Of a stretch of 64,000 nucleotides of DNA, positions 1 to 64,000 are shown piece by piece. How positions within the stretch are numbered: position 1 is the first letter of the stretch; the number at the start of each line of letters is the position of its first letter. The stretch comes from Haliotis rufescens. Taxonomy: Eukaryota. The translations under genes were made by a program, and so were the position numbers. The notes beneath the pieces are model-generated. The model was given only the letters and a program-made list of their open reading frames with translations. It ran no database searches and was not told the origin of the DNA. The DNA lies in contig NW_025963850.1 in assembly GCF_023055435.1 (NCBI RefSeq), positions 1 to 64,000 on the forward strand, read 5' to 3'.

Positions 1-100
1 CATCACTTCGGGCTTTCCTGTCACATTAAGCTGACACGCCGTGATATAACTGTAATACTGTTAAAAGCAGCGTTGAACCCAACTCACTCACTCACACACT
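1..100 (+). repeat. 3' fragment of SINE-like repeat with (ACTC)n tail
   Basis: cttcgggctttcc...gccgtgatataactg...gcgttgaacccaactcactcactca. Homologous copies at about 5890-5982 and 42643-42742. Confidence 0.6.
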
Positions 101-1632
101 CTGGAGATTTAATTAGAAAGGAAATTAGATTCAGCCCCACTCACACCCGACATTGACGAAACATGGTGATTGTCCCTTGCCGATCTCAAATTATCAAGAT
201 TTCATTTCAATTACATGTTATCGCAAGCTGTACTACCAACGCCGTTACAAACATTATCCTGTCAACAAAGTCAATTGTAGACAATGTCAGGGATAGATAG
301 GGTTTAATAATGCATACCACGTTTACAGTAGCTGGTCAAAGGGAGGCAACTCTGTTTTCAGATATTATGTTAGCATTTGAAAAGTACGGAAGTTATCCTG
401 ACGAGACCTGGATACTGTTGGTAAAATGCTTACAGGCGTATTGTCAATAGAAGCATCACCTGTAGCTGTTCGTACTGGGCTAAAATGACTTTGTTTTCTG
501 AATGTGGCAAATGAACGTAATAATGACGAAAGGTATAATGAAATGAAGTGCACTGATTTTTAAACGGCTTTAAATGTTGTGTTTTGTGTTGAACTCATTT
601 TCCAAAATGGAAATAGTATTTTCCTGTTTTAAATCATACCATGAAGCAAATTTGTTCTTCATTTCATGTACATAAAACTTTGATCTCTTGATCACCACAA
701 CCATTGTACCTGTAACCTATTGTTCAGGTTGTGAGAAAGGGAGAGAAAGCGTTTACGCTTACTTATTCTATTTCTAGTGATATAAACAGAGGGACGGTTT
801 GAATATTTGAAACGATGTACAATATGAAGGTTGTTTAGCACTGGGATCGAATTACGAATTACGAATATGTTCTGATTACTGACTTAAATAATCAGTTTTG
901 TATTCAATTCAATTTAGACAGTTTGTGAATTTCTGAGTAATTTATCATTATCACTGTGAGGTGGAGGTATTTGAATTCGTCAGAGATGTTTGTATGGATA
1001 AGAGCGACAAAACCCTTTGCATAATCACAAGAAATCTCTGTTGTAAGCCGACTCCATTTTACGATTCTGACTTTATTAAAAGCATCACTATGAACTTTCA
1101 TTATTTCCGGGAAATATTTCCCATGTAAGCCCCAATCCGTAGCATTCTAAACTTAATAAATATACAACGCCAGAGAATAACCAGTCTTGATTATCTACCG
1201 AAACACATTCCATTGGGCGTAAAAGGCAAAATAGGGGGGAAAACTATAGGAATGGATAACTGATAATCACTGATGACACCATGTCTTGTGAAAGTGCACG
1301 CATGTCCTGCCCAACAGGTAGCAGCCGCCATTGGTACAATCTGACTCCACGTGTAGGAGCCGCCATTGGTACAATCTGACTCCAGGTGTTCTTGAGGTAA
1401 ACTTGCAAATGCAGAAAACACAAAGAAACACTGATTTGATAAATGTTTTTATTTCCCAAACATGATGACTGATGATATGCTCCCTGTTTACTGATTGCTG
1501 TATAGTAGACCTGAGATTACAATATTTCGGAACAAGGTACAAAGGTATGGTCGAAATGATAAAAACAGTTTGTTTTCATATTTATGTAATATTTCTTCTA
1601 CCAAGGTGCAATTACACTGACAAAGAGGACCG

Positions 1633-2725
1633 TCACTGCAGGATGTTGAGAATGTCCTCCCATTCGATCGTGCATCTCTCTTTACATGTCCATAGTGCTT
1701 TGACCAGGTCCAGATAGGTGGCCGAACTGCCATTCCACTGCTTCCATTTAGTGAGTATAATAAAGATCTGCATATACATTGAACATGGGTGTGCAACTCT
1801 GCCCTGTTGGATAGCCACAACGCTGAGCCCAAGTTCAATCCCGATATACTCAAATCCCATCCCGATATGTCTCGCAACAAGTCCGAGATCTCGTGGAGTT
1901 ACAGGAGTCTTCAGTCTCTCGTTCACACAGCGTTTTGAACCTACACAGAAATCTGTATTACTTGATGTAACACTAATTCTACCACAAAGGCTCACATAAA
2001 CAGGTTTCTTTCTGTTTTGTGTGATTGACATGTGGTATCGAATTAACCTTTATTCATCTCCAATGCTCATCGATATTCCAAATAAGCAATACAAATTGAC
2101 AGAAAAAGAAGTTGCACAAATCTTCCCATATACATATATGTCATCATAATAACGATCAAAATATGTTGAAAGTTATGCTGAACACATATGGCATATATTG
2201 CCAAATTTCTGAAATGAAATCATCAAATCATGATAAAGAATGTCGCACAAAATTATCAATTTAACGCACCTCTGCTTATGATCTGTTCGATCAGCTCGTT
2301 GCTTGACTGGTGCATTCTCTAGAACGAAAAACACACACAATCAATTGTGTGTCAAGATGACATGCTGTAGTATTTCCTGAAAGGCGTTGAACTCAAATAC
2401 AGTATTATTCTTCAGGTGGGATCAAACTTCCCCTCTATAACACTTAATATGGGATGATAAACTTCCACACAATAATACTGAATATGGAATGATAAACAGA
2501 GACAATGTCTGGCGGAACAGGAGTGAGTATATAAAGACTTTGAACCGTATGTTCGTTACCATATATCCACTATTAAGCATATATACAGAATGCCACACGT
2601 GTAGTGTTAAATGATGTGTACATATATTACTACCATTATTGCACCTTAATGAACATATCTAAAAGGGCGTTATTAAGACGTACCTGCCACTGAAGTCCGG
2701 AGAAGCACGAGGCAATGTTCCCCAT
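1633..2725 (-). CDS. DD1: N-acylation-signal, death-domain-only protein, subfamily A (132 aa, 3 exons)
   Basis: Exons 2725-2684 (MGNIASCFSGLQWQ, phase 0), 2318-2270 (RMHQSSNELIEQIISR+G, phase 1) and 1940-1633 (SKRCVNERLKTPVTPRDLGLVARHIGMGFEYIGIELGLS...WKQWNGSSATYLDLVKALW...NILQ*). All introns GT-AG; 399 nt in frame. The last exon matches the death-domain pattern (LA..IG..(W/F)..LG..LGLS..I......HP......LL.W....G..AT...L..AL). Confidence 0.85.
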
Positions 2726-3955
2726 GCTGCCTATTCATGTATGACACTGACGTACACCACTCTGTGTGTTCCAACTGGAATGACTAAATCAAAACCTCTA
2801 AGCTATATGTGAGCACAGCGGGACGCCCCGGCACGAGAGGGGACACAACGTCTCACGCTCTCTCGCAATAGCTTCAACCAAAGATTTCGGAATTTCGGAT
2901 TTTCGGATTTCAAAACTGATATAAAGGCGGAGTTTGGCAAAATGGTGTGTATGTGAAAGAGATTATAATATACCTATGTGGGGGTTATACCTCTTATCGT
3001 GCATTTTAAGTTTGTTGTCACACACTATGACCAACAATAATAAAGAAATAACATCACTGCAGTGTCGATAATTGACGTGTGGTCACAAAAGCAACATGCG
3101 GTTCAGTATGCCTCTTACACATGTAGATAAGAGAGCAGTGACAACTTCACTGAGATGCCTTTCTCCACTACGTCCAGCTGTTCAGTCAATAACCAAGCCA
3201 GCCCTTTCAAGGTGTCATGACTTATATGTTAGTCTTGCAACGAAGACAATAGACATGGAAATATTGCCACAAAAAGTAGTCTTTTAAAAAGGATAATAGG
3301 TCTCAATCTAAATAAGTTTCTAGAAATCATGACAATATCTGTGATAATGCAAGACAAAACTAAATACATGTTGTGTACAAAAGCTGTGGTACATTGTGGG
3401 TACTGGGTGACCTGGTCAACGTGTAGGATATATGTGGGCGTTATTTTGGCATTGATATGGAATACCGGCTAGCATAAATAGTTAGCGTGTTTAAGGAACA
3501 TATTGCTGTCTACAGATATTTTCTATATATTTTAGGCTTTGTAAACTGCAATCAGCAGCCTAAAAACTGAAAGAACAAGACCATAGCATGGATCAACACT
3601 TGATGTTAGACGTGTCAGCAATACGAAAATGTCCATGATTGGACTTTAATCATGATTGGATCTTCTTCAGCTGTAGTCAAGTCGTCCACACGGACAGACG
3701 GACACACTATCATACCTCTTCCAAATGTCCACTGCAAGGTCCACGTATCATGAATTTTGTTGACAATAATTTCACATACATTCTAATCGTTGACTTTCTA
3801 CGCCTTGTAAAACATCTTTCAAACGCAGGTAATGTGATGATCAACAACATTTCTATTAACAGTTCGTTCGTTACATCCATTTCAGTTTCCGGAATTTCAG
3901 ATTGCGAATGACAGAAGAACCCAATTAGTTATCACTTGCACATTCTTCCGCGTGA

Positions 3956-4106
3956 GGGGCGGTAGGGTAGTCCAGTGGTTATAATGTTCGCTCGTCACGC
4001 CTAAGACCCGGGTTCGAATCCTCACATGGGTTCAATGTGTGAAGCCCATTTCTGGTGCCCACCGCAGTGATATTGCTAAAATATTGCTAAAAGCCTTCAC
4101 TCATTC
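3956..4106 (+). mobile_element. tRNA-derived SINE (family 1)
   Basis: ggggcggtagggtagtccagtggtt (A-box-like)...gggttcgaatcc (B-box)...gaagcccatttctggtg. Homologous to 27269-27442, 38129-38290 and 56143-56308. Confidence 0.8.
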
Positions 4107-5361
4107 TCTCTTCCCCGTGTTCATATGAGGCAGAGTGACTAGTCGTTTCGAAGGACGGATGGATAATTAGCAATTGCTCAACTATAATGTCTCTCTGGGA
4201 TGATAATTGTTATAATGTGGTCTCCAGCCAGAGCTGCACTACAGCGTTTCTATTGCTGTTGATATGTAGAATATCTGTGAAACAACTGAACATGTATGTT
4301 AAGCTAGGGCAGATAAAATGTGTAGCTCTGAAGCCCAGATGACAGTAAATCATGCATGCTGACGGTATCTTATATAATTAGTGTGAAACGTAGCATGCAG
4401 AAAATGTAATCTTCGATTCGCTGATGTTATTATTCAGTCGCTCAGGAAAGATAAATTTCGTTGCACAGACCAAACCTAAGCACCCACCCATCGTCAGCTA
4501 CACAGAATTATAATTCTACTACATTTGTTACATGTAGGTTACAGTCAACGTCGCATATCATATCACACACGAGGTGAAGAAACGATATATATATCCTGTT
4601 ACTATATAAGACATTTGTTCCTTTCTCAATACCAGCTTATCATCAGTTGGTGTGTGGCATTGTAAAGGAATGACATTTGGAAACACACGTACTTGACCTC
4701 ATGGAATACAATTCTTCAATTACGTCATCTTTAAATAAAACCCGTTCTGTAATTGGAATAGATCTCGTCTAAACGCACATCATAAGCATGTGTTCAATGT
4801 GTTCAACTTCAGTGAAAGCAAAAGAAAACGCTGAACACAAATGAAATCATTGTACCGCTCTGTGCCGGTCACTGGTGGTTAATATGGAAGGATGGGTTAT
4901 CTTTCGTGCCAATTCTCGGGAAAGAGCAAAAGACTCCAACACATTCCTTGGTGTGTGGAACTCAAAAGTTGTAGACTTTTAAACATTTTTGATAGCCGTT
5001 AATATATAACAGTATAAATAACAATAATCACATCTTTACCAGTCTTTCATATGTACAATCACCAACAATATTGAGAAAGTCGTGCATTCACATATACATG
5101 TGCACACATTCGAACACATTCATGCACTGGAAACATATGATGCAACCCCTGTCGTCCCTCTCTGATCCCAGCACATCCTTACCTTATGCCTGTATTATCA
5201 GCATACTACACGTAGGTCACCAAACATTGTATTTCTGACAACACCTTAGCGTCATGTCTTTACATATGATAGTATGTCCCACGACACTTAACATGCATGA
5301 CACGAAGTATGACCCTTATATGTGTCACACAGTGATGGCCGTCTCTTTCACATGCACTGCA

Positions 5362-5389
5362 GGGGTGGGTGTGGGGGCTGGGTGTGGGT

Positions 5390-5436
<47 letters not shown>

Positions 5437-5492
5437 GGGTGGGTGGGTGGGTGGGAGGGGGGGGGGGTGCGGGGGTGGGGGGGGTGGGGGGG
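5362..5492 (+). repeat. (GT)n / poly-G low-complexity tract
   Basis: gtgtgt followed by a run of about 30 G and ggggt units. Confidence 0.9.
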
Positions 5493-7614
5493 TATATTTT
5501 CATTCATACTCAGTGGTTATAGGCTGCTTATCAAATCTTCTCAATGTCCACACCTCGTGGATTAAGCTGTCTACTTCAGATGCCCTAAAAGCGTGTTTGA
5601 TACCCGTGAAGATGAAGATGAAGCTCAGGTTGTAGAAAAAGGAGGTACGTTTTTTTAACCACAAGTGACTAAAGTATTGAGACGAGAGACGTGTGTGTGA
5701 TGAGGTTTTAGTTTACTCGAAAACCCTAAAATCGTGTGGGATAACACACGATATGTTAATGTTGAGCAGTATAATCAGTCAATTGAAGTTATGGTGTATC
5801 AATTGCCTGAAATGACCATTGAATGAAATTAAAACACCCTTGAAACATATATATATGTACTTAGTCAACATTGTTTTCTTAGTTTTCAAACTTCGGGCTT
5901 TCCTCACACATGGGGCTGACACGCCACGATATAACTGTAATACTGTTAAAAGTGGCGTTAAACCCAACTCACTCACTCACTCTTAGTTTTCAGAACAGAG
6001 CACAGAGGGATGAACTGGTGGCCAGTCTTGGCGACGATGTAATAATTATTTATCTCACAATAATGTCTGTTGCAGGAAACAAAAAACACCACGCGTCCAT
6101 TGCGTGTCTGTTGATGGGCATTATTGAAGCATGTATTCATACATATAGATGCCACGAAACTCATGCAGTGATAAGACACGGCAAAACGACAGTAATTTGC
6201 ACGCAATATCCTTCCCTGGATGTCGCAACTAACAAGACTGAGAGGTAGTGCATGCCGTACACCATAAATCCGAAAATCCGGAAATGTACAAATGACAGAC
6301 AACAACTTCATACATTTCCTGAAGATTTTTCTGTAGAATGTCTCTCTCACACAAATGAAATAGAAAGGACCACAGTGTATTGTATCCTTTCTGGGATGCT
6401 GACAACAATAGCACATACTGTAAGGTACATGTGGCTTTAACGAGGTTTATGGGATTTTACGAGTTGAATGGGCTTGAAAACGCGTAGAGCTACAGAAGAT
6501 GAAAAAAGCAGTGGTGTGGATTGGCATACTGGGGAAATAATACAATCATAATGTTAACCAAAGTAAACCGTTTCGTCATGTAAGTGTGCACCAATACATT
6601 TATCTGTGTTTCCTTTTCAATAGTACAAAATACAATATGGACATATACACGTTAGCAGGTCAGTTTGCGTTGAGAGCTCAATGGGATATGAAAACATAGC
6701 TTCACTTGAACTAATTGTGAAGGCGGAACATTCTACAGTTTAGTTGACCTCGATGTGTACGGGCAGCAGTTGAAAAAGCGACAGTAGTTCAGGCTTATCT
6801 ATTATTGAGATCATGACTTGTATGTTTGTCATTCGAATTCTGTTTGAAGCTATTTGTAGAATGTAAGGGAGGATATTGTTGAATGTATGAATGTGGGATT
6901 TTCGAAACAACTAGTTTTGTCACCACTACAAATCTGTTGCAATGGTGCATAGATATGAGTGCGGCCACAACTGTATTAACATATGTTTTCCGCCATCCCT
7001 TTGCAATCAACAATCACTTTATCCTTCGCTAGTTGTCAAAATGTTTTATGGTACAAGTGTAAGGGACATTTCTGAATTTGATGCATCAGTGACAAAAATG
7101 AAGTCCGATGCAATTCCCTATTTTGACCATATGAGCCGTGTTTGTTCTTACATATAGAATACAGCTGTTGTAAAACACTAATTGGTTTTCATAATAATTC
7201 AGAAAGAAGACTCTACGACCGGCAACAGATCAACAGTACACTTGGAACAACTTTGCAAAAAAAATCAATCGTGACCGGACATTGTAGAGGCAAATCATTA
7301 TGTGAGAGTAAATTATGTCTCCGGATTTTCGGATAACGGATGACGTTTAGGGCACATCTATTCATCCCTCGCTAGTTCATTCTCAAATATCACAAGAAAC
7401 AGAAAGACAAGTTGTTACAAAAGACATCACAGCAATTTATTTATAACATTTATTCTTAAGACATACAAATAGAATCACAATGTATTACAAAGGGAAAGGA
7501 TAACACTGAAGAGTGTTCAGTGTGCAACTTAAGGAAACAGGACATTATTCAGATCAGTGAGGATACAAAATTATGTACAGAAGCGTCAGTGAACCGAGTA
7601 TCGCGACTCGATAT

Positions 7615-7900
7615 TTAAAAGCGGGAGTTTCCTCTGAATGTGATACGCACATGCAGGTACATGCCTTCGCAGTTCTTCTGCTTCCATTTGGTAGGCATGT
7701 GTACAACTTGCATATATAGTGAATATGGGTATGCAAACGTACCTCGTTCGATAACCACAAGAGTAAGTCCAGGTTCGATGCCGACAATCTCGAACCCGAT
7801 CCCGATGTGACTTGCAACAAGGCTGAGATCTCTGTCAGATACAGGGGTATCCAACATCTCTTCATTCACAGCATATGCTTGGTTCCAGTGTGTTGGCCCT
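7615..7900 (-). pseudogene. DD2: truncated death-domain exon (subfamily B), local duplicate of DD3
   Basis: Acceptor tatag|GGCCAACAC, then EEMLDTPVSDRDLSLVASHIGIGFEIVGIEPGLTL...MPTKWKQKN. Similarity ends near 7670. No exons 1-2 upstream. Flanks 6890-7625 duplicate 8035-8895. Confidence 0.8.
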
Positions 7901-9086
7901 ATAACAGTCATCTCACAATAAGCATACTCTTTACATGTGCGTGTGTTTTGTGTAATATATTGGCTTTCAAATTACCCATTAATATTCTAAATTATCTTAA
8001 CGTATCTAAAAGGGTATATTATTGAATACATATAATCGGATTTTCGAAACAACTAGATTTTTCACCACTACAAATCTGTTGCAATGGTGCATAGATATGA
8101 GTGCAGTCACAACTGTATTTACACATGTTTCGTCATTACGCCAATCTTTTCCACTATCCCTTTGTAGTCAGCATGCAAAAGCGTTCACATATTATCCTTC
8201 GATAGTTGTCTTAATGTTTTATGGTAAAAGTGTAAAGAACTGGACAGGATAACCATTTCCTTGTCTGTGACGGGTGCCACCAGTGGGACAGGATACCTTT
8301 TCGCGAACTTCATGGATCATCTCCATGTGATTTCATACCTGAGAACCACTACCGCCCATCACCAGTATTTGCAAACTTCAAACCAGGAAATATTCTTACA
8401 AATAGAATACAGCTACTACAGAAAGTAGAACACTAATTATCGCCCGTAATCAATCAGCAAGATTCTACGCCAACCCTTCTTAAATTGTTCAAAATAAGAG
8501 ACAACAGATAAACAGTACACTTCACAGACTGTTCAATCGTGCCCGGAGTCAAATCATTATGTGAGACGCATTTATGTCTCCGGATTTTGGAATTACGGAT
8601 GACGTTTACGACACATGTAATCATCCCTCGCTAGTTCTTCCTGAAATATCACAAGAGACAGAAAGACAAGTTATTACAAAAGGCATCACAGCTATTTATT
8701 AAAAGCATTTTTTCTCAACACATACAAACAGAATCACAATGTATTACAAACGGAAAAGATATTACTGTTTAAATGAAGAGTGTTCAGTGTGCAACTTGAG
8801 GAAACAGAAAATCATTCCGATCAGTCAGGATCCCAAATTATGTAAATAAGCCTCAGTGAACCTAGCATCTCGACTCGATATTTCAAAGCGGGAACCCAAT
8901 CAATCAATGATAACTGTACATGAGGAGAGTGTTCGGTGTACTGCTCGTATATGAGAGAACTCAAATTTAGGCATGATTTCTCTGTATGTGGTCGGGGAAA
9001 CTCAGTGAAGCATTACTTATATACCCACTCATGTATTCACAGCGTAAAGCAAGACAGCGTCATGTGAAAACAGCTCTCCGACTTGA

Positions 9087-10232
9087 TTACACAGACACAG
9101 TGGACGGTCCCTGAAGGATGTTGAGAATGTCCTCCCACTCAATGGCACACATGTCATTGCAACTCCACAGTGCTCTGACGAGGACCAGGCTGGTTGCAGT
9201 TCTCCCGTTCTTCTTCTTCCACTTTGTAAGCATGTGCACAACCTGCATGTACAGTGAATAAGGGTGTGCAAACGTGACTTGTTCGATAACCACGAGAGTA
9301 AGTCCAAGTTCGATGCCAACAGACTCGAACCCGATCCCGATGTGACTTGCAACAAGGCTGAGATCTTGTTCAGATACAGGAGTATCCAACATCTCTTCAT
9401 TTACAGCATATGCATGGTTCCAGTGTGTTGGCCCTACAACATTAAACTCACAATAAACTACCTATTTACTTGTGTTCATTTTGTTTGATAGATGATGTAA
9501 CAACATTCGGTTCGCTTTCATTAATCCAAATTATTTCACTAAACAAAGAAAAATACGATACATACATACAGTAATTTAAAAAGAAATTAATGGGGTACAC
9601 ATAGAACTAAACTTCCTAAAATAGAATTATAAGACAAACAGATTGTTTAAATAAAGAACTAAAGGATGACTATGCTTGTCATAAGAGGCGACTAGCGGGA
9701 TCGGGTGGTCAGGCTCGCTGACATGGTTGATGCATGTTATTGTATCCCAATTGCGTAAATCGATACTCATGATGTCAATCAGTGGATTGTCTGGTGCAGA
9801 TTCGATTATTTACAGACCACCGTCATATAGCTGGAATATTGCTGCGTGCGACGTTAAACAAAAAACAAGCAAACCAAATAACAAACAATTTAATTTAACG
9901 TACATGTAACTCTCTCTGTCAGATTGGGTTCATTTTGGCAGTTTATCGAGTTCTCTGTGTTGGACAGCCTCTGGAATCGAATAAACACAGTTTCAAACAC
10001 GATTGATAGCTACGCCATCACAGCAATAAAACAATAAGGATAATCTTACATAAACTAAACAAGACAATGCAATGACAAATTCACGTGAACATGTACACAC
10101 GCATTACACATATTGACACGCTAAAGTTCGAATAGGGAAAGCATGTGAAATATGCCTATATACATATGTATACATAACATCTTGACCCACCTGATATCGG
10201 GATATTGGCCAGCATGAAACAATATTACCCAT
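9087..10232 (-). CDS. DD3: N-acylation-signal, death-domain-only protein, subfamily B (151 aa, 3 exons)
   Basis: Exons 10232-10191 (MGNIVSCWPISRYQ), 9970-9904 (RLSNTENSINCQNEPNLTERVT+T) and 9433-9087 (PTHWNHAYAVNEEMLDTPVSEQDLSLVASHIGIGFESVGIELGLT...WKKKNGRTATSLVLVRALW...). GT-AG; 456 nt in frame. Confidence 0.82.
9665..9880 (+). mobile_element. SINE-like interspersed repeat (family 3) in DD3 intron 2
   Basis: aagaggcgacta.cgggatcgggtggtcaggctcgctgac...tggattgtctggt.caga.tcgattatttacagacc...gctggaatattgctg. Homologs at 21582-21760 (+) and 28520-28740 (-). Absent from the paralogous DD7 intron. Confidence 0.7.
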
Positions 10233-10318
10233 GCTGTCTGTAATTATGCCTCTACTTCACACATGTGTATCCCACAGCCAGCCGACACAATCTGATAGTT
10301 TCGACTGTACTGACGGGC

Positions 10319-10351
10319 TTTATATATCGGACTAGCATAAGGGGATTCCCC
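10319..10351 (-). promoter_or_regulatory. TATA box + NF-kB (kB) site of DD3
   Basis: TATATAAA on the minus strand at 10326-10319. GGGGATTCCCC at 10341-10351, about 110 bp upstream of the ATG. Confidence 0.7.
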
Positions 10352-12903
10352 TTGTTGATTCACGTACATTGTCAGTCACCGGCATATGCTACAGTCAACT
10401 TACAACCGATTTTCGGATCGCTGATCGCGGAGTTCGGACTTTAGGATTTCATATCAGGCTGATGGGTATGGGTAAAATAGGCCGGTGATGATGCAGGTGA
10501 AGGGACAAGAAGTAGTCCTGAAACGTCGTTACAAATAATAGAGAAATAGTGATCTCATGTCTGTCTTCTTGTAGGCTATTCAACAAGTCATATCGATATT
10601 TGTCCTTTCTTGGCCATTTGTCATGTTCAGGTGCAGTAAATAATAAACCTGTTTATGTTGCCTTATGTTCAATGAAGTCATATTGTAAATTGACATTGGG
10701 ATGGTTTTATATCCAAGTTGTTGACGCGTTGGCACAACACAACGAAGATCCAGTTAAAATTCCCATCAAGGGAACAATGTCTGACGTCATGTGTCTCTCG
10801 TCGTGTAATTGAATAAGGCTCCGTGTGCCACAAACGATTATTATATTTAGGCTAAAGAGTGGCAATGGTGATAGGGTTTATTAAAGGTTGTGTTTACTTC
10901 GATAATAATTTGTCATAAACCTGGTTTAATACTTTTAATTCATCCAGAGATATTGACCCCTAGATTCAACCAAAATGAGCTGATTCCTTTTATAGCTACC
11001 ATTTCACTATTTGGTGTATTTAGTTCACTTGTTCATTCGTCTTTTCATCAGCTAAGGTGTAGATGAGCCTGTCGTCCTCATTTTCCTTATCAGCAATACA
11101 CAGTATACAAGAACCATTAAATACATCCCATCACATTTCCTTCGAGGTTACGATTACAAATGCTTCTGTCTTCAGTCTATGTTACAGACAATAACTGAAT
11201 AAATACTAAAATAGCCAACTAATAGTATACACATTCAGATATCATCCGACCTAATGTCTTCAGGGGTTTGCACATAATATTTTCGGCTCAAAGCAATATT
11301 ACCAAGGAAAACGATATGTATAAATCGGTATGTGCAGGAATCTGACACTGGTATATGATACGTTAAAAGTGAACCTTGTTTAAACCGATCGATTACGATA
11401 AAAATCCTTGATCCGAAAATCCGAACAAGGCTATAAATACATGTCGCTGTAGGAACTGTTCATACCGGAATGTACACATTGTGTCAGGGCTTTGCGGGAA
11501 GGTTGGTTGTCTATATAGTGTCATACTCAAGTTGATCACAGTACGTAGGAACAATTATGTTGCTGTGCTGATACAGAAATGATATACTTCTGAATTACAT
11601 ATGTCAGTAGCGGGGTGTATGCATTTTAACATGCTACATTCATTTGAAAAGTTGAAGAAGAAATGAGGGCAAATATGATCAATGATCTGGATTGGGATAT
11701 TGAGGAAATGATATGATACGTTGTTATCTACATTCACATGTCTAATCATATAAGTGTTCACTAAAACACTTTAACTGGTTTAATTGTCGATAGTACATAA
11801 GATAATCAGGCAGTGATCAATACGTCGGGTACAATTGACTTCCGCCAGAATAGATACAAATGATATCTCACTGAGATATGAGTACATAACAAAGATCTTC
11901 CTTTGAACTAATTGTCTGATTGAACCGTCTTCTGCTTGATTGATGTCGATGTGCATGGGAAGCAGTTCAATCACTTCACATCTACTCAAAAGCATGTGTA
12001 GACAAAAAGCAAAAGAATCCTTTTCGTAATTATAAAAGAAAATCTGCTAAAACTTCATCATTATCAACTGATTGTGCAGGTTGCAAAGAGGAATGTGTAA
12101 AATGGTTATTGTATACGACAATGTCCCATTATCCCAGATAAACTCAATTTTATATGGTTACGATATCGTACCCACGTTACACAGGCGAAGTGAGCATCAG
12201 AACAAGTGTCAGATATTAAGTAATTGATGATTGAATAAACTATACATTTAGAATATTGGACAGGCCTGATACAGGCAAGTATATGTCTGTTTGAAGGTCT
12301 CGGGTTTTCAGACCAATGAAGTGAAATGTTCAATCTACAAATAAAAGGTATTTCTCGTGTACCAGGACACTGGTTTGCTTAAATGGCTTGACGATCGACT
12401 ACGTCTGTATTATATGTGCTCTAAAGCCGAGGCTGCTTTATCGAAAGTGTTGTTTAAATAATATTTCAATCAAATTATCAATCTTTTCAAATAGTTCTAC
12501 CACGCGTATATTACACAGAGCACAACGATGTGCATTTTTGTATTTTTAGCACAAGCGGATTGTTGATCAAAGATATAATGTTAATAATATGTGACATATA
12601 TTAGAAGAAGAAGCCAAAGAGATGTAAAACACCCAAACGAAGCATCAGATAAAGTGAACCCCATTTGTGAAGACAGATGGCACAATTGTCGCATTAAATG
12701 TGAAAACCCTGTGAGTTATACATCCATATGGTAGAGCAGAGAAAAGTGTCTCTCAGAATGGGATATCCCCAGGTTGTAAAGGTTCAACCGAGGATGTTGG
12801 ATTGTATAAAGTGAAATTAAATTATAACAAGTAATCTCAAATGGCACGCGCTGATGATATGCGTTAGATAGAACTAACGTTATGCAAATGTATTTGTTAT
12901 ACT

Positions 12904-13297
12904 TGAGGTGAGGTGAAATGGGGTTTAACGTCGCGTCCAAGATTATTTCGCTCATATATCGACGTGCATTAGTGTGTGTGAGTGTGTGTGTGGGTGTGTG
13001 GGTGTGTGGATGGGTGGGTGCGTGCGTGCGTGCGTGCCGTACTAGTCCGGACTGATGCCGATTTATAGTGCAAGCTCAGTGAGATACCATGCCGCAGTTT
13101 AACATGAATACCCCACTCAGACACAGTATACTGACTCCGAGCCTACCAGTCCTTGTTTTATCCCTTAATGCCGAGCGCCAGACAGGGTAACAACTAGTAC
13201 CATATTTTAACGTCTTTTTGTATGACGCGCCCGGGGATCGTACCCCGGACCTTCCGTTCTCCGGGCGGACGCTCCACCACAAGACCAAGGAGGCGGT
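12904..13297 (-). mobile_element. tRNA-derived SINE (family 2, possibly Meta-domain) with (CTCAC)n tail
   Basis: Head accgcctccttggtct.gtggtggagcgtccgcc...ggggtacgatccc; body gtcatac.aaaagacgttaaaa.atggtac. Near-identical in layout to 55348-55698. Confidence 0.75.
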
Positions 13298-15285
13298 TGT
13301 TATATTTAGGAGGTAGACTGCGCGTTCAGTTCCAAATTCAATTTTGCACAGTTAAATCTAAGGTAAACTAGCCCTTCAATGTAAAAACAGTATGTTTATC
13401 TCCATTCTACCATATAAGCATATAAGGACGGCAACTTGGGAAGCTAACATGAGGTGAGCATCCCTAAAGAAAACTAAGCAAGCTTTGCAAGGCTTTTGTT
13501 CTACACCGCATGCCACCATTATGAAGTCATATCGTTCATTGTGACGCAAAACATATGACGTCACAGTCGTACATAGAAAAGCGCCAAATTCTAAGCTCTC
13601 TGTTGTCTCAAAAACTTAAATAGTTCTCTTTGTAGATTTCTATCGTCTTTTCTGCGCTAACTGTACTGGCACACACACTCTGTATATTTTAGCAGCCGCA
13701 AGTTTGCATTTTGTAACCTGTAATTGTAGATGTTATTATTTAAATATGCCTACCGACAATGACCATGAATATTAGCTTCCGTGGTGATGCGACCGTCAAA
13801 CAAGCTGTTTCAATCAGAGGGGTTTTCTTGTGATTTAATAGCCTTTGACTGACCCATCAGAATCGAGTAATTTACAAAATTATGGTAGAATTACTAATAT
13901 AATGATTATCATTATAAAATGGGAATGATATTTGTACACCATGATAAGATATTCTGATCTACTTACGTTGTGTAACCGAAAACTCTTTCTTTCAAATAAC
14001 CAGCAGCCAATCATCAGACGTTAAAAAGAAATCTTTCCACTATGCATCGTTAACAATGCTGGCCCCCATTCACCATTTGTTTCTGATATGAATACGCGAA
14101 TTTTTTGTATACATTTGACCTCCTGAGCATGGCACTGTTGGTGAAGTGTTAGAACCTATCCCAATTTCACATCAAACCTCTCTTATCACATACATCACCC
14201 ACTACATAGCACAATCTGCCATTGTCGTTGTTTACATGGTTTTAACATGTCTCCAGTGTGCACTAATATACAAAAAAAATCGTAGACAATACATTGTCAG
14301 TAATGTCAATGTGGGTTTGTGATAGCTGATGAAAAAGGGAGGTAACTCTATCGACTCTGTTTCCAGATTTTCGAACATGGATAGGGAAATTAGACAAATC
14401 CATGTACACTTAGAGTAAAGTAGTAAGACTGGGACGCATGTTTATACAGGCACAGATACACACTGCACAATATGGAGGTTGTATAGCACCTTGTACACAG
14501 GAGGTAGATGATAATAATGTCCAAATATGTAGGTTGATGTCACGTCCAATCAGCATATTTTCTTCATCTCTTTTGATACATAAGGAACATATGTGCGACA
14601 ATCATGTGGCTTAGAAAACAGGAAACATACTGACGCACGCACGCACGGACACGGGACAAAATATACAGTATCTTTTTCTGTCAGCTCGTATTGCTGATTA
14701 GGAATGTCAAATGGATAACAAGTAATTTCTTTAGGTGTATAAGCGTCAAATATACAGAAAGGATTGTGTAGATATTTGTGCTTGTCAAAACTTTTTTTTG
14801 CTCACAAAATCTTTCTCCGCACAACGGCTCTTTAGGTGAAACTTTAACGGGGTATAGGCGACGCCCAGCAGTATTTGTGACGTCATTTTATATGTATAAA
14901 TAGATCAACGTTGAGCGCGTCAAATCGGGTCACACAGCCAGTCGTCTATCGGCTGTGTAAACATATCATTCTGAATGACTTAACCATATACAAACACTTA
15001 TATATTCAGGGCATGTCCTCTTTATCATGTGTCGGTGTACTCTCTTCAGACATAAAAAGTTATATACGACCTTACTATAAAAAAAACATTACAAATAATC
15101 ATTTCGGTAGCAAACTATTTTCTATGTACTAAATCTAAACTTTTTAATAAACATTAAACAGTAGTATCAGTCTTGCAACTATATCTGCTTGTGGCTAGTG
15201 ACCTCATCCGTATGGTATGCGGAGATAAAATCACGCACATATCCCCGACGCTTCGCCACTGAGGCCTATGCTTGCATAAGCTGCC

Positions 15286-15287
<2 letters not shown>

Positions 15288-15370
<83 letters not shown>
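15288..15370 (+). repeat. (GA)n microsatellite
   Basis: About 40 GA units. Confidence 0.95.
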
Positions 15371-15372
<2 letters not shown>

Positions 15373-16085
15373 ACTAAGTGACATAGAAACAGGAAATAAA
15401 TAGTAAAGTATAAATAGGTTTGTGGGGAACTCCATGCCAGTATGTTTCATCCAGTATTGGTGTCAGCGGGCTCCTAATTGTCGCTCTGCATGTTCTCGTG
15501 TTTGAGAGCTAAGTGTTTGTAATTTTCTTTAATATTCAAACCGGAAGACAATCTTTTCATAAGTATCAATCGTGGAAAAATATGCATTTCATTTGAATAA
15601 ATATTATGGTTCAACAATAGTGTCAACTCCCCAGAGGGACAGGTAAAACAATGTGAACTCTCCCTACCTCATATTGGCTTTCTATTGTGTAAGCCACACT
15701 CTATAAGTAGACAAAATAATGAGGCTGTTATATAATTATTAACACGTTATAATGTTAAAATTTTCCCAAATAGTTACCCTGCAAAGCCCTGCACTGGTGT
15801 TCTATCACAATAAATGTGTAACTTGTTTACATATGAATAATTACAGCACGTATAGATCATGATCTGATTTATTACATGAGATCGCAATAAATTCTTCACT
15901 AATAGGGATAAAATCTACCGATTTAGACATATTTGCCCTCATAGCATTGCGCTATCGCGTGTCCTCTGTGATAAACACAAACGAATAACCTTGACCTTGA
16001 CCTACTCAAAGGGAGTTTCCTCCTTCAGTCAATGGGCTGACAGTGGCACACATTGTTTATCACAGATGTTGAATGGCATCCCATG

Positions 16086-16240
16086 NNNNNNNNNNNNNNN
16101 NNNNNNNNNNNNNNNNNNNNNNNNNNNNNNNNNNNNNNNNNNNNNNNNNNNNNNNNNNNNNNNNNNNNNNNNNNNNNNNNNNNNNNNNNNNNNNNNNNNN
16201 NNNNNNNNNNNNNNNNNNNNNNNNNNNNNNNNNNNNNNNN
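16086..16240. other. Assembly gap (155 N)
   Basis: Run of n. Confidence 1.
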
Positions 16241-16504
16241 ATAGTAAAGTATAAATAGGTTCGTGGGGAACCCCATGCCATTTTGATTCATCCGGTATGG
16301 GTGTCAGCAGGCTTCTAGCTGTCGCTCTCCATGTTCCAGTGTTAAGAGGGGAGTGTTTGTAATTTTCTTTAATATTCAAAATCGGAAGATGCCTATTTTC
16401 ATACGAATGGACTATTGAAAAACATGCATTTCATTTGATTAAATATTATGGTTTCAAGAATAGTGTCAACTCGTAAGGGAGTTGAGAAAAAAAACCAATA
16501 CAAG

Positions 16505-16790
16505 GTTTGTGTAGTGCCGTCCACCCTTCCTTGTCCTCATCTGCAACACTTGCGCCACTCTTGATCACACGTGCGGCTACAGATTCATGTCCATTCTGAC
16601 AAATTATATATAGTGCCGTCCGTCCGTTCTCATTAAAAGCTGTAACACTAGCGCAACTCTTGATCACAAGTGCGGCTACTTATTAATGTCCATTCTGACA
16701 AATTATATGCACTGCCGTCCGTCCGTCCGTTCTCATTAACAGCTGTAACACTTGCGCCACTCTTGATCACAAGTGCGGCTACAGATTAGA
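16505..16790 (-). pseudogene. Degenerate inverted fragment (about 3 units) of the gene A-type ankyrin array
   Basis: The minus strand reads ...IKSCASVTAFNENGRTALYIICQNGHESVAARVIKSGASVADEDKEGWTALHK, the same 99-bp unit as 30590-33120. It has a 4-nt ggac slippage and a stop in the first unit. Confidence 0.85.
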
Positions 16791-19430
16791 TAATGTATAA
16801 ACAACCTGTAGATCAATCATCAAACCTTTTCAGTCATGGAACTAACCATATTGACAATGACAGTGTATTCGTATGGATGCATTGTATTGGTATCATGCAC
16901 AATCCGAAAATACACTCCACCCTGGCAGGTATTTCCACTCCAATTGTCCGTACTAATTGCAATTGCCAGGTGACGGTAGTTCACGTCCCTATATTTTCAG
17001 TAAGTAGTTGGTGCGGTATGGGGAACATGATGAGGTACCCAAAGGACCAGGACAAACTACGTAGGTATCATTCATGGTGTCATTGAACATCAGCATATGT
17101 CTGTGCACATGAGAATTGGACATGTTGCCATTGGAATCAACATCAGTGCTTATCATATTTCTCTCAATATGATCTTGTCTTGGAACAGCATAGTACTCCT
17201 TGCGTATCTGACAGTCCTCAGGTTGTGATTTTGACATATTTCATCACTCTTGGACATCCTATGAGAGTTACTTGATGAAAAGAAACAGTTGGTGTCTGTG
17301 AGCAGATCCCCCAAGGGAAGGCTATTTGTTTTTTCCATATCATCTGTTGTGAGATCAGGATTTTAACTTCATTTTTATAACAGACACTTGCACACATGGG
17401 ACATCTATCACAGACATTGTGTCTGGACGCCCCCATGGTTTTGCAGGTTAAAATAGACCCCAAGAGTCAATTGTGTACAGACCACCGAAACATAGATGGG
17501 ATGTAGGTGTCTGTCTGGCGTTTTACAACAAAACAAAGTATACTTTTCTTTTAATATCAATTTAACGCCGATTGTGCATTGGGTATGTGTTATTATATCT
17601 GGTGTCTGAAAATGATGTTATTACCTTACATTTATGATTTATCAATAAACATATGTAACATGAATTGTAGCCCTTAATTCCCATTCGTTTACTACCACTG
17701 TATGTTTCATATAAATGACAAAAGAAAAAGCCATCACAATAGATACAACAAAACAAAGGAATTAAACTTTACTCAAATAGAAAATTGATTTATAGTGAGT
17801 GAGTGAGGGGACGCAACTGTGCACAGCGAATCGCGGCGCCTTAGATGACTGGGCCACCCGTGCCCCCAAAATTGATTTATATATGACAAGACAGTTTTAT
17901 TAGCCAGTTCACAAAAGACACTTCACTTCCTTCATTGACGTCGGAGGTTGAAGGAGAGCGCTCGTTCGCCATGAACAAATCCCATTGAGCAAGACACACA
18001 AATGTTTATGGAATGTTACAACTAAACAAGGGATCCTTTAAAGTTTGGTGTTTACTTGGCCCTGGGTATAATATAGGTGCCCGGAATATTAAACCGGAAT
18101 CCCCACGGGGCACAACAATATTGCGAAACGAGATACATGAGTATCTGTCAAAATGTAGCAGTTGTTTATTTCATTGAAATGCTGTTAACTATTTTCATAT
18201 TGATGAGATATTAGAAGCCTATGTTTGCGCTTTGATATTTGAAGTGATAGGCCAGTTCCGTATCTTTCAGGTTTATTCGTTGAATTAACATAAACATACA
18301 TTCGGATATTTCGAATTGTACACATATATATAGCGCCATCGAAACATTCCTAAAATAATAAAATAATTCGGATAGCTCTCCGTCATTTACACCTGAGATT
18401 GAATCATTTTCTGTTATAACTCGCCACCCCAGTGCTGATGGCCATGTAAGACATGTCCATGTATTTGTACGTAAAAGATCCTGTATTATTTAGTGTTTGG
18501 CAGGGTAAGTCGTTGACGCATTGCCGCTCGGAACAATTACTTTGTATTGATAGACTTGCCGAAATCGTTTCGACTTAAGTCATGATTGAATTGATATACT
18601 AAACAGCATTCAAAGATTAATTAGAAGCACATTAGAGATACACTTTTTTCAACGGTTATTAAGAATATACCCTGGACACAAACAATACCGTGTTAAAACC
18701 ATTTTCCATTTGATGTTGATGAACATGATTTATGTGGTTTGTAGGATAATATTACCAACGCAGTGCTTCGTCTAACAAGTCGAACCAGAAATATATTATT
18801 TATAACGAACCTTGTCTGTCTCTCTTGAATGTGGTTAACCGGCTCAGTGTCTATTCTCTGTAATGGAAATGTTAACAGTTATCTAACTGTATATATGGAA
18901 TACTAGATGTACAAAATGTACGTTTTGATTGTTCAGTATAAGTGAGTAGGGTTAAAAGGGTTCATGTTAAAGTAGTGAGTGTGTATTGGTTAACGGTATT
19001 ACATTTATATTAAGACGTAGGGCACGGGGGCTTCCAGCCGTCTCAGGTGCCGTAATTCGCTGTGCAGAGTTGCGTCCATTGGTTCCTATGGTTCTAGGTT
19101 TTGTCAGCGCCGTACCCGTGCTCGTGAGAAACGTTTAAGACTTGCATCATTTCGGGATTTAGTACACGCCGTGATATGACTGGAATACTGTTCAAAGTGG
19201 TGTCAACACAATTTACGCACTTAAATTAAGCCTTTATCAATACGTGTCAAGTTGGTGAGGGAGGTAAGCCTGAAGTTATTACTAATATACACACGAGCAC
19301 AACACCCAATTCAAATGTTGCTATAATGCAATTGACCTAATACAGCTTTGGTTATGTAAATATTACACTGTACCTAAAAACATTAACAGGTAAATGAAGC
19401 AATGGTTATTTAAGAATGTCTTGGACCTAC

Positions 19431-19472
19431 CTGATACCGACATCCAGGCCAACATCGAAGAGTATTTCCCAT
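19431..19472 (-). pseudogene. DD4: orphan first exon of the DD family (no DD exon found downstream)
   Basis: ATG...CAG|gtaggt, 42 nt, MGNTLRCWPGCRYQ; same length and phase as exon 1 of the other DD genes. Candidate exon 2 at 18857-18811 (RIDTEPVNHIQERQT) ends in phase 2, unlike the paralogs. Confidence 0.6.
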
Positions 19473-19592
19473 TTTAAATGTATACACTATGACTGCATCT
19501 ACTCCTGATATGGAAAATGTTGATCGCTTATAAAGCTGGAGATCTGGAATGACACAGACTGTGCACTAGCGTACTACTTATAGCGGTTAGAA

Positions 19593-19603
19593 GGGGATTC
19601 CCC
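19593..19603. promoter_or_regulatory. kB site upstream of DD4 exon 1, between DD4 and gene A
   Basis: GGGGATTCCCC within the near-palindrome gaaggggattccccttc. Confidence 0.65.
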
Positions 19604-21185
19604 TTCGAAGGTGACTATAGCTTTGGACGGGACACAACGGATTTCAGGTCCCGGATACAAGTCTATGGTCTTGGATTTGAGGTGAGGGGAGTAAATTGCG
19701 TGTGTAGTGATGGTATAAAAAAGCGTTGGATATTGAATGTAATCGTGTTTCATTAAATTGTCTACTACGCGATTTCATGTTTGCGTACATGAATCATTAG
19801 TACGGTTCCTGTCACATGTGCAATCAATTCAGTTACTTGTTTAGTTGCTTATCTTAATGATCGGCTGTAGTGTAAGCTTTGCTCACGCCAATACCTGTCT
19901 TTGGGTCCTTAATATGAGTCTGAAGGTCACAGGCCAAGATTGCTACTTTATACGACAACATTTTAAATACTATCACACATATCATCCTGTCCTGAAATAT
20001 TGAAATTTAAGACCTGCATAATAAATCAACAACAACAAAAATCATTTCAGTTACGCAGCTGTAAGCTTTAATATCATTCACATTATATATATTTTTCAAC
20101 TACAATTTCATGATTGTCCACGTCATCATAAAGCATAATAAACTACATTCTATAATATATTGGATATAACTAGATTGTCACATTTAAGGCTATGATATAT
20201 TATTTCTTCACATAATACATTTGTTGGTAATATTTATCTTCCTATGCTTCATTTTTTGCAATATTTGCAAACATCACCTGTCGTCAAAGGATTTTGTTAA
20301 CATCTTTAAAAAAGTAAACATATAAATCTATTTTGTTTTGGTTAGAAAGTGTCCTATTGTATAAAAATCAAAACGAGTTGCACTTTATTTTGCCTTTTTA
20401 CCACAGTGCCTGTGACTAATTTCCTCCATTTAAACTGCTCATACAAATACCCACATGCAAAGATATACTTCAATAGTCAATAATTATTCATAAATTACAC
20501 ATAACCATGAAAATAAGAAAGTATTCATAAGCGAACTGTAAGTTGTTATCCGGGTTTGTTCAGCGTTACTATGTCATACATTGCTCCATTTAACAACTAT
20601 GTCCGACGACGACGCAATAACACTGCCACCGGAGCACATCGCAAGACAGTTTAAATCAACACAAGTAGGGCAGATAGTAGTGCTCTTATTAACTGTTTCT
20701 TAAATACAAGCGATACGTAAAAAACTCTGGTGTTTTCCCCACTTCTGGTCGCTGCACACGTTTGGACAACGTACAGCGGACTTCGGATTTCGGATTTTCA
20801 CATACAAGGCAATGATACGGGGATATCATAGGCATTAAATCCATGAAAATAATGAAACGTTTTACATAAACATGTCTATCTGTATAACAGGGGTTCATGA
20901 ATCTGAAGCTATACTCGGTTGCCTGACGTCAAATGTCTCCTTGTTTATTCAAACCGTTCTGCTTTCAATTGGGATATGATAATGACATGGATGTGTATAA
21001 TGTATTCTGTGACAGGGCGTTACAGCAGAGCGGTATTCATTGAATGTACCCGTATTACAGGCAGCCAACCGTCATGTCGTATATCAAGTGCCACGTCACT
21101 GCAGTCCTAGTTTCTCTTTCGTTATGCGTTGTACATAAAGGGGGCGCGGACATAGTCACACATCAGACATTGAGTAGACAGAGCT

Positions 21186-24100
21186 ATGGATAGGGGGGAC
21201 AGAGAGGTGATAGCTCCGTACTTCACGGGGAAGAACAAGGCACTGAAGCTCACTGAAGTGTTGGAAATACTGGAGAACCCTGATGATACACGGGCTATAG
21301 TAACACCCCCTGCTCAACCCCATGGAGGAGACGGGTACTTGTACAGGGTGGAGGCAGACTCGGCGGAAGGTAGGTTAAAGAGTGCATGTCTTGAAGTTTT
21401 AACATTAATAAAAATGCATAATCTGATGAGTATTAATAAAGGGAGGATTAATAATGGAATAAGACAGTATTAATGAAACACTAAATTTGATTATTTATGT
21501 TGTGGGATGTGGTGTGATGGGGTCGTATGGGTGGGTATTGGGAGCAAGTAGCAGGTGTCAAATAGTCAAAGGAGCCACAGACCAGTGAAGATCCGGGGAA
21601 GAATTTATAGGTCTTCAGCAACACCTGTTTGCCGTAAAAGGTGACAATACTTGTAGTAAGAGGCGACTAACGGGATCGGGTGGTCAGGCTCACTGACTTG
21701 GTTGATGCATGTCGTCAATCCCAATTGCGTGTATCGAGGCTCATGATATCAATCACTGGAACAAAAACAAACACACAAAAGACGGAGTGGCATTTGGAAG
21801 GAGGGTAGTCATTGTTTCTAAAATAGTCCTGGGCTCGAATCTCAGATTTGTCTTTTATGTGATTCTAGGCTTGTAAACGTCGATGACCTATGAAGATCTA
21901 CGCCACTTTACGCCACTACTCCACTTTACCAAATGTTACTTTACTCATGCTTTAGCCTTCACAATGTAGAGATGAATAGCGACCTACTAGACCCACTGAT
22001 CCCTATGAACAATACAAATATAGTTGACTAAACGTTCACATACTAGTATGCTGTGATCGCGATCGTGATATCAGTTATATTTACACACACGTAAGGTTTA
22101 AATATAACCCGCTATTGACACAGTCAACACGTATATATGGAATGACAGCTCATCGCTCGCACTTCGTGGCAATGAGCCGGATCTTGCAAGGGAATATACG
22201 TACTCGTGTTACCTGTAATGAAAAAAACGTTCCCGACTGCAACTCGTAAATAGCACCCCGATCTGAGGCCATGCAACGCACTACCAAGCTCTTTGTATTG
22301 ATTCAGGTTGCAGATCAATGCACGTAGCTAGGCAGTGATAATGAAAACATTTTACGCTAAAAAGCATTGGCAGTTTCTCTTTCCAAACGCTACTTTTGAT
22401 GCAGAAAAACAAAACAACTAAAGAATTGCACTTAAAGAACATACGATGAAGTTGATTGTCAATGTATTGATTGGGCCGAAAGCTATGCAAATATTCACTA
22501 AGAAAGTTTGATTGCATGTGCGGTACTGATCAGGTAGCAGATGCACTATAAATCCCTTGTACATAATATTGTGGCAACATTATTTAACATTTTGTGATAT
22601 TTGTTACATTGTTTCATATTTACAAGTTTCAATTTATTCATAAATTAGAACGTGTTCTTGTCATCTTTGGTCTGAAGAAAGCCACCTTGAATTTAAATGT
22701 AAACTCACTTACAATTTGTGTCGACTTAGAACCTCTTAAATTTGGATTTAGACTGTTTGCCGTGAACAACGTTACATCCAGATTCGTCATTAGTTGACAC
22801 TGTCTATAACCTTCACATTGTGTCCTTAATAATAGTTCGTTATTGATCATTCTGTTTGATGGTGGACGTGGATGTAGGCTTGATTCTGTGTTTATATTAA
22901 ATTATGTTCATTGCAGCAGATACCAACTATAAACCAGGAAACATTGAATCAACTAACGCGAATTTTAGGGGGAAAACATGATCGAATCTGTATGTATATT
23001 ATATGAATTATTTTTATTGCAGCAGATCCCAAATATATAACTCAAATATATATCCCAAATATATAACCGAAACTAACACCTAACCGACCGAAATGACGTC
23101 TTGTAATCATTAAGTTAAGTTATTATTGCTCTACAGATTCCTGGGAAAATGACAACTACTACTTCAAGCACAATGGTTCTCGTGAACAGCCTAAACCTTC
23201 ACCCAAGGTTCTCAAGCAGGACTTCGTGGCTTATAAAAGTGATGGCACCACCACCGAGGCTTTTAAACGACAGGCATACAACTTGCTCGAGGGAGACGTG
23301 AAATATATATTAGTACACTACATTGGGAAATGCACAGTAGCATTATCCGATCCAAAATATGAGAAGCGTTTGAATACAGCCCTCCACCATGAATCCCAGA
23401 TAGTGAACAGTTACGCGATAATAGCTGGTTCTGGAGATGAAGATGGTGGAGATTGGGAGACCAGGGATATGGAATGTGATCATGATCGTGCAAATACTAA
23501 CTCTCCTACTTTCCTGGCTTCCTTAGATGAAGTTAGCTCAAGGAAAAGGACACATGACCCTGATATGGTAAATCGTGTGAAAACTCCTAAACGTTCAGAA
23601 AACGAACAAGTAATTGAAAACAATTTGATAGACATCATAACCACCGAAAGTGTTAGTCATCAACATGATGAAAGACCGACCAACCTCAAGTCACTCACCG
23701 AATGTTTGCTGAACAAACGTACTCATATCGTTATCGCAAGACGTGTGTTGAAGCAGGCAAAATACTGGGAGAAAAGCACCAGATTTCCTACCTTTGACAG
23801 TCCATGTTTATCATTAATCGCTGACATCGACTGTAAATGGAGAAATGACCTCACAGAAGTCAGTGACAGGTTGAAGTGGTCACGACTTAGCCCGGATGTT
23901 CTCGGCGAAGACCAGTGCAAGGATACGTATCACAGACTGGTATCTGCTGTCATAGTAGGTGCATATCACATGAAGACGGACATCACAGAGTTTGTTGACA
24001 CCCTCTATATGTACCCATCACATGTGATGGGTGACAACGCCTTAACAGATGACGACGATGGGACGGATCCTCAGATGTGCAAGGTGGGGCCCCACAACAT

Positions 24101-27100
24101 ACAGAGGAATCATCTCCTCGATCAAACAGCATGGCTTGGCGATGAGGTAATTTTTACGATTTCGTAGCTTATATTTTGCTCTTTATGTATTATATAATTT
24201 TATTCTGAAAATCCTTTCTAAAAGTTTAACATTACTTGGACAAATTAAAGGTACAAAATCGACCAGGACCATCTTCCTTCTCGGTCGTGGTCGGTAGGCC
24301 ATGTCAAATAATGATATCAGGAATAACATTATTAAAAATGAAAATTGTACAATATTGATAGATGATAAAAAGACCATTTGTTCCAATAGTTGAAATTGCT
24401 TACAGGCCAAATAACATTAACTCGCTCAATCGTTATTTGAGCAGTTCAGACAGGATATATGTTGCAATAATGTTTTTCTAAATTGCTGGTTGTAACACGT
24501 GACGAAGGGGTTTTGTATACAGGAAACTAAGGTTATAACGAACTCAAAGGGACTGCTAATTTTAGTTCGTTATAACCGTAGTTCGTTATAAGCATATATA
24601 TAGCATAACTACAGCAAATAGTCGGGACCAAAAAAGTAAGTTCGTTATATCCGTCAGTTCGTTATAAGCGTGTTCGTTATAACCGTACTTTAACCTCCAT
24701 TGCAGGTGATGAATGCATACATGCATGTCCTGAAGACCACGTGGAATAGGATCCACAGCCGCCACTGCGCTGTACTTGATTCCTTCCTTGTCAACCATTG
24801 GGAGAAAGACGAGTATGACGTGCACCCCTGCAAGGTTGGACGAGCATAGTCATGTACATTGTATAAAGTGATGAGTAAAGTACTGGTATTAGGTTTTCGT
24901 CCAAAGATGGAAATTAAAGAGACTTTTGAAGATCTTCGATTCGGTTATGGATCCTTGTTTAGCATCTACTTTAGGCTCTAAGAGATATGAGGTCGGTTTT
25001 GGAGACAGTTCATTGAAGATCTAGAGCAGCAGTTTTCCTTTTCCAAGAATATCATCACTGGACATATGTCAACATGCTATGTGCAGTAAACTACGGTTAT
25101 AACGAGGTTTAATGGCCGCTTTCAACAGTGTTCCAATTATTTCAGTGTGTCAGATTAATGTGGGAGGAAAGCAAGAAGTGATGCAGGTTTCAGACATTAA
25201 CCACTTTAGTTATTGAGTTTGAAATGTTCAATATCATAGCCATTTCAACATAAGTATCATACGCATGTATCCAAATCAGAGGGAAGTAATCGTATGGATA
25301 TGCTAATATCAGTAAACTTGATCAAATGGAAAAGAACTTATTGTAAATTATAATACAGTAATCTGTAGATAGACATACGTCTATGTGGTTAAAGAGCATC
25401 AAATGAACCTTGCTTGATCAGGGTAAAACATTCAAGACCATATTATTTTCCTTTTCACCAAAACCTTTACTGTAAATAAAAGCGACATAACCCTTTCCTC
25501 ATTCTAGCTTGTCCCCCATCTCAGTGGAGCTCCTTTTTTAATATAAATGTATGTGCTTCTTTCCTTTTTTGGAAACCAGGCGTTAGTCTGAAAAGCATTA
25601 AAATGTTTGGTTTGTATCAGTGACAAACACGATGCAATTCCATGTTTTGACTTTTGTACAATAATTATGTCTCTGTTTCTCGGGCGACCGGTTGACTTGT
25701 CTTTGCATGTGTTTGTGACAGGTGCCACCGGTGGACAGAATACGGTCACCTTTTGCGAACTGGTATTGTCACTATTTGCCAGTGATTTATTAGCACATGC
25801 TCGTGATATAGTCGGTATCATTCAAGGTGTTTGTTTTAATTATGGCAATGATTTTGCGGATTTATTTTATATTAGGAGGAACTTGGAACTTACACGTGGA
25901 TCCTGATGCCAGTGAACATGCCACTGAATCAACACTGGGTGCTTCTGGTCGCCAATGCCCAGGATGGAACAGTGGGCGTGGTCAACTCTAAGCCTGTCCT
26001 TGATGTAGGGGACAAACTTATACAACATTGGAGGTAATTTGAGGGCGTGGTCAGCTATATGTAGAGATAAACCTTTATCATCCAAAACTGATATCGCTTG
26101 GGTGAGATCAAGTGATATATATAGTTTAGATATTGCTGCAACATAATTGCATCACACTGTTTTGCAGACCATAGTGACGTCATTGGTTACCACGACGTCA
26201 CAAATGACATCACTAATGACTGCTACTGAAGCTGTTAGCAATACTTTTTACACTAAAGACACTGCGTATTACTGCTACAAACTGAAACAGCTGGCAGAAT
26301 GATGTTGGATGATAAATTAAAGCTCACCCTTGTGTCTTTTGATGTCAAATATATCAACACTCGTTGATATTTTTTACTCTAAAAGACACTCTAGTGAGAT
26401 TCTCTATGAACAACACTGTAAGTAGGTGGGCCGAACAGGTGATGTGGTCAACTCACAGCCTAAAATTGATGAAGACTACTGCGCTGACCAGAGCTGAGGT
26501 ACACACTGATGAATGTCTGCTACCGATTTTGAAACAAAAGCTGCAATCTGGCTCAGCTACAAACATGTATAGTTAATCAGTCCTAAATGTATAGCGCTAG
26601 GTTGTAGGTGGGTTTGAGACAGGGGAAACAAATAGAGGTCGTAAACTATATCCTATATCTATTTCAGAAAATATACACGCTGTTTGAGGAGAGGTGATGG
26701 GTCAGTGATCACATGGACAAAGACAGAATATCCAGTACTGAGTCAAAGTGATGGACATAGCTGTGGCGTGTTTGTGAATATGGTACGTGAGCTAGATAAG
26801 ATATATAAATCTTTCATTATTGAATAGTATCAATGATAAGAGCATATACAGCTAAACATGATGAATTGCTATAATTTATTATACAGTTTAAATTTCTCAA
26901 CATTTCCACTTTTTTCACTAAATCTTCTGCAATTCCACCCAGCATGGGAACTATATTACAAATGTCAATCGCATGAGCATGCTCTTGGGTACTTGCCATT
27001 CAAATGTGTCATTATCAAAACTGAATATTTCTAGTAGTATCTTAACATACCATATCAGTATTAATATACTGATCCGTTTCTACGATATGTGTTTACTTAA

Positions 27101-30100
27101 ATTTCCATAGTTCTAACAAGTTTTTTTATACAGTACGTTTGTATTAAAAACAAAAGCAAGAAGACAATGTGGACTTTTATTTTTAAATATAATATATTTC
27201 AATGTGTACAATGTATTCTGGCACTCTAAATCGACATTCAACGGGATCATGCTGTTGGAAAAAGGCTCTGAGTGAGTGAGTGAGTGAGCAAGCGAGCTTG
27301 GTTTCACGCCACCTTTAGCAATGTTCCAGCAATAGCGCGGTAGGGGACCCTAGAAATGGGCTTCAAACATTGTACCCGGGAATTGAACCCGGATCTTCGG
27401 CGTGATGAGTGAAAGCTTTGACCACTGGGCTACCCCACCCCACTGACCTGATATGAGACCGTATACCGTCAGTAACAGCCATTTAGGATTTTCATACACC
27501 AACTTCACATATTTCACAAGAATATTCTGGTACAGAAATCCGTTATTTGACACGGTTTTGTGTATTAATGAAATTAATTGTGATGTGCAAAGACATCAAT
27601 TTTTAAAACAACTACGTTCGTGACTTCATTACTAAAATTAATAGAGGAAAAAGGCTCACAACAGAGGTCATTGAACATAAAAGATGACGTCACGAACAAG
27701 AAACGCAACGCCAATAACGTCACATAGCAGTAGACCAGATAGAAGTCCATTGTTAGGGATAAGCGGACTGCTATCAAGTTACAGTTGACACCAGACTCCT
27801 GTTAACATAGGTCAGTTTTATTATAATTCTATCTTGTTTAAACGTTAACGTTTAGTGCTTTATTTATTCCATTGTTAACGTTTGTGTTTACATTAGAGCG
27901 TTGTATCGGAAACACGCCTTGCCCAATGTTTTTCTCTTTACCTAATATGACACCGTATACTGCCACTATAGACACCTTAGGGGTCAAACACTGAAGAACA
28001 GTGCTTTATTTTTTTGTCAATTATTCGTCACCAGTGGCTCTATATTGTTACAGGCAGCAGAAGCTGTACTATCGGAGGTGCCTCCTAGTGTCATGAGAAG
28101 CTGCCACACTGTCTGGTACAGGAAGTACATCTGGCGCAGGTTGCGAGAATATGCTGGTGAACATATTCCGCCTGATACTGACACACATAGTGAGTATAAG
28201 TATTGTTTTCCAAATATACCTCAAAACCTAAATACATACAAAAGACAAAAAACATTCCATATTCATGGTACACAATCAGAGTCGACCATGTCATTGGCAT
28301 GTGTTTATGAATCACTACCAAATAGTGTGTTCACGACAAGGTGAACATATCCTGCCAATAGCAATATATATCCCACAACAAAACTAGAATGTCCAAACCC
28401 ACGTACCACTGGGCGTACTTGTTATGTCAGAAAACTTTGTTATTATTCGTTTCCCGCTAAATCTAGCATTGTCGTACCACGTTTATGTACTGTAAGACGC
28501 AAGTTAGGGACAATTCATAAAGCGGTTCAGTTTATATGTTTGTTTAACGCCCCACTCAGCAATATTCCAGCTATATGACTGCGGACTGTAAATAATCGAG
28601 TCTGGACCAGACAATCCAGTGATTGATATCATGATCATCGATTCACGCAATCGGGATACGCTGTTATGCTTAACCAAGTCAGCGAGCCTGACCACCCGAT
28701 CCCGTTACAAGCATAGTCGCCTTTTACAGTCAAACATGGGAAGCTAATATTTGTTACATGTGTTGTGCTGAACTGAATATCAAGCATGTTGATGGTTAGG
28801 TTTTTAAGTAGTTCAATACTACTGAATAACTATATATTAGACAAATTGCATTAGAATGCTTAGAGACATTAACGTGAGTTATTAGATTGACACCCGCTGC
28901 TGGCTTGTTTCCAGCTATTCGAAAAACTAAAACCAGTAGCGAATCCACTGCTCCTGAATTAGCTGTATTACGCTCGGTCATTCGCCGGTCGGTCATCACC
29001 ACAACGTGGGTTTTCTGTATCAGTTCTGGTGTTGCTGACTTCACAGGCCTTCCAGGACGGGGGTCGTCTTCAAGGCACTCCCTGTTACACTCAAACTCTG
29101 CTGCCTAACTCGTTATGTTGACAGTGGGACATACTTCCCTAGTGCTGTATTCATATCTTCATGGATGGCTTTTGGCTTTGTTATATAAATCCTTTTTTTC
29201 TGCAATTCCACTTGACTGCACATTCCTAAAATTTGTCCATTTTCCAAAGGTCACAGACCTCTGCTTGTTTTGATTACTTTTGCGCAATTCCTTCTATCAG
29301 AGTCTCAGATATCAGTCAACCATCGTTGCTGATACATTGCTGAGAGAATATTGTCATTCACTCACTCACTTATTATTCACATGTTTTTAATGATGAAGTA
29401 ACGACTGGTATTATTTCCAATGTTGAAGTGAAATATTAAAGCAAGTACATCGTACATGTTACAGGTTGTATTGAAATGTTTGTAATATTTCTTGTTATTC
29501 AAGTACGAGTGAAGCCTGGCATACTGGAAAGTGTCCGGACCTCTATATTCGCAATGGGCAAAAACTTAATATTAATATTGCTATCACAGGATATTCAACA
29601 AATCCCGATTTGACGAAATATAACAATGTAGAGGGGTTGTATGTCGGTTATGATAAAGGAAGACAACTATTAAAATATGTTCCTAAATTCCGTGTTTTCA
29701 CTTGTACCATATGTTACCATGTTTCGCAAATTACCAATTGACTTGCCTTTGCATGTGTTTGTGATGTGTATCACCAGCAGGACAGGATATGTTCGCCTTT
29801 TCGTGGACACCTGATATTTGATAGGGATTAAAAAACACATGCTCATGAACGGTCATAGAGGATCATCAAATATATGTGAATTTTATATGTTGGCACATGG
29901 TGTTTATTGTGGTTGATACATAGATTTACAAAGAAAACAGCATGTACAAAAGCCAAAATCTCTTTAATGTCGATTCAAGTAGTACACATTGTAAGCGTTA
30001 AAATATATAATGTTTAAAAGTGTGTTTATTTCAAATATATTGCTAAATGATGAATTAACCTGTTTGGTTCTGTATTTGAAATATCGTTGTCCTTCTTGCA

Positions 30101-33100
30101 GTGCTTGAGTCTCCATGTGAAAAGCTGACAAATAATCCAGCGTCAACGAATGCCAGAGCGTTTGCGTATACAATAGTCAATATGTCGACCAGCATAGATG
30201 ATACGAGATACAGTTTGCATAAAGCAGCCAGCCTCGGTGATATAAGACGCATGCACTTGTTGATAGACCAGGGGGAGGATGTAGCAGGTACCGATGACCG
30301 AGGATGGACGCCTTTGCACTGTGCCTGTGAAAACGGTCACGTTACAGCTGTCTCTGATCTGGTTTCCAGGAGGACGGGCGACGTACAAAATAGAGCTCAA
30401 CTTACATTGTACAATCCTGTCTTAGGAACGGAGTATACGTATCTAGCAGGAGCATATCCACTCCACATTGCTTGTTTAAATGGACATGAGAATGTAGCGC
30501 ACATTTTGATCAATAGCGAGGCAAATGTTGACGACAAAAGTGAAAATGGAACAACAGCTCTTTTTCTTGCTTCTATTAACGGACATGAATCTGTAGCCGC
30601 ACTTCTGATCAAGAATGGTGCAAGTGTTACAGCTGAGGACGAGGGCGGATGGACGGCACTATATGTAGCTTGTCAGAATGGACATGAATCTGTAGCCGCA
30701 CTTCTGATCAAGAATGGTGCAAGTGTTACAGCTGAGGACAAGGACGGATGGACGGCACTATATGTAGCTTGTCAGAATGGACATGAATCTGTAGCCGCAC
30801 TTCTGATCAAGAGTGGTGCAAGAGTTACAGCTAAGGAAAAGGACGGATGGACGGCACTACATGTTGCTTGTCAGAATGGAGATGAATCTGTAGCCGCACT
30901 TATGATCAAGAATGGTGCAAGTGTTACAGCTGAGGAGAAGAACGGATTGACGGCACTACATCTAGCTTGCCAGAATGGACATGAATCTGTAGCCGCACTT
31001 CTGATCAAGAATGGTGCAAGTGTTACAGCTGAGGAGAAGGACCGATGGACGGCACTACATGTAGCTTGTCAGAATGGACATGAATCTGTAGCCGCACTTC
31101 TGATCAAGAATGGTGCAAGTGTTACAGCTGAGGAGAAGGACGGATGGACGGCACTACATCTAGCTTGTCAGAATGGAGATGAATCTGTAGCCGCACTTCT
31201 GATCAAGAATGGTGCAAGTGTTACAGCTGAGGAGAAGGACGGATCGACGGCACTACATCTAGCTTGTCAGAATGGACATGAATCTGTAGCCGCACTTCTG
31301 ATCAAGAATGGTGCAAGTGTTACAGCTGAGGACAAGGACGGATGGACGGCACTATATGTAGCTTGTCAGAATGGACATGAATCTGTAGCCGCACTTCTGG
31401 TCAATAGTGGTGCAAGTGTTACAGCTGAGGACAAGGACGGATGGACGGCACTATATGTAGCTTGTCATAATGGACATGAATCTGTAGCCGCACTTCTGAT
31501 CAAGAATGGTGCAAGTGTTACAGCTGAGGAGAAGAACGGATCGACGGCACTACATCTAGCTTGCGAGAATGGACATGAATCTGTAGCCGCACTTCTGATC
31601 AAGAATGGTGCAAGTGTTACAGCTGAGGACAAGGACCGATGGACGGCACTACATGTAGCTTGTCAGAATGGACATGAATCTGTAGCCGCACTTCTGATCA
31701 AGAGTGGTGCAAGTGTTACAGCTGAACACAAAGACGGACGAACGGCATTACATCAAGCTTGTCAGGATGGGCATGAATCTGTAGCCGCACTTCTGATCAA
31801 GAATGGTGCAAGTGTTACAGTTGAGGACGAGGACGGATGGACGGCACTATATGTAGCTTGTCAGAATGGACATGAATCTGTAGCCGCACTTCTGATCAAG
31901 AATGGTGCAAGTGTTACAGCTGAGGACAAGGACGGATGGACGGCACTACATGTAGCTTGTCAGAATGGACATGAATCTGTAGCCGCACTTTTGGTCAATA
32001 GTGGTGCAAGTGTTACAGCTGAAGACAAGTACGGATGGACGGCACTACATCGAGCTTGTCAGGACGGACATGAATCTGTAGCCGCACTTCTGATCAAGAA
32101 TGGTGCAAGTGTTACAGCTGAGGACAAGGACCGATGGACGGCACTATATGTAGCTTGTCAGAATGGACATGAATCTGTAGCCGCACTTCTGATCAAGAAT
32201 GGTGCAAGTGTTACAGCTGAGGAGAAGGACGGATGGACGACACTACATGTAGCTTGTCAGAATGGACATGAATCGGTAGCCGCACTTCTGATCAAGAGTG
32301 GTGCAAGTGTTACAGCTGAACACAAAGACGGACGAACGGCATTACATCAAGCTTGTCAGAATGGAGATGAATCTGTAGCCGCACTTCTGATCAAGAATGG
32401 TGCAAGTGTTACAGCTGAGGAGAAGGACGGATCGACGGCACTACATCTAGCTTGTCAGAATGGACATGAATCTGTAGCCGCACTTCTGATCAAGAATGGT
32501 GCAAGTGTTACAGCTGAGGACAAGGACGGATGGACGGCACTATATGTAGCTTGTCAGAATGGACATGAATCTGTAGCCGCACTTCTGGTCAATAGTGGTG
32601 CAAGTGTTACAGCTGAAGACAAGGACGGATGGACGGCACTACATCGAGCTTGTCAGGACGGACATGAATTTGTAGCCGCACTTCTGATCAAGAATGGTGC
32701 AAGTGTTACAGCTGAACACAAAGACGGATGGACGGCATTACATCGAGCTTGTCAGAATGGACATGAATCTGTAGCCGCACTTATGATCAAGAATGGTGCA
32801 AGTGTTACAACTGAGGACAAGGACGGATGGACGGCACTACATGTAGCTTGTCAGAATGGACATGAATCTGTAGCCGCACTTCTGATCAAGAGTGGCGCTA
32901 GTGTTACAGCTGAGGACGAGGACGGATGGACGGCACTACATCTAGCTTGTCAGAATGGACATGAATCTGTAGCCGCACTTCTGATCAAGAGTGGCGCTAG
33001 TGTTACAGCTGAGGACGAGGACGGATGGACGGCACTAGATCTAGCTTGTTTGAATGGGAATGAATCTGTAGCCGCACTTCTGGTCAAGAATTGTGCAAGT

Positions 33101-33139
33101 ATTACAGCTGAGGACAAGGACGGATGGAATAAAGAGTAA
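21186..33139 (+). CDS. Gene A: CG-1-like + Ulp1/SENP-type C48 peptidase + about 29 ankyrin repeats (1589 aa, 7 exons)
   Basis: Exons 21186-21369, 23137-24146, 24706-24834, 25876-26033, 26668-26782, 28054-28189 and 30102-33139. All GT-AG, phases 1,0,0,2,0,1; 4770 nt without an internal stop. C48 motifs WLGDE|VMNAYM, ILMPVN..NQHWVLL (His 25933), VVNS and QSDGHSCGVF (Cys 26762). N-terminus PAQPHGGDGYLY..DSWENDNYYF..FKRQAYNL..YILVHY resembles CG-1. The ANK exon is the 1012-aa ORF. Confidence 0.8.
24518..24695. mobile_element. Tc1/pogo-like MITE remnant in gene A intron 2
   Basis: Begins tacagg..gttataacgaact and has repeated inverted ttcgttataa(c/g) motifs. Ends just before the exon 3 acceptor. 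Confidence 0.5.
27269..27442 (-). mobile_element. tRNA-derived SINE (family 1)
   Basis: Reverse-complement copy with (GAGT)n tail. Confidence 0.8.
28520..28740 (-). mobile_element. SINE-like repeat (family 3)
   Basis: Reverse complement of the 9665-9880 type. Confidence 0.7.
28940..29245 (-). mobile_element. Mariner transposase N-terminal remnant in gene A intron 6
   Basis: Frameshifted translation MDKF*...PKAIHEDMNTALG...AAEFECNRECLEDDPRPGRPVKSATPELIQKTHVVVMTDRRMT, the mariner HTH / EDDPRSGRP / DRR motifs. Confidence 0.75.
30590..33126 (+). repeat. Coding minisatellite: about 25 near-identical 99-bp ankyrin units
   Basis: Unit ...gaatctgtagccgcacttctgatcaagaatggtgcaagtgttacagctgagga.aaggacggatggacggcacta.at.tagcttgtcagaatggacat. 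Confidence 0.95.
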
Positions 33140-33189
33140 ATAATAGCCAACTTTAGTACTACTATTACAGTCTGAAGTACGTGTAACAG

Positions 33190-33330
33190 ATGTCGCGTCT
33201 CCTTGGGCAAGTGACTTTGTTCGAATTGTCCTTTTTTCCACCCAGCAGTGAGCGGGTACCCGGTAGGATGAGATGGCAATGTGGTTGTTAACCTTCTAGC
33301 GCCTAACAGGCAGCTTTGTTTGTATACTCT
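33190..33330 (+). repeat. CORE-SINE-like fragment in the 3' region of gene A
   Basis: tccttgggcaagtgacttt...ccacccagcagtga.cgggtacc. Confidence 0.45.
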
Positions 33331-34589
33331 CCATTGAGCTGAGAATGATTTTTGGGTGAACACTTTTCAATGTCTAAGCTTAGAGTATGCTTGTGCATGG
33401 AGAACAGTGCCATTCAAATAACGTGGATTTTATGTCCGCTTTCGGGTTTGATTTTTATTTGTTGCAAGGTCATAGGAGTTGCCTACCATGTCAGTTTTCG
33501 CAACTGTCCTTGTTTCATGGACAGAGGTTCATATAAACCATGAAACGTTTACTCAAATACATGTCTGATTTGTATTACTGTCCAATGATATTTAAAATGC
33601 TTTGAATAATAAAAAGAAATATTCAGAGAATGTTATTGGTGCCTTTCAGCTAAATTACAAAATGTTATTGAGTTACTTGTGTCTAATACCTGAACATGAC
33701 CTACTTTCAGTTATGTTATCAATGTCAAATATTGAGTTATAGATTCAGTGCCCAAGGGACGCAACTCTGCACAGCGAATCGCGGCGCATCCGTGCCCCCC
33801 GAGTTATAGATTCATGATTGAAATCATTCTTATGGCACCCAATAATTGCTTTTATCCTATGAGTCATAACTGGTTTTGTAAAACTCACAATCCAAGTGCA
33901 TACCTTTAGAAAAACAATACCATGTTGAACATTTATTCTTTTTTGGATTTTTTAAATAAAACTTTAAATGTTTATACGATTCTGTTAAATCATTTCATCT
34001 TCTGGGGAGAAGAGGTGGCCTAGTGGTTAAAGTGTCCGTTCGTTCTGGGAGTTTGATTCCCCACATTGGTACATTGTGTGAAACTCAAGGCTGGAATACT
34101 AAAAATAAGATTGTGTTCTTTAATCCGATTGGTTGAAAAACATGATTTACATCAGTTTGTCTGACTGATAACTGAACTTACTTAAATTAAATTTAAAATG
34201 AATAAGTTACCAAGACTAGAACACGCGTACGCCAGCAGACAAAATATCCGGCCCGTGAAGAGAATTAGAATTAGGTCTTCAGCAAACAATGCCTGCTCAT
34301 AGAGTCGCAAGCTCCGACGTTCATACAGTTTGGCCCTACACTCTATGAAGGTTCATACTCCAATGAACTCGCACAAAGTGAAGATCAATTCTTAATTGAA
34401 TGCATTGAATTTCATTTCCAAAATATAAACCACATAGTGACCAAGAATTACATCCATCGGGCACTCACATTAAAAAAAGGAAGCCAAATTCTTGGGAATA
34501 AGTTTTGAAGACCATCTTAATTTCTAGCCATATGTTAAAAATCTTAGCAAATGGCTGAAGGAACTGGATTTATCAGGTCGGGGAAAACC

Positions 34590-34675
34590 CCCAACTGGTG
34601 ACAATGAACCCAACTGGTGACAATGAACCCAACTGGTGACAATGAACCCAACTGGTGACCATGAACCCAACTGGT
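34590..34675 (+). repeat. 19-bp tandem repeat, about 4.5 copies
   Basis: cccaactggtgacaatgaa. Confidence 0.9.
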
Positions 34676-35149
34676 AGAATAAACTGGTCCTGTGTGGCTA
34701 CAAAAACCTTGCGGTGTTTTGTCCGTGCGTTGTCTGTACTACTTGGCGCATGATGGTGCGTATAAAATTCATTATGAAAACTTCTTTCATTCATCGATTC
34801 TTATAATATTACCCCGTTTGTTGCGCAGGTTATTGTGAACCCGAGTACCTCTTCGCCATTTGGACGGTTCATTCGCGTTACGCCGACTTTCAGAAAAGAT
34901 TATTCGCGTTACGCGGTTTTTCTTTGATGTGTGCGTGTTATGTTAACACACGAGGTTGTTACAAGCAAGCAATGAATGGTGTTTTTGGATGGTGTTCACG
35001 ACACATTCTAACAGTAGAAACAACAGATTTATGATGCATTTTGTGTCGTTTATTCCACACATTATATAGTATCAAAAGCAGCGACATGACAAATTTCAAT
35101 TTGGTACAACGAACAGAACATGATTTACATGAATTATTACATTTTTTTA

Positions 35150-35895
35150 ACTTAATTAGAATGGCTGATGCAACATCGGCACAGTGGACGATGTCGATTT
35201 CTTGCCTCTCCAGCCTCATCTTCAAATTGGCGATCTTGCGGTCGACTTCTGAGTATTTCTTCTTCTTGGGAGGTCTCTTCTGAACTGCTTCGTACTGCGC
35301 TCTGAATTTCCGAGGACTTCTGCTCTTTGGAAAGGAAGGTAATCATCTCGAAAATGTTGGGATGTGCCTTTCACGTGATCTTCAGTCGACTGTGCCATCC
35401 CTCCAGGTAGTTGTTTGTACGTGGCCCATCATTGTTGAAGTGGTTCCACTGGTTGATGTGGAGATCGCACTCGATCCACTTGCTGGTCATGTAGTCTGCA
35501 AGTCTTTGACATCTTTCATCGTCTAGAACGCGCTCCATTAGGTCAAGGAAGTAGTCTTCAACCTTAAGATAAAAATGTAATCCTGTCAGTTTCACACATT
35601 AACATGCATATTGAATATATTACACATTAACATGTATATTACGTATATCAAGTTAATAGAGTCTAATCTAACGGTCTGGTTACTACTTACATTGCCAACA
35701 GGAATGAGTGGCATTATTGCACACTGCTTGACGAACTTTGTAATCTCTGGTCTGTCAGTATAGTCTTTCTGCATGTTGCACTGTTGGGTCTTCCGCCATA
35801 CACACTGGGCAAAGTGGAAGAAGCATCCCTTCCATGTGGCACGAGGAAACCGCGATATGGCAGCATTCCTGGCAGCGACTTCGAAGTCCATCTGA
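35150..35895 (-). mobile_element. Mutator-like (MULE) transposase C-terminal remnant with an intron; disrupted
   Basis: MDFEVAARNAAISRFPRATWKGCFFHFAQCVWRK (DFE, CxFH), intron at about 35691-35564, then VEDYF...WNHFNNDGPRTNNYLEGWHSRLK*..HPNIFEMI (RTNNxxEGWH). Has a stop and a frameshift. Confidence 0.85.
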
Positions 35896-37300
35896 TGAAA
35901 ATAAATTAAAATTTATTATGATTTTTAAAGTTTATTTTGACCCCAAATGTCTAAAGGTCGGCGTAACGTGAAGACACCATTTGGACACATTCTGTGCTTT
36001 AAATCAGTCAAAAACACTAAATTGAAAGTCAAAAATTACCTGAAATGTACTTTGTCAACCACTCTCTCCGTCCACCATGCTTCCTACTCTGACCCGCCAC
36101 CTGCAGTCCAGGCAGTCAGGTAACGCCCAATTCGGGCCTTGGCGTCAGTGATCAATGGAAATTTTTTGAAATAGTTCGCGCTGCATTGCTAAAAGTGGCA
36201 ATAAGTGTAGGCAATTCATAGTCTTTGTGCTGTATCATAATGTTTTTATGGACATTTAACTGTTGAATATACATGTGTATGTATTACAAATAAATTTCGT
36301 TGTTATTTATGAAAAGAAGTATAAAATATTGTTATGTTGGTAAAATTTGTTTCAGGATGTTAAAGTAAAAAAATCCACAAAGAGGAATCAATGGCAGTGG
36401 GTGGGCTTTTCTGACTCTTTGCGATCTTCTGGCGTAATGAAGAGTTTCTTCACTGTGGGTCTTCCACCCTTTTCTAGAAGATTCTCCTTAATCATTATTT
36501 CTCTGAAATAATTTCGGAAATAAATGTCACTATTTTCCTAATAAACACAAAAAATAATCTGTGTATGTGTGTGTGTGCGTGTGCGTGTGCGTGCGTGCGT
36601 CAGAGTCAGAGAAAATGGCGTCGTGCCACTGCTATACATCTGGATCTAACACGTGATTTTGTCCAGGCCTGTCAGGTGGGGTGTGCAAGGGCTTGCCTCT
36701 AAATGCTTGCTTTTTCTAAGCCAAGATCTCCACCCTGCTATCTCCGGCGACAGGGAATTGTCAGTAGCTCATCACCAACTGGCATCAGTATGTTGGTTTT
36801 CATCTGTTATACAAAATTATTGATTATAGAAGCCTACTTGGAGATCAGAGGATCTGATGCAAGTGATCCCCATCAGATGGCCACACCGGGGTATCAATGA
36901 GTCCCAAAGGTATTTCACATGTTGTGATATACTATAAATTTTACAAACTTTTACAATCAATTTAAAACACATTATGTAGGTTTAATGAACCGCAAATATG
37001 CATATATTAATGTTTTCATTTTCTTCCAGCTTAACAAACGCGTTCCAATTAACAATGAAACGATTCATTTAATGAAACCCACACATCTTTCGCAAACTCA
37101 GGCTGCACCAATTTCAACAACCTCGCATGTTAGTACCCAAACTCCTGAACCGCTTCCAACACTGTATGGTCAACTTCAAACCCCAAACATCTACTTCTAT
37201 CACTTACCCCGAGTCAAGAACTCCCACGGTTGAAACCACAACTGACATCACAAAAAGGTCCAACAAAAGACGTAAACAAAAACAAAGCAGTCATAACCAA

Positions 37301-37501
37301 ACTATTTGTCCTATTTGTGACAGTTTATATGGGTGCACTGTGGACAATAATGCCAAGTGGATTGGTTGTGACTAAAAGGAAACCCTTTGCAATTATTGGG
37401 TGCATTGGGAATGCATCGGGATTTACGTCAGGAAAGTGGCTGATTTACAAAACATCACCTATCAATGCCCAGAGCATAACAAAATTGAAAGGTGTAAATA
37501 A
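37301..37501 (+). pseudogene. PHD-finger exon with an in-frame stop (probably a transposon accessory gene)
   Basis: ICPICDSLYGCTVDNNAKWIGCD*KETLCNYWVHWECIGIYVRKVADLQNITYQCPEH: C4-H-C2-H spacing of the PHD type. Confidence 0.7.
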
Positions 37502-38128
37502 AATGAAGATTATTAAGATGATTTTGGTTATTTTTGTCCCAAAAAAGTTTTTTTGTGCATAATACTTGTTTTTATATTAAAAACATCCATTAGAATCGGA
37601 TTCGAACTCGTATTCCCTTCACCCGCAGTCAGCGACGTTACCAAATGAGCTAAACTGCACATGTGAATGGAGCAGAATTAAAAGTACATACTTAAACCTT
37701 CTTAAAACATTATTTAACTTTACAGACGTAGGTCATTTTAAAACATTCCACAGACTTTTGCGTACAATTTAAGTGATTGGTTTATGGCCCCATGTAGTTT
37801 TATCTGACCATCACGTCGAAAGCGTGTTGCGGATCAAGGAAATACGCTTTAAATAAATCAAGTTAAAATCTAAATATATACTTTTTCAAAAGAAGTTAAG
37901 AAGACTATGGTTAATTAGTCAAGGCTGATTGTATTGCAAACTACAATCTTATAAATGTGGGTGTTCTATAACTTGTTTTCGGTAGTGTATGATGTTACAG
38001 TATGTCATACTAATGTCCGTAAATATTCATTTTGACATGTGCTGTATGATCAATTTGAATTGTGTCTCTTGTTTTATGCACATCTACAAGTATATGTACT
38101 TGCATATAGTAATTTGATAAACACCGCT

Positions 38129-38290
38129 GTGAGTGAGAATGGTTTTGCGTCGCTTTTAACAATAATCCAGCAATATCTCGTCGGGGAACGCCAGAAATGG
38201 GCTTCACACATTGTACCCATGTGGGGAATCGAACTGGGGCTTCGGCGTGGCGAGCGAACGCTTTAACCACTACGCTATCCCACTGACCCC
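38129..38290 (-). mobile_element. tRNA-derived SINE (family 1)
   Basis: Reverse-complement copy: ggttcgattccccacatgggtacaatgtgtgaagcccatttctgg. Confidence 0.8.
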
Positions 38291-39054
38291 TATCGCTGTG
38301 GCGTTATCACAGTTGATATGTGTACATGTGTAAACTACACATATGGAGAGACATCCTAATTAGTGTGGCCACAGAGTTAACGTTGATAACAATATGAAGT
38401 GCATTACTATGATTATCTATAACATATGTTAAATCAGCCACCATTGTAATATTTTATGTAAATATATTAAGTTTAGTTTTGTCATAATTATATATGTGTG
38501 TGTGTGTGTGTTTGTGTGTGTGTCTGGCTCATTGTCTGTGTATATATACCTAATATGTATCTAATCGATCTGTATTCAGAAGGGAAACATAACTGTGTAA
38601 ATGAATAACTTTTTTTCTGCATGATGTACATGCATCTTTATCAATGCAGTTGTGATCCCGCAATCGGACGAACACACATTAGGGCTTCAACTTTAAATCT
38701 GATGACCGACAAAATAATTCTTTGGACGTTACAAACAATACAAACAGTGGCTGATTATACTGACAATTATTTGTCAATATATGATCTATATGTAAATCAT
38801 TATTTGTGCCAGTTCAATTTAACCTTTAAAGTTTCAGTTTTAAGATTGATAAAAGAATGTGTGTGTGTATGTGTGTGTGTTTTATGAACAAAATGAAAAT
38901 ATGAACAGTGACTATTCTGTTGTAGTCTGTGAATCTTGCTTATTTACTACACTACAAGAAAATAAACACGTGTATATACAAACTAAACGCGATAACATTA
39001 TGTACATGTATCCATATGTAACATATTTATCTACTACAAGGTGTTGAACAAATC

Positions 39055-39690
39055 TAATTATAACAGGCAAAATAGCGGTGATAGTTATAGGAATGGATCA
39101 TTGAATATCCGTAAAAAACGTTTTAATGTATTGCATTATGGGAAATATCGCTTTCTCACTCGATCTATTGCTTTATCGTTTTTTTGCTTTCTCGCTCTAT
39201 CCCTCTTATTCTCTCTATTGCTTTATCGTTTTCTCACTTTCTGGCACTATTGCTTTCTCTAATGACTAACCATATATAATTATAGGAGGCAAAATAGCGG
39301 TGATAGTTATAGGAATGGATCACTGAATATTAGTAAACACCGTTTTAATGTATGGCATTATGGGAAATATCGCTTTTTCGCTCTATCGAATTTTTGCTTT
39401 CTCACACTATCCCTTTCTCTCTCTATCTCTCTATCACTTTCTCACTTTCTGGCTCTATCGCTTTCTCTAATGACTAACTATATATAATTATAAGCGGCAA
39501 AATAGCGGTGATAGTTATAGGAATGGATCACTGAATATTAGTAAACACCGTTTTAATGTATGGCATTATGGGAAATATCGCTTTTTCGCTCTATCGATTT
39601 TTTGCTTTCTCACACTATCCCTTTCTCTCTCTATCTCTCTATCACTTTCTCACTATCTCTCTATCGCTTTCTCTAATGACTAACCATAAT
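39055..39690 (+). repeat. Satellite, 3 units of about 200-220 bp
   Basis: ggcaaaatagcggtgatagttataggaatggatca recurs at about 39066, 39288 and 39496, with CT-rich internal subrepeats. Confidence 0.9.
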
Positions 39691-41969
39691 CATATGAAAG
39701 AATCGGGTGTTCGTTTTGAATAGTATGTACTGTAAATCTTTAAATTAACTAAAGAGTTAATTATCAATGCAAACATTGAGAGTAGACTTTATTAATTAAA
39801 CTTTGTATTTATGTCTCAGTAATGTGTCTGATTGGAGTATTCATTTTAAACTTTCGGCATCTTGTACTAGTGGCTAGCTCTGTAAAAATGGCATAAGTCC
39901 GGATTAATATGAGCAGACATACATGCACATACACACACACGTGCATACACGTCGCTGTAAAAGTGCAATAATCTTGGACGCAACGTTAAACTCCATTTCA
40001 CTTAAAAAGACTTAATCAAATAAAAAACCTACTTATTTATACTTGGCAAACGTATTTGTACTGAATATCGTTTGTGAAGTCATATGGGAAGATTAGATTG
40101 GGAAGGAAATTAGTTTTCTGCCCCACTCACACTAGCCATTGACGAAACATGGTGCATGTCCCTTGCCGATCTCAAATCCTTCAAGATTACATTTCAATCG
40201 CAGGTTATCGCCAGCCATACTGCCACCGCCTTTACAAACAGTATCCTGGCTTGTGTCCAGTGAACAAAGTCAGTTGTAGACAACGTCCGCATAGAAAATA
40301 TGCAAACCACGTTTACGGTAGCTGGTCAAAGGGAGGCAACTCTGTTTGCAGATATTATGCCAGCAAATGAAAAGTACTGAAGTTTTTATAACGAGACCTG
40401 GATACTGTGGGAAAATGATTACAGTATTTTCCTGTTTTCCATCAAGCAAATTTGTTCTTCATCTCATTTACATGATAGGGTGAAAGTTTGATCTTTTGAT
40501 GTGGTCCAAGCCCATTTCACAGTCACAACCATTGTATCTGTAACCTATTGTTCAAGTAATGAGAATGGTAGAGAAAACGTATACGCTCACTTATGCTATT
40601 TCTAAACAGAGGGACGGTTTGGATATTTGAAACCATGTACAACGTGAAGGTTTTGTAGCACTGTGATCACTGGTGAAGATGAACAGTTCCAAGTTTTCAG
40701 GCGATCGTCACATCCCATTGGCACATTTTCTATATTTGACTATACTTGATGCACCGCACACGCATCAGGGAAAATAAAGACAGAAGACGTTTGCCGAGCA
40801 ACAGAGTCCCTGCTTCTGTTAATGTTCGTAGTTGTGGAGTCACTTTGTGCTTGAGGCATTGGCTTCGCCACGACTACGACGGGGTTCCATTCTCAACATG
40901 AATAATGTTTAAGATAATTATTGGTGCCCCTCCCGTGATATGGAATTAATAAATGAAACTGACTAAAAATTACATCAACAAAATGTTGAACATTGATTGC
41001 TTACAAGCCATTGGTTGATGTCATTATTCTGGTCCTGCTGTGTATTATGGTTCAAGTCGTGCTGCAGTGTGACAGTTAACTTGTGTGTGTAGACAGTAAA
41101 CCATGAAATTAGTCTTCAGCGGGCGGACGGGGACAGATGTCAGTGATTCCGGATTTTCGGACTGCCGTTGGAAGGCAGGTTTCAGTGAAAGGAAAACCTG
41201 AGGTCACATTATGAATATGTTCTGATTACTGACTTAAATAATCTGTTCTTTATTCAATTTAATTTAGAAAGTATGTGAATATCTGAGTATTTTATCATTG
41301 CTATGACTGTGAGGTGGAGGTATTTGAATTCGTCAGGGATATTTGTACAGATAATAGCGACAAAATCCTTTCCAAAATCACCAGAAATCTCTTCTGAAAG
41401 CTGATTCCATTTTACGATATTAAGACTTTATTAAAAGCATTACTACGTACTTACATTATTTCTTAGAGATATTTCACATGGAAAATCGAATACGTAGCAT
41501 TCTAAATTCAATAAATATACAACGTCAACGCCTGAGAATAACCAATCTTGATTATCCACCGAAACACATTCCATTGGGCGTAAAAGGCATAGTGATGAAA
41601 ACTATAGGAATGGATTACTGAAAATCATTCAGTCTGATGACACCATGTCTCCCGAAAGTGTACGCATGTCCTGCCAAACCGGTAGGAGCCGCCATTGGTA
41701 CAATTTGACTCCACCTGTTCTTGAGGTAAACTTGCAAATGCAGAAAACACAAAGGAACAATGATTTGATAAATATATATATTTCCCAAACATGATGACTG
41801 ATTATATGCCCCCCGTTTACTGATCGCTGTAAAGTAGAAGTGAGATTACAATATCTCTGAACAAGGTAAAAATGTATGACGATAGTCATGTTCAAAATGA
41901 AAAAAAACAAGTTTCATTTCTTGTAATATTTCTCCGACCGAGGTGCAATTACATTGACAAGGAGGGCCG

Positions 41970-42624
41970 TAACTGCAGGATGTTGAGAATGTTCTCCCAT
42001 TCGATCTCCCTTTACTTTTCCAGAGTTCATTGACCAGGACCATATAGGTGGCTGAACTGCCATTACACTGAACATCCATTTAGTGAGCATAATCAAGATC
42101 TGCATATACATTGAACATGGGTGTGCAACTCTGCCCTGTTGGACAGCCACAATGCTTAGCCCAAGTTCAGTCCCGATAGACTCAAATCCCCTCCCAATAT
42201 GTCTCGCAACAAGTCCGAGATCTCGTGGAGTTACAGGAGTCTTAAGTCTCTCGTTCACACGGCGTGTTGAACCTACACACAAATCTGTATTACGTGATGT
42301 AGCACCAATTCTACCACAAAGGCTCACATAAACAGGTTTCTTTCTGTTTTACAATATCTCAAATACTCATCAATATTCTTAATAAGCATTACAAAATAAA
42401 ACAATCGAAATTGGCCTATGTCCTCCCATATTCATTTATGTCATCATAATAATGAGTAAAATATGTTAATAGTTACACTGAACACATTTGATACTAGTAT
42501 ATTACAAAATTCCTGAAATGAAATTATCAAATTATAATAAAAGAAATTCTCACAAAATTCTCAATTTAATGTGGGGATTTAACACACCTCTCCTTATGAT
42601 CTGCTTGATCCAGTACTCGATCAG
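41970..42624 (-). pseudogene. DD5: 5'-truncated, frameshifted subfamily A DD gene
   Basis: DD exon 42272 to about 41970 with a frameshift after MLTKW, a small deletion and a lost stop. Only the 3' half of exon 2 remains (about 42588-42624). Exon 1 is replaced by the next duplicated unit. Confidence 0.8.
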
Positions 42625-44237
42625 GAGACCGTCTGAGACCAGTATCACTTCGGGCTTTCCTCTCACATTAAGCTGTCACGCCGTGATATAACTGGAATAC
42701 TGTTAAAAGCGGCGTTGAACCTCAACTCACTCACTCACACACTCTGGAGATTGAATTAGAAGGAAATTAGATTCAGCCCCACTCACACCCGACATTGACG
42801 CAACATGGTGATTGTCCCTTGCCGATCTCAAATTATCAAGATTTCATTTCAATTACATGTTATCGCAAGCCGTACTGCTCGCTATTACAAACATTATCCT
42901 TTCTTGTATCCAGTCAACGAAGTCAGTTGTAGACAATGTCAGGGATAGAAAAGGTTGAATAATGCATACCACGTTTACGGTAGCTGGTCAAAGGGAGGCA
43001 ACTCTGTTTTCAGATACTATGTCAGCATTTGACGAGACCTGGATACTGTGGGTAAAATGCTTACAGGCGTATTGTCAATAGAGGCATCACCTGTAGCTGT
43101 TCGTACTGGGCTAAAATGACTTTGTTTTCTGAATGTGGCAAATGTACGTAATATTGACGCAAGGTATAATGAAATGAAGTGCACTGATGTTTGAACGGCT
43201 TTAAATGTTCTGTTTTGGGTTGAACTCATTTTCCAGAATGGAAATAGTATTTTCCTGTTTTAAATCATACCATGAAGCAAATTTGTTCTTCACCTCATGT
43301 ACATGAAATTTTGATCTTTTGATCACCAAAACCATTGTACCTGTTACCTATTGTTCAGGTTGTGAGAAAGGGAGAGAAAACGTTTATGCTTACTTATGCT
43401 ATTCCTATATAAACAGAAGGACGGTTTGAATATTTGAAACGATGTACAATATGAAGGTTGTATAGCACTGTGATCGAACTACGAATTACGAATTTGTTCT
43501 GATTACTGACTTGAATAATCAGTTTTTTATTCAATTTAATTTAGAAAGTATGTGAATTTCTGAGTAATTAATCATTGCTATCACTGTGAGGTGGAGGTAT
43601 TTGAATTCGTCAGAGATGTTTGTATGGATAAGAGCGACAAAACCCTTTGCATAATCACAAGAAATCTCTGTTGTAAGCAGACTCCATTTTACGATCATGA
43701 CTTTATTAAAAGCATCACTATGAACTGTCAGTATTTCCGGGAGATATTTCACATGTAAAATCGAATCCGTAGCATTCTAAATTCAATAAATATAAAATGT
43801 CAGCGCCAGAGAATAACCAGTCTTGGATATCCACCGAAACAGATTCCATTGGGCGTAAACGGCAAAATAGCTGGGAAAACTATGGGAATGGATAACTGAT
43901 AATCACTGATGACACCACGTCTTGTGAAAGTGCACGCATGTCCTGCCCAACCGGTAGGAGCCGCCATTGGTTCAATCTGACTCCACGTGTAAGAGCCGCC
44001 ATTGGTACAATCTGACTTCACGTGTTCTTTGGGTAAACTTGCAAATGCAGAAAACACAAAGAAACAGTGATTTGATAAATATATTTACTGATCGCTGTAA
44101 AGTAGAGGTGAGACTACAATATCTCTAAACAAGGTAAAAAGGTATGACGATAGTCATGTTCGAAATGATAAAAACAAAGTTTCATTTCTTGTAATATTTC
44201 TCCGACCGAGGTGCAATTACACTGTCAAGGAGGGCCG

Positions 44238-45133
44238 TCACTGCAGGATGTTGAGAATGTTCTCCCATTCGATCGTGCATCTCTCTTTACATGTCCATAG
44301 TGCTTTGACCAGGTCCAGATAGGTGGCCGAACTGCCATTCCTCTGCTTCCATTTAGTGAGCATAATCAAGATCTGCATATACATTGAACATGGGTGTGCA
44401 ACTCTACCCTGTTGGATAGCCACAATGCTGAGCCCAAGTTCAATCCCGACATGCTCAAAGCCGATCCCGATATGTCTCGCTACAAGTCCGAGATCTCGTG
44501 GAGTTACAGGAGTCTTCAGTCTCTCGTTCACACGGCGTGTTGAACCTACACACAAATCTGTATTACGTGACGTAACGCCAAAATCATCACATATAAACAG
44601 GTTCTGTTTATTGTGTGACTGATATGTGATATCGAATTAACGTATCTCAAATACTGATCGATAATCATCATTACAAAATGACAGAAAATGAAACCGTGTA
44701 TATCCTCTGATATACGTATATGTCGTCAAATAATGACCACAAAGTTGATAGTAATACTGAACAAATGGGATATATAACCAAATTTCTGAAATCATTTTTT
44801 TTCAAATTGAGACGTACAACGTCTTACACAATTATCTTTTTAAAATGGGAATTTAACGCACCTCTCCCTATGTTCTGATGGATGCAATACTCGATCAGCT
44901 CGTTGTTCGACTGGTGCATTCTCTAGAACGAAAAGCACACAATATCACGTTGGTCAATAATTCTGTTACCGTATATCCACTTTTAACCACACAAAATGCA
45001 CTAAGCTGAGGATTGAATGTTGTGTACATGTTATATTACTGCTAGCTTAAGTGTATAAACATCTTCATAGAAGAAAGTTATTAAGACGTACCTGATACTG
45101 AAGTCCTGAGAAGCACGAGACTAGATTCCCCAT
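44238..45133 (-). CDS. DD6: N-acylation-signal, death-domain-only protein, subfamily A (136 aa, 3 exons)
   Basis: Exons 45133-45092 (MGNLVSCFSGLQYQ), 44922-44862 (RMHQSNNELIEYCIHQNIGR+G) and 44545-44238 (STRRVNERLKTPVTPRDLGLVARHIG...NILQ*). GT-AG; 411 nt. Confidence 0.85.
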
Positions 45134-45231
45134 GTTGTCTGTATCTAACCTTATATGACGCCGAAGTGCACTACTCTGTTTGTTGATCCTACCTGACTGA
45201 ATCAAGACCTCTCAGCTACATGTGAGCAATA

Positions 45232-45242
45232 GGGGAATCCCC
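45232..45242. promoter_or_regulatory. kB site of DD6
   Basis: GGGGAATCCCC about 100 bp upstream of the ATG. Confidence 0.7.
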
Positions 45243-45291
45243 TGTACCAGGTTGGACGCAACTTCTCTCTCGATCCAAGGCTTCCATCAAG

Positions 45292-45980
45292 TGAGTGATC
45301 GTGAGTGAGTTAATATTTAAAGTCACATCGGCACTATTTCAGCCATATCGCGACTTGAACAAGTTAAACATTTATATTATATATAAAAAACCTGTCGCCG
45401 AAGGACAGTACAACAATTAGCAATATATCACAGATTATAATTTTAAAAACTAATTTTAGAGCAATAAAACGATCAAATTAAATCAGACGACACAGTATAA
45501 AAACGGGCTGTAGATCGCTAGCAACCGAAGCTAGGCCACCATACTAGGGACCATGGGGACTTACGGTACTTCTGCTACCTACATGGTCCCCAGCAGGATT
45601 TACACCATCCCTCGGGCTACTGGCGATGATCAGAAATATTAGCCAAACAGTTAAAATCAACAAAAATGCTACGATTAAAATCACAGCAAAATGAAAAGAT
45701 ACTTTGAATGATACCGGACTTACGTACCTTCCCAGGGGGACAATTGTTTTACGATACTTCAACCCCCTGTGAAGATACAGCCACTAACAATCCAAGTCAT
45801 GAATTCAATTTACCAAATTAAAATCACTTTCTATATACTATACATATTATAATCAAAATTTATCTATTAATTCTATTTCTTTTAAAAAACCGATGAGTAA
45901 ATGCGCACTGATACTAAAAAGATCCTTGATGGACGAAACTTTGAAATACTTATCCCTTGTAATGGAAAAATCAATACAGT
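45292..45980 (-). mobile_element. 5'-truncated LINE (I/Nimb-like ORF2 C-terminus + 3' UTR + (ACTC)n tail) with 16-bp TSD
   Basis: DCIDFSITRDKYFKVSSIKDLFSISAHLLIGFLKEIELIDKF*. TSD caaggcttccatcaag at 45276-45291 and 45981-45996. The paralogous DD1 promoter (about 2865-2885) is an empty site. Confidence 0.8.
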
Positions 45981-48012
45981 CAAGGCTTCCATCAAGGATT
46001 TCGGATTTACGGATTTTCGGATTTACACTAACGGCGTGCGTCAAACTGATCTGTAATGAGAACCAGATTACAGAAGCCCTATATCAGAGGCATACTGCTT
46101 GTCATGTGTGTTAAGTGTGGTGTGAGAGACTGTGAACAACCTTCATAAAGAATCCACACGACAAAAGTGGTGGAAAATAAAAACACAAGGTTGGAATGCC
46201 GTTATAAAGCTGAGGGATAAGATAACCCCCAATATCACGGGATCAGTGAAGAAATTTAGGATGCAATATTCTCTTTTCAAACAGTGTAAAAGCTGCTATT
46301 TCACGACATTTGAGATTGGCTAACGTGTATTGGTATTAATAGTGAAAAGGAAAGTGAAAAATAAAATCATGTTTATTTGATACTGAGATAATGTTCGTCA
46401 ACTTTGGAAATCAAATACGAAGCTGTTAATAGAAAGAAGGATGGTAATTTGCTGAATATGGGACACAAAAAGTCGGATTCTCGGAGTTAGGAGTTCATTC
46501 GGCAATTTAGTCTTTGGCTGAAGTGAACATATGAGGGAGCAGTCACTTCACTTCAATTCTTTCTCCACTAAGCCCAGCTGTTCAGTCAGTAATCGATTCC
46601 TCCCTTTCCTGGATACATGCCTGACATGTTCATTTTTCGATGAAGAAAAAAGACATGGGGATATGGTCTCAAATGAAATAAACAAAATGGATATTTTGAG
46701 AATGTATTGTGGTACAGTGTATCTCTTTCATGTAAGCTTTGAACACATATTATAAATAAGTAGCATCTTTGAAGTTATTAATATAGATAGTCAAACATCG
46801 TTTGTAAATACGTAAATACTAAGAGTTATCCGAGGTTTGACACAACTGAAAATAAATAAAGATAAATACGCAGGGACCAATGTTTTATTTCGAGACAAAC
46901 GTAAGTTCGACACACCAAAGGTCGACACAACGGTGTCTGATTGCACGTATCTATAAATCTTGAAATAACCGTAAAAAATGTATATATTAAACAGAATGTC
47001 TTTGGCAGGGCAAGTAAAAAATAAAAAATAGATATTGTATCTAAGACCTATGGTACTCTTTGTGAAGTGCGTCAAATGTAGGACATGCGTCGGCGTTGTT
47101 AATGTTTAATACTGGCTCATATAAATAGAAAGCTTTTTTGAAGGGATATGTTTATGTCTACATATATACTCCTCTTGAGTCGTATGTAGGTAAAGAAGAA
47201 CCCGAAATTTGTGGTCCTGAAAGTTTTAGAAGAATATGTCAATCCATGCATTAATGATGTGCACTGGCTCTGAAAAGGTGATCACACTTGCTGCATTACC
47301 AGATCTGTCGCAAGCTGTCATCCATTATGCCTGCGAACTACTACTTGATAAGTATTTGAATAGAATCAAGCGACAAAACCCTTTCCAAATTCACTAGAAA
47401 ATGTCTGTTAAAATCAATCAGAGTCGATTGCACGATTCCAACCAGGAAATAAACTACCAAATAGCATACAGCTGTTTCAATGGCAGTAGGTTCCTGTCAG
47501 CTCAATATTTAGGGTCGAGATGAAGGGATTCAGTAATTAAGTGTTGCACTGAGTGGGTGTGAATGTTAGCGTTTTGTGAGAGGCAGTTCTTTCGTTACGT
47601 TAGTTTCAGTTTCCGGATTTTCGGATTACGGATTACGTTTAGGGCAAATCTCTTCACAACTCGCTCAATCTTCCGCTAATATCACGAGAGGCAGAAAGAC
47701 AAGTTGTTACAAAGGGCATCGTAGCAGCTAATTCACAACATTTATTCTAAAGACAAATACAATCACAATGTATCATATACGGAAAATATATAACTTTACA
47801 TATGACGAGCGTTCAGTTCTATACAGAAATAGATGGTAGTCCCTGAAGCATGGTTGAGTGTTCAGTGCAGCACTAGCACGAGGAAACAAAAAATAAGGCA
47901 TGATTTTACTACATGTTGTCGCTGAAACTCAGTGAAACATACATATATCCCCACTCGTGTGTTCACAGCAATGAAGCCAGAGGGTGTACTCAACAGTAAT
48001 GTTCCGTCCTGA

Positions 48013-48943
48013 TTACCCAGACGTAGATGCTGGTGACAGTAGGATGTTGAGAATGTCCTCCCACTCAATGGTACAGCTGTCATTGCATCTCCACAATGCT
48101 CTGACAAGGACCAGTCCGGTGGCAGATCTTCCGTTCTTCTCCTTCCACTTGGTAAGCATGTGTACAACCTGCAAGTACAGTGAACATGGATGCGCAAACG
48201 TGACTTGTTCGATAACCACGAGAGTAAGTCCAAGTTCGATGCCAACAGACTCGAACCCGATCCCGATGTGACTTGCAGCAAGGCTGAGATCTCGTCCAGA
48301 TACAGGAGTATCCAACATCTCGTCATTTACAGCATATGCTTGGTTCGGGTGTCTTGGCCCTACAACATTAAACTCACAATAAACTACCTATTTACTTGTG
48401 TACATTGTGTTTGATAGATGTAACAACACTCAGTTCACTTTCATTATTCTAAATTAGCCTCACTAAACAAAAACAAAAAATACGACACGTCCATGAATTC
48501 ATCCACTCATCCATATGGTAATGTGGAAAAAATGATTGTGGTACTCATAGAGCTATACTTCCTCAAATATTATAAGACAAACAGATCGTTTCAATTCAAT
48601 GAAACTAAAAAAATGAAACAATGTGTTCCAACGTACCTCTCTCTGCCGGGTCGCGTTTATAATGACATTTTATCGAGTTCCCTGTGGTGGTCAGTCTCTG
48701 GAATCGAATAAACACAGTTTTAAACACGATTGATAGCTACACTATCATAGCAATAGATCATCTTACATAAACTAAACTAAACAAAACAATGCAATAACAA
48801 ATGCACGTGTACACACGCCGACGCGCATTATAAACATTGATACGTTAACGTGCGAATCGGGAAAGAACGTGAAATAAGCCTGTGGCTGTATATATACCCA
48901 CCTGATATCGGAATCTTGACCAGCATGAAACATTATTACCCAT
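48013..48943 (-). CDS. DD7: N-acylation-signal, death-domain-only protein, subfamily B (149 aa, 3 exons)
   Basis: Exons 48943-48902 (MGNNVSCWSRFRYQ), 48697-48637 (RLTTTGNSIKCHYKRDPAER+G) and 48359-48013 (PRHPNQAYAVNDEMLDTPVSGRDLSLAASHIG...). GT-AG; 450 nt. Confidence 0.85.
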
Positions 48944-49029
48944 ACTGTGAGTATCTATGCTTCTACTTCACACACGTGTATCCTACAGCCAGCTGACACA
49001 GTCTGATACTGTCGACGGTTCTGACAATC

Positions 49030-49062
49030 TTTATATATTGTAGTAGCGTAAGGGGATTCCCC
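49030..49062 (-). promoter_or_regulatory. TATA box + kB site of DD7
   Basis: TATATAAA (minus) at 49037-49030; GGGGATTCCCC at 49052-49062. Confidence 0.7.
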
Positions 49063-52000
49063 TGCCTTTGGTAAGGAATTGTCAGTCACAGGCAACTTAC
49101 AACCGGTTTTGGGATCGCAGTTCGGATTTTAGGATTTCATTCGCCATATCAGGATGATAGGCATGGGTAAAATACTTGTGCCGGTAGTATAAACACTTGC
49201 GTCAGTCGTGTGTTTATAGCCTTTTAGAAGTTGGAAGAATGTGAAAAAATGGAAGGTGTTTGGATGACAACTTCTTGCCCGTTCATCGTGTGACGATGCA
49301 GGTGAAGGAAAGACGAAGTAGCCCTCAAATGTCGTAACAAACAATAGAGAAGTTGTGATCCATAAGAGTTTCACGTGTGTTTGGATCATACTTGCGCGCA
49401 AGTCATAGCGATACTTGTGTTCTCTGGGCCATCTGTCTTGTTCAGGTGCAGTAAATAATACACTTCTTTAAGTTTATTCAGTTAAATTGTTCATTTTGGC
49501 TTTCATCAGATCATCTGTAGATACGCGTGTTCTCATTTTCTTTATCAGCAATACACGGTATGCAGAAACTGATCAAGACAGGAACCATTAAAACCATTTC
49601 ATCACATTTCTTTTGATGTTACGATTATAAATGATTCTGTCTTCAGTCTATGTATTTTGGCAAGGATGTTCAAACAAAAACTTTTGCATATGATATATGT
49701 GTCTCAAAGCAATATTACCAAGGAACATGATACGTATATACATCGGTAAGTGTTGGAAGCTTACGCCGTAATATGATCAATTAGATCAAACCGATGTACC
49801 ACACTAAAATCATTGATCCGAAAACCCGACAAAATGTTATACATGTAAATACATGTCGCTAGAGAAGCTGTACATACCGGAATGTGTACATAGGAACAGT
49901 CATGTTGCTGTGCGGATAAGGATATGAGTTCGCGGGTAGTGTCAGTAGGAGGTGTATACGATTTTACGTGCTGAATGGGCTTGAAAATATGAAGAAGAAA
50001 TGAGGGGAAATATGAGCAGTGATGTGGTTTGGTATATTGAGGAAATGATATAACATGTTGTCTACATTCACATGTCTCATCATATAAGTGTGCATCATAT
50101 AAGTGTGCACAAAACACTTGAACTTGTGTAGTTGTCAATAGTGCATAAGATAACCAGGCAGTGATCAATACGTAGTGTAAAATTGACTTCCGCCAGAACA
50201 GATATAATGATGTCTCACTGTGACATGAGTGCATAACGAAGAACCTCCTTTGAACTAATTGTCTAGTTGAACGTTCCACTGTTTGATTGATGTCGATGTG
50301 CATGGGAAGCAGTTCAGTCACCTCGCATCTACTCCCGATATATCCCGCGAAGACTGAGGGATCATCTGTAGTTAAATTCTGTTCATTATTATAAAAGGAA
50401 TATCTGCTAAAACCTAATCTTCATCAACTGAAGAGGAATATGCAGAATGGTTATAGTATTCAACAATGTACGATTATCCCAGATAAACTCAATATTTTAT
50501 GGTTAATATATCGTACCCACATTACACAGGCGAAGTTAGTATCAGAACCATTGTCAGATATTAAGTAATTGGTGACTGAATAAATTATACATTTGAACTA
50601 TACATGGGACAGGTTTTTGGACCAATGAAGTGAAATTTTCCATTTACAAAGAACATATATATTTACCTTCTCGTGTACCCGGACACAGGCTTACTTGAAT
50701 GGCTTGACGATCGACCACGTCGGGTTCGATTCTCAACATGACAATAACGTTTATGACAAGTTTGATGCACTTGTGGTATGTGGACATAATATTTAAAATG
50801 TTAAAAATGGTTACTTTTATTATTCTGTTTCGTGTGAGAATTATGCATCACCTGTAGTATGTGGTACTCTATTAAAGTTAAATTGTGCGTAAATAGTAAA
50901 GCGAGCGGTACGATGTTTCAGGACTTTCGGATTTTCGGATTGTCGTGAAAAGGCTTATTGAAAAGAAATGCATGTCGTTACGAATAAGTTCTGATTACTG
51001 TTTGCAAACACTTGAATATGTTTTTATCATTGCTATCACTGTGAGGTGGAAGTATTAAAAGCTTCCGGCTCGTGGTATTTAACATAGGGCGGGACGCATA
51101 AAACCAAATGAACCCCTCGTGGTATTGCTAAAATGAATGTATCTTACTGACATGTTGCACTTGTTAAAGAATGGATGCAAAATCAAAATTGATAGAAAAC
51201 AGATGTTCGATAGAGCTGAGGATAACTTGTGCTATGTCACGCGACTTTCACTGACTCGGAAAACGCGTGCGGCTTTTTGCTTCGAAGCGGGGTTGAAGGG
51301 ATTCATTCTCCCGCTCAGGGATCACGTGATGCCTGTCTTCTTCGTGGCGGGGTATAAGCGATTATTCTCCCGCTGAGACATTTATGTTCCACCCAGACAG
51401 AATGCATAGTATTTTATCAAGATCACGTGAACCAATCATATATCAACATTCTGAAATGGAGATATAATGGAACAGAACATAGAATAATTAGAAATATCTG
51501 CCAAACGTAAAGCAGATTTTTTGAATCTGACTTTATCATAAGTATGTGTTATTTTATGCAGTGTCAACTTAACTTGGAGGAAAACTGTAGCGCAGATCAT
51601 TCACGCTTACCACTTTGGCAGAACCTCCGATCATTGGTATGTTTCTAACAAACCAACAATCATAATCAGCACAAATCTGGGATTCGAACTCACAATCATA
51701 GGATTTCGCCTTGCTGATTATGAACAGCTATCTGCAACGCATCAGACTACTAAGACACCACATTGAGTCGTGGAAATGAATTGCTGGATATATGACAAAT
51801 ATAGACTTCATCGCATTACCGAGCTCAACACTGTAGTATATGTTCCTTCCGATTGAAGTTAACTGAAATATGATAAAACACAAGACTACGATGTTTCATT
51901 ATTCTTTGTATATTTCTGAGCGATATTTCACAGATCTAATGGAATCCAAAGCATTCCGAATTTAGTATTTCATATCATTACACAGGCCAGACAGGGAGCG

Positions 52001-52171
52001 GAAAAATCCCCCGATAGGTGTGATAACTATATATATTTGCTATACATGAAGGCAAATCACATAGCCACTTTTACCTCGACACATCTGATCGCTGTACAGG
52101 AGGGGTGATATCGATATCAAAATATCATGATTCCACCATTTATTGAATGTATATTATTACTGAGATTACAG

Positions 52172-52809
52172 TGACTGCAGGATGTTGAGAATGTCTTCCC
52201 ATTCAATCGTGCATCTCTCTTTACATGTCCAGAGTGCTTTGACCAGGACCAGATAGGTGGCCGAACTGACATTCCACTGCTTCCATTTCGTGAGCATGGG
52301 TGTGCAACTCTGCCCTGTTGAATAGCCACAACGCTGAGCCCAAATTCAATCTCGACATACTCAAAGCCGATCCCGATATGTCTCGCAACAAGGCCGAGAT
52401 CTCGTCTAGTCACTGAAGTCTTGAGTTTTCCGTCATCACAGTGTGCTGAACCTATATGACAAATACAAGAGACACAAAATGTTATTTAACGGCTGTAATT
52501 AGATGTAAGATTATAATATTAGTTCCCGAGAGCTGTTATTCTGACAAAACAGTTTAAGAGAAAAAATAACTGAAATGATAACATGGGCATGGGAAGCTAA
52601 AACATAGTACAGTAAAACAGTTAAAGAGAAATACAGGAAACCACAGGGGACAATCATGTATCAGCTTTACATATAGAGCATAGAGGACGCGCATAAACAC
52701 TGATGAACAGTGTCACGCTGACATTCATTAATTGTTGGGAAAATACGTGAAGGGAATCTTAACCTACCTGATATCTGAATCTTGACCAGTATGAAACAAT
52801 ATTACCCAT
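52172..52809 (-). pseudogene. DD8: chimeric DD pseudogene
   Basis: Exon 1 at 52809-52768 is MGNIVSYWSRFRYQ (subfamily B type, Cys to Tyr). DD exon from 52451 is subfamily A type, with a frameshifting deletion after VAHPC. No exon 2 recognised. Confidence 0.75.
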
Positions 52810-52916
52810 GCTGCCTGTATCTACGACGTCTCGTGAGAAAATGAAACACACATGTGTATCCCTCAGTCGCCGCGACAACTGTGCACAACTACTTTTAACA
52901 CCTATGAATAGGGAAA

Positions 52917-52927
52917 GGGGATTCCCC
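52917..52927. promoter_or_regulatory. kB site of DD8
   Basis: GGGGATTCCCC about 108 bp upstream of the ATG. Confidence 0.65.
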
Positions 52928-55347
52928 CTGCTTGCAAGGCGAGAATTGTAGTAGCCGCTGAGGGACAGCGACCAGATGTGACAATCTTGTTCCGGCTCTC
53001 GGACTGCGGATTTTCGGATTTCATAAGCCATTTTAATCTTGGGCTGTGTGTGGGTGAAATAGCAGTGGCGGTGTATGTACCTGTTTCACTCACTGGGCCA
53101 GCTTTCTAGTCCAGGTGCATTAAACGACTGGTTGGTTTGAGTTGAATCATCAGTATGCACATCGTGTGCATTGATACTGGGGCGGTGGGTGGCCAAGCGG
53201 TTATAGAGTGTACGTGTAGGTAAAGGGGCATCCGGATATATAATGATATTGGCACTTAATTTCTATCATTAATAATATATATGTTTTATTAAATGATCTA
53301 TTTGTTTACTTTGAGCGTGTTGCTTTCATGAACTCATGAAAATATTTGCCTGTTGTTCTCAGCGCACGTTTCTTATAATCCGAAAAGTCCGACAGAACGT
53401 GTGCCAGGTATTGACATATTCATTCACTACACAGTTGACTTCGCTAGGAGAGATATCGTCCGCCTGTCTATAAATAGCGGCCCATAATTAGGGATAGTCC
53501 CTGTCGCACAACTAATACGATCGAACCAATAGTGTACAAATAGTATCAAATTCGAGTTTCCAATACACAGAATGTAGGCCTCAAATGATCTAAGAGTCAT
53601 CAGAGATTGTGGGGATGTGACCTGGCAGTCTTTTCAGCCTAGCGCTGTGTAATAGATATATATACGAGCCCAGTGTATGGTGTCTTGCTGTGTTATCGCC
53701 CTTCATGTAAAGGAAGTTTAGTGGGGATTACATTACAGGCCATGGCACATTTTTCAAAAGTTTGTATTTGAAATCAGGAATAAATTTATGATGGAAATGT
53801 ATCAAATAAGATAATGAGGAAAAACACACCCGTACGCATAACGATATTATTCTAATACAGAATAAATAAGGTGCTTTTTTTCAATGCAAACATACTCAAA
53901 CAGTCGGTAGTTAATTTGGAGCAGTCAAAGATCTATAAAGGATAGAGAATAAATAAATATATGAATGTACCACTGAAAATCAATGATGACACCAGGTGTT
54001 CGCGGAAAGGGTAAGCATGTCCTGTCCTACCGGTAGCACCCGTCATTCATACAAAGCGATCGTAGCACCAGGGCGACCGTAACTCCCACACTTTAGCATA
54101 GACCTACGACAGTCGTAGCGCTAAGATCGCTTAGGAAAACGGGGCCTGCGAAGCCATACACAATGTAAAGGCGTCACATGTGGACAATATTAAGCTGAAC
54201 CTTTCCGGCAGCTATGTTGTTTGGATAATGTATGTGACAGCAGTGTGCATGCAGTATTCTTCCAGGGGGAGGTGTAACTGGCAATATTAACAGGTACTGC
54301 ACATGGCATTTAATTTATTTCGCAATATCATTTAGTGGGCGAAAACGTCCTTAGAGTATTTAGAGCTGCATGTCATTGTGTGTGGGAAGGCGAAAATGAC
54401 ATTTAACAACTGACTCAAAGAAGTAAACATCCACAAGAAAATAATTGATTGCAATACTGTTCACGGTTCAGCTAAGATACTACTGCTGCATATTATGTCC
54501 AGGAAACTCATTGAATCCAGTATGGTTACTCGCTTTTTCAACGTTTCTGAGTTTCCCAAGTGTAAACTACGTAGATACTTGGCTACATAACGCGATTGTT
54601 TACAGACCGCCGTTAGAAAGCTGGAATATTGCTGAGTGTGGCGTTAAACAACAAACGAACGAACCAACGAGATCTACATCCATCTGGTCAACCCTGTCCA
54701 CCCTGTCACCCACCGCAATTTACCCACTTACCTTTTAATTCAAATCGTCTAAGCCAGAGAATAACAGTCTCTCTTATGTGCCGAAACAAGTTCCACAGCG
54801 TGTAAATGCAAAATTGTGCAAATGATCAGAGACACAATCAATCAGGTATGACACCAGGTCCTCACGAAAGGGTAAACATGCCCTGCTGTATCTGTATAAC
54901 CTTCTACTCACCTAACGCTGCATTCAAACAATACTTCTGCCACACGGCTCTATCACTAGCCCGCCTCTGTGGTCAAGTGATAGAGCATCCACACGGAGAG
55001 CGGAAGGTCCGTGCACGTCGCTATATAAGTGTACTAATCTTCGACGTGACCTTAAACCCAATTTCCATTCCCTACAGGTCTATCTTCGTGAAATAACGTC
55101 TACCTTTCGCATTGAATGCGTCAGCAGCACTGGGTTCACAGTGATCTTAAAGTATCCACATTGTCTGACCTGGTCATGTTTTAACGATGGGAACGATGGG
55201 TGCGTCCAAATCACTGAGATCAAAGTTTGTATATGATACCAGACTGCTCAAAGTCTATCCAGATCAGCTTCAACATCCTCCTGGAGCGGATATGGCACAT
55301 GTCTTGTCTTGAAGAATCTGGGTGCAGAATCATCTGGTAATTAACCT

Positions 55348-55698
55348 TGAGGTGAGGTGAAATTGGGTTTAACGTTGCGTCCAAGATTATTGCACTTATA
55401 TAGCGACGTGCATGTACGTGTGTATGTGTGGCTCCTTGTACTTGTCCTGACTGATGCCTATTTATAGTGCTAGCTCACTGAGATACCATGCCGCAGTTCA
55501 ACATGAATACCCCACTCAGACACAGTATACTGACTCCGAACCGACCAGTCCTTGTTTTAGCCCCTTAATGTCGAGCGCCAGACTGGGTAACAACAAGTAC
55601 CATCTTTTAACGTCTTTTGGTATGACGCGGCCAGGGATCGAACCCCGGACGTTCCGCTCCCCGGGCGGACGCTCTACCTCTAGACCACGGAGGCGGTC
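55348..55698 (-). mobile_element. tRNA-derived SINE (family 2)
   Basis: Homolog of 12904-13297; B-box ggttcgatccc. Confidence 0.8.
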
Positions 55699-56142
55699 AA
55701 AATTTGCCTTTACTTCATTCAACTTTACCTTCCGACTTTTACTTAATCATTATCGTCTAAAACGTCTGAAGTCTAAATATATTGACTCCAATTAACAACA
55801 AAAACACATATTTCATAAACAACCTGTGAAATATTTGATGAAATATTGATTTTTAGTTTACTTTTCATTTTTGAAAGTCAGATTGAAACAATTTCAATAT
55901 CTAAGACAAAATTGTTATGGATGATATCAATAGCGAATGGAGTTGAAACAATGTTGATACAATGTTTTTCAAGTAAGCAAACTCAGATCAACCAAATTTC
56001 AACATTAGAACAATGACAATGTTGGGATACTTCAGTGGAGGGAGACATTATTATAAAGTATGAATATCTGCGTAAGTTGGGGCACAGGTGATTATGAAAA
56101 TTGTAAAAACACATTCTCGGTGACGTGGAGTTCATTTTGTCA

Positions 56143-56308
56143 GGGGGCGGTCGGGTAGCCTAGTGGTAAAAGCGTTCGCTCGTCACGCCGAAGACCCGGG
56201 TTCGATTACTGACATGGGTACAATGTGTGAAGCCAATTTCTGGTGTCCCCCGCCGTGATATTCCTGGAATATGGCTAAAAGCGGCGAAAAACCATACTCA
56301 CTCACTCA
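56143..56308 (+). mobile_element. tRNA-derived SINE (family 1)
   Basis: gggggcggtcgggtagcctagtggt...gggttcgatt...actcactcactca. Confidence 0.85.
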
Positions 56309-56966
56309 ACCAGGCAATAAAGATCAACAGAGGTCATTGTTACAACATCAGAAACCTTTGAAAACAATAGGTTTCTAACTGAGTAACATTTCTCTACTCA
56401 TGTCGCCAGACAACAATATTGTAATTTGTAATATTTTGTTATATTTTGATCAAGACCTGATTTGAAACCACAATAAAGTATGTATATTAAGTATATTCAC
56501 CTGATCACGAAGACTGACGCTTTTTTGGATTGTTACGCGGACATGTACAATGCTCATCTTGAAATATGGTCACACAGTGTACTATAGAAATAAGGCAGGG
56601 TAATAACAAATTCGAAGGGGGCTCGAACCACCTATTTTCCGCTCTCTGGGCAGACTCGCTTTATTTTTCCCCGCAAGCCACACACAGAACAACAAACCAA
56701 TAACAGAACGTCCCCTGCGGTACAAGGAGAGACGTTTTTGAAGCCCTGAGGCGTTATAACAAGACCAACACTGATACGTAGACAAATACAGGGTACATAA
56801 TGAATATTCATGCTTGGGTGTAGTTCAGCACATAACCTTTTGTCATCTACAGGTTCAAGTGAACAACCGATTTTATAAACCTCAGAGTGTTCATTTGTAT
56901 TGATCATTAGGTTTCTTCAGACTTGAGAAAGACCCACATGAGGTTTTACTTGCGTAGAAAACCCGG

Positions 56967-57057
56967 GACTTACTGTGGAAGACCCGGGGACTTGATTTTC
57001 ATCGTTATAAAAAGTTACATATTTCAGATCAAGTCCCTGGGTCTTCCACAGTAAGTC
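56967..57057. repeat. Inverted repeat (about 30-bp arms), MITE-like
   Basis: gacttactgtggaagacccggggacttgat ... atcaagtccctgggtcttccacagtaagtc. Confidence 0.85.
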
Positions 57058-57453
57058 GCCAGGACTTCCATACCCTATATTCTTTTTTAAAAAACCGCAA
57101 TACTAGATTTTCTTCACTTTAATTGAAGTTGACATTAACAATGATATTCTTTGCAGGCCCCCTTCCTGCGGCAGCTCAGAAACGGTGTAGGTCGGCATTT
57201 TTAGTTTTCGTTTGTGTGAGAAATAAATCGTCACCTTCCTCTCTCTCCCACATCTTGCCACTAAATGAAACTCGACTGTAAGCTGACGGAGACGCTCACG
57301 GGCAATGCGTGCGTGCACGACCAGCACGTGCATGACACCAGTAGTCGTCACTCAACACAGCTCACGGATGCGTTTATAGTCTCGTTATATCGCATATAAA
57401 GTCCTCGTTATTGCGTATCTCAATTAGAATTAACTTTGTTGGTTTATAAGTCA

Positions 57454-57591
57454 GATAAAACACTTATCCTCGGTTTTGGTTGAAAATGTAAACCCGCCCG
57501 GTCGGAAAGATCCTGCGGGCCTTCGGCCCTTAGGATCTTCCCTCCCAGGCGGGTTTACATTTTCAACCAAAACCTCAGAACGTGTTTTATC
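57454..57591. repeat. Foldback palindrome (about 138 bp), MITE-like, upstream of the gene B ATG
   Basis: gataaaacac..ggttttggttgaaaatgtaaacccgcc..gatcct..gggcc-ttcg-gccc..aggatc..ggcgggtttacattttcaaccaaaacc..gtgttttatc. Confidence 0.85.
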
Positions 57592-57644
57592 CTTCACATG
57601 TATCACGGATGTGTGACTCATGGGTATATTAATAACTTTACAAC

Positions 57645-60600
57645 ATGGCGTCCCATTTGAAACCACCCGAGCCTTACCTTACAGGGAGAACGTCAGCCCT
57701 TAAAGTGGAGGCGATTGTTAACATTCTGAAGAGTCCAGATGAGAGCAAGACCATCCAGACTGCCCCCGCCACACCCCAGGGAGGGGAGGTGTACCTCTAT
57801 AAGATAACCTCGGGAATGAGAGAAGGTGAGGCAGTTGTGTTCAGGCTTAATATTACCATGAGTCAGGGATTACTACATATTAACAATGTTAATATTTAAT
57901 GGAAAGCTGATATTATTTATTACACAATTTGAATTCATTGGGGATGTTAAGCACACATGACCAATGTCCTCAAAGCCACATTCATATACATGTACGTTAT
58001 TAGTAATAGTCTGCTTGACGTCGGGGTCACCCTGCCCTGGTATCAGCTTCCTTGTACAGCCCTGTGATAACCGGTTTTTTGTTTGCTAATATTGTTGACA
58101 AGTGATTGTCGTGCACAAAGTGACTACATGAATTAAAAATATTTGTCTGTATCATTGTTAAAACGACTTCTTTTGCAATATTTTCTATCTATGTTTTTCT
58201 TTTCACTCTTTCCAACCCCCTTTACAACAATTGTGTACTTAAATAATGAACATTGTTTGATGTCAACTTGTAAAAAATCCATTGTTGGATTAATCAATAT
58301 GGGCTAAACAAGAATCAAGTATCGTGTTGCATCTCAGGTAAGGAAAAAAGGACATGGTATTTATCATCACAACCTCAAATACAACATGTTTATGCATGAC
58401 CTAACAGCTGATTTGGCATTAAGGTGGGTTGATTTTAGAGTTATGTTACACTATTGACTGTTCACAGTTTTATTAATTAATCAACATCACAGGTGACACA
58501 CTAACACATACAGCTTTTTGAGGGATAGTTCATCTTCAGGATTACAACATTGTTTGCAGTGTTATGATGTTAATTTCTATTTGCAGATATCTGGAAGGAT
58601 GACAAATATCACTTCCGAAGTGATGGAACCCGGAAGCAGCCTGGCTCAAGTCCAGTCATAGTGAAGCAGTACCACAAGGCTTACACCGAGGACAAGACGA
58701 CAACAAGGGCCTTTGTCAGAGAAGCTTCGTATCTGTACAACCACCCTCTGAAACACGTTCTAGTGCAATATATCGGGGACCACACACAAGCACAGCCTTT
58801 TTCTCAACGAAAGAAGCGTGGTCAACAGACACTTCATTCCCCAGGTGACAGTAAATGTAGGAAAGTAGAATCAACTGGTGGAGCTGTGCAGTCGGGGGTC
58901 ATGGAGAACACTAACTCCAACCTGGACCCTGAAGATCATTCATCACCGACAGAATTGGAAGACAATGTTAAATCAAACACTATTCTAGGTGTAACACTGA
59001 ACGAAGCAAAGGTGTCAGAGACTGAAACAAAGAATGATCACGACACAAATCAAAAACGCAGCAGGACAGGTGATCATAGAGGTGATGATGACATTGATTA
59101 TTTGGGTACAACGTCAGGCTCCCCTGTCAAGAAAGCCCGTTGGCAGCCTCAACTTGAAAATGACAACACAATTGTAACCTGTGTCACAAACACACACTAT
59201 GCTTATCTGTACACATTTCTAGAAGATGTAGAAAGGAATCGGGATGTGATAAGGGTCGTGCGACAAGTCCTAGCATTATCTAGGTTCTGGAACAAGGACT
59301 GTACCAACAAAGGCAATCCGTGCTTGTCACTCATTGAAGAGGTCGACAAGAACTGGAATCTAGATGCAATTAAAGCAAGGAACTGGGTTAAATGTTCTGT
59401 AAATACTGACGTGCTGAGCTTGAACCAAGACAAGTCAGTTTACATAAAGCTCATCGCAGCAGTACTTGTTGGAGCATGCCATACCAGGACTGAAGTACAG
59501 GACTTTGTGAAAACACTGAAGGATCCTCCTTCACACCTGCAGCATGTACAAGAGGACGTCCCCCTGTCACGTGACTGTACATACACAGTTGGCTGCTACA
59601 CCATCAGAGGAAATGTTCTGTCTCGCCTGGAAACCAACGAGTGGCTGACAGATGAAGTAAGTAGTCCACCTGCAATATTTACACAATCACACAAACTACA
59701 TGCCTAGTTAACCATCCAAGAAAATCATTTCATAGAGCATGGGAGGCTTTCGATTTCATCAAATGATGTTAGTATTAGATATAAACTGGGGGCGTGAGGG
59801 TGGTGAGTTGTTCAGTCACCTAATACTCATTGATAGTGCCTTGAGGTAGGCGAGCTAGAGCTTGAGTTTGGTTAAACGCCTCTTTTTGACAGTAGTGTCA
59901 TGGTGCGTTGGATTAAATTATGAAGAAAGTAATGCACATCTTTGACGTTAACCACTTTGTTGATTCCCATGGTGAATCTGCATAGCGAAATGCGGCGCCT
60001 TGGACCACTGAGACCCCATCTTCAGATTAATACAGCAACTTTTGGCGGTTTCTACTTTTTACACCAGTATTAGTTAACTATCAATTCATATAATGGTGCT
60101 AATTATCAACTCATTGCCATGCATCTCGATTCTGCAATGATGGCACTACTCACCTGCAATGGGCATTGTTCACAAAATCTAGTACATCACCAGTCAAATT
60201 GTCAGTCATTGCTATCAGCCGAGATATTCTCTTCATGATGAATATGTGATGTGCAGCGGATCCTGCTTTGATTTGAAATTACAAGCGTTCCTTTTGAAGC
60301 AAACGCATTGGGCGATTAAACAGTATAATAAACATTCTAATAAATGAACTCTTTCCTGTCCAGATCATGGACACATACCTGCACCTCCTGGAAGGGGGAG
60401 TGGTGTTCCCGTGTAGGCTTCCACTGTCTGGTGCTGCCTACAGAGACAATCCTACTGTGGGAGGCAGGACAGTACACAGACAGAATAAGGGGGAAAGATG
60501 TGAGTGACGTGAGATTTTTATATTTCTTATAATTCTGTCATTCCGAGTGTACCATTGCATGTCCACCCTACCATGAACATGGGCAAGACTCAAAAGATAT

Positions 60601-63600
60601 TTTGCAGTAATTGTATATTTTTTGTGATAACATATGATTCGTCTATGCCATGATTGCGTATTCAGTATGCTAGAAGTTGTCACTTGCAATTGTGCGCACG
60701 AAGCGACCATATGCTGCAATGGGTTTCAATTGAGTCAAAGCCAGTAACCCCATTGATCATAATGCTATTCGTTTTCAATATGCAGTTACAAAAGCAGATA
60801 TTGCACATGAACATATTCGTCTTGCTACATATTATTTTATGAATTGAAAATCTGGTTGTCAGAGAGGGGTCTTTAGAATTTCTTAGTTCCAAGTTCATGA
60901 TACCAATTCACTATTATCTCTGTTACTGCATCATATCCATCTTATGTGAAGCACGTGTTTCTGGATATATTGATCGTACACCGGAAAGGCATTTGTTGTG
61001 AACTTTCAGGAAAATTTGACAAACTACACGTGGATCTTAATGCCAGTGAACATGCCACGTAATCAACATTGGGTGCTACTGGTGGCTAATGTCAAGGATG
61101 GAACAGTGGGCGTGGTTAATTCTAAACCCTCCTTAATTGTGGAGGACAAGGTTGTACAACACTGGAGGTAGGTGGACAGAACAGTGGGCGTGGTCAATTC
61201 TAAACCCGCCTTATATGTAGAACACCCATTTGTACAACACTAGAGGTAGATACAAAAAAAAGAGGACGTGTGGCTGCACATTATAAATGTTAAAACCAAG
61301 CTATCCAATTTGAAATGTTGAAATGTTGATTTCTCAAAAACAAACATGAATGTAAATAAGATCCATCGAAAAATGTTCGATACACCCACATTTGTAGCTT
61401 TTACTTTTGGGTAGAAGATATAGAACAACTTGTTCACAGGGTTACCCAGTTCCCCAAATGGGTACACTGTGTGAATGATTTAAACGCCATAAATACAGTT
61501 ATGTCACTCATTCATTTAAACCATAACATCTGTATTTGCTAACATAAAACCTAATTATGGACAAAGCAGGAGAGAACATCAGAAATGCCAGGACCGGATA
61601 TTTTAGGCACTGCTGTATTTACCTTCTGTTCTACCTTTACTTTAGCACCAGTCCACATGAGTTGAAGACTTTATTGCCATCGAGTAATATACATGTATTC
61701 CTCAGGCTCTTTGTAAATCACTTGAAATCTACGTCTAAGGAAAGGAGCAAGTCATGGATGAAGAAACAGTACCCAGTGATAGAACAGTCTGATGGACACA
61801 GCTGTGGGATATTCGTTCTGATGGTAGGTTGGTTTGAAGCTATGTTTTTGATATGAAAGGCAACATGTGTCTCAATAACCACGTATGAAAGATACCTTTT
61901 CATTTCTAACTTTCATATTCTCAGGCTGCTGATGCAATTTTGGCGGAGAAGTCTCCAGGCATCATGAGGAACTGTCACGTTGAGAAAAACAGGCTGTATG
62001 TGCTTCAGAGGATACTACAGTATGCCAAGGACAAGGGAGATATGCAAGGTGGAGGAAATCACATGATGGCAGTTGGTGGACAGGGTAATGTCACAAACGA
62101 AATTCAAACTGTAACGCTGGAGACAAGAGATGTACTGGAAAATAGCTGTACAATGACAACAGAACAAGGAGGTCCAACTATTCATGAAGAGGATGGACAT
62201 GAAACACATGAAGGACCCGACTGTGCTATGGCCAGTGATGAAAGTATGCATTCTGGAGATCATTACTATGTTTCGTAATTGTAAGTCGTTACGCAAGGTA
62301 TTATATTTTAGATCTACATGTGCAATGTTGTACACTGCTTTCTAACAACCGCTATTTGTTTTCACAGATACAGAGGACTATCCATGTTTGGATCAGCACC
62401 TGTTGCATAAGCAGGAGAGGGCGTGCTTGTTAGTGGTTGCTTTGGCGGAGAATAACCTGGAGGAGAGGATGCTATGGGCAGGGTCTGACACAGGGACTCG
62501 CGTCGAAAGAGAAACCTACAAAAAATATATTGTTTGGGCAGTTAAGGCTTTTGACATCAATGAAGAAGAATACACTGAAAATATGATGAAACCTATTTTA
62601 TCCCAATTGGCGGGATGCTGTCTCCATCATGAAGCAGGCTCATATAGAATAAGAAATCATAAAGTAGCAATAAAGCTAAGAGAAATACTGCTACGTGATG
62701 TTAGGCAGTTGGTTGAAAGGATGGATCTCGAGTTCATATATCGTTATGTGACATTTAGAGATGATCCAACTGAAGAGGAACAACTAAATGTGTCTTTCAA
62801 CCTCGAATTGAAACATGATGATCTGCATATTGTAGCGAAGAGGTTTGCTACAGCTTTACACGGCAGAAAGTTTGCCTTTGTGTGCATGCATTCCCTATTC
62901 CAGGTAGAGACATTTGTTGATATGGTTTGGGAGAAATTGTTGCATAATATGAACAAGGACAGTTCTGTACTGTTGAAAGTATTGTCAAATAATGACATTG
63001 TACATGGATATTCCTTTCTGTTTTGGGCGAGCATCACAGACAACTCACATTTGTTGAGGAGAGCATTGTTCAGTGTTCATTTGAATGCAGAGAACAGAAA
63101 GGAAGCTTTGTTTGGAAGTTGCTTTGGGAATAGTTTAGCCAACTTCGATTACTTGTTTTCCAATAAAAACTGGAAGTTGGATAAGTTGTGGATGACACTA
63201 CCCAAACTCCCAAGACCTCTCATCATTAAACTGCAGTTGGCAGTTGCAGATGATCTGAGAGTAAAGTTTGGTAAATGTTCACTTTTGGACATTGCCTGTG
63301 TGGGTGGGTTGTCTGCAGTGGCTTCCAGATTGTCACATTTGATGAAGACGAGCAAGAAGAAAAACAAGTCAAGAAAGAATACATATGTACATGTTGCATC
63401 CTTGTGCCTAAAGGGCAAAGATACCATGGATACAATTACAAAAATTGGAAAACTGAATGTCAATATAAAAGGCCCTGAAGGATCAACACCTTTACATTAC
63501 GCATGTGCAGTTGGAAATGTTAGCATTGTAAGCTATCTGTTACAGGAAGTAGTGGACATTGGTGAGCAAAACAAGAAGGGTGAAACTGGGCTTCATTTGG

Positions 63601-64000
63601 CATGTATATATGGAAATGCAGAAGTTGTTACAATGTTATTACAGAACAAGGGAATAATTCATGTGAAAGATAATGCTGGCCTCACACCTCTACATCGTGC
63701 AGCCTGGCAGGGACATCGGGTGGTTGTGGAGGTGTTATTACAGAACAAGACCAATGTGGATGAGAAACGTAATGATGGCAGCACACCTCTACATCATGCA
63801 GCCTACCAGGGACATCGGGAGATTGTGGAGTTGTTATTACAGAACAAGGCAAATGTGGATGAGAAAGATAAGGAAGGCAGCACACCTCTACATGATGCAG
63901 CCTACCAGGGACATAGGGAGGTTGTGGAGGTGTTATTACAGAACAAGGCAAATGTGGATGAGAAAGATAAGGAAGGCAGCACACCTCTACATCTTGCAGC
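57645..64000 (+). CDS. Gene B: paralog of gene A (CG-1-like + C48 peptidase + helical region + ankyrin repeats); 1-nt frameshift in exon 3; runs off the window end
   Basis: Exons 57645-57825, 58587-59656, 60364-60499 (136 nt, one base too many), 61010-61167, 61706-61823, 61925 to an uncertain phase-1 donor (about 62084 or 62243), and 62368 to beyond 64000 (open; missed by the ORF track because there is no stop). Motifs WLTDE|IMDTYL, NQHWVLL, VVNS and QSDGHSCGIF. ANK units GSTPLHxAAYQGHREVVEVLLQNKANVDEKDKE. Confidence 0.72.

What the first reader, a model, noticed from the sequence alone, without database searches (positions are those of the whole stretch)
1633..64000. Repeated two-part locus: lipid-anchor death-domain genes head-to-head with a protease-ankyrin sensor gene
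Seen: the same arrangement occurs twice, [DD1, DD2, DD3, DD4 on minus | gene A on plus] and [DD5, DD6, DD7, DD8 on minus | gene B on plus]. The nearest DD first exons are about 1.7 kb and 4.8 kb from the protease-gene ATGs. Known: variable repeat sensors genetically linked to effector or adaptor genes are typical of fungal NLR/HET loci, paired plant NLRs and protease-gasdermin clusters. Inference: this may be an undescribed invertebrate innate-immune system. The ANK array would sense a ligand, the CE-clan protease would relay the signal, and NF-kB-inducible membrane-anchored DD proteins would act as adaptors, decoys or substrates. The functional link is a hypothesis based only on repeated linkage.
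Basis: partly seen in the sequence, partly recalled or inferred. Interest (0 to 1): 0.9.

Follow-up and report, generated by a model that had tools for sequence, protein, structure and literature searches.

The report
Abalone death-domain / protease-ankyrin gene array
This red abalone window is a slice of a megabase-scale array in which clusters of small death-domain genes with NF-kB-type promoter sites alternate with giant CG-1/Ulp1-protease/ankyrin genes; the two families also sit together at three other loci, which makes them an undescribed candidate two-part immune module whose function is untested.

Summary
The arrangement is real and much larger than reported. The genome is Haliotis rufescens. 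The window holds 7 death-domain (DD) exons on the minus strand: 4 intact, 1 truncated variant and 2 frameshifted. It also holds an orphan DD first exon, so there are not 8 complete DD genes. Two plus-strand genes encode CG-1 + C48 (Ulp1/SENP-like) + ankyrin array. Genome-wide, at least 150 DD exons (all minus) alternate with 37 such genes (all plus) on three partly redundant contigs.

The DD fold, the three-exon gene model starting MGNxxSC (an acylation motif) and a conserved palindromic kB site about 100-120 nt upstream of the ATG are all confirmed.

Three loci outside the array also carry family DDs 9-38 kb 5' of a family gene (chance about 4e-9), and the DD and gene trees agree. Five dispersed gene copies show no family DD: two on local inspection of their flanks, three only from capped genome hit lists.

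Within the window the DD clusters are young copies (dS 0.05-0.19), whereas genes A and B are ancient paralogues (dS saturated). Recombination between DD clusters could therefore produce the alternation neutrally.

The functional link remains inferred: the complex prediction gave no answer and cross-species synteny could not be tested. Other first readers noted the same module on other pieces of this genome.

The parts
1633..2725 (-). DD1 gene: exon 1 2684-2725 (MGNIASCFSGLQWQ), exon 2 2270-2318, DD exon 1633-1940. Intact, 132 aa. Its kB site is degenerate (GGGGCGTCCC).
   Evidence: NCBI model P0001 (100% identical, starts at the exon-2 Met).
7618..7971 (-). DD2: DD exon truncated after about helix 4 by a roughly 314-bp deletion relative to DD3. 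No first exon of its own was found in the window.
   Evidence: The same truncated form is annotated as P0048.
9087..10351 (-). DD3 gene: kB palindrome 10341-10351, exon 1 10191-10232 (MGNIVSCWPISRYQ), exon 2 about 9910-9970, DD exon 9087 to about 9433. Intact.
16086..16787 (-). Assembly gap (16086-16240) followed by a decayed, inverted ankyrin-repeat fragment (16500-16787) with stops and frameshifts. Not part of any gene model.
19431..19603 (-). Orphan DD promoter and first exon ('DD4'): kB palindrome 19593-19603 and exon 1 19431-19472 (MGNTLRCWPGCRYQ|GT). No DD exon downstream. Lies 1.7 kb from the gene A ATG.
   Evidence: The same element sits upstream of A-type genes on C6.
21186..33139 (+). 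Gene A, CG-1 + C48 + ankyrin. Exon 1 21186 to about 21386. Exon 2 about 23133-24152. C48 exons 24703-24834, 25876-26034 (HW...NS) and 26660-26791 (QSDGHSCG). Possible exon 28015-28233. Ankyrin exon about 30101-33139 (about 28 near-identical 33-aa repeats).
   Evidence: Architecture confirmed in paralogues P0002 and P0038.
41917..42609 (-). DD5: DD exon with two frameshifts plus an exon-2 remnant (42586-42609). Pseudogene.
44238..45242 (-). DD6 gene: kB palindrome 45232-45242, exon 1 45092-45133 (MGNLVSCFSGLQYQ), exon 2 44862-44922, DD exon 44238 to about 44545. Intact.
48013..49062 (-). DD7 gene: kB palindrome 49052-49062, TATA-like box, exon 1 48902-48943 (MGNNVSCWSRFRYQ), exon 2 48637-48697, DD exon 48013-48359. 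Intact. The exon 2-3 GT..AG junction is seen in a contig of a run only guessed to be RNA (17 mismatches over 519 bases, so possibly a paralogue or an orthologue in another species).
   Evidence: (X10 record 14, skips 277, CT..AC = GT..AG on the minus strand)
52120..52927 (-). DD8: kB palindrome 52917-52927, exon 1 52768-52809 (MGNIVSYWSRFRYQ), DD exon 52120-52485 with a mid-domain frameshift. Lies 4.8 kb from the gene B ATG.
57636..64000 (+). Gene B, CG-1 + C48 + helical region + ankyrin; runs off the window. Exon 1 about 57657-57824. Exon 2 58586-59659. Further exons about 60362-60529, 61010-61168, 61704-61829, 61925-62245 and 62367-64000+.
   Evidence: P0042 is this window's own partial model; P0040 is a full 1167-aa paralogue

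Best explanation
The window is part of a Haliotis-restricted, megabase-scale gene array built from two co-inherited gene families.

Family 1: small three-exon genes encoding DD-only proteins. They consist of a 14-aa exon starting MGNxxSC (a predicted N-myristoylation/palmitoylation motif), a short hypervariable linker exon and a death domain. A conserved palindromic Rel/NF-kB site next to a TATA-like box sits about 100-120 nt upstream of the ATG.

Family 2: large genes encoding an N-terminal CG-1 domain, a Ulp1/SENP-like C48 cysteine-protease domain and a very long ankyrin array built of near-identical repeats that differ at a few positions.

The two families have stayed neighbours, with the DD genes on the 5' side of the big gene, since the deepest split in both families. 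The most likely reading is therefore a two-component, inducible innate-immune or cell-death signalling module. In it the ankyrin/protease protein is the variable recognition and enzymatic part, and the DD proteins are NF-kB-induced, membrane-tethered DD adaptors or decoys.

Shown here: the gene structures, the domains, the promoter motif, purifying selection on the DD, and linkage with co-phylogeny.
Inferred only: acylation, kB inducibility, an immune role, and any direct interaction or cleavage between the two products.
For: - Species and models: P0001 is 100% identical to a Haliotis rufescens protein.
- DD identity: a profile of the DD exons hits solved DDs (ankyrin-3 1.5e-9, CRADD 6e-8, RIPK1, PIDD, FADD). 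The AlphaFold model's top 22 Foldseek hits (ranks 1-17, 21 and 22 of the printed list) are all death domains (RAIDD, TM 0.80), and residues 1-35 are disordered.
- Three-exon MGN... models exist in 4 Haliotis species.
- An exon 2-3 splice junction appears in a contig of a run guessed to be RNA.
- kB motif: GGGRNWYYCC gives 28 matches against 2.5 expected. The exact palindrome lies 99-121 nt upstream of 5 of 6 first exons and is a conserved island in a 56%-identical promoter alignment. Genome-wide, kB-N(85-115)-ATGGGNAAY gives 53 hits against 0 for the control; 47 are in the array, all on the DD strand, and 2 are at the C605 DD locus.
- DD dN/dS is about 0.2 at dS about 1.1.
- Gene architecture: CG-1 + C48 + ANK in P0002, P0005, P0006 and P0013; C48 + ANK in P0008. 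The C48 domain aligns to SENP1/Ulp1, and His, Gln and Cys are invariant family-wide.
- Array: at least 150 DD exons (all minus) and 37 exon-2 copies (all plus) alternate perfectly.
- Independent linkage at C27, C594:5.33 Mb and C594:21.86 Mb. About 0.003 such co-localisations are expected by chance, and 3 are observed.
- Trees: both families split into the same two deep clades, and (C27, C594:5.33) are sisters in both (gene 99/98, DD 90/89).
Against: - No expression, interaction or activity data exist. The complex prediction gave no answer.
- Five dispersed family genes show no family DD. C594:21.37 Mb was checked over -37/+27 kb and C594:13.64 Mb over -15/+12 kb. For C24, C545 and C594:13.23 Mb this rests only on capped hit lists.
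- Two DD loci (C605, C1) lack a family gene.
- In this window the DD copy nearest each big gene is defective.
- The DD clusters of the two units are young copies (dS 0.05-0.19, flanks 80-85% identical), while genes A and B have saturated dS. The alternation inside the array can therefore be a by-product of unequal crossing-over between DD clusters.
- All linked loci could be passive block duplications.
- The catalytic Asp of SENP1 aligns with Asn in most members, so activity is not assured.
- One of the six first exons (GNTLRC) fails the myristoylation pattern, as do two of the orthologue models (GNIVLC, GNIQFC).
Confidence: 0.42

Rival explanations
1. The neighbourhood is structural, not functional. 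The two families are independent (each may still be immune-related). They alternate only because the array grows by non-allelic recombination between the similar DD clusters, and the dispersed linked loci are passively inherited block duplications.
For: The DD clusters flanking ancient paralogues A and B are near-identical copies (DD1/DD6 dS 0.05, DD3/DD7 dS 0.19, flanks 80-85%), whereas A versus B dS is saturated. Five gene copies and two DD loci exist unpaired. The nearest DD copies are broken. No interaction signal was found (uninformative).
Against: Linkage has survived since the deepest split of both families at four loci, despite changes of orientation and spacing (head-to-head at C27, same strand at C594:5.33 Mb, mixed at C594:21.86 Mb). 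The DDs are always on the 5' side of the gene.
Confidence: 0.4
2. The DD-only proteins are decoy inhibitors, like the primate CARD-only and PYD-only proteins. On this reading they arose from an ankyrin-type or CRADD-type DD and damp DD signalosomes as NF-kB-induced negative feedback, with no specific relation to the neighbouring protease-ankyrin gene.
For: The architecture is DD-only. A kB site sits in the promoter. The closest solved relatives are the ankyrin and CRADD DDs. The copies are numerous and turn over rapidly, with pseudogenes among them.
Against: This does not explain the repeated linkage and co-phylogeny with one particular gene family. The acylation motif points to a membrane location rather than a soluble decoy.
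Confidence: 0.12
3. The big genes are transposon-derived or selfish elements (Ulp1-like proteases are common in DNA transposons), and the array is a repeat expansion without host function.
For: C48 domains occur in several transposon superfamilies (own knowledge). A MULE transposase fragment lies at 35592-35891. Copy number is high.
Against: The genes have a conserved multi-exon structure with spliceosomal introns. Catalytic motifs are invariant across deeply diverged paralogues. Orthologues exist in four species. No transposase or terminal repeats belong to the unit. All copies sit in one orientation at a few loci rather than dispersed.
Confidence: 0.04

Closest known systems
Head-to-head paired plant NLRs (e.g. 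RRS1/RPS4, RGA4/RGA5) and fungal NLR/HET loci
   Same: A variable repeat-containing 'sensor-like' gene is genetically paired, often divergently, with a partner gene. The pairs are duplicated together, and the clusters are lineage-specific and expanded.
   Different: No NB-ARC/NACHT NTPase was detected. The partner is a DD-only protein, not a second NLR. No functional data exist.
CARD-only / PYD-only decoy proteins next to caspase-1 and NLRP/AIM2 genes in primates
   Same: Small death-fold-only genes are clustered beside a large signalling gene and turn over quickly (own knowledge).
   Different: Here the domain is a DD with an N-terminal acylation motif and a kB promoter. The neighbouring gene carries no death-fold domain from which the DD could have been copied.
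Canonical ankyrins (ANK repeats + ZU5-UPA + DD) and CRADD/RAIDD
   Same: The DD is closest in sequence and fold to the ankyrin-G and CRADD DDs. NCBI auto-names are 'CRADD-like' and 'ankyrin-3-like'.
   Different: The DD proteins have no CARD and no ZU5/UPA. The ANK array and the DD are on separate, opposite-strand genes.
CAMTA transcription factors (CG-1 + TIG + ANK + IQ)
   Same: An N-terminal CG-1 domain is followed by ankyrin repeats.
   Different: No TIG or IQ was detected. A C48 protease domain is inserted, and the ANK array is 10-70 times longer.
SENP/Ulp1 SUMO proteases (peptidase family C48)
   Same: The Pfam C48 domain scores above its cut-off in paralogues. The domain aligns to SENP1 with the His, Gln and Cys motifs conserved.
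   Different: The triad Asp is Asn in most members. The domain is fused to CG-1 and a giant ANK array. The substrate is unknown.
TRAM/TICAM2 (N-myristoylated TIR adaptor) and dually acylated Src-family N-termini
   Same: A short N-terminal MG...(S/C) acylation motif tethers a small signalling module to the membrane (own knowledge; motif seen).
   Different: The module here is a death domain, and acylation is only predicted.

Membership tests
Death domain (PF00531, death-fold superfamily) | Sequence profile match to known DDs | tested here: met
   Pfam scores are 25.4 and 28.7 bits (cut-off 22.6) for two exons; two others fall just below. The family profile against PDB gives ankyrin-3 DD 1.5e-9 and CRADD 6e-8.
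Death domain (PF00531, death-fold superfamily) | Six-helix bundle fold | tested here: met
   In the AlphaFold model of P0043 the DD core has pLDDT about 80-94, with one low-confidence loop at 85-89. The top 22 Foldseek PDB hits are all DDs, the best being RAIDD at TM 0.80.
Death domain (PF00531, death-fold superfamily) | Homotypic DD-DD assembly | not testable with these tools
   Needs biochemistry.
Peptidase C48 (Ulp1/SENP) | Pfam PF02902 above the gathering score | tested here: met
   36-63 bits (cut-off 20.7) in P0002, P0005, P0006, P0008, P0013 and P0030. The window's own exons match colinear parts of the profile.
Peptidase C48 (Ulp1/SENP) | Catalytic His-Asp-Cys triad plus oxyanion Gln | tested here: inconclusive
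   The His (HW), Gln and Cys (Q..D..SCG) motifs are invariant, but SENP1 Asp550 aligns with Asn in all members examined except P0013, which has Asp.
Peptidase C48 (Ulp1/SENP) | Ubl-deconjugating or endopeptidase activity | not testable with these tools
   Needs an enzyme assay.
CAMTA transcription factors | CG-1 domain | tested here: met
   30.9 bits (cut-off 23.5) in P0002 and 25.0 in P0006. The window's own exons match only weakly, at E 0.003-0.011.
CAMTA transcription factors | TIG domain and IQ motifs | tested here: not met
   No TIG or IQ hit in any Pfam scan. The genes are therefore not CAMTAs.
NLR / STAND sensors (paired NLR analogy) | NACHT/NB-ARC P-loop NTPase | tested here: not met
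   No NTPase family appears in the Pfam scans. The helical region before the ANK array in gene B folds as a weakly ANK-like alpha-solenoid. The Atlas lead to fungal WHD-ANK proteins scores below 0.9.
NLR / STAND sensors (paired NLR analogy) | Divergently paired partner gene retained through duplications | tested here: met
N-myristoylated / dually acylated proteins | Met-Gly start fitting G-{EDRKHPFYW}-x(2)-[STAGCN]-{P}, with a nearby Cys | tested here: met
   5 of 6 first exons in the window fit the pattern, and 5 of 6 have Cys at position 7 (DD8 has Tyr). Orthologue models start MGN.... Actual acylation was not tested.
Rel/NF-kB target promoters | Consensus kB site GGGRNWYYCC in the proximal promoter | tested here: met
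   The exact palindrome GGGGAATCCCC lies 99-121 nt upstream of the ATG in 5 of 6 copies. It gives 28 matches against 2.5 expected in the window and 53 against 0 (control) genome-wide in this configuration.
Rel/NF-kB target promoters | Induction by Rel factors or immune challenge | not testable with these tools

The most novel reading that the evidence does not exclude
A previously unknown kind of animal innate-immune module. A cytosolic giant protein combines a hypervariable ankyrin recognition array, a Ulp1-like protease and a CG-1 DNA-binding domain. It works with genetically paired, NF-kB-induced, lipid-anchored DD-only proteins. One possibility is that it cuts their hypervariable linker, which ends in an invariant Gly at the exon 2/3 junction, and so releases the DD from the membrane to seed or block a death-domain signalosome. 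Pair specificity would be maintained by co-duplication.
Probability: 0.12. Interest if true: 0.9.

Novelty: new variant of a known kind. Interest (0 to 1): 0.66.

Why it matters
Molluscs lack adaptive immunity and rely on lineage-specific expansions, most of them uncharacterised. Here two undescribed families are involved: all members are 'uncharacterized' or auto-named in NCBI, and none of the five literature searches returned a paper describing either family. Together they form one of the largest gene arrays in the abalone genome. The array carries clear regulatory and targeting signatures: a kB site, an acylation motif, a retained catalytic motif and variable ANK positions. The two families are also co-inherited.

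If the module is functional, it would be a new way of wiring a repeat-based sensor to death-domain signalling without an NLR NTPase. It would also be a candidate locus for disease resistance in farmed and endangered abalones. The hypothesis can be tested directly with reporter, acylation, co-IP and protease assays, and with existing chromosome-level Haliotis assemblies.

Tried and rejected
- Complex prediction with P0038 (residues 200-1011: C48 + ANK) and P0001 (DD1) scored 0.00 and gave no answer. It counts neither for nor against binding.
The flanks of C24:35.97 Mb, C545 and C594:13.23 Mb were therefore not inspected directly. Their lack of a DD rests on hit lists that are capped at 150 scored candidates.
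- RNA evidence: no run on record as RNA held the stretch. The contigs laid on it are only guessed to be RNA. One shows a spliced DD junction, but another covers the intron, so genomic DNA may be present.
- The search for a DD exon for 'DD4' in 10.3-19.4 kb was negative.
- The search for a Rosetta-stone fusion (a DD inside any fetched CG-1/C48/ANK protein) found none.
- STAND NTPase in gene B's helical region: there is no Pfam hit. The Atlas lead is below 0.9. Foldseek gives only weak ANK-like matches at TM 0.2-0.3.
- Literature: five searches, including the LOC identifiers, found nothing on these families. PMC11463336 covers lophotrochozoan CRADD but not these genes.
- My first frame reading of DD7 wrongly suggested a frameshift. 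It was corrected by placing the acceptor at 48359.
- A brute-force exon enumerator gave unreliable exon 2/3 boundaries. Boundaries for DD3 and DD6 are therefore set by homology.
Full-length statements rest on database paralogues.

Full report
**Identity of the DNA.** The DD1 open frame is 100% identical to Haliotis rufescens LOC125381047, which lies on a 241,659-base contig. That contig is the window's own contig, C72. The assembly has 1.33 Gb in 615 contigs.

**Check of the observation: DD genes.**
- tblastn and a family HMM find seven DD exons, all on the minus strand: 1636-2049, 7618-7971, 9090-9461, 41917-42348, 44241-44636, 48016-48387 and 52120-52485.
- Four are intact (DD1, DD3, DD6, DD7).
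- DD2 lacks the last third of the domain because of a roughly 314-bp deletion relative to DD3. The same truncated form is annotated elsewhere as P0048.
- DD5 and DD8 are frameshifted.
- Six first exons of 42 nt, each followed by a GT donor, encode MGN(I/L/N/T)x(S/R)(C/Y).... They lie at 2684-2725, 10191-10232, 19431-19472, 45092-45133, 48902-48943 and 52768-52809.
- The stated distances of 1.7 and 4.8 kb are correct. In both units, however, the DD copy nearest the big gene is defective.

**The assembly gap.** The gap at 16086-16240 lies in a non-coding stretch next to a decayed, inverted ankyrin fragment at 16500-16787. Nothing claimed here crosses it. It was neither filled nor looked up.

**DD gene model.**
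- In DD1, exon 1 (phase 0), exon 2 (2270-2318, RMHQSSNELIEQIISR) and the DD exon are in frame and give 132 aa.
- NCBI's P0001 starts at the exon-2 Met.
- NCBI models in H. cracherodii (P0043, P0047, named 'CRADD-like'), H. rubra (P0045) and H. rufescens (P0048) start MGN and have the same three parts. The H. asinina model (P0046) carries the MGN motif internally, and the H. rufescens model P0044 starts in the linker.
- A contig from a run only guessed to be RNA joins 48637|48359 with GT..AG on the minus strand, which is the DD7 exon 2-3 junction. It differs from the window at 17 of 519 bases, so it may come from a paralogue or from another species.
- With that junction DD7 is in frame.
- Five of the six first exons fit the PROSITE myristoylation pattern, and five of six have Cys at position 7 (DD8 has Tyr). 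Acylation is a prediction only.

**DD identity.**
- Pfam scores straddle the cut-off.
- A profile of the family hits solved DDs: ankyrin-3 1.5e-9, CRADD 6e-8, then RIPK1, PIDD, FADD and TRADD.
- An AlphaFold model of P0043 has a confident helical core and a disordered N-terminal 35 residues. Its 22 best PDB matches are all death domains, the best being RAIDD at TM 0.80.
- Between the two DD subtypes, dN/dS is about 0.2 at dS about 1.1, which indicates purifying selection.

**Promoter.**
- GGGRNWYYCC occurs 28 times against 2.5 expected by chance.
- The exact palindrome GGGGAATCCCC lies 99-121 nt upstream of the ATG in 5 of 6 first exons. DD1 has a degenerate copy.
- It is an invariant island in an alignment that is otherwise 56% identical, and DD3 and DD7 have a TATA-like box about 20 nt downstream.
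- Genome-wide, the configuration kB-N(85-115)-ATGGGNAAY gives 53 hits against 0 for the reversed control. Of these, 47 lie in the array contigs, all on the DD strand, and 2 lie at the C605 DD locus.
- That this 11-mer is a canonical Rel/NF-kB site is my own knowledge. Inducibility is untested.

**The big genes.**
- Exon-level Pfam hits to Peptidase_C48 are colinear with the profile, and the last exons are ankyrin arrays.
- Paralogue models give the exon map and the architecture. CG-1 + C48 + ANK is seen in P0002, P0005, P0006 and P0013, and C48 + ANK in P0008. Protein lengths range from 1,233 to 4,108 aa.
- The C48 domain aligns to human SENP1 and yeast Ulp1.
- The His (HW), Gln and Cys (Q..D..SCG) motifs are invariant across the family. 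The triad Asp is Asn in all members examined except P0013.
- Gene A's array consists of about 28 near-identical 33-aa repeats. Twenty-two were sampled: they are 92% identical at the DNA level, and variation is concentrated at repeat positions 1, 3, 5, 9, 10 and 13.
- Gene B's region before the ANK array has no Pfam family. It folds as a weakly ANK-like solenoid. No STAND NTPase was found.
- Every family member in the databases comes from Haliotis. Outside the genus only the CG-1 domain finds relatives.

**Scale of the array.**
The exon-2 copies number 6 on C72, 22 on C6 and 9 at C594:41.6-41.9 Mb.
- Every interval between consecutive big genes contains 1-6 DD exons.
- The three contigs overlap in content, probably as haplotigs or structural variants, so these counts are upper bounds.

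**Is the linkage more than one tandem duplication?**
- Outside the array the gene family has eight loci and the DD family five or six.
- Three coincide:
  - C27: gene on the minus strand with exon 2 at 162153-163928, and a DD on the plus strand at 178344 (head-to-head).
  - C594:5.33 Mb: gene on the minus strand, and two DDs on the minus strand 9-10 kb upstream.
  - C594:21.86 Mb: gene on the plus strand, and five DDs 16-38 kb upstream.
- With 6 DD loci and a window of 40 kb either side in 1.33 Gb, about 0.003 coincidences are expected for 8 genes (Poisson P about 4e-9, my calculation).
- In all four places the DDs lie on the 5' side of the gene.
- The trees agree. Both families split into the same two deep clades (array type against dispersed type, 100/99-100 support). 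(C27, C594:5.33) are sisters in both trees (gene 99/98, DD 90/89), with C594:21.9 outside them.
- With only four linked units this congruence is supportive but not strong.
- Unpaired copies also exist. C594:21.37 Mb, a 76%-identical copy of gene A, has no DD within -37/+27 kb, and C594:13.64 Mb has none within -15/+12 kb. C24, C545 and C594:13.23 Mb show none in the hit lists. The DDs at C605 and C1 have no family gene nearby.

**A caution from divergence levels.** Within the window the two DD clusters are recent copies of each other. DD1/DD6 have dS 0.05, DD3/DD7 have dS 0.19, and the flanks are 80-85% identical. Genes A and B are ancient paralogues: 31-40% identical in amino acids in exons 1-2, with dS saturated. 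So the 'same arrangement twice' is not a simple duplication of a two-gene block. Either the DD clusters are homogenised, or they are themselves the recombination substrate by which the array expands. The second case would give perfect alternation without any functional coupling.

**Interpretation.** The gene structures, domains, promoter motif, selection and co-inheritance are shown. An immune or cell-death role and a functional pairing are inferred from four things: the domain types, the kB site, the acylation motif with a disordered tether, and linkage retained through the deepest split of both families. I put 0.42 on a functional two-component module and 0.40 on a purely structural neighbourhood of two independent families. 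The remainder goes to a decoy-only reading (0.12) and a selfish-element reading (0.04). The complex prediction returned no answer and is not evidence either way.

**Limits.**
Cross-species synteny and some flanks could therefore not be examined.
- No run on record as RNA held the stretch.
- Other first readers noted the same module on other pieces of this genome. Those notes are unchecked and were not used as evidence.

Noticed in passing
window 16500-16787 (-), next to the gap at 16086-16240: A decayed fragment of about three ankyrin repeats, 81-85% identical to gene A's repeats, lies in inverted orientation and carries stops and frameshifts. It is either a relic of rearrangement or an assembly problem at the gap.
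   Followed up: partly
window 35592-35891 (-): An ORF with a weak match to the C-terminal end of the MULE transposase domain (E 0.0066) lies between gene A and the next DD cluster.
   Followed up: no
window 45200-46000: Contig depth is very high in all four runs laid, including other organisms' runs. This indicates an abundant interspersed repeat just upstream of the DD6 promoter.
   Followed up: no
window 2860-2900, 10400-10450, 49110-49160, 52980-53029 (alignment A2, columns 35-95): Tandem GAAATCC/GAAAATCC-like motifs lie about 60-100 nt upstream of the kB palindrome in several DD promoters. They may be additional factor sites.
   Followed up: no
window 1636-1923 vs 44241-44528: The DD exons of DD1 and DD6 are about 96% identical, while their introns and flanks are about 85% identical. 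This suggests either gene conversion or constraint on the exon.
   Followed up: partly
L020:6344-6958 (G000:C27:178344-178958), C27:180293-180522, 183375-183497: The C27 DD gene carries a tandemly reiterated copy of the last roughly 31 residues of the death domain. Further copies lie 2-5 kb downstream.
   Followed up: no
G000:C594:13634835-13634845 (L014:5835-5845): The same GGGGAATCCCC palindrome lies about 260 bp downstream of exon 1 of a dispersed family gene that has no DD neighbour. No MGN exon is nearby.
   Followed up: partly
contigs C72, C6, C594:41.58-41.93 Mb: Many hits have identical scores at constant offsets. C72:150-241 kb matches C6:935-1026 kb, C72:0-90 kb matches C6:343-435 kb, and C6:0-257 kb matches C594:41.66-41.92 Mb. 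C6:204-229 kb also repeats at C6:794-819 kb. The array is partly represented more than once, or is structurally polymorphic.
   Followed up: partly
exon 2/3 junction of the DD genes (e.g. window 1940/2270 and 48359/48637): The linker exon is hypervariable in sequence and length (16-20 aa), but the split codon at its end always encodes Gly and is usually preceded by Arg (..RG|S/P/T/Q..).
   Followed up: no
window 5254-5565, 15154-15450, 63634-64000: Low-complexity runs are present: poly-G/GT, (CT)n, and 99-bp ankyrin repeat units at the window end.
   Followed up: no

Follow-up and report, generated by a model that had tools for sequence, protein, structure and literature searches.

The red abalone, Haliotis rufescens, carries a family of small three-exon genes whose proteins combine a lipidation-type first-exon peptide with a single death domain (DD). 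Four intact copies lie on the minus strand of the 64,000-nucleotide stretch of DNA analysed here (the window), with GT–AG introns, exons joined in frame and products of 132–151 aa. The explanation that best accounts for the data as a whole, and which we regard as probable, is that the genes truly code for protein and form a Haliotis-restricted, tandem-amplified family whose products are lipid-anchored DD-only proteins, expressed through kB-type sites and modulating DD signalling, with a decoy role favoured. It is built on gene structure, conservation, purifying selection, the DD fold, a promoter motif and copy number, all of which are established here. Judged from their sequences, the proteins are probably tethered to membranes, where they would modulate immune or cell-death signalling.

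A preliminary description of this DNA had placed six 42-nt first exons in the window. All six are present on the minus strand with exactly the peptides described, their ATGs at 2725, 10232, 19472, 45133, 48943 and 52809, and each is followed by GT. The three-exon structure proposed at the same time holds as well: at the junctions 2684/2318, 2270/1940, 45092/44922 and 48902/48697 an AG acceptor and a GT donor are found and the frame is kept (Table 1). Because the copies are paralogous, with conserved length, phase and splice sites, a chance origin of the exons is excluded. The exon models were guided by homology and by RefSeq; brute-force combination of exon 2 and exon 3 yields thousands of spurious models. 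Single exons or RefSeq proteins served as input for searches and folding, and joined window translations were used only for frame checks.

Table 1. Positions in the window of gene-family exons, decayed copies, kB-like promoter sites and the assembly gap.
Feature	Position	Strand	Remarks
G1 exon 1	2684..2725	-	42 nt, phase 0; peptide start MGNIASC; GT donor at 2683
G1 exon 2 (linker)	2270..2318	-	49 nt; AG acceptor and GT donor
G1 exon 3, death domain and stop codon	1633..1940	-	identical to RefSeq P0001; G1 protein 132 aa
G1 degenerate kB-like site GGGGCGTCCC	2820..2829	-	104 nt before ATG
Truncated DD-exon fragment	7672..7898	-	first 227 nt of exon; no exon 1
G2 exon 1	10191..10232	-	peptide start MGNIVSC
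G2 exon 2	9904..9970	-	67 nt; donor 6 nt beyond G4 equivalent, frame kept
G2 exon 3, death domain and stop codon	9087..9433	-	G2 protein 151 aa
G2 kB-like palindrome GGGGAATCCCC	10341..10351	-	119 nt before ATG; TATATAA 94 nt before ATG
Assembly gap, 155 N	16086..16240		untouched by any exon model
19472 copy, exon 1	19431..19472	-	peptide start MGNTLRC; Arg6 instead of Ser6; fails PS00008
19472 copy, putative exon 2	18811..18857	-	47 nt, hence different phase
19472 copy, kB-like palindrome	19593..19603	-	
DD-exon pseudogene	41972..42272	-	+2 insertion and -7 deletion (frameshifts); no exon 1
G3 exon 1	45092..45133	-	peptide start MGNLVSC
G3 exon 2	44862..44922	-	61 nt
G3 exon 3, death domain and stop codon	44238..44545	-	G3 protein 136 aa
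G3 kB-like site GGGGATTCCCC	45232..45242	-	109 nt before ATG
G4 exon 1	48902..48943	-	peptide start MGNNVSC
G4 exon 2	48637..48697	-	61 nt
G4 exon 3, death domain and stop codon	48013..48359	-	G4 protein 149 aa
G4 kB-like palindrome	49052..49062	-	119 nt before ATG; TATATAA 94 nt before ATG
52809 copy, exon 1	52768..52809	-	peptide start MGNIVSY; Tyr7 instead of Cys7
52809 copy, DD exon	52174..52451	-	28-nt deletion near 52294, frame shifted
52809 defective copy, kB-like palindrome	52917..52927	-	

The first-exon peptide is 14 residues long and begins M-G-N-x-x-S-C, followed by an aromatic residue. As had been claimed, Gly2, Ser6 and Cys7 occur in all four intact genes, each of which matches the NMT consensus of PROSITE PS00008 (G-{EDRKHPFYW}-x(2)-[STAGCN]-{P}), and the peptide fits an NMT substrate with a neighbouring, potentially palmitoylatable Cys. 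Dual-acylated N-termini are known from Src-family kinases, G-alpha i/o and eNOS, in which the Cys usually stands at position 3. The family resembles them in its Met-Gly start, its small residue 6 and a Cys within the first seven residues, and differs in having that Cys at position 7; the proteins are otherwise unrelated. The idea that an exon of this kind is widespread was rejected, since, apart from the Haliotis family, just one protein of the 150 best DD relatives, P0144 of a clam, begins with a fitting Met-Gly motif.

When the DD exons were compared with Pfam Death (PF00531, gathering cut-off 22.6 bits), G3 (28.8 bits) and G2 (25.6 bits) scored above the cut-off and G4 (21.9 bits) and G1 (20.8 bits) just below it; the full-length RefSeq relatives P0002 (26.5 bits) and P0004 (25.8 bits) also exceeded it. 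Pfam assigns Death alone to the family proteins, in line with their earlier designation as DD-only, and the scan returned neither a TIR nor a CARD domain. An AlphaFold2 model contains six helices (residues 56–142, pLDDT 94–98) preceded by an N-terminal stretch modelled as disordered (residues 1–35, pLDDT <50). The exon 2 linker is variable (16–22 residues) and, together with the start of exon 3, is predicted to be a disordered N-terminal tether of about 35–45 residues.

Comparison of the model with the PDB by Foldseek identified the RAIDD/CRADD DD (2o71) as the top match (target-normalised TM-score 0.87, rmsd 1.8 Å, 26% identity), and the matches ranked 1–36 are all DDs. The suggested resemblance to CRADD/RAIDD is thus correct as regards the closest fold, and is echoed in the NCBI ‘CRADD-like' names, but it is not exclusive: a profile built from the family only finds the ankyrin-G DD (E 1.7e-9) ahead of that of CRADD (E 1e-6). 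A quick maximum-likelihood tree recovers the family as monophyletic (SH-aLRT 100), with its sister group left without resolution, in the same large and poorly resolved part as the CARD-DD proteins P0012 (H. asinina), P0018 and P0023, which exist separately as true CARD-DD proteins. In contrast to CRADD/RAIDD, the family has no CARD, bears a lipidation-type N-terminus in its place and comprises tens of tandem copies as opposed to one CRADD gene. Among the weaker PDB matches is NRADD/NRH2, likewise small and essentially a membrane anchor plus one DD, although its anchor is transmembrane, its DD is of the p75NTR type and the gene is vertebrate. Molluscs have been reported to lack APAF-1, and CRADD may activate CARD caspases instead (PMC11463336).

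Upstream of the first exons we find a feature that goes beyond the preliminary description, a conserved kB-like palindrome. GGGGAWTCCCC is found at five places in the window where 0.02 would be expected, always 109–131 nt before an MGN start codon, and 28 of 37 distinct loci have a site conforming to GGGRNNYYCC at 84–131 nt before the ATG. In an alignment of 34 distinct promoters no other island is as well conserved as this site, and the palindrome lies roughly 25 nt ahead of a TATA box. The promoters thus carry the conserved proximal kB consensus by which Rel/NF-kB targets are recognized, and Rel/NF-kB homologues are present in abalone (PMC11103948). Since the conserved palindrome precedes a TATA box, Rel/NF-kB-driven transcription of these genes is probable, and the site would serve as its binding element.

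From these features we infer a sequence of events; its two lipidations, membrane location, NF-kB control, choice of binding partners and direction of effect are all putative. Met1 would be removed and Gly2 myristoylated co-translationally, after which Cys7 would be S-acylated at the membrane. Positioned on the cytosolic face, the DD could then join or cap homotypic DD assemblies, whether of the PIDD/CRADD, MyD88/IRAK or FADD type or those of TNFR-type receptors and their adaptors. With Rel/NF-kB probably driving the promoters, the family would form an inducible response layer. Of these steps, the least secure is whether the effect is to promote or to inhibit. By analogy we favour an inhibitory or decoy role, with feedback like that of c-FLIP, CARD-only and PYD-only proteins, because the proteins have no effector domain; a role as nucleating adaptor appears less likely.

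CARD-only proteins, PYD-only proteins and the short form of c-FLIP are inducible inhibitors of homotypic assemblies that arose in particular lineages, often by tandem duplication. The abalone family shares with them a single death-fold domain, the absence of an effector domain and lineage-specific duplication, whereas their domains are CARD, PYD or DED and the proteins are soluble and occur in few copies, and the family has a DD, tens of copies and a putative lipid anchor. TRAM/TICAM2, a small adaptor in signalling, has one interaction domain, which an N-terminal myristoyl-glycine keeps at membranes. Its likeness to the family is one of analogy only, as the TRAM domain is a TIR and not a DD and the proteins are non-homologous; TRAM is also a single vertebrate gene and is not known to carry a second anchor of the Cys7 type.

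Death-fold signalling normally reaches membranes through transmembrane receptors or lipid-binding adaptors. Our literature search found no paper on a natural DD whose sole other feature is an anchor of the myristoyl/palmitoyl type, no description of this family, and, for abalone and other molluscs, nothing on DD-only decoys or on DD proteins that are myristoylated. Should the anchor prove real, these proteins would allow the effect of membrane tethering by itself on DD assembly to be tested simply, and would represent a new, inducible and hugely amplified layer in mollusc immunity or apoptosis control. A broader and tentative reading, which we put forward as conjecture, would join the genes to their neighbours in a two-part innate-immune module: an NF-kB-driven, dual-acylated DD-only repertoire of tens of members alongside hypervariable ankyrin-repeat genes. 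In the same conjecture, the membrane-sited DD-only part might tune or cap DD hubs, or act as bait for DD-targeting pathogen effectors. If this is true, the abalone module would be the first adaptor or decoy system in nature to use a lipid-anchored death domain.

The best placed of the alternatives, although unlikely in our estimation, is that the anchored DD is an activator that nucleates Myddosome- or PIDDosome-like assemblies at the membrane. Signalling would then be turned on by expression as such, with the kB-like site creating positive feedback. The protein anatomy is the same as for a decoy, TRAM is a precedent for a natural myristoylated adaptor, and artificial targeting of the DD proteins Tube or Pelle to the membrane by a myristoylation signal reportedly activates the Toll pathway in Drosophila embryos. 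Against this, an activator would have to relay a signal, and Pfam finds Death only, with no effector or second interaction domain; the single-domain death-fold proteins known so far are, moreover, mostly inhibitors. We therefore retain the lipid-anchored decoy as the preferred direction.

Both of these roles presuppose lipidation, for which the evidence is a match to a consensus. If exon 1 were coding but unlipidated, its peptide acting as a degron, a binding peptide or otherwise, the products would be soluble DD-only proteins. The RefSeq-complete members P0002 and P0162 (H. asinina), which have Leu6 or Phe6 and fail PS00008, are as this alternative would have it. The pattern of conservation makes it distinctly improbable, because it is precisely the positions required for NMT and palmitoylation that are conserved. 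ATG-Gly-Asn is invariant in 22 of 22 distinct exon-1 DNAs, which are always 42 nt long and in phase 0, while Gly2 is written with four synonymous codons (GGA, GGC, GGG and GGT) and Asn3 with two (AAC and AAT). Ser6 is found in 20 and Cys7 in 19 of these 22 first exons, and 28 of the 29 copies whose DD is intact keep both; positions 4, 5 and 8–12 are variable. P0161 of H. rubra has its Cys at position 6. A similarity search that did not require an ATG found no homologue lacking it.

The anchor motif also tends to be lost together with the rest of the gene. The two first exons that had been called defective do lose Ser6 or Cys7, with Arg6 in the copy at 19472 and Tyr7 in that at 52809, the latter passing PS00008 without the Cys. 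Across 39 distinct loci, the motif is kept with an intact DD in 28 and with a broken or absent DD in 6, and is lost with an intact DD in 1 and with a broken or absent DD in 4 (Fisher p = 0.011), an association that agrees with the earlier proposal yet is suggestive only, because the loci are paralogues.

The family had been described as hidden. It is absent from the open-reading-frame track, but RefSeq already models three-exon proteins starting with MGN (P0152/XP_048253155 on the same contig, P0005, P0002, P0004 and P0161) in H. rufescens, H. cracherodii and H. rubra, under names such as ‘uncharacterized' or ‘death domain-containing protein CRADD-like'. In the H. asinina model the MGN-type peptide is internal, behind a longer predicted N-terminus. 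P0001 (G1) and P0003 start at the exon 2 Met and not in the MGN exon, so at least two RefSeq proteins have dropped the motif through an annotated start at an internal Met. We searched four read runs, whose RNA nature is our guess. A 743-nt contig from run X10 has G4 intron 2 (48360-48636) removed exactly at GT..AG on the minus strand, joining exon 2 to exon 3, and the genome match of a run X2 contig ends exactly at the G4 exon 3 acceptor (48359). Run X1 contigs cover intron 2 unspliced, and G3 has zero depth in all four runs.

As RefSeq has it for P0001, members of the G1/G3 subfamily might be translated from the exon 2 Met, with the 42-nt exon serving as 5' UTR or upstream ORF. In G1 an ATG in another frame lies 13 nt ahead of the MGN start codon and would suit this arrangement, as would the fact that the exon 1–2 junction was not seen in contigs of the four runs. 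We consider it very unlikely nonetheless: exon 1 of this subfamily is an open 42-nt frame in phase 0 whose Gly2 and Asn3 codons change only synonymously, and RefSeq models the sister subfamily from the MGN start codon.

Beside these, the window contains copies at various stages of decay. No usable exon 2 was found for the 52809 copy. For the 19472 copy, a six-frame HMM scan of the sequence read between 18810 and 16241 found no DD exon, and a third exon that had merely diverged was rejected on the same scan. Since introns 2 of the intact genes measure only 277–470 nt and the read sequence is DD-free, deletion of this exon is likelier than its hiding in the assembly gap. Among family features, those closest to the gap are, on one side, the G2 promoter site (10341-10351) and, on the other, exon 2 of the 19472 copy (18811-18857). 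In the pseudogene at 41972..42272, exon 2 is reduced to its 3' 37 nt (42624-42588).

We were able to trace the family well beyond the window. At least 150 DD-exon matches form one tandem cluster on contigs C594 (41.58–41.92 Mb), C6 and C72, all but one on the same strand; the number of copies per haplotype is below 150, because C6 and C72 partly duplicate the C594 cluster. Family statistics were drawn from the window, 30 loci of 3.3 kb and twenty 10-kb pieces. Only 4 of 1.84 billion cluster representatives fall below E 1e-30, all of them Haliotis, and four species carry the family (H. rufescens, H. cracherodii, H. rubra and H. asinina). Pooled over 28 distinct intact copies, dN/dS is 0.40 in exon 1 and 0.28 in the DD core (dS about 0.4). 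That the array is mostly junk, left by recent segmental duplication with no maintained function, is therefore highly improbable given this constraint, the number of distinct intact copies and the presence of the family in four species, even with four decayed copies beside the four intact ones in the window and duplicated contigs in the assembly. One study is said to describe innate-immune genes of a mollusc that expanded in tandem in its own lineage; our literature search found nothing on DD-only genes that carry a lipid-anchor motif. Within the cluster, hypervariable ankyrin-repeat genes recur head-to-head with the DD-only genes.

Seven death-domain (DD) exons or relics were located in the window by tblastn and an HMM scan, every one of them on the minus strand, and four complete three-exon genes (G1-G4) with GT-AG introns and intact frames could be assembled. 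The preliminary description had quoted six 42-nt first exons, and all are present as quoted on the minus strand, with GT directly after each; the four junctions that it proposed (2684/2318, 2270/1940, 45092/44922 and 48902/48697) are every one correct. Exon 2, at 49, 61 or 67 nt, is the most variable part of the gene, which fits a flexible tether. In G2, a small insertion (TTACAT) at the former GT has displaced the exon 2 donor by 6 nt, which adds two codons and replaces Gly by Trp at the junction codon with the frame unchanged. G2 also carries a SINE-like insertion of ~180 nt in intron 2 (9690-9870, minus) that the equivalent G4 intron does not have. An out-of-frame ATG lies 13 nt 5' of the Met-Gly-Asn (MGN) start codon of G1 (2738, minus) and is missing from the other window copies and from G1-type paralogues. 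The single assembly gap (155 N, 16086-16240) is untouched by the exons of every model; it could matter only for the third exon that the 19472 copy lacks, where the HMM scan found no DD exon between the putative exon 2 and the gap.

Death-domain genes, defective copies (named by ATG position) and relics in the window
Feature	Exon 1	Exon 2	Exon 3 or DD relic	Strand	Product or state
G1	2725-2684	2318-2270	1940-1633	minus	132 aa
G2	10232-10191	9970-9904	9433-9087	minus	151 aa
G3	45133-45092	44922-44862	44545-44238	minus	136 aa
G4	48943-48902	48697-48637	48359-48013	minus	149 aa
52809 copy	ATG 52809	no usable exon		minus	Tyr7; DD exon with 28-nt deletion
19472 copy	ATG 19472	putative, 47 nt		minus	Arg6
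DD relic	absent		42272-41972	minus	+2 and -7 frameshifts
DD relic	absent		7898-7672	minus	truncated

Death was the sole domain found by Pfam search, which detected no CARD in the family proteins. An AlphaFold2 model of the RefSeq relative P0002, computed from a 32-row alignment, is a six-helix bundle (pLDDT 94-98) preceded by residues 1-35 at below 50. Foldseek ranked the RAIDD/CRADD DD first (2o71; target-normalised TM-score 0.87, rmsd 1.8 A, 26% identity), followed by the DDs of ankyrin-G, TRADD, RIPK1, PIDD and FADD. The proposed likeness to the CRADD/RAIDD DD is borne out by the fold, but in a family-only profile the ankyrin-G DD (E 1.7e-9) outranks that of CRADD (E 1e-6); the stronger CRADD score in another search was obtained with a profile that also took in true CARD-DD proteins.

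We favour, with reasonable though not high confidence, the reading that these are predicted lipid-anchored DD-only proteins, probably NF-kB-inducible, which would modulate DD assemblies at membranes. Their lone DD resembles single-domain death-fold regulators, and their predicted dual-acylation-type N-terminus resembles that of lipid-anchored adaptors. Because the proteins are without an effector domain, we lean towards decoy or feedback inhibition as the direction of effect. A membrane-tethered activator seems unlikely to us, even with the precedent of Drosophila, where artificially myristoylated Tube or Pelle activates the Toll pathway.

The case for lipid anchoring comes from the first exon. 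We compared 22 distinct exon-1 DNAs, drawn from the window, 30 loci and twenty 10-kb cluster pieces. Met-Gly-Asn is unchanged in all 22, with Gly2 encoded by GGA, GGC, GGG or GGT and Asn3 by AAC or AAT; Ser6 is kept in 20 and Cys7 in 19, and residues 4, 5 and 8-12 are free to vary. The constraint thus falls on the residues that N-myristoyltransferase (NMT) and a palmitoyl-transferase need, which we regard as the strongest indirect evidence for the predicted lipidation; that the proteins are instead soluble and not lipidated is improbable in our judgement. The four intact window genes all match PROSITE PS00008, as expected from the NMT consensus attributed to them, and Arg6, Leu6 and Phe6 variants fail it. 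The loss of Ser6 or Cys7 from both defective copies was also confirmed. In a set of 39 distinct loci, 28 of the 29 whose DD core is intact have retained the motif, and 4 of the 10 without such a core have lost it (Fisher p = 0.011, for copies that are not independent).

The family was described as hidden, which is true of the ORF track but not of RefSeq, where MGN-starting models already exist for H. rufescens (P0005, and P0152 on the same contig as the window), H. cracherodii (P0002 and P0004, named 'death domain-containing protein CRADD-like') and H. rubra (P0161, starting MGNISCW); in the H. asinina model P0162 an MGN-type peptide is internal, behind a longer predicted N-terminus. G1 exons 2-3 encode a product identical to RefSeq LOC125381047. 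RefSeq starts both G1 (P0001) and the database protein P0003 at a Met within exon 2. Translation from the exon 2 Met in the G1/G3 subfamily strikes us as quite improbable. Exon 1 is always 42 nt and in phase 0, and when its homologues were sought by similarity without demanding an ATG, none was missing it. Pooled Nei-Gojobori estimates from 28 distinct intact copies (exon 1 dN/dS 0.40, DD core dN/dS 0.28, dS ~0.4) contradict unconstrained duplication debris, the least credible reading. Our literature search found no paper on these Haliotis genes, in agreement with the preliminary description, nor on any DD protein that is naturally myristoylated. These genes have been annotated but not described, and the apparent novelty is a DD with a predicted dual-acylation-type anchor as its sole partner, in tens of copies and with a kB-like promoter site.

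Splicing was checked over 43900-49100 in contigs of four runs, each from a different study, whose RNA nature is a guess. In run X10, a 743-nt contig has 48360-48636 removed exactly (GT..AG ends, minus strand), which connects exons 2 and 3 of G4; 159 further 5' letters of this contig lie outside the aligned part. The genome match of a run X2 contig breaks off precisely at 48359, the acceptor of exon 3. Contigs of run X1 cover intron 2 unspliced, and G3 has zero depth in all four runs. The X10 joint and the X2 stop support exon 2-3 splicing at family level; no exon 1-2 joint appeared in these contigs, and it is conservation and the RefSeq models that point to this splice. Contig depth is very high in all four runs at 45292-45987, where loose ends terminate in GAGTGAGTGA; the interval, immediately upstream of the G3 promoter, is a repeat that is either abundant or expressed.

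Searched in six frames, the 1.33-Gb assembly of H. rufescens (red abalone) yielded at least 150 matches to the DD exon. With a single exception they lie on the minus strand, in contig C594 (41.58-41.92 Mb) and in two unplaced contigs, C6 and C72; the window is C72:1-64000. Many identical match pairs are shared between contigs, indicating that part of the C594 cluster is present again in C6 and C72, so that copies per haplotype are fewer than 150, probably some tens. Among 1.84 billion cluster representatives, a profile search found only four below E 1e-30, all Haliotis, with generic DDs next. A quick ML tree built from 159 DDs recovers the family as monophyletic (SH-aLRT 100) and places it in an unresolved half shared with CARD-DD proteins, where no sister group is resolved. 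We also observed small DD-only genes of Haliotis that make up a sister group (C1:67.016-67.020 Mb, C594:5.336-5.338 Mb, C594:21.84-21.86 Mb and C27:178 kb; proteins P0014, P0106 and P0119). In P0014 and P0119 the N-terminus is rich in Cys and has no Met-Gly start; it may be a palmitoylation-only anchor, and the stretch of P0014 omitted by DD-exon genome matches ends in YRRYQ, as does the MGN exon. The clam protein P0144 (Mercenaria mercenaria XP_053383887, 1086 aa; DD at residues 83-167) starts MGSCLSR, a classic myristoyl-plus-palmitoyl motif, suggesting that lipid-anchor motifs beside a DD may occur sporadically in other molluscs.

Five copies of GGGGAWTCCCC are present in the window, where 0.02 would be expected; all precede an MGN start codon, at a distance of 109-131 nt, and have a TATA-like box ~25 nt downstream. 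The G1 promoter has a degenerate form. In 28 of 37 distinct loci, a match to GGGRNNYYCC is found 84-131 nt ahead of the ATG, and when 34 distinct promoters are aligned, with flanks that hardly align from one subfamily to another, no island is better conserved than this kB-like site. Rel/NF-kB homologues exist in abalone (PMC11103948), and we infer from these sites that Rel may control the family promoters. Tandem GAAATCC/GAAAATCC/GAAATTCC repeats at ~2880-2915 (minus), ~60 nt upstream of the kB-like site, have counterparts at the corresponding position of other G1/G3-type promoters, with conservation inside the subfamily, and might represent additional kB half-sites or sites of IRF-like type.

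Both defective copies have a plus-strand neighbour arranged head-to-head: for the 19472 copy, a very long array of ~28 ankyrin repeats (21186-33139, ORF 30101-33139; Pfam Ank E 1.7e-235), and for the 52809 copy, a second gene at 58661-64000.

Follow-up and report, generated by a model that had tools for sequence, protein, structure and literature searches.

We observed that gene A, located on the + strand at positions 21186-33139 of a Haliotis rufescens contig (the window, i.e. the whole stretch of DNA that was analysed, has 64,000 nt), encodes one protein in which a CG-1 domain, a basic linker, a family-specific helical region, a C48 peptidase and ~28 near-identical ankyrin repeats follow each other in this order. 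That a single ORF brings together a domain resembling CG-1, a C48 peptidase of the Ulp1/SENP type and an extended ankyrin array had been proposed in a preliminary description of the sequence and was borne out. The combination of CG-1, a SUMO-protease-like domain and ankyrin repeats is seen so far in an abalone family only and is undescribed in the papers searched. The product of gene A is most likely an isopeptidase of the SUMO type that would act in the nucleus, tethered to DNA, with the ankyrin array choosing the substrates; the whole explanation, a fusion family restricted to Haliotis together with this predicted function, we consider probable.

The seven exons of gene A (Table 1), with lengths summing up to 184+1010+129+158+115+136+3038 = 4770 nt, make a frame of 1589 codons in which the sole stop is the terminal one; all introns are bounded by GT..AG. 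The RefSeq homologue P0023 starts at the same Met as exon 1. Junctions 1/2 and 2/3 were placed by their canonical splice sites, by the reading frame and by the identical joins that the RefSeq homologues P0001 and P0023 show. Junctions 24834/25876, 26033/26668 and 26782/28054 were found in spliced contigs from four runs of four studies, while the junction 28189/30102, leading from the protease to the ankyrin exon, was found in contigs from three runs of three studies; a single 884-nt contig (run X5, record 16) covers exons 4, 5, 6 and 7. The public runs were tagged ‘RNA?’, and their RNA nature was deduced from the spliced contigs themselves. In four runs contig depth was 290-490 in exons versus 5-35 in introns. 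Gene A is intact, and it is spliced and transcribed; the splice sites, the open frame and the four junctions in contigs confirm the seven-exon model drawn initially from the sequence, and the RNA contigs joining 28189 to 30102 place the protease and ankyrin exons in one transcript rather than in two.

Table 1. Coordinates of gene A, its functional sites and its paralogue gene B in the 64,000-nt window
Feature	Position	Strand	Description
Gene A exon 1	21186-21369	+	ORF with start codon; donor AAG|GTAGGT; N-terminal half of CG-1 (~21216-21369)
Gene A exon 2	23137-24146	+	C-terminal half of CG-1 (23137-23330); basic and acidic linker (~23325-23678)
Gene A exon 2, further parts		+	Family-specific helical region; onset of the C48 fold from ~24009
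NLS-like basic cluster RKRT	23541-23552	+	Linker translation
NLS-like basic cluster KTPKR	23580-23594	+	Linker translation
First Gly-Gly-clamp Trp (WLGDE motif)	24132-24134	+	P0025 Trp aligns with Trp of SENP1 NWLNDE
Gene A exon 3	24706-24834	+	C48 domain; Pfam Peptidase_C48 14.5 bits
Gene A exon 4	25876-26033 (158 nt)	+	Catalytic His and Asn at the place of Asp; Pfam C48 17.2 bits
Catalytic His (HW motif)	25933-25935	+	Aligned to catalytic His of SENP1 (2IYC)
Asn at the place of catalytic Asp	25984-25986	+	VVNS against SENP1 YYDS
Gene A exon 5	26668-26782	+	Oxyanion Gln and catalytic Cys
Oxyanion Gln	26744-26746	+	QSDGHSCG aligned with SENP1 QMNGSDCG
Catalytic Cys	26762-26764	+	QSDGHSCG aligned with SENP1 QMNGSDCG
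Gene A exon 6	28054-28189	+	Final helices of the C48 fold (fold match to the equivalent of ~28165); ends in phase 1
Gene A exon 7	30102-33139	+	Ankyrin array and stop codon
Gene B	57645-64000, runs off the window	+	CG-1 and C48 modules as in gene A, different last exon
Gene B exons	57645-57825, 58587-59656, 60364-60499, 61010-61167, 61706-61823, 61925-62243, 62368 onward	+	

When the exons were scanned singly, exon 1 matched the Pfam CG-1 profile (PF03859, gathering cut-off 23.5 bits) at 11.5 bits over profile positions 3-45 and exon 2 at 17.3 bits over positions 82-114, while the matches of exons 3 and 4 to Peptidase_C48 (PF02902, gathering cut-off 20.7 bits) span profile positions 7-50 and 86-114, respectively. 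By these scores the per-exon matches of gene A to both profiles are weak but collinear. Among the homologues, CG-1 was above the cut-off in P0001 (30.9 bits) and P0005 (25.0 bits) and slightly under it in P0004, P0025 and P0013 (22.7, 21.1 and 20.3 bits). A phmmer search with exon 2 against 1.84 billion representatives returned bona fide CG-1 proteins at E-values from 1e-4 to 1e-8. In the reciprocal direction, an HMM built from the N-terminal domain of the Haliotis proteins matched all CG-1 repeats of the Capitella teleta protein R7TPW2, as well as three further CG-1 proteins, at 39-82 bits; ESM features of the domain pointed toward CG-1 clusters, too. The N-terminus, described initially as CG-1-like, is thus by profile comparisons a divergent but genuine CG-1 domain.

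The resemblance to CAMTA includes the N-terminal position of CG-1, the ankyrin repeats further on and the retained motifs P..G..YLY, W..D.Y.F and ILVHY. Still, the abalone proteins carry a protease between CG-1 and the ankyrin repeats, and their array is 10-30 times longer; TIG/IPT and IQ domains were not found in Pfam scans of P0001, P0004, P0005, P0006 and P0013. The CG-1 scores in the abalone family (20-31 bits) are also well apart from the 64 bits (49 positions) of a canonical CAMTA-type exon in the same genome. The nearest relatives of the abalone CG-1 domain are lophotrochozoan multi-CG-1 proteins, e.g. R7TPW2 with its six repeats; these consist of CG-1 repeats only, having neither protease nor ankyrin repeats, and their existence shows that in this branch of the animals CG-1 has moved out of its CAMTA setting.

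Both NLS-like clusters reported earlier for the gene A linker, RKRT and KTPKR, are present in the translation, and basic clusters occur at the equivalent position of the linker in all subfamilies (e.g. KKKKRRKKK runs in the giant forms); by such motifs the protein would be imported into the nucleus. A candidate for self-cleavage, a linker Gly-Gly whose cutting would free the CG-1 head, was seen at similar places in genes A and B; the idea was dropped, as in the giant forms the Gly-Gly is absent or located elsewhere and its occurrence is expected by chance.

The assignment of the peptidase is clearer in the homologues, with C48 scores above the cut-off in P0001 (44.3 bits), P0006 (63.2 bits) and P0025 (42.0 bits); gene B exon 4 alone reached 23.0 bits. 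Alignment to the SENP1 sequence (2IYC) gave an E-value of 3.5e-4 and allowed the catalytic positions to be assigned. When solved structures were searched by phmmer with truncated P0002 as the query, only chance-level matches were obtained. The fold evidence was taken from an AlphaFold2 model of P0025, a gene-B-type homologue standing in for the gene A product, and the domain limits in exon 2 were transferred from the fold match on P0025 (residues 373-590) and then checked on gene A. The model built with 19 aligned sequences had a pLDDT of 62, with values of 75-90 over residues 265-590 (the protease region) and low confidence in the CG-1 part; the model built with nine sequences (mean pLDDT 35) was unusable. 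With the former, Foldseek found SENP2/SENP1 at an E-value of 4e-8 and probability 1.0, and VIA-align gave a Z-score of 23.9 for Ulp1 (rmsd 2.5, 208 residues aligned), followed by SENP1 (23.2), SENP3 (22.6), SENP5 (21.8) and NEDP1 (20.6), the last being only slightly below the SENPs. The profile matches and the superposition on Ulp1 and SENP1 at Z-scores of 23-24 uphold the initial assignment to the Ulp1/SENP type, and the modelled fold is nearest to the cellular Ulp1/SENP1-3,5.

With Ulp1/SENP1, SENP2, SENP3 and SENP5 (MEROPS C48, clan CE) the abalone domain shares the fold, the His, the Cys, the oxyanion Gln and two clamp Trp, the second of which is the W of the HW motif, matching HW in SENP1. 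It differs in having Asn at the triad Asp, in an identity of just 15-20%, in the family-specific helical region that precedes it, and in its fusion to CG-1 and to 14 to >70 ankyrin repeats. We know of no SENP fused to CG-1 or to an ankyrin array.

The motif QSDGHSCG is invariant in the family alignment. The catalytic Asp of the C48 triad is absent from gene A; its place is taken by Asn there, as well as in gene B and in eight of the nine aligned homologues, with Asp seen only in P0013. Such a replacement could reduce or alter activity, and it may be argued that the domain is a pseudo-protease that cleaves nothing and merely binds SUMO or another ubiquitin-like protein within an ankyrin scaffold, a reading with which the weak constraint on recent paralogues would also agree. 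However, His, Gln and Cys are invariant in the nine homologues and, along with both clamp Trp, across subfamilies that are ~26-50% identical, an invariance hard to account for without catalysis. Moreover, pS273R of ASFV, which shares the fold class (clan CE, SUMO-protease-like), is an active protease with a Cys-His-Asn triad (PMC9920524); thus, Asn at the third position is compatible with activity. The likeness goes no further than triad and fold: pS273R processes a viral polyprotein, has an ‘arm’ domain and lacks both CG-1 and ankyrin repeats, and structurally it is much farther from the P0025 model than the SENPs are (Z-score 13.6). We regard the loss of cleavage as unlikely and retain the reading of an active isopeptidase.

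In exon 7 we observed 28 Ank stretches (PF00023, E-value 1.7e-235), while TRF detected a 99-nt period at 30581-33128 (25.7 copies, 92% matches); the long ankyrin array that had been noted for gene A is therefore real, and it consists of 33-residue tandem repeats. Variation is concentrated at repeat positions 2-4, 6, 10, 11, 14, 15 and 17. The pN/pS value was 0.86 for ‘binding-face’ codons versus 0.58 for the scaffold; as the face positions were picked after looking at the data, this contrast cannot be taken as formal evidence of positive selection.

Gene B, which lies in the same window, retains the exon boundaries of gene A, as had been stated in the preliminary description: exon 4 has 158 nt in both genes and the last intron is in phase 1. 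Compared with homologues, the 136-nt exon 3 of gene B has a +1 frameshift within a run of G. Its last exon encodes a helical region followed by ankyrin repeats with another consensus. No Walker A motif was found in this last exon; a STAND NTPase in the members of gene-B type and in the giant forms was considered and rejected, since the helical region is without Walker A, save for one chance-like match in P0006.

The family includes at least 42 loci, situated mostly in same-strand tandem arrays, and members were found only in Haliotis: neither the HMMER scan of 1.84 billion representatives nor word-based searches detected the fusion outside this genus. In the H. cracherodii RefSeq protein P0001 (76% identical), CG-1, C48 and ankyrin all exceed the Pfam cut-offs; it has 14 ankyrin repeats and the same exon joins. 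The giant forms P0004, P0005, P0006 and P0013 (3458-4108 aa) have the same domain order. Across the family the N-terminal CG-1/C48 module is constant, while the ankyrin part ranges from 14 to >70 repeats. In A as in B the last intron is in phase 1 and the exons that follow it are unlike, which fits a swapping of exons, in which the C-terminal ankyrin part is exchanged between paralogues across this intron.

It had been suggested that the gene descends from transposon cargo, namely a MULE- or Zisupton-type element with an Ulp1 domain that later captured an ankyrin exon through the phase-1 intron. The intron phase is as described in A and B, and with the unlike last exons it could be counted in favor of such a descent; taken as a whole, the suggested origin found no support. 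There is a MULE-like transposase remnant 1.8-2.8 kb downstream of gene A (34962-35912), and like the Ulp1 domains of KI-MULEs and Zisupton the C48 domain is present in a multi-copy genomic family. Yet the remnant is on the opposite strand, decayed and split over three frames, with a Pfam score of 17.3 bits against a cut-off of 27.6 bits; its close copies occur behind A-type paralogues only, which makes it a passenger of the duplication unit and not a feature of B-type or giant members. No terminal inverted repeats bracketing gene A were found: the flanking inverted pair at 19049/33752 turned out to be a small fragment of an interspersed repeat present in ~37,000 copies, and other inverted pairs near the gene were SINE-like copies in introns. 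In contrast to transposon Ulp1 genes, the abalone genes have no transposase in the same unit and strand, are tandem rather than dispersed and conserve a multi-exon structure with its introns, while the predicted protease fold is nearest to the cellular Ulp1/SENP1-3,5. An origin from transposon cargo is, in our opinion, very unlikely.

Estimates of dN/dS for exon 2 were 0.45-0.7 against the 76% paralogue and ~0.6-1.3 among 93% paralogues, the latter values indicating weak constraint on recent copies. One could think that gene A is a young, nearly neutral duplicate, open and transcribed merely owing to its youth, with the family function carried by other members. Ratios near 1 among 93-99% paralogues, an exon-2 copy on contig C6 that is 100% identical, and stops or frameshifts in some paralogues, gene B included, all point this way. 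These observations are to be weighed against the stop-free 4770-nt frame, whose splice sites are intact and whose catalytic residues are all in place, the excess of exon over intron depth in four runs and the lower dN/dS against the 76% paralogue, in view of which we find the neutral duplicate highly improbable. The idea of an annotation chimera, i.e. two genes, one for the protease (exons 1-6) and another for the ankyrin repeats (exon 7), joined on paper only, might be prompted by the 1.9-kb intron ahead of the 3-kb terminal exon and by the different last exon of paralogue B, but it is largely refuted by the 28189/30102 contigs of three studies, with one contig covering exons 4-7, and by RefSeq models from H. 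cracherodii and H. rufescens that independently read across this very join, so that hardly any credence is left to it.

Returning to the predicted tethered isopeptidase, the domains suggest the following mode of action. The basic linker would take the protein into the nucleus, where the CG-1 domain, judging by homology, would anchor it on DNA or chromatin; the ankyrin array would pick the substrates, and the protease would strip off them a modifier ending in Gly-Gly and related to ubiquitin, most likely SUMO.

On the minus strand near gene A we observed Death-domain ORFs with kappaB-like and TATA modules. The tandem expansion of the family, the variable ankyrin surface and the adjoining Death-domain genes, whose promoters are kappaB-like, point to a possible part in innate defence or in another fast-evolving conflict. 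One could speculate further that the CG-1/Ulp1/ankyrin gene and the head-to-head Death-domain genes with their kappaB-like promoters constitute a module of innate immunity, made up of two genes, repeated and peculiar to abalones. Its diverse ankyrin array would sense a ligand in the nucleus, for instance a protein from a virus or a transposon, and the DNA-tethered SUMO-type protease would act as effector. This extension we hold to be rather unlikely; if true, the module would be a new animal class of sensor-effector built without a STAND NTPase.

To our knowledge, CG-1 has hardly been described outside CAMTA transcription factors, in which it serves as the DNA-binding head, and no SENP/Ulp protease is known to be combined with a DNA-binding domain or a repeat array. 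In the literature searched no paper combined ‘CG-1 domain’ with ‘Ulp1’, and nothing relevant was found for abalone. The claim of a novel architecture holds with respect to this literature and does not extend to the databases: RefSeq already contains the sequences, in models labelled ‘uncharacterized protein’ or ‘ankyrin-3-like’. The architecture is thus undescribed rather than unseen, and the gain is in recognition and annotation, not in new sequence.

A SUMO-type protease tied to a DNA-binding domain and a variable ankyrin array suggests removal of ubiquitin-like modifiers directed to particular loci or targets. The family also offers enzymology a natural series of Ulp1-fold enzymes with His-Asn-Cys active sites. 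With dozens of tandem copies in one genus beside Death-domain genes, it presents a testable case of lineage-specific regulation or defence in molluscs, for which exon shuffling may be the route by which such systems are built.

We characterized gene A, the seven-exon gene that joins a CG-1 domain (the CAMTA-type DNA-binding domain), a C48 peptidase (the Ulp1/SENP SUMO-protease family) and ankyrin repeats, as a member of a gene family that is a new architecture among Ulp1/SENP-fold proteases and is confined to one genus. Sequence searches used individual exons of gene A or natural database homologues as queries. Exon 2, scanned with HMMER against 1.84 billion representative proteins, had 15 matches only, and those with a protease part all came from Haliotis (H. 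cracherodii, H. rufescens, H. rubra and H. asinina). The top match (XP_071097256.1; 1233 aa, 76% identical) has the same exon joins as gene A and is above the Pfam cut-offs for CG-1 (30.9 vs 23.5), Peptidase_C48 (44.3 vs 20.7) and ankyrin; giant homologues of 3458-4108 residues have the identical domain order, followed by 40 to >70 ankyrin repeats. In a literature search we found no paper joining CG-1 with Ulp1 and none on this gene family in abalone; the sequences already have RefSeq entries, named 'uncharacterized protein' or 'ankyrin-3-like', and all three Pfam families are listed for them in precomputed tables.

RefSeq annotation of the family is uneven. The model of one A-type paralogue (P0024, H. 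rufescens LOC124114938) lacks the CG-1 domain because it starts out of frame within exon 2 (cf. window 23176-23271); it also continues about 170 residues beyond the position of gene A's stop.

In the AT-rich window (about 39% G+C) the exons of gene A (184, 1010, 129, 158, 115, 136 and 3038 nt; canonical GT..AG introns) join in frame to 4770 nt with one stop, at the end, which reproduces the figures of the preliminary description. The public sequencing runs aligned to the gene are labelled 'RNA?' only, their RNA nature being deduced from contigs that skip the predicted introns exactly. Junctions 24834/25876, 26033/26668 and 26782/28054 were spliced in contigs of four runs from four studies, and junction 28189/30102 (GT..AG, 1912 nt skipped) in contigs of three runs from three studies; one 884-nt contig of run X5, differing at six letters, comprised exons 4, 5 and 6 and extended 473 nt into exon 7. 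The protease and ankyrin parts thus belong to one transcript, as had been proposed, rather than to separate ones. Contig depth in run X1 was 290-490 on gene A exons vs 5-35 in most intron bins; a repeat copy at 28431-28828 had very high depth in all runs. The contig alignment covered a 6-kb stretch, with junctions 1/2 and 2/3 outside; for these two the support comes from the splice consensus, the reading frame and RefSeq homologues with identical joins. As near-identical paralogues exist, the source of the contigs may be gene A itself or a copy with 95% identity or more; the architecture is transcribed, whichever copy gave them.

The N-terminal domain, described earlier as CG-1-like, can be identified by sequence as a true, divergent CG-1. 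Its Pfam matches are weak and collinear (exon 1, 11.5 bits, profile 3-45; exon 2, 17.3 bits, profile 82-114). Exon 2 as sole query recovered proteins with Pfam CG-1 scores of 56-137 bits and, reciprocally, an HMM from eight abalone N-termini matched every CG-1 repeat of these proteins (39-82 bits), including all six repeats of Capitella R7TPW2; the neighbours by ESM features were CG-1 clusters. CG-1 is shared with CAMTA; however, TIG and IQ elements were not found by Pfam in full-length abalone homologues, and therefore the gene A product is not a CAMTA. Four database proteins, P0007, P0008 (Capitella teleta R7TPW2), P0009 and P0012, consist of CG-1 domains in tandem, two to six per protein, with nothing further recognisable, so CG-1 occurs outside CAMTA, in annelids and metagenomic/transcriptomic sources. 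On another contig of the assembly, C212, the canonical CG-1 profile (64 bits, CAMTA-type exon) matched seven times, at near-identical sequences 70-150 kb apart; either the CAMTA region is tandemly duplicated there or the assembly is at fault.

The assignment of the middle part to Ulp1/SENP-type peptidases is borne out by collinear Pfam C48 matches in exons 3 and 4 (exon 4 of the paralogous gene B passes the cut-off by itself), by alignment and by predicted fold. When SENP1 (2IYC) was aligned with P0025, a gene-B-type homologue (E 3.5e-4), the family His coincided with the catalytic His and QSDGHSCG with the Gln/Cys motif, both Trp of the Gly-Gly clamp were matched, and Asn (VVNS) occupied the catalytic Asp position. 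His, Gln and Cys are invariant in nine aligned homologues (about 26-50% identical), with Asp for Asn only in the homologue P0013. The AlphaFold2 model of P0025 (19 sequences; pLDDT 75-90 over residues 265-590) gave VIA-align Z of 23.9 to Ulp1 (rmsd 2.5 Å, 208 residues), 23.2 to SENP1, 22.6 to SENP3, 21.8 to SENP5, 20.6 to NEDP1, 18.5 to SENP7, 13.6 to ASFV pS273R and 11-16 to bacterial CE-clan effectors; Foldseek on the protease model gave E 4e-8. The viral enzyme pS273R is functional with a Cys-His-Asn triad (PMC9920524), so the Asn of the abalone proteins is not strong evidence of an inactive enzyme.

The long ankyrin array expected in the same ORF was found in exon 7, as 28 Pfam stretches or 25.7 copies of a 99-nt tandem repeat (92% matches). 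Variation among repeats clusters at positions 2-4, 6, 10, 11, 14, 15 and 17. Designed ankyrin proteins bind through the face of hairpin and first helix, to which we take these positions to correspond. The pN/pS value there, for positions picked after looking, was 0.86 vs 0.58 in the scaffold, not clearly higher. An isolated two-repeat ankyrin fragment (16449-16679, minus strand) adjoins an assembly gap (16086-16240) upstream of minus-strand Death-domain ORFs; it has the consensus of the gene A array (QNGHESVAA..IKSGASV) on the opposite strand, and could represent either a relic or one exon of an ANK-Death gene.

Coordinates of features in the window and, in the last line, on contig C212
Feature	Position	Strand
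Gene A exons 1-7	21186-21369, 23137-24146, 24706-24834, 25876-26033, 26668-26782, 28054-28189, 30102-33139	+
Gene A active-site codons (translation and SENP1 alignment of P0025)	Trp 24132-24134, His 25933-25935, Asn 25984-25986, Gln 26744-26746, Cys 26762-26764	+
Death-domain-like ORFs (Pfam Death)	1636-2049, 7618-7971, 9090-9461, 41917-42348, 44241-44636, 48016-48387, 52120-52485	-
Perfect kappaB-like sites, GGGGAATCCCC	10341-10351, 19593-19603, 45232-45242, 49052-49062, 52917-52927	
Interspersed short repeats, opposite orientation	21668-21760 (intron 1), 28615-28707 (intron 6)	
Element of ~37,000 copies, inverted around gene A	17809-17852, 19034-19082, 33752-33785	
CAMTA-type CG-1 matches, C212	299555, 441200, 512314, 594422, 665207, 736703, 805106	

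Protease exon 4 had 42 matches in the 1.33-Gb assembly (two with in-frame stops), 38 of which were in same-strand tandem arrays on C6, C72 (the contig of the window) and C594 at 41.6-41.9 Mb, spaced by 20-50 kb. Gene B (57645 onward) indeed keeps the exon boundaries of gene A, including the phase 1 last intron; its last exon differs, with a helical region, in which no Walker A motif was found, and then ankyrins of another consensus. Exon 3 of gene B (60364-60499, 136 nt) carries an additional G within the G-run near 60392-60396 in comparison with the homologues P0025, P0026 and P0028, shifting the frame from IMDTYLHLLEG to ...EWCSRVGFHC; the database model of the locus, P0027, begins downstream of this frameshift. 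It is either a true inactivation (pseudogene) or a homopolymer assembly error. Judging from sequence comparison, the family evolves fast (exon 2 dN/dS about 0.6-1.3 among recent paralogues and 0.45-0.7 vs the 76% paralogue).

The suggested origin from a domesticated transposon was not supported. A MULE-like transposase remnant (34962-35912), on the strand opposite to gene A, is decayed, in three frames, and scores under the Pfam MULE cut-off (17.3 bits); its copies of 88-100% identity lie only 12-18 kb behind A-type paralogues, while >600 distant relatives are dispersed genome-wide. The sole inverted pair flanking gene A was rejected as terminal inverted repeats, being a piece of an interspersed repeat with about 37,000 copies. 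Examination of the remnant, these repeats and the copy distribution revealed no link between protease and mobile element; the protease could still have a deep transposon ancestry. Elsewhere in the window (5263-5632), a G-rich low-complexity tract contains long poly-Gly and poly-Pro frames, one per strand.

Minus-strand Death-domain-like ORFs, two of the seven passing the Pfam cut-off (24.6 and 27.9 bits vs 22.6), lie upstream of genes A and B, head-to-head with the CG-1/Ulp1/ANK genes. A degenerate kappaB motif matched 28 times vs 2.5 expected in the window, in copies that are paralogous and hence non-independent. At least three kappaB-like sites, located 430-880 bp upstream of Death-domain ORFs, are followed on the minus strand by a TATA box at a distance of 15-20 nt; the module at 19593 is 1.6 kb upstream of the gene A start codon.

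Beside the observed architecture, transcription, folds, catalytic residues and family layout, one could place a mechanism suggested by sequence and predicted structure. The protein would enter the nucleus via the basic clusters that every subfamily has in its linker, CG-1 would tether it to DNA or chromatin, the ankyrin array would pick substrates and the protease would remove a Gly-Gly-ended modifier, most likely SUMO, as the SUMO-specific Ulp1 and SENP1-3,5 structures top the ranking, with NEDP1 close. The expanded family, its variable array and the neighbouring Death-domain ORFs and kappaB-like sites make a role in defence or conflict a reasonable guess. The family is of interest mainly because it offers a case in which two ideas can be tested, a targeted SUMO-type protease and lineage-specific exon shuffling.

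Follow-up and report, generated by a model that had tools for sequence, protein, structure and literature searches.

A protease-ankyrin gene and its paralog

The window, a 64,000-nucleotide stretch of Haliotis rufescens DNA (contig NW_025963850.1, positions 1 to 64,000), contains gene A, a seven-exon gene at 21186-33139 that encodes 1589 residues and carries a homogenised ankyrin array in its last exon. A paralog, gene B, runs past the window edge, and a decayed fragment of the gene A repeat type lies on the opposite strand. Seven death-domain exon copies are also present in the window. The mapped features are as follows.

21186..21369, + strand: exon 1, with the ATG at 21186 and the first half of the CG-1-like domain (in-frame GT-AG model)
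23137..24146, + strand: exon 2, with the remaining CG-1-like domain, a disordered acidic/basic linker, a helical subdomain and the start of the C48 protease (joints in three RNA-type runs)
24706..24834, + strand: exon 3, C48 protease (gene model, RNA-type joints)
25876..26033, + strand: exon 4, C48 protease, with predicted catalytic His461 (25933-25935) and Asn478 (25984-25986) (motifs, joints, P0008-SENP1 alignment)
26668..26782, + strand: exon 5, C48 protease, with predicted oxyanion Gln520 (26744-26746) and catalytic Cys526 (26762-26764) (motifs, joints, P0008-SENP1 alignment)
28054..28189, + strand: exon 6, final helices of the protease (joint 26781-28053 in three runs, joint 28189-30102 in X15 and X17)
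30102..30577, + strand: first part of exon 7, encoding the N-terminal cap region and some four diverged ankyrin repeats (open frame, gene model)
30578..33128, + strand: homogenised ankyrin array, 25.7 x 99 bp, consensus DKDGWTALHVACQNGHESVAALLIKNGASVTAE (Tandem Repeats Finder, unit alignment, Pfam)
31162..31428, + strand: first copy of a 267-nt block (exact duplicate)
32350..32616, + strand: second copy of the 267-nt block (exact duplicate)
33113..33139, + strand: cut-off last repeat and stop, DKDGWNKE* (open frame; H. rufescens P0005 ends alike)
16500..16790, - strand: decayed remnant of the gene A repeat type, about 2.5 units long and interrupted by stops and small indels (Tandem Repeats Finder, similarity)
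57646..64000, + strand: gene B, with the same CG-1-like and C48 exon set as gene A, an insert of ~300 aa and an array of another scaffold that continues past the window edge (tblastn, frames)

Gene A is an expressed gene of the abalone. Its six introns are bridged by contigs in runs X15 (6/6), X17 (6/6) and X19 (5/6), versus 0/6 in the DNA run X2; the RNA status of the first three was guessed, and splicing is visible in all of them. The first joint (21367-23135) is likewise present in X15, X17 and X19 and absent from X2, and a single X17 contig of 884 nt spans from exon 4 to position 30574. The exon 1 product matches residues 1-61 of XP_048247918.1 at 92% identity. Three other elements were considered and set aside: a small additional exon at 25722-25761, which has the wrong phase and is bypassed by the RNA joints; a candidate exon near 29500-29660, bypassed by the joint 28189-30102; and a splice donor at the array end, as in P0002, for which no matching exon was found downstream within the window. 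The first-pass annotation had recognised the array and missed the gene around it, of which the array forms the C-terminal part.

The gene A protein combines a CG-1-like domain, an Ulp1/SENP-type C48 protease with an intact His-Asn-Cys set, and the ankyrin array. The protease opens in exon 2 with the motif WLGDEV (Trp394, 24132-24134). Its predicted catalytic set retains His461, Gln520 and Cys526 and places Asn478 where SENP enzymes have Asp. Asn serves as a catalytic residue in other cysteine proteases. The His, Gln and Cys motifs are found in 18 of the 21 family proteins examined, across subfamilies that are only ~35% identical, and the third triad residue in those 18 is Asn in 16, Asp in one and Ser in one. 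Pfam C48 (PF02902) scores 42.0 bits (E 1.3e-10, cut-off 20.7) in P0005, a 95%-identical protein that differs from gene A at 5 of 166 protease residues; gene A exon 4 alone scores 17.1, below the cut-off. Among solved structures, SENP1 and Ulp1 match the paralog P0008 best (E 3.5e-4 to 3.7e-3), and the protease region gave no usable ESM Atlas match. The family shares with Ulp1/SENP enzymes (MEROPS C48, clan CE; SENP1 2iyc, Ulp1 1euv) the aligned WLxDEV, HW and Q-x5-C motifs and PF02902, and differs from them in the Asn that replaces the catalytic Asp in 16/18 proteins, in the fused CG-1-like and ankyrin parts, and in the distance of the similarity (E ~1e-4).

The CG-1 domain is recognised by Pfam in P0005 (residues 16-124, E 2.2e-6, above the cut-off) and is also above the cut-off in P0003, P0004 and P0015. 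Pfam found no NLR-type NTPase (NACHT, NB-ARC or nSTAND) in P0002-P0005, P0010, P0014-P0016 or P0023, and gene A has no room for a STAND NTPase because its 1589 residues are already accounted for.

Recombination and variation in the 99-bp array

Tandem Repeats Finder reports a period of 99 with 25.7 copies, 92% matches and 0% indels (30581-33128), within an open frame (30080-33139) that runs across 25 units without a stop or frameshift. Pfam marks 28 Ank stretches in P0001. The 25 full units differ on average by 7.5 of 99 nt, with an identity of 0.94 to the nearest neighbour and a mean pairwise identity of 0.83-0.84; these values, used here in place of T-reks, put the array among high-internal-conservation repeats (>85% identical over at least 100 aa; PMC4986451). 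These data confirm the ~25 near-identical units of the first-pass annotation, and its residue lists for variable sites agree with the alignment at each position.

The units evolve in concert through unequal crossover or conversion, a process already suspected at first pass and supported here by three observations. The 267-nt block, the longest exact repeat inside the array, occurs in two copies 12 units apart, a length reached in 0/2000 and 9/2000 unit-order shuffles in two registers. Four-gamete incompatibility affects 31 of 153 site pairs. A six-unit (594-bp) higher-order period lowers the mean difference from 7.50 to 5.63 nt, a value matched in 1 of 5000 shuffles with 15 offsets tested. The 267-nt duplicate corresponds to a block that had been read as recurring twice (NGDES..EEKDGSTALHL..GWTALYV..LVNSG); a second such block (KSG..EHKDGRTALHQ) is also present twice, at a length of only about one unit and with copies that differ by one nt. 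Blocks recur as proposed and, given the six-unit period, are not shuffled at random.

The main variable positions are 1, 2, 3, 5, 9, 10, 13 and 26. The binding positions of a published library design (2, 3, 5, 10, 13 and 33; ANK-N5C, PMC4308713), mapped to the face by consensus numbering rather than measured surface area, receive 14 of the 34 distinct amino-acid-changing variants (p ~0.003), in support of the proposed bias to the hairpin and inner helix. The contrast with exposed positions points the same way. In all nine arrays compared, which represent four scaffolds and are not mutually independent, mean entropy is 1.23-1.80 bits at binding positions 3, 5, 10 and 13 versus 0.11-0.49 at the tolerant non-binding positions 12, 14, 16, 22, 25 and 26 (sets from PMC4308713, position 30 omitted); in the gene A array the binding set holds 14 distinct amino-acid-changing variants and the tolerant set 6 (p ~0.02). 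Among eight diverged units of P0023, a small sample, the two classes differ little (2.46 vs 2.16 bits).

The classical DARPin variable set is 2, 3, 5, 13, 14 and 33. It receives 12 of 33 variants (p 0.035), a weaker clustering than sets that include position 10 or 1; the set named at first pass takes 19/33, and having been picked after the data were seen it is not counted as a test. Two first-pass descriptions were too strong. The 'invariant scaffold' is overstated, since 12 of 33 positions are invariant and 20/34 amino-acid-changing variants fall outside the six binding positions, and 'hypervariable' is a strong word for a maximum entropy of 1.66 bits, with W at position 5 in 19/25 units and Q at position 13 in 22/25; the consensus residue predominates even at most of the variable positions. 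The array accordingly shares with DARPins and the ANK-N5C library (PMC4308713) a constant scaffold and variable positions 2, 3, 5, 10, 13 and 33, and the best fold matches of a paralog model, among the matches listed, are DARPin fusions. It differs in being natural, in using two to five residues at each variable position, where the consensus residue dominates, in varying also at 1, 9, 16 and 24-26, and in ending without a canonical C-cap.

Evidence for positive selection on the face is borderline. Whole-unit dN/dS ranges from 0.75 to 1.13. Face dN/dS against unit-wide dS, from counts of distinct variants in one allele, is 1.82 (p 0.086), 2.17 (p 0.034) and 2.59 (p 0.012) at transition biases of 1, 2 and 4, and is thus significant only under an assumed bias of at least 2. 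Silent variants cluster as well: the six face codons carry 5 of the 13, against an expected share of 0.10-0.13 (p 0.006-0.018), which puts the within-codon ratio there below 1. Fold constraint alone accounts for part of the face bias, because natural ankyrins generally vary most at their binding positions (PMC4308713).

A Haliotis family of related genes

All named relatives with a CG-1-like domain, a C48 protease and an ankyrin array come from Haliotis and are labelled 'uncharacterized' or 'ankyrin-3-like'. XP_048247918.1, XP_048247931.1, XP_048244964.1, XP_071097256.1, XP_071097650.1, XP_048249888.1 and XP_071090384.1 belong to the same family as gene A, and XP_048247918.1 shares its exon-level architecture and ending; these RefSeq names are automatic only, and the domain content indicates that the proteins are not ankyrin-3 orthologs. 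No description of a Haliotis CG-1/C48/ankyrin family was found in the literature; tables S26-S30 of PMC12627906 could list it.

Several copies occur per genome, clustered on the same contigs. Their arrays range from 5 to 31 units (25 in gene A, 19 and 5 in relatives). At least four distinct homogenised scaffolds are represented; on the protease tree each has its own clade, apart from the two giant types, which share one. Within a single mollusc family the homogenised-repeat regime has originated repeatedly, joined directly to a SUMO-protease-like enzyme without an NTPase switch.

Array turnover is fast relative to the rest of the protein. Gene A and P0005 of H. rufescens are 95.0% identical over 726 non-repeat residues, and the P0005 array begins and ends as in gene A; none of the 25 and 19 whole units is identical between the two arrays, and their order agrees no better than in 30 of 300 shuffles. 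Two H. rufescens proteins are identical for the 467 residues before the exon 6/7 border, differ at 11 of the next 146, and have unrelated arrays.

Some family members may be decaying copies, since P0008 has an intact protease with no ankyrin domain on record, and exon 3 of gene B (60364-60499) loses the reading frame in this assembly, close to a G run at ~60392. The gene B relatives P0009 and P0010 read through this exon, and the gene B array appears as a Tandem Repeats Finder row at 63634-64000. The subfamily B insert gave only ESM Atlas leads below 0.9, including a weak winged-helix lead (0.87). Its reading as a STAND receptor remnant was left unconfirmed by a search that yielded 6 Haliotis matches among 2380 candidates. 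For the paralog P0007 the predicted model is of low confidence except in the repeats (mean pLDDT 58), and its fold search returned, among the matches listed, ankyrin structures only, with no bearing on the protease.

Interpretation of the array and its enzyme

We favour, at about even confidence, the reading that gene A encodes a deconjugating protease guided by a re-targetable ankyrin array, with defence as its probable role. The product would be an intracellular, probably nuclear, sensor and enzyme in one chain, with the ankyrin solenoid as its targeting part. Crossover or conversion among the 99-bp units would hold the stacking scaffold constant and reassort a small repertoire of residues in the hairpin and inner helix, and the binding groove would therefore change much faster than the remainder of the protein. 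The C48 domain would act by stripping SUMO or another ubiquitin-like tag from the array-bound target, or by cutting that target, and the CG-1-like domain may tether the protein to DNA. Conflict with intracellular pathogens or selfish elements is the likely pressure. For gene A, the activity and its substrate, the nuclear site, selection on the variation and the defence role are predictions from sequence. A chromosome of abalone that varies in structure is enriched in ankyrin genes, and a defence role has been proposed (PMC12627906, in excerpt); this enrichment and the seven death-domain exon copies in the window fit the favoured reading.

The first-pass comparison with the high-internal-conservation repeats of fungal NLRs is upheld. 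Animals seldom have highly conserved ankyrin, TPR or WD repeats (0.8% of such proteins), which are familiar chiefly from fungal NLRs, where they act as diversifying sensors. Ankyrin examples are Podospora Pa_3_8560 and Pa_2_8180 and Chaetomium gi116208038, the last with 21 repeats; Podospora has been shown to have repeat-number polymorphism and positive selection (PMC4986451). Gene A shares with these ankyrins the near-identical C-terminal units, the hairpin and inner-helix variation, the signs of recombination and an N-terminal enzymatic effector. It differs in being an animal gene with a C48 protease and a CG-1-like domain as effector, in which NACHT, NB-ARC or another NTPase was not found.

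A coding minisatellite, in which a functional protease carries an ankyrin exon that slippage and crossover turn over neutrally, remains a serious though less probable alternative. The fold would purge buried changes, the surviving variation would look biased to the face, and the array would serve as a generic scaffold or spacer whose exact sequence is irrelevant. The near-neutral whole-unit dN/dS, the silent variants on the same codons, the regular period typical of satellite growth, the missing C-cap with its degenerate last unit and the range in array size all fit. Against it, exposed tolerant positions are far more uniform than binding ones in 9/9 arrays whereas the small P0023 sample shows both classes close, homogenised blocks arose with four scaffolds, and 25 units are free of stops and frameshifts.

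CAMTA proteins are laid out as CG-1, TIG, ankyrin and IQ motifs. A nuclear regulator of this kind, with CG-1 on DNA, ankyrins on fixed host partners and a protease that deSUMOylates chromatin factors, the variation being lineage-specific regulatory tuning rather than defence, is improbable. An N-terminal CG-1 domain, above the Pfam cut-off in four relatives, and ankyrin repeats are shared, and CG-1 binds DNA sequence-specifically (PMC9252788, in excerpt). Pfam found neither TIG nor IQ in the family members scanned, so the CAMTA layout is not reproduced; the family adds a protease and 5-31 homogenised repeats, with far more repeats in total in members of 3,500-4,100 aa. Fixed partners should also preserve the binding face, contrary to the absence of whole units in common with P0005.

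Cargo of an active or recently active Mutator- or Ginger-like DNA transposon with Ulp1, the array being a captured passenger or anti-silencing module, is very unlikely. Ginger1 and Mutator/Kaonashi elements do carry, in multiple copies, a divergent Ulp1 domain beside a WRKY-GCM1-clan DNA-binding domain (PMC2836005, in excerpt), CG-1 belongs to this clan, home of the Mutator transposase DNA-binding domains (PMC1702500, in excerpt), and the family is multi-copy. Yet Pfam detected no transposase in the members scanned, no inverted repeat frames gene A (15000-21185 vs 33140-40000) apart from two short hits on a single 60-nt interspersed element, copies are grouped on the same contigs, and gene A has six spliced introns, with the matching exon set in a paralog just 37% identical. 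The CG-1 and protease parts nevertheless probably derive from a transposon, even if the cluster should prove syntenic.

An assembly artefact, with the repeat collapsed or expanded, is hardly credible: near-identical tandem units are difficult to assemble and the window has a gap at 16086-16240, but the longest exact internal repeat is just 267 nt, the frame is open across 25 units with 0% indels, the 19-unit P0005 array begins and ends alike, and contigs of an unrelated DNA run are ~5,900-deep on a single unit versus 60-80 on unique sequence (summed depth, not copy number). The exact unit count may be off.

The re-targetable protease reading admits a bolder and rather unlikely extension, an NTPase-free anticipatory receptor-enzyme system of abalones. 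A conserved deconjugating protease would be re-aimed by unit recombination within and between loci and by whole ankyrin exons swapped as cassettes where exon 6 meets exon 7, as the two H. rufescens proteins identical up to that border would suggest, and perhaps in the soma of haemocytes as well, yielding natural DARPin-enzyme fusions against intracellular pathogens.

The gene A family appears to be a sensor-enzyme family that can be re-targeted and has not been described before, with a possible role in defence. A neutral array would still leave an undescribed protease family of abalone behind the 'ankyrin-3-like' labels. If selection and activity are confirmed, the family would represent a new layout of variable recognition in invertebrates and a natural model of targeted deSUMOylation, and would offer a PCR-typable candidate for the proposed defence role of the abalone ankyrin expansions, with use in breeding for disease resilience.

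Gene structure, transcription and genomic surroundings

Gene A comprises seven in-frame exons from 21186 to 33139 (+), with every intron GT-AG and a sole stop at the end of its 1589 residues. Its last exon holds the ankyrin array, a 99-bp unit repeated 25.7 times (30581-33128; 92% matches, 0 indels; Tandem Repeats Finder, window), inside a single open frame (30080-33139) in which Pfam detects 28 ankyrin stretches. A splice acceptor of good quality lies within this frame at 30102, and the short coding blocks upstream of the array resemble a second gene at 57.6-64 kb in the window's self-comparison.

Contigs from four public sequencing runs were placed on 21100-30690; the RNA nature of X15, X17 and X19 is presumed, and such contigs show neither level nor strand. 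Joints bridged six of six predicted introns in X15 and in X17, five of six in X19 and none of six in the DNA run X2, and a single X17 contig links the catalytic exons to the ankyrin exon. Gene A is therefore transcribed, with the array attached to the upstream domains. A second copy of exon 2, ∼87-88% identical to window 23135-23975, occurs in DNA contigs and in spliced RNA-type contigs; it probably represents a paralog of the P0003/P0004 type (relatives of the gene A protein), which would hence be expressed as well.

That second gene, the paralog gene B (57646-64000, +, running off the window), has the exon set of gene A and another repeat scaffold. Between its protease and ankyrins lies an insert of ∼300 residues that matches no Pfam family and gives only a weak winged-helix lead. 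Exon 3 carries a one-base frame break at a G run in this assembly, through which relatives read, reflecting either an assembly error or a pseudogene. Immediately upstream of the start codon is a 138-bp palindromic element (57454-57591), possibly a MITE. Seven death-domain exon copies also lie in the window:

1636-1956, minus strand, death-domain exon copy
7672-7860, minus strand, death-domain exon copy
9111-9395, minus strand, death-domain exon copy
42076-42288, minus strand, death-domain exon copy
44241-44561, minus strand, death-domain exon copy
48040-48324, minus strand, death-domain exon copy
52175-52455, minus strand, death-domain exon copy

They form two clusters related by segmental duplication (1-12.4 kb and 40-51 kb, 70-85% DNA identity). 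Pfam Death scores above its cut-off for 44241-44636 and below it for 1633-2046, and some copies are shortened or frameshifted. These exons may be small stand-alone genes interleaved with the protease-ankyrin genes. Other features are a decayed fragment of the gene A repeat type (16500-16790, opposite strand), an assembly gap (16086-16240) flanked by two copies of a 230-bp repeat, and a 19-bp minisatellite of 4.5 copies (34590-34675), 1.4 kb downstream of gene A.

Relatives and domain content

Searches with exon 2 returned three protein matches, all Haliotis, among 2896 candidates; the N-terminal 612 residues of P0005 (XP_048247918.1, H. rufescens) returned seven among 6412, six of them named Haliotis. 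P0005 is 95.0% identical to the gene A protein over 726 non-repeat residues, shares its C-terminal DKDGWNKE, and contains CG-1 (16-124), Peptidase_C48 (394-547) and ankyrins by Pfam. When 1.84 billion representatives were searched without a filter, 15 matches came back; names for nine of them include seven Haliotis (rufescens, cracherodii, rubra) and one Capitella multi-CG-1 protein. C48 and ankyrins are combined in five of the 15, all Haliotis: P0003 and the giant P0014, P0015, P0016 and P0023 (3,458-4,108 aa). Three of these giants (P0015, P0016, P0023) have one homogenised block of 14-18 units, in which the hairpin loop varies in length, embedded in long runs of diverged ankyrins.

The best solved-structure matches of P0008, an ankyrin-free paralog, are SENP1 and Ulp1 (nine matches to E 1; best 3.5e-4), with the HW, Asp position and Q-x5-C all aligning. 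Of 21 family proteins, 18 have the His, Gln and Cys motifs, 16 of them with Asn as the third triad residue. By profile the gene A product belongs to the C48 proteases, as a putative enzyme carrying this Asn variant of the triad. The three proteins lacking the motifs are P0013 and P0032, both ending early, and P0026 (H. asinina), in which a pattern search finds no ankyrin units and the catalytic His and Cys are lost. P0026 and P0013 (H. rubra) appear from their sequences to be a conserved ankyrin-free paralog, a putative pseudo-protease, the His and Cys replacement being seen in P0026. The gene A product itself is a transcribed CG-1-like/C48 protease/variable ankyrin protein with catalytic His and Cys intact.

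P0002 and P0005, both from H. rufescens, do not differ in the 467 residues that precede the exon 6/7 border; past it, 11 of 146 residues differ, the arrays have 5 and 19 units, and the C-termini are different. They may reflect a recent duplication with exon exchange, at two loci, or alternative last exons.

Array turnover and bias of variation to the binding face

Alignment of the 25 full units bore out the variable residues listed in the first-pass annotation. The consensus in standard numbering is D1 K2 D3 G4 W5 T6 A7 L8 H9 V10 A11 C12 Q13 N14 G15 H16 ... E33; 12 of the 33 positions never vary, and variability is highest at 10, 1, 5, 9, 26 and 3. Units differ by a mean of 7.50 nt. Those six apart differ by 5.63 nt, far closer than chance (15 offsets; values as low arose once in 5000 shuffles in one register and never in the other). 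Furthermore, a 267-nt block starting at 31162 is duplicated exactly at 32350; shuffling the unit order gave a repeat of that length in 0 and in 9 of 2000 trials in two registers. All four gametes occur at 31 of the 153 informative-site pairs. The array thus expanded as a block of about six units was duplicated, and local exchange between units then modified it. The window array (25 units) and that of P0005 (19) share no identical whole unit. Of their 21 and 15 types at positions 1-14 only two are common to both, and 30 of 300 shuffles aligned at least as well as the real unit orders; comparing two subfamily B arrays gave the same picture (61 of 300). The protease domains of gene A and P0005 differ at 5 of 166 residues.

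The face was defined externally, from the ANK-N5C library of PMC4308713: binding positions 2, 3, 5, 10, 13 and 33, and tolerant non-binding positions 12, 14, 16, 22, 25, 26 and 30. The clustering on this face noted in the first pass holds: 14 of 34 distinct amino-acid-changing variants fall at binding positions (p 0.003 vs share of sites), and 14 vs 6 in the tolerant set (p 0.025). Across nine arrays on four scaffolds (ESVAALLIKNGAS, REVVEVLLQNNAN, IDIVRLLIEKGAD and VEIVKLLVENGLD), mean entropy was 1.23-1.80 bits at positions 3, 5, 10 and 13 and 0.11-0.49 at 12, 14, 16, 22, 25 and 26, the same direction in 9/9, the arrays being non-independent and position 3 inflated by loop-length changes in the giant members. 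Variation is biased to the binding face.

Positive selection on the face is borderline. The suggested dN/dS check gave face values above 1 against unit-wide dS (1.82, p 0.086; 2.17, p 0.034; 2.59, p 0.012 at transition bias 1, 2 and 4; 27 transitions and 20 transversions in the array), but the entire unit gave 0.75 to 0.86-1.13 (two estimates), and silent variants cluster on the same six codons (5 of 13, p 0.006-0.018). The silent clustering fits old face variants retained with linked silent changes, as the HKDGRTALHQACQN segment that the window array has in common with H. rufescens suggests; it also fits a locally raised mutation rate or conversion involving divergent donors. According to PMC4308713, natural ankyrins in general vary most at these very positions. 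A coding minisatellite with neutral turnover in a working gene is a possible, if rather doubtful, account of the array.

Proposed function and comparison with known systems

A CAMTA-like regulator is an improbable reading; the gene A product is not a CAMTA. Transposon cargo is very unlikely. Ulp1 domains are found in elements of the Ginger and Mutator types (PMC2836005), which makes a transposon origin of the CG-1-like and protease parts plausible, but no inverted repeats frame gene A (15000-21185 compared with 33140-40000), and Pfam found no transposase family in any family member scanned. An assembly artefact is extremely improbable.

In its mode of action the protein resembles fungal NLRs whose ankyrin sensors show high internal conservation (PMC4986451); it is not an NLR, since the NTPase is absent, and Pfam found no NTPase family in any family member scanned. 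No description of the CG-1/C48/ankyrin architecture was found in the literature searched, whose scope mostly excluded subscription papers; family proteins are already in RefSeq under automatic names only. PMC12627906 reports that one non-syntenic chromosome of abalone, rich in duplications, is enriched in ankyrin genes, and it cites a proposed defence role; this chromosome may or may not carry the window. An unnamed ankyrin transcript was raised in resilient animals (PMC5405107); the accessible text of neither names the gene A family.

We favour, with about even confidence, an array-guided, re-aimable C48 protease placed on chromatin. The ankyrin array would select the target, and the protease would strip a ubiquitin-like tag off it or cut it. 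The CG-1-like domain, whose DNA-binding fold belongs to the WRKY-GCM1 clan (PMC9252788), would position the protein on chromatin, and recombination between ankyrin units would re-aim it.
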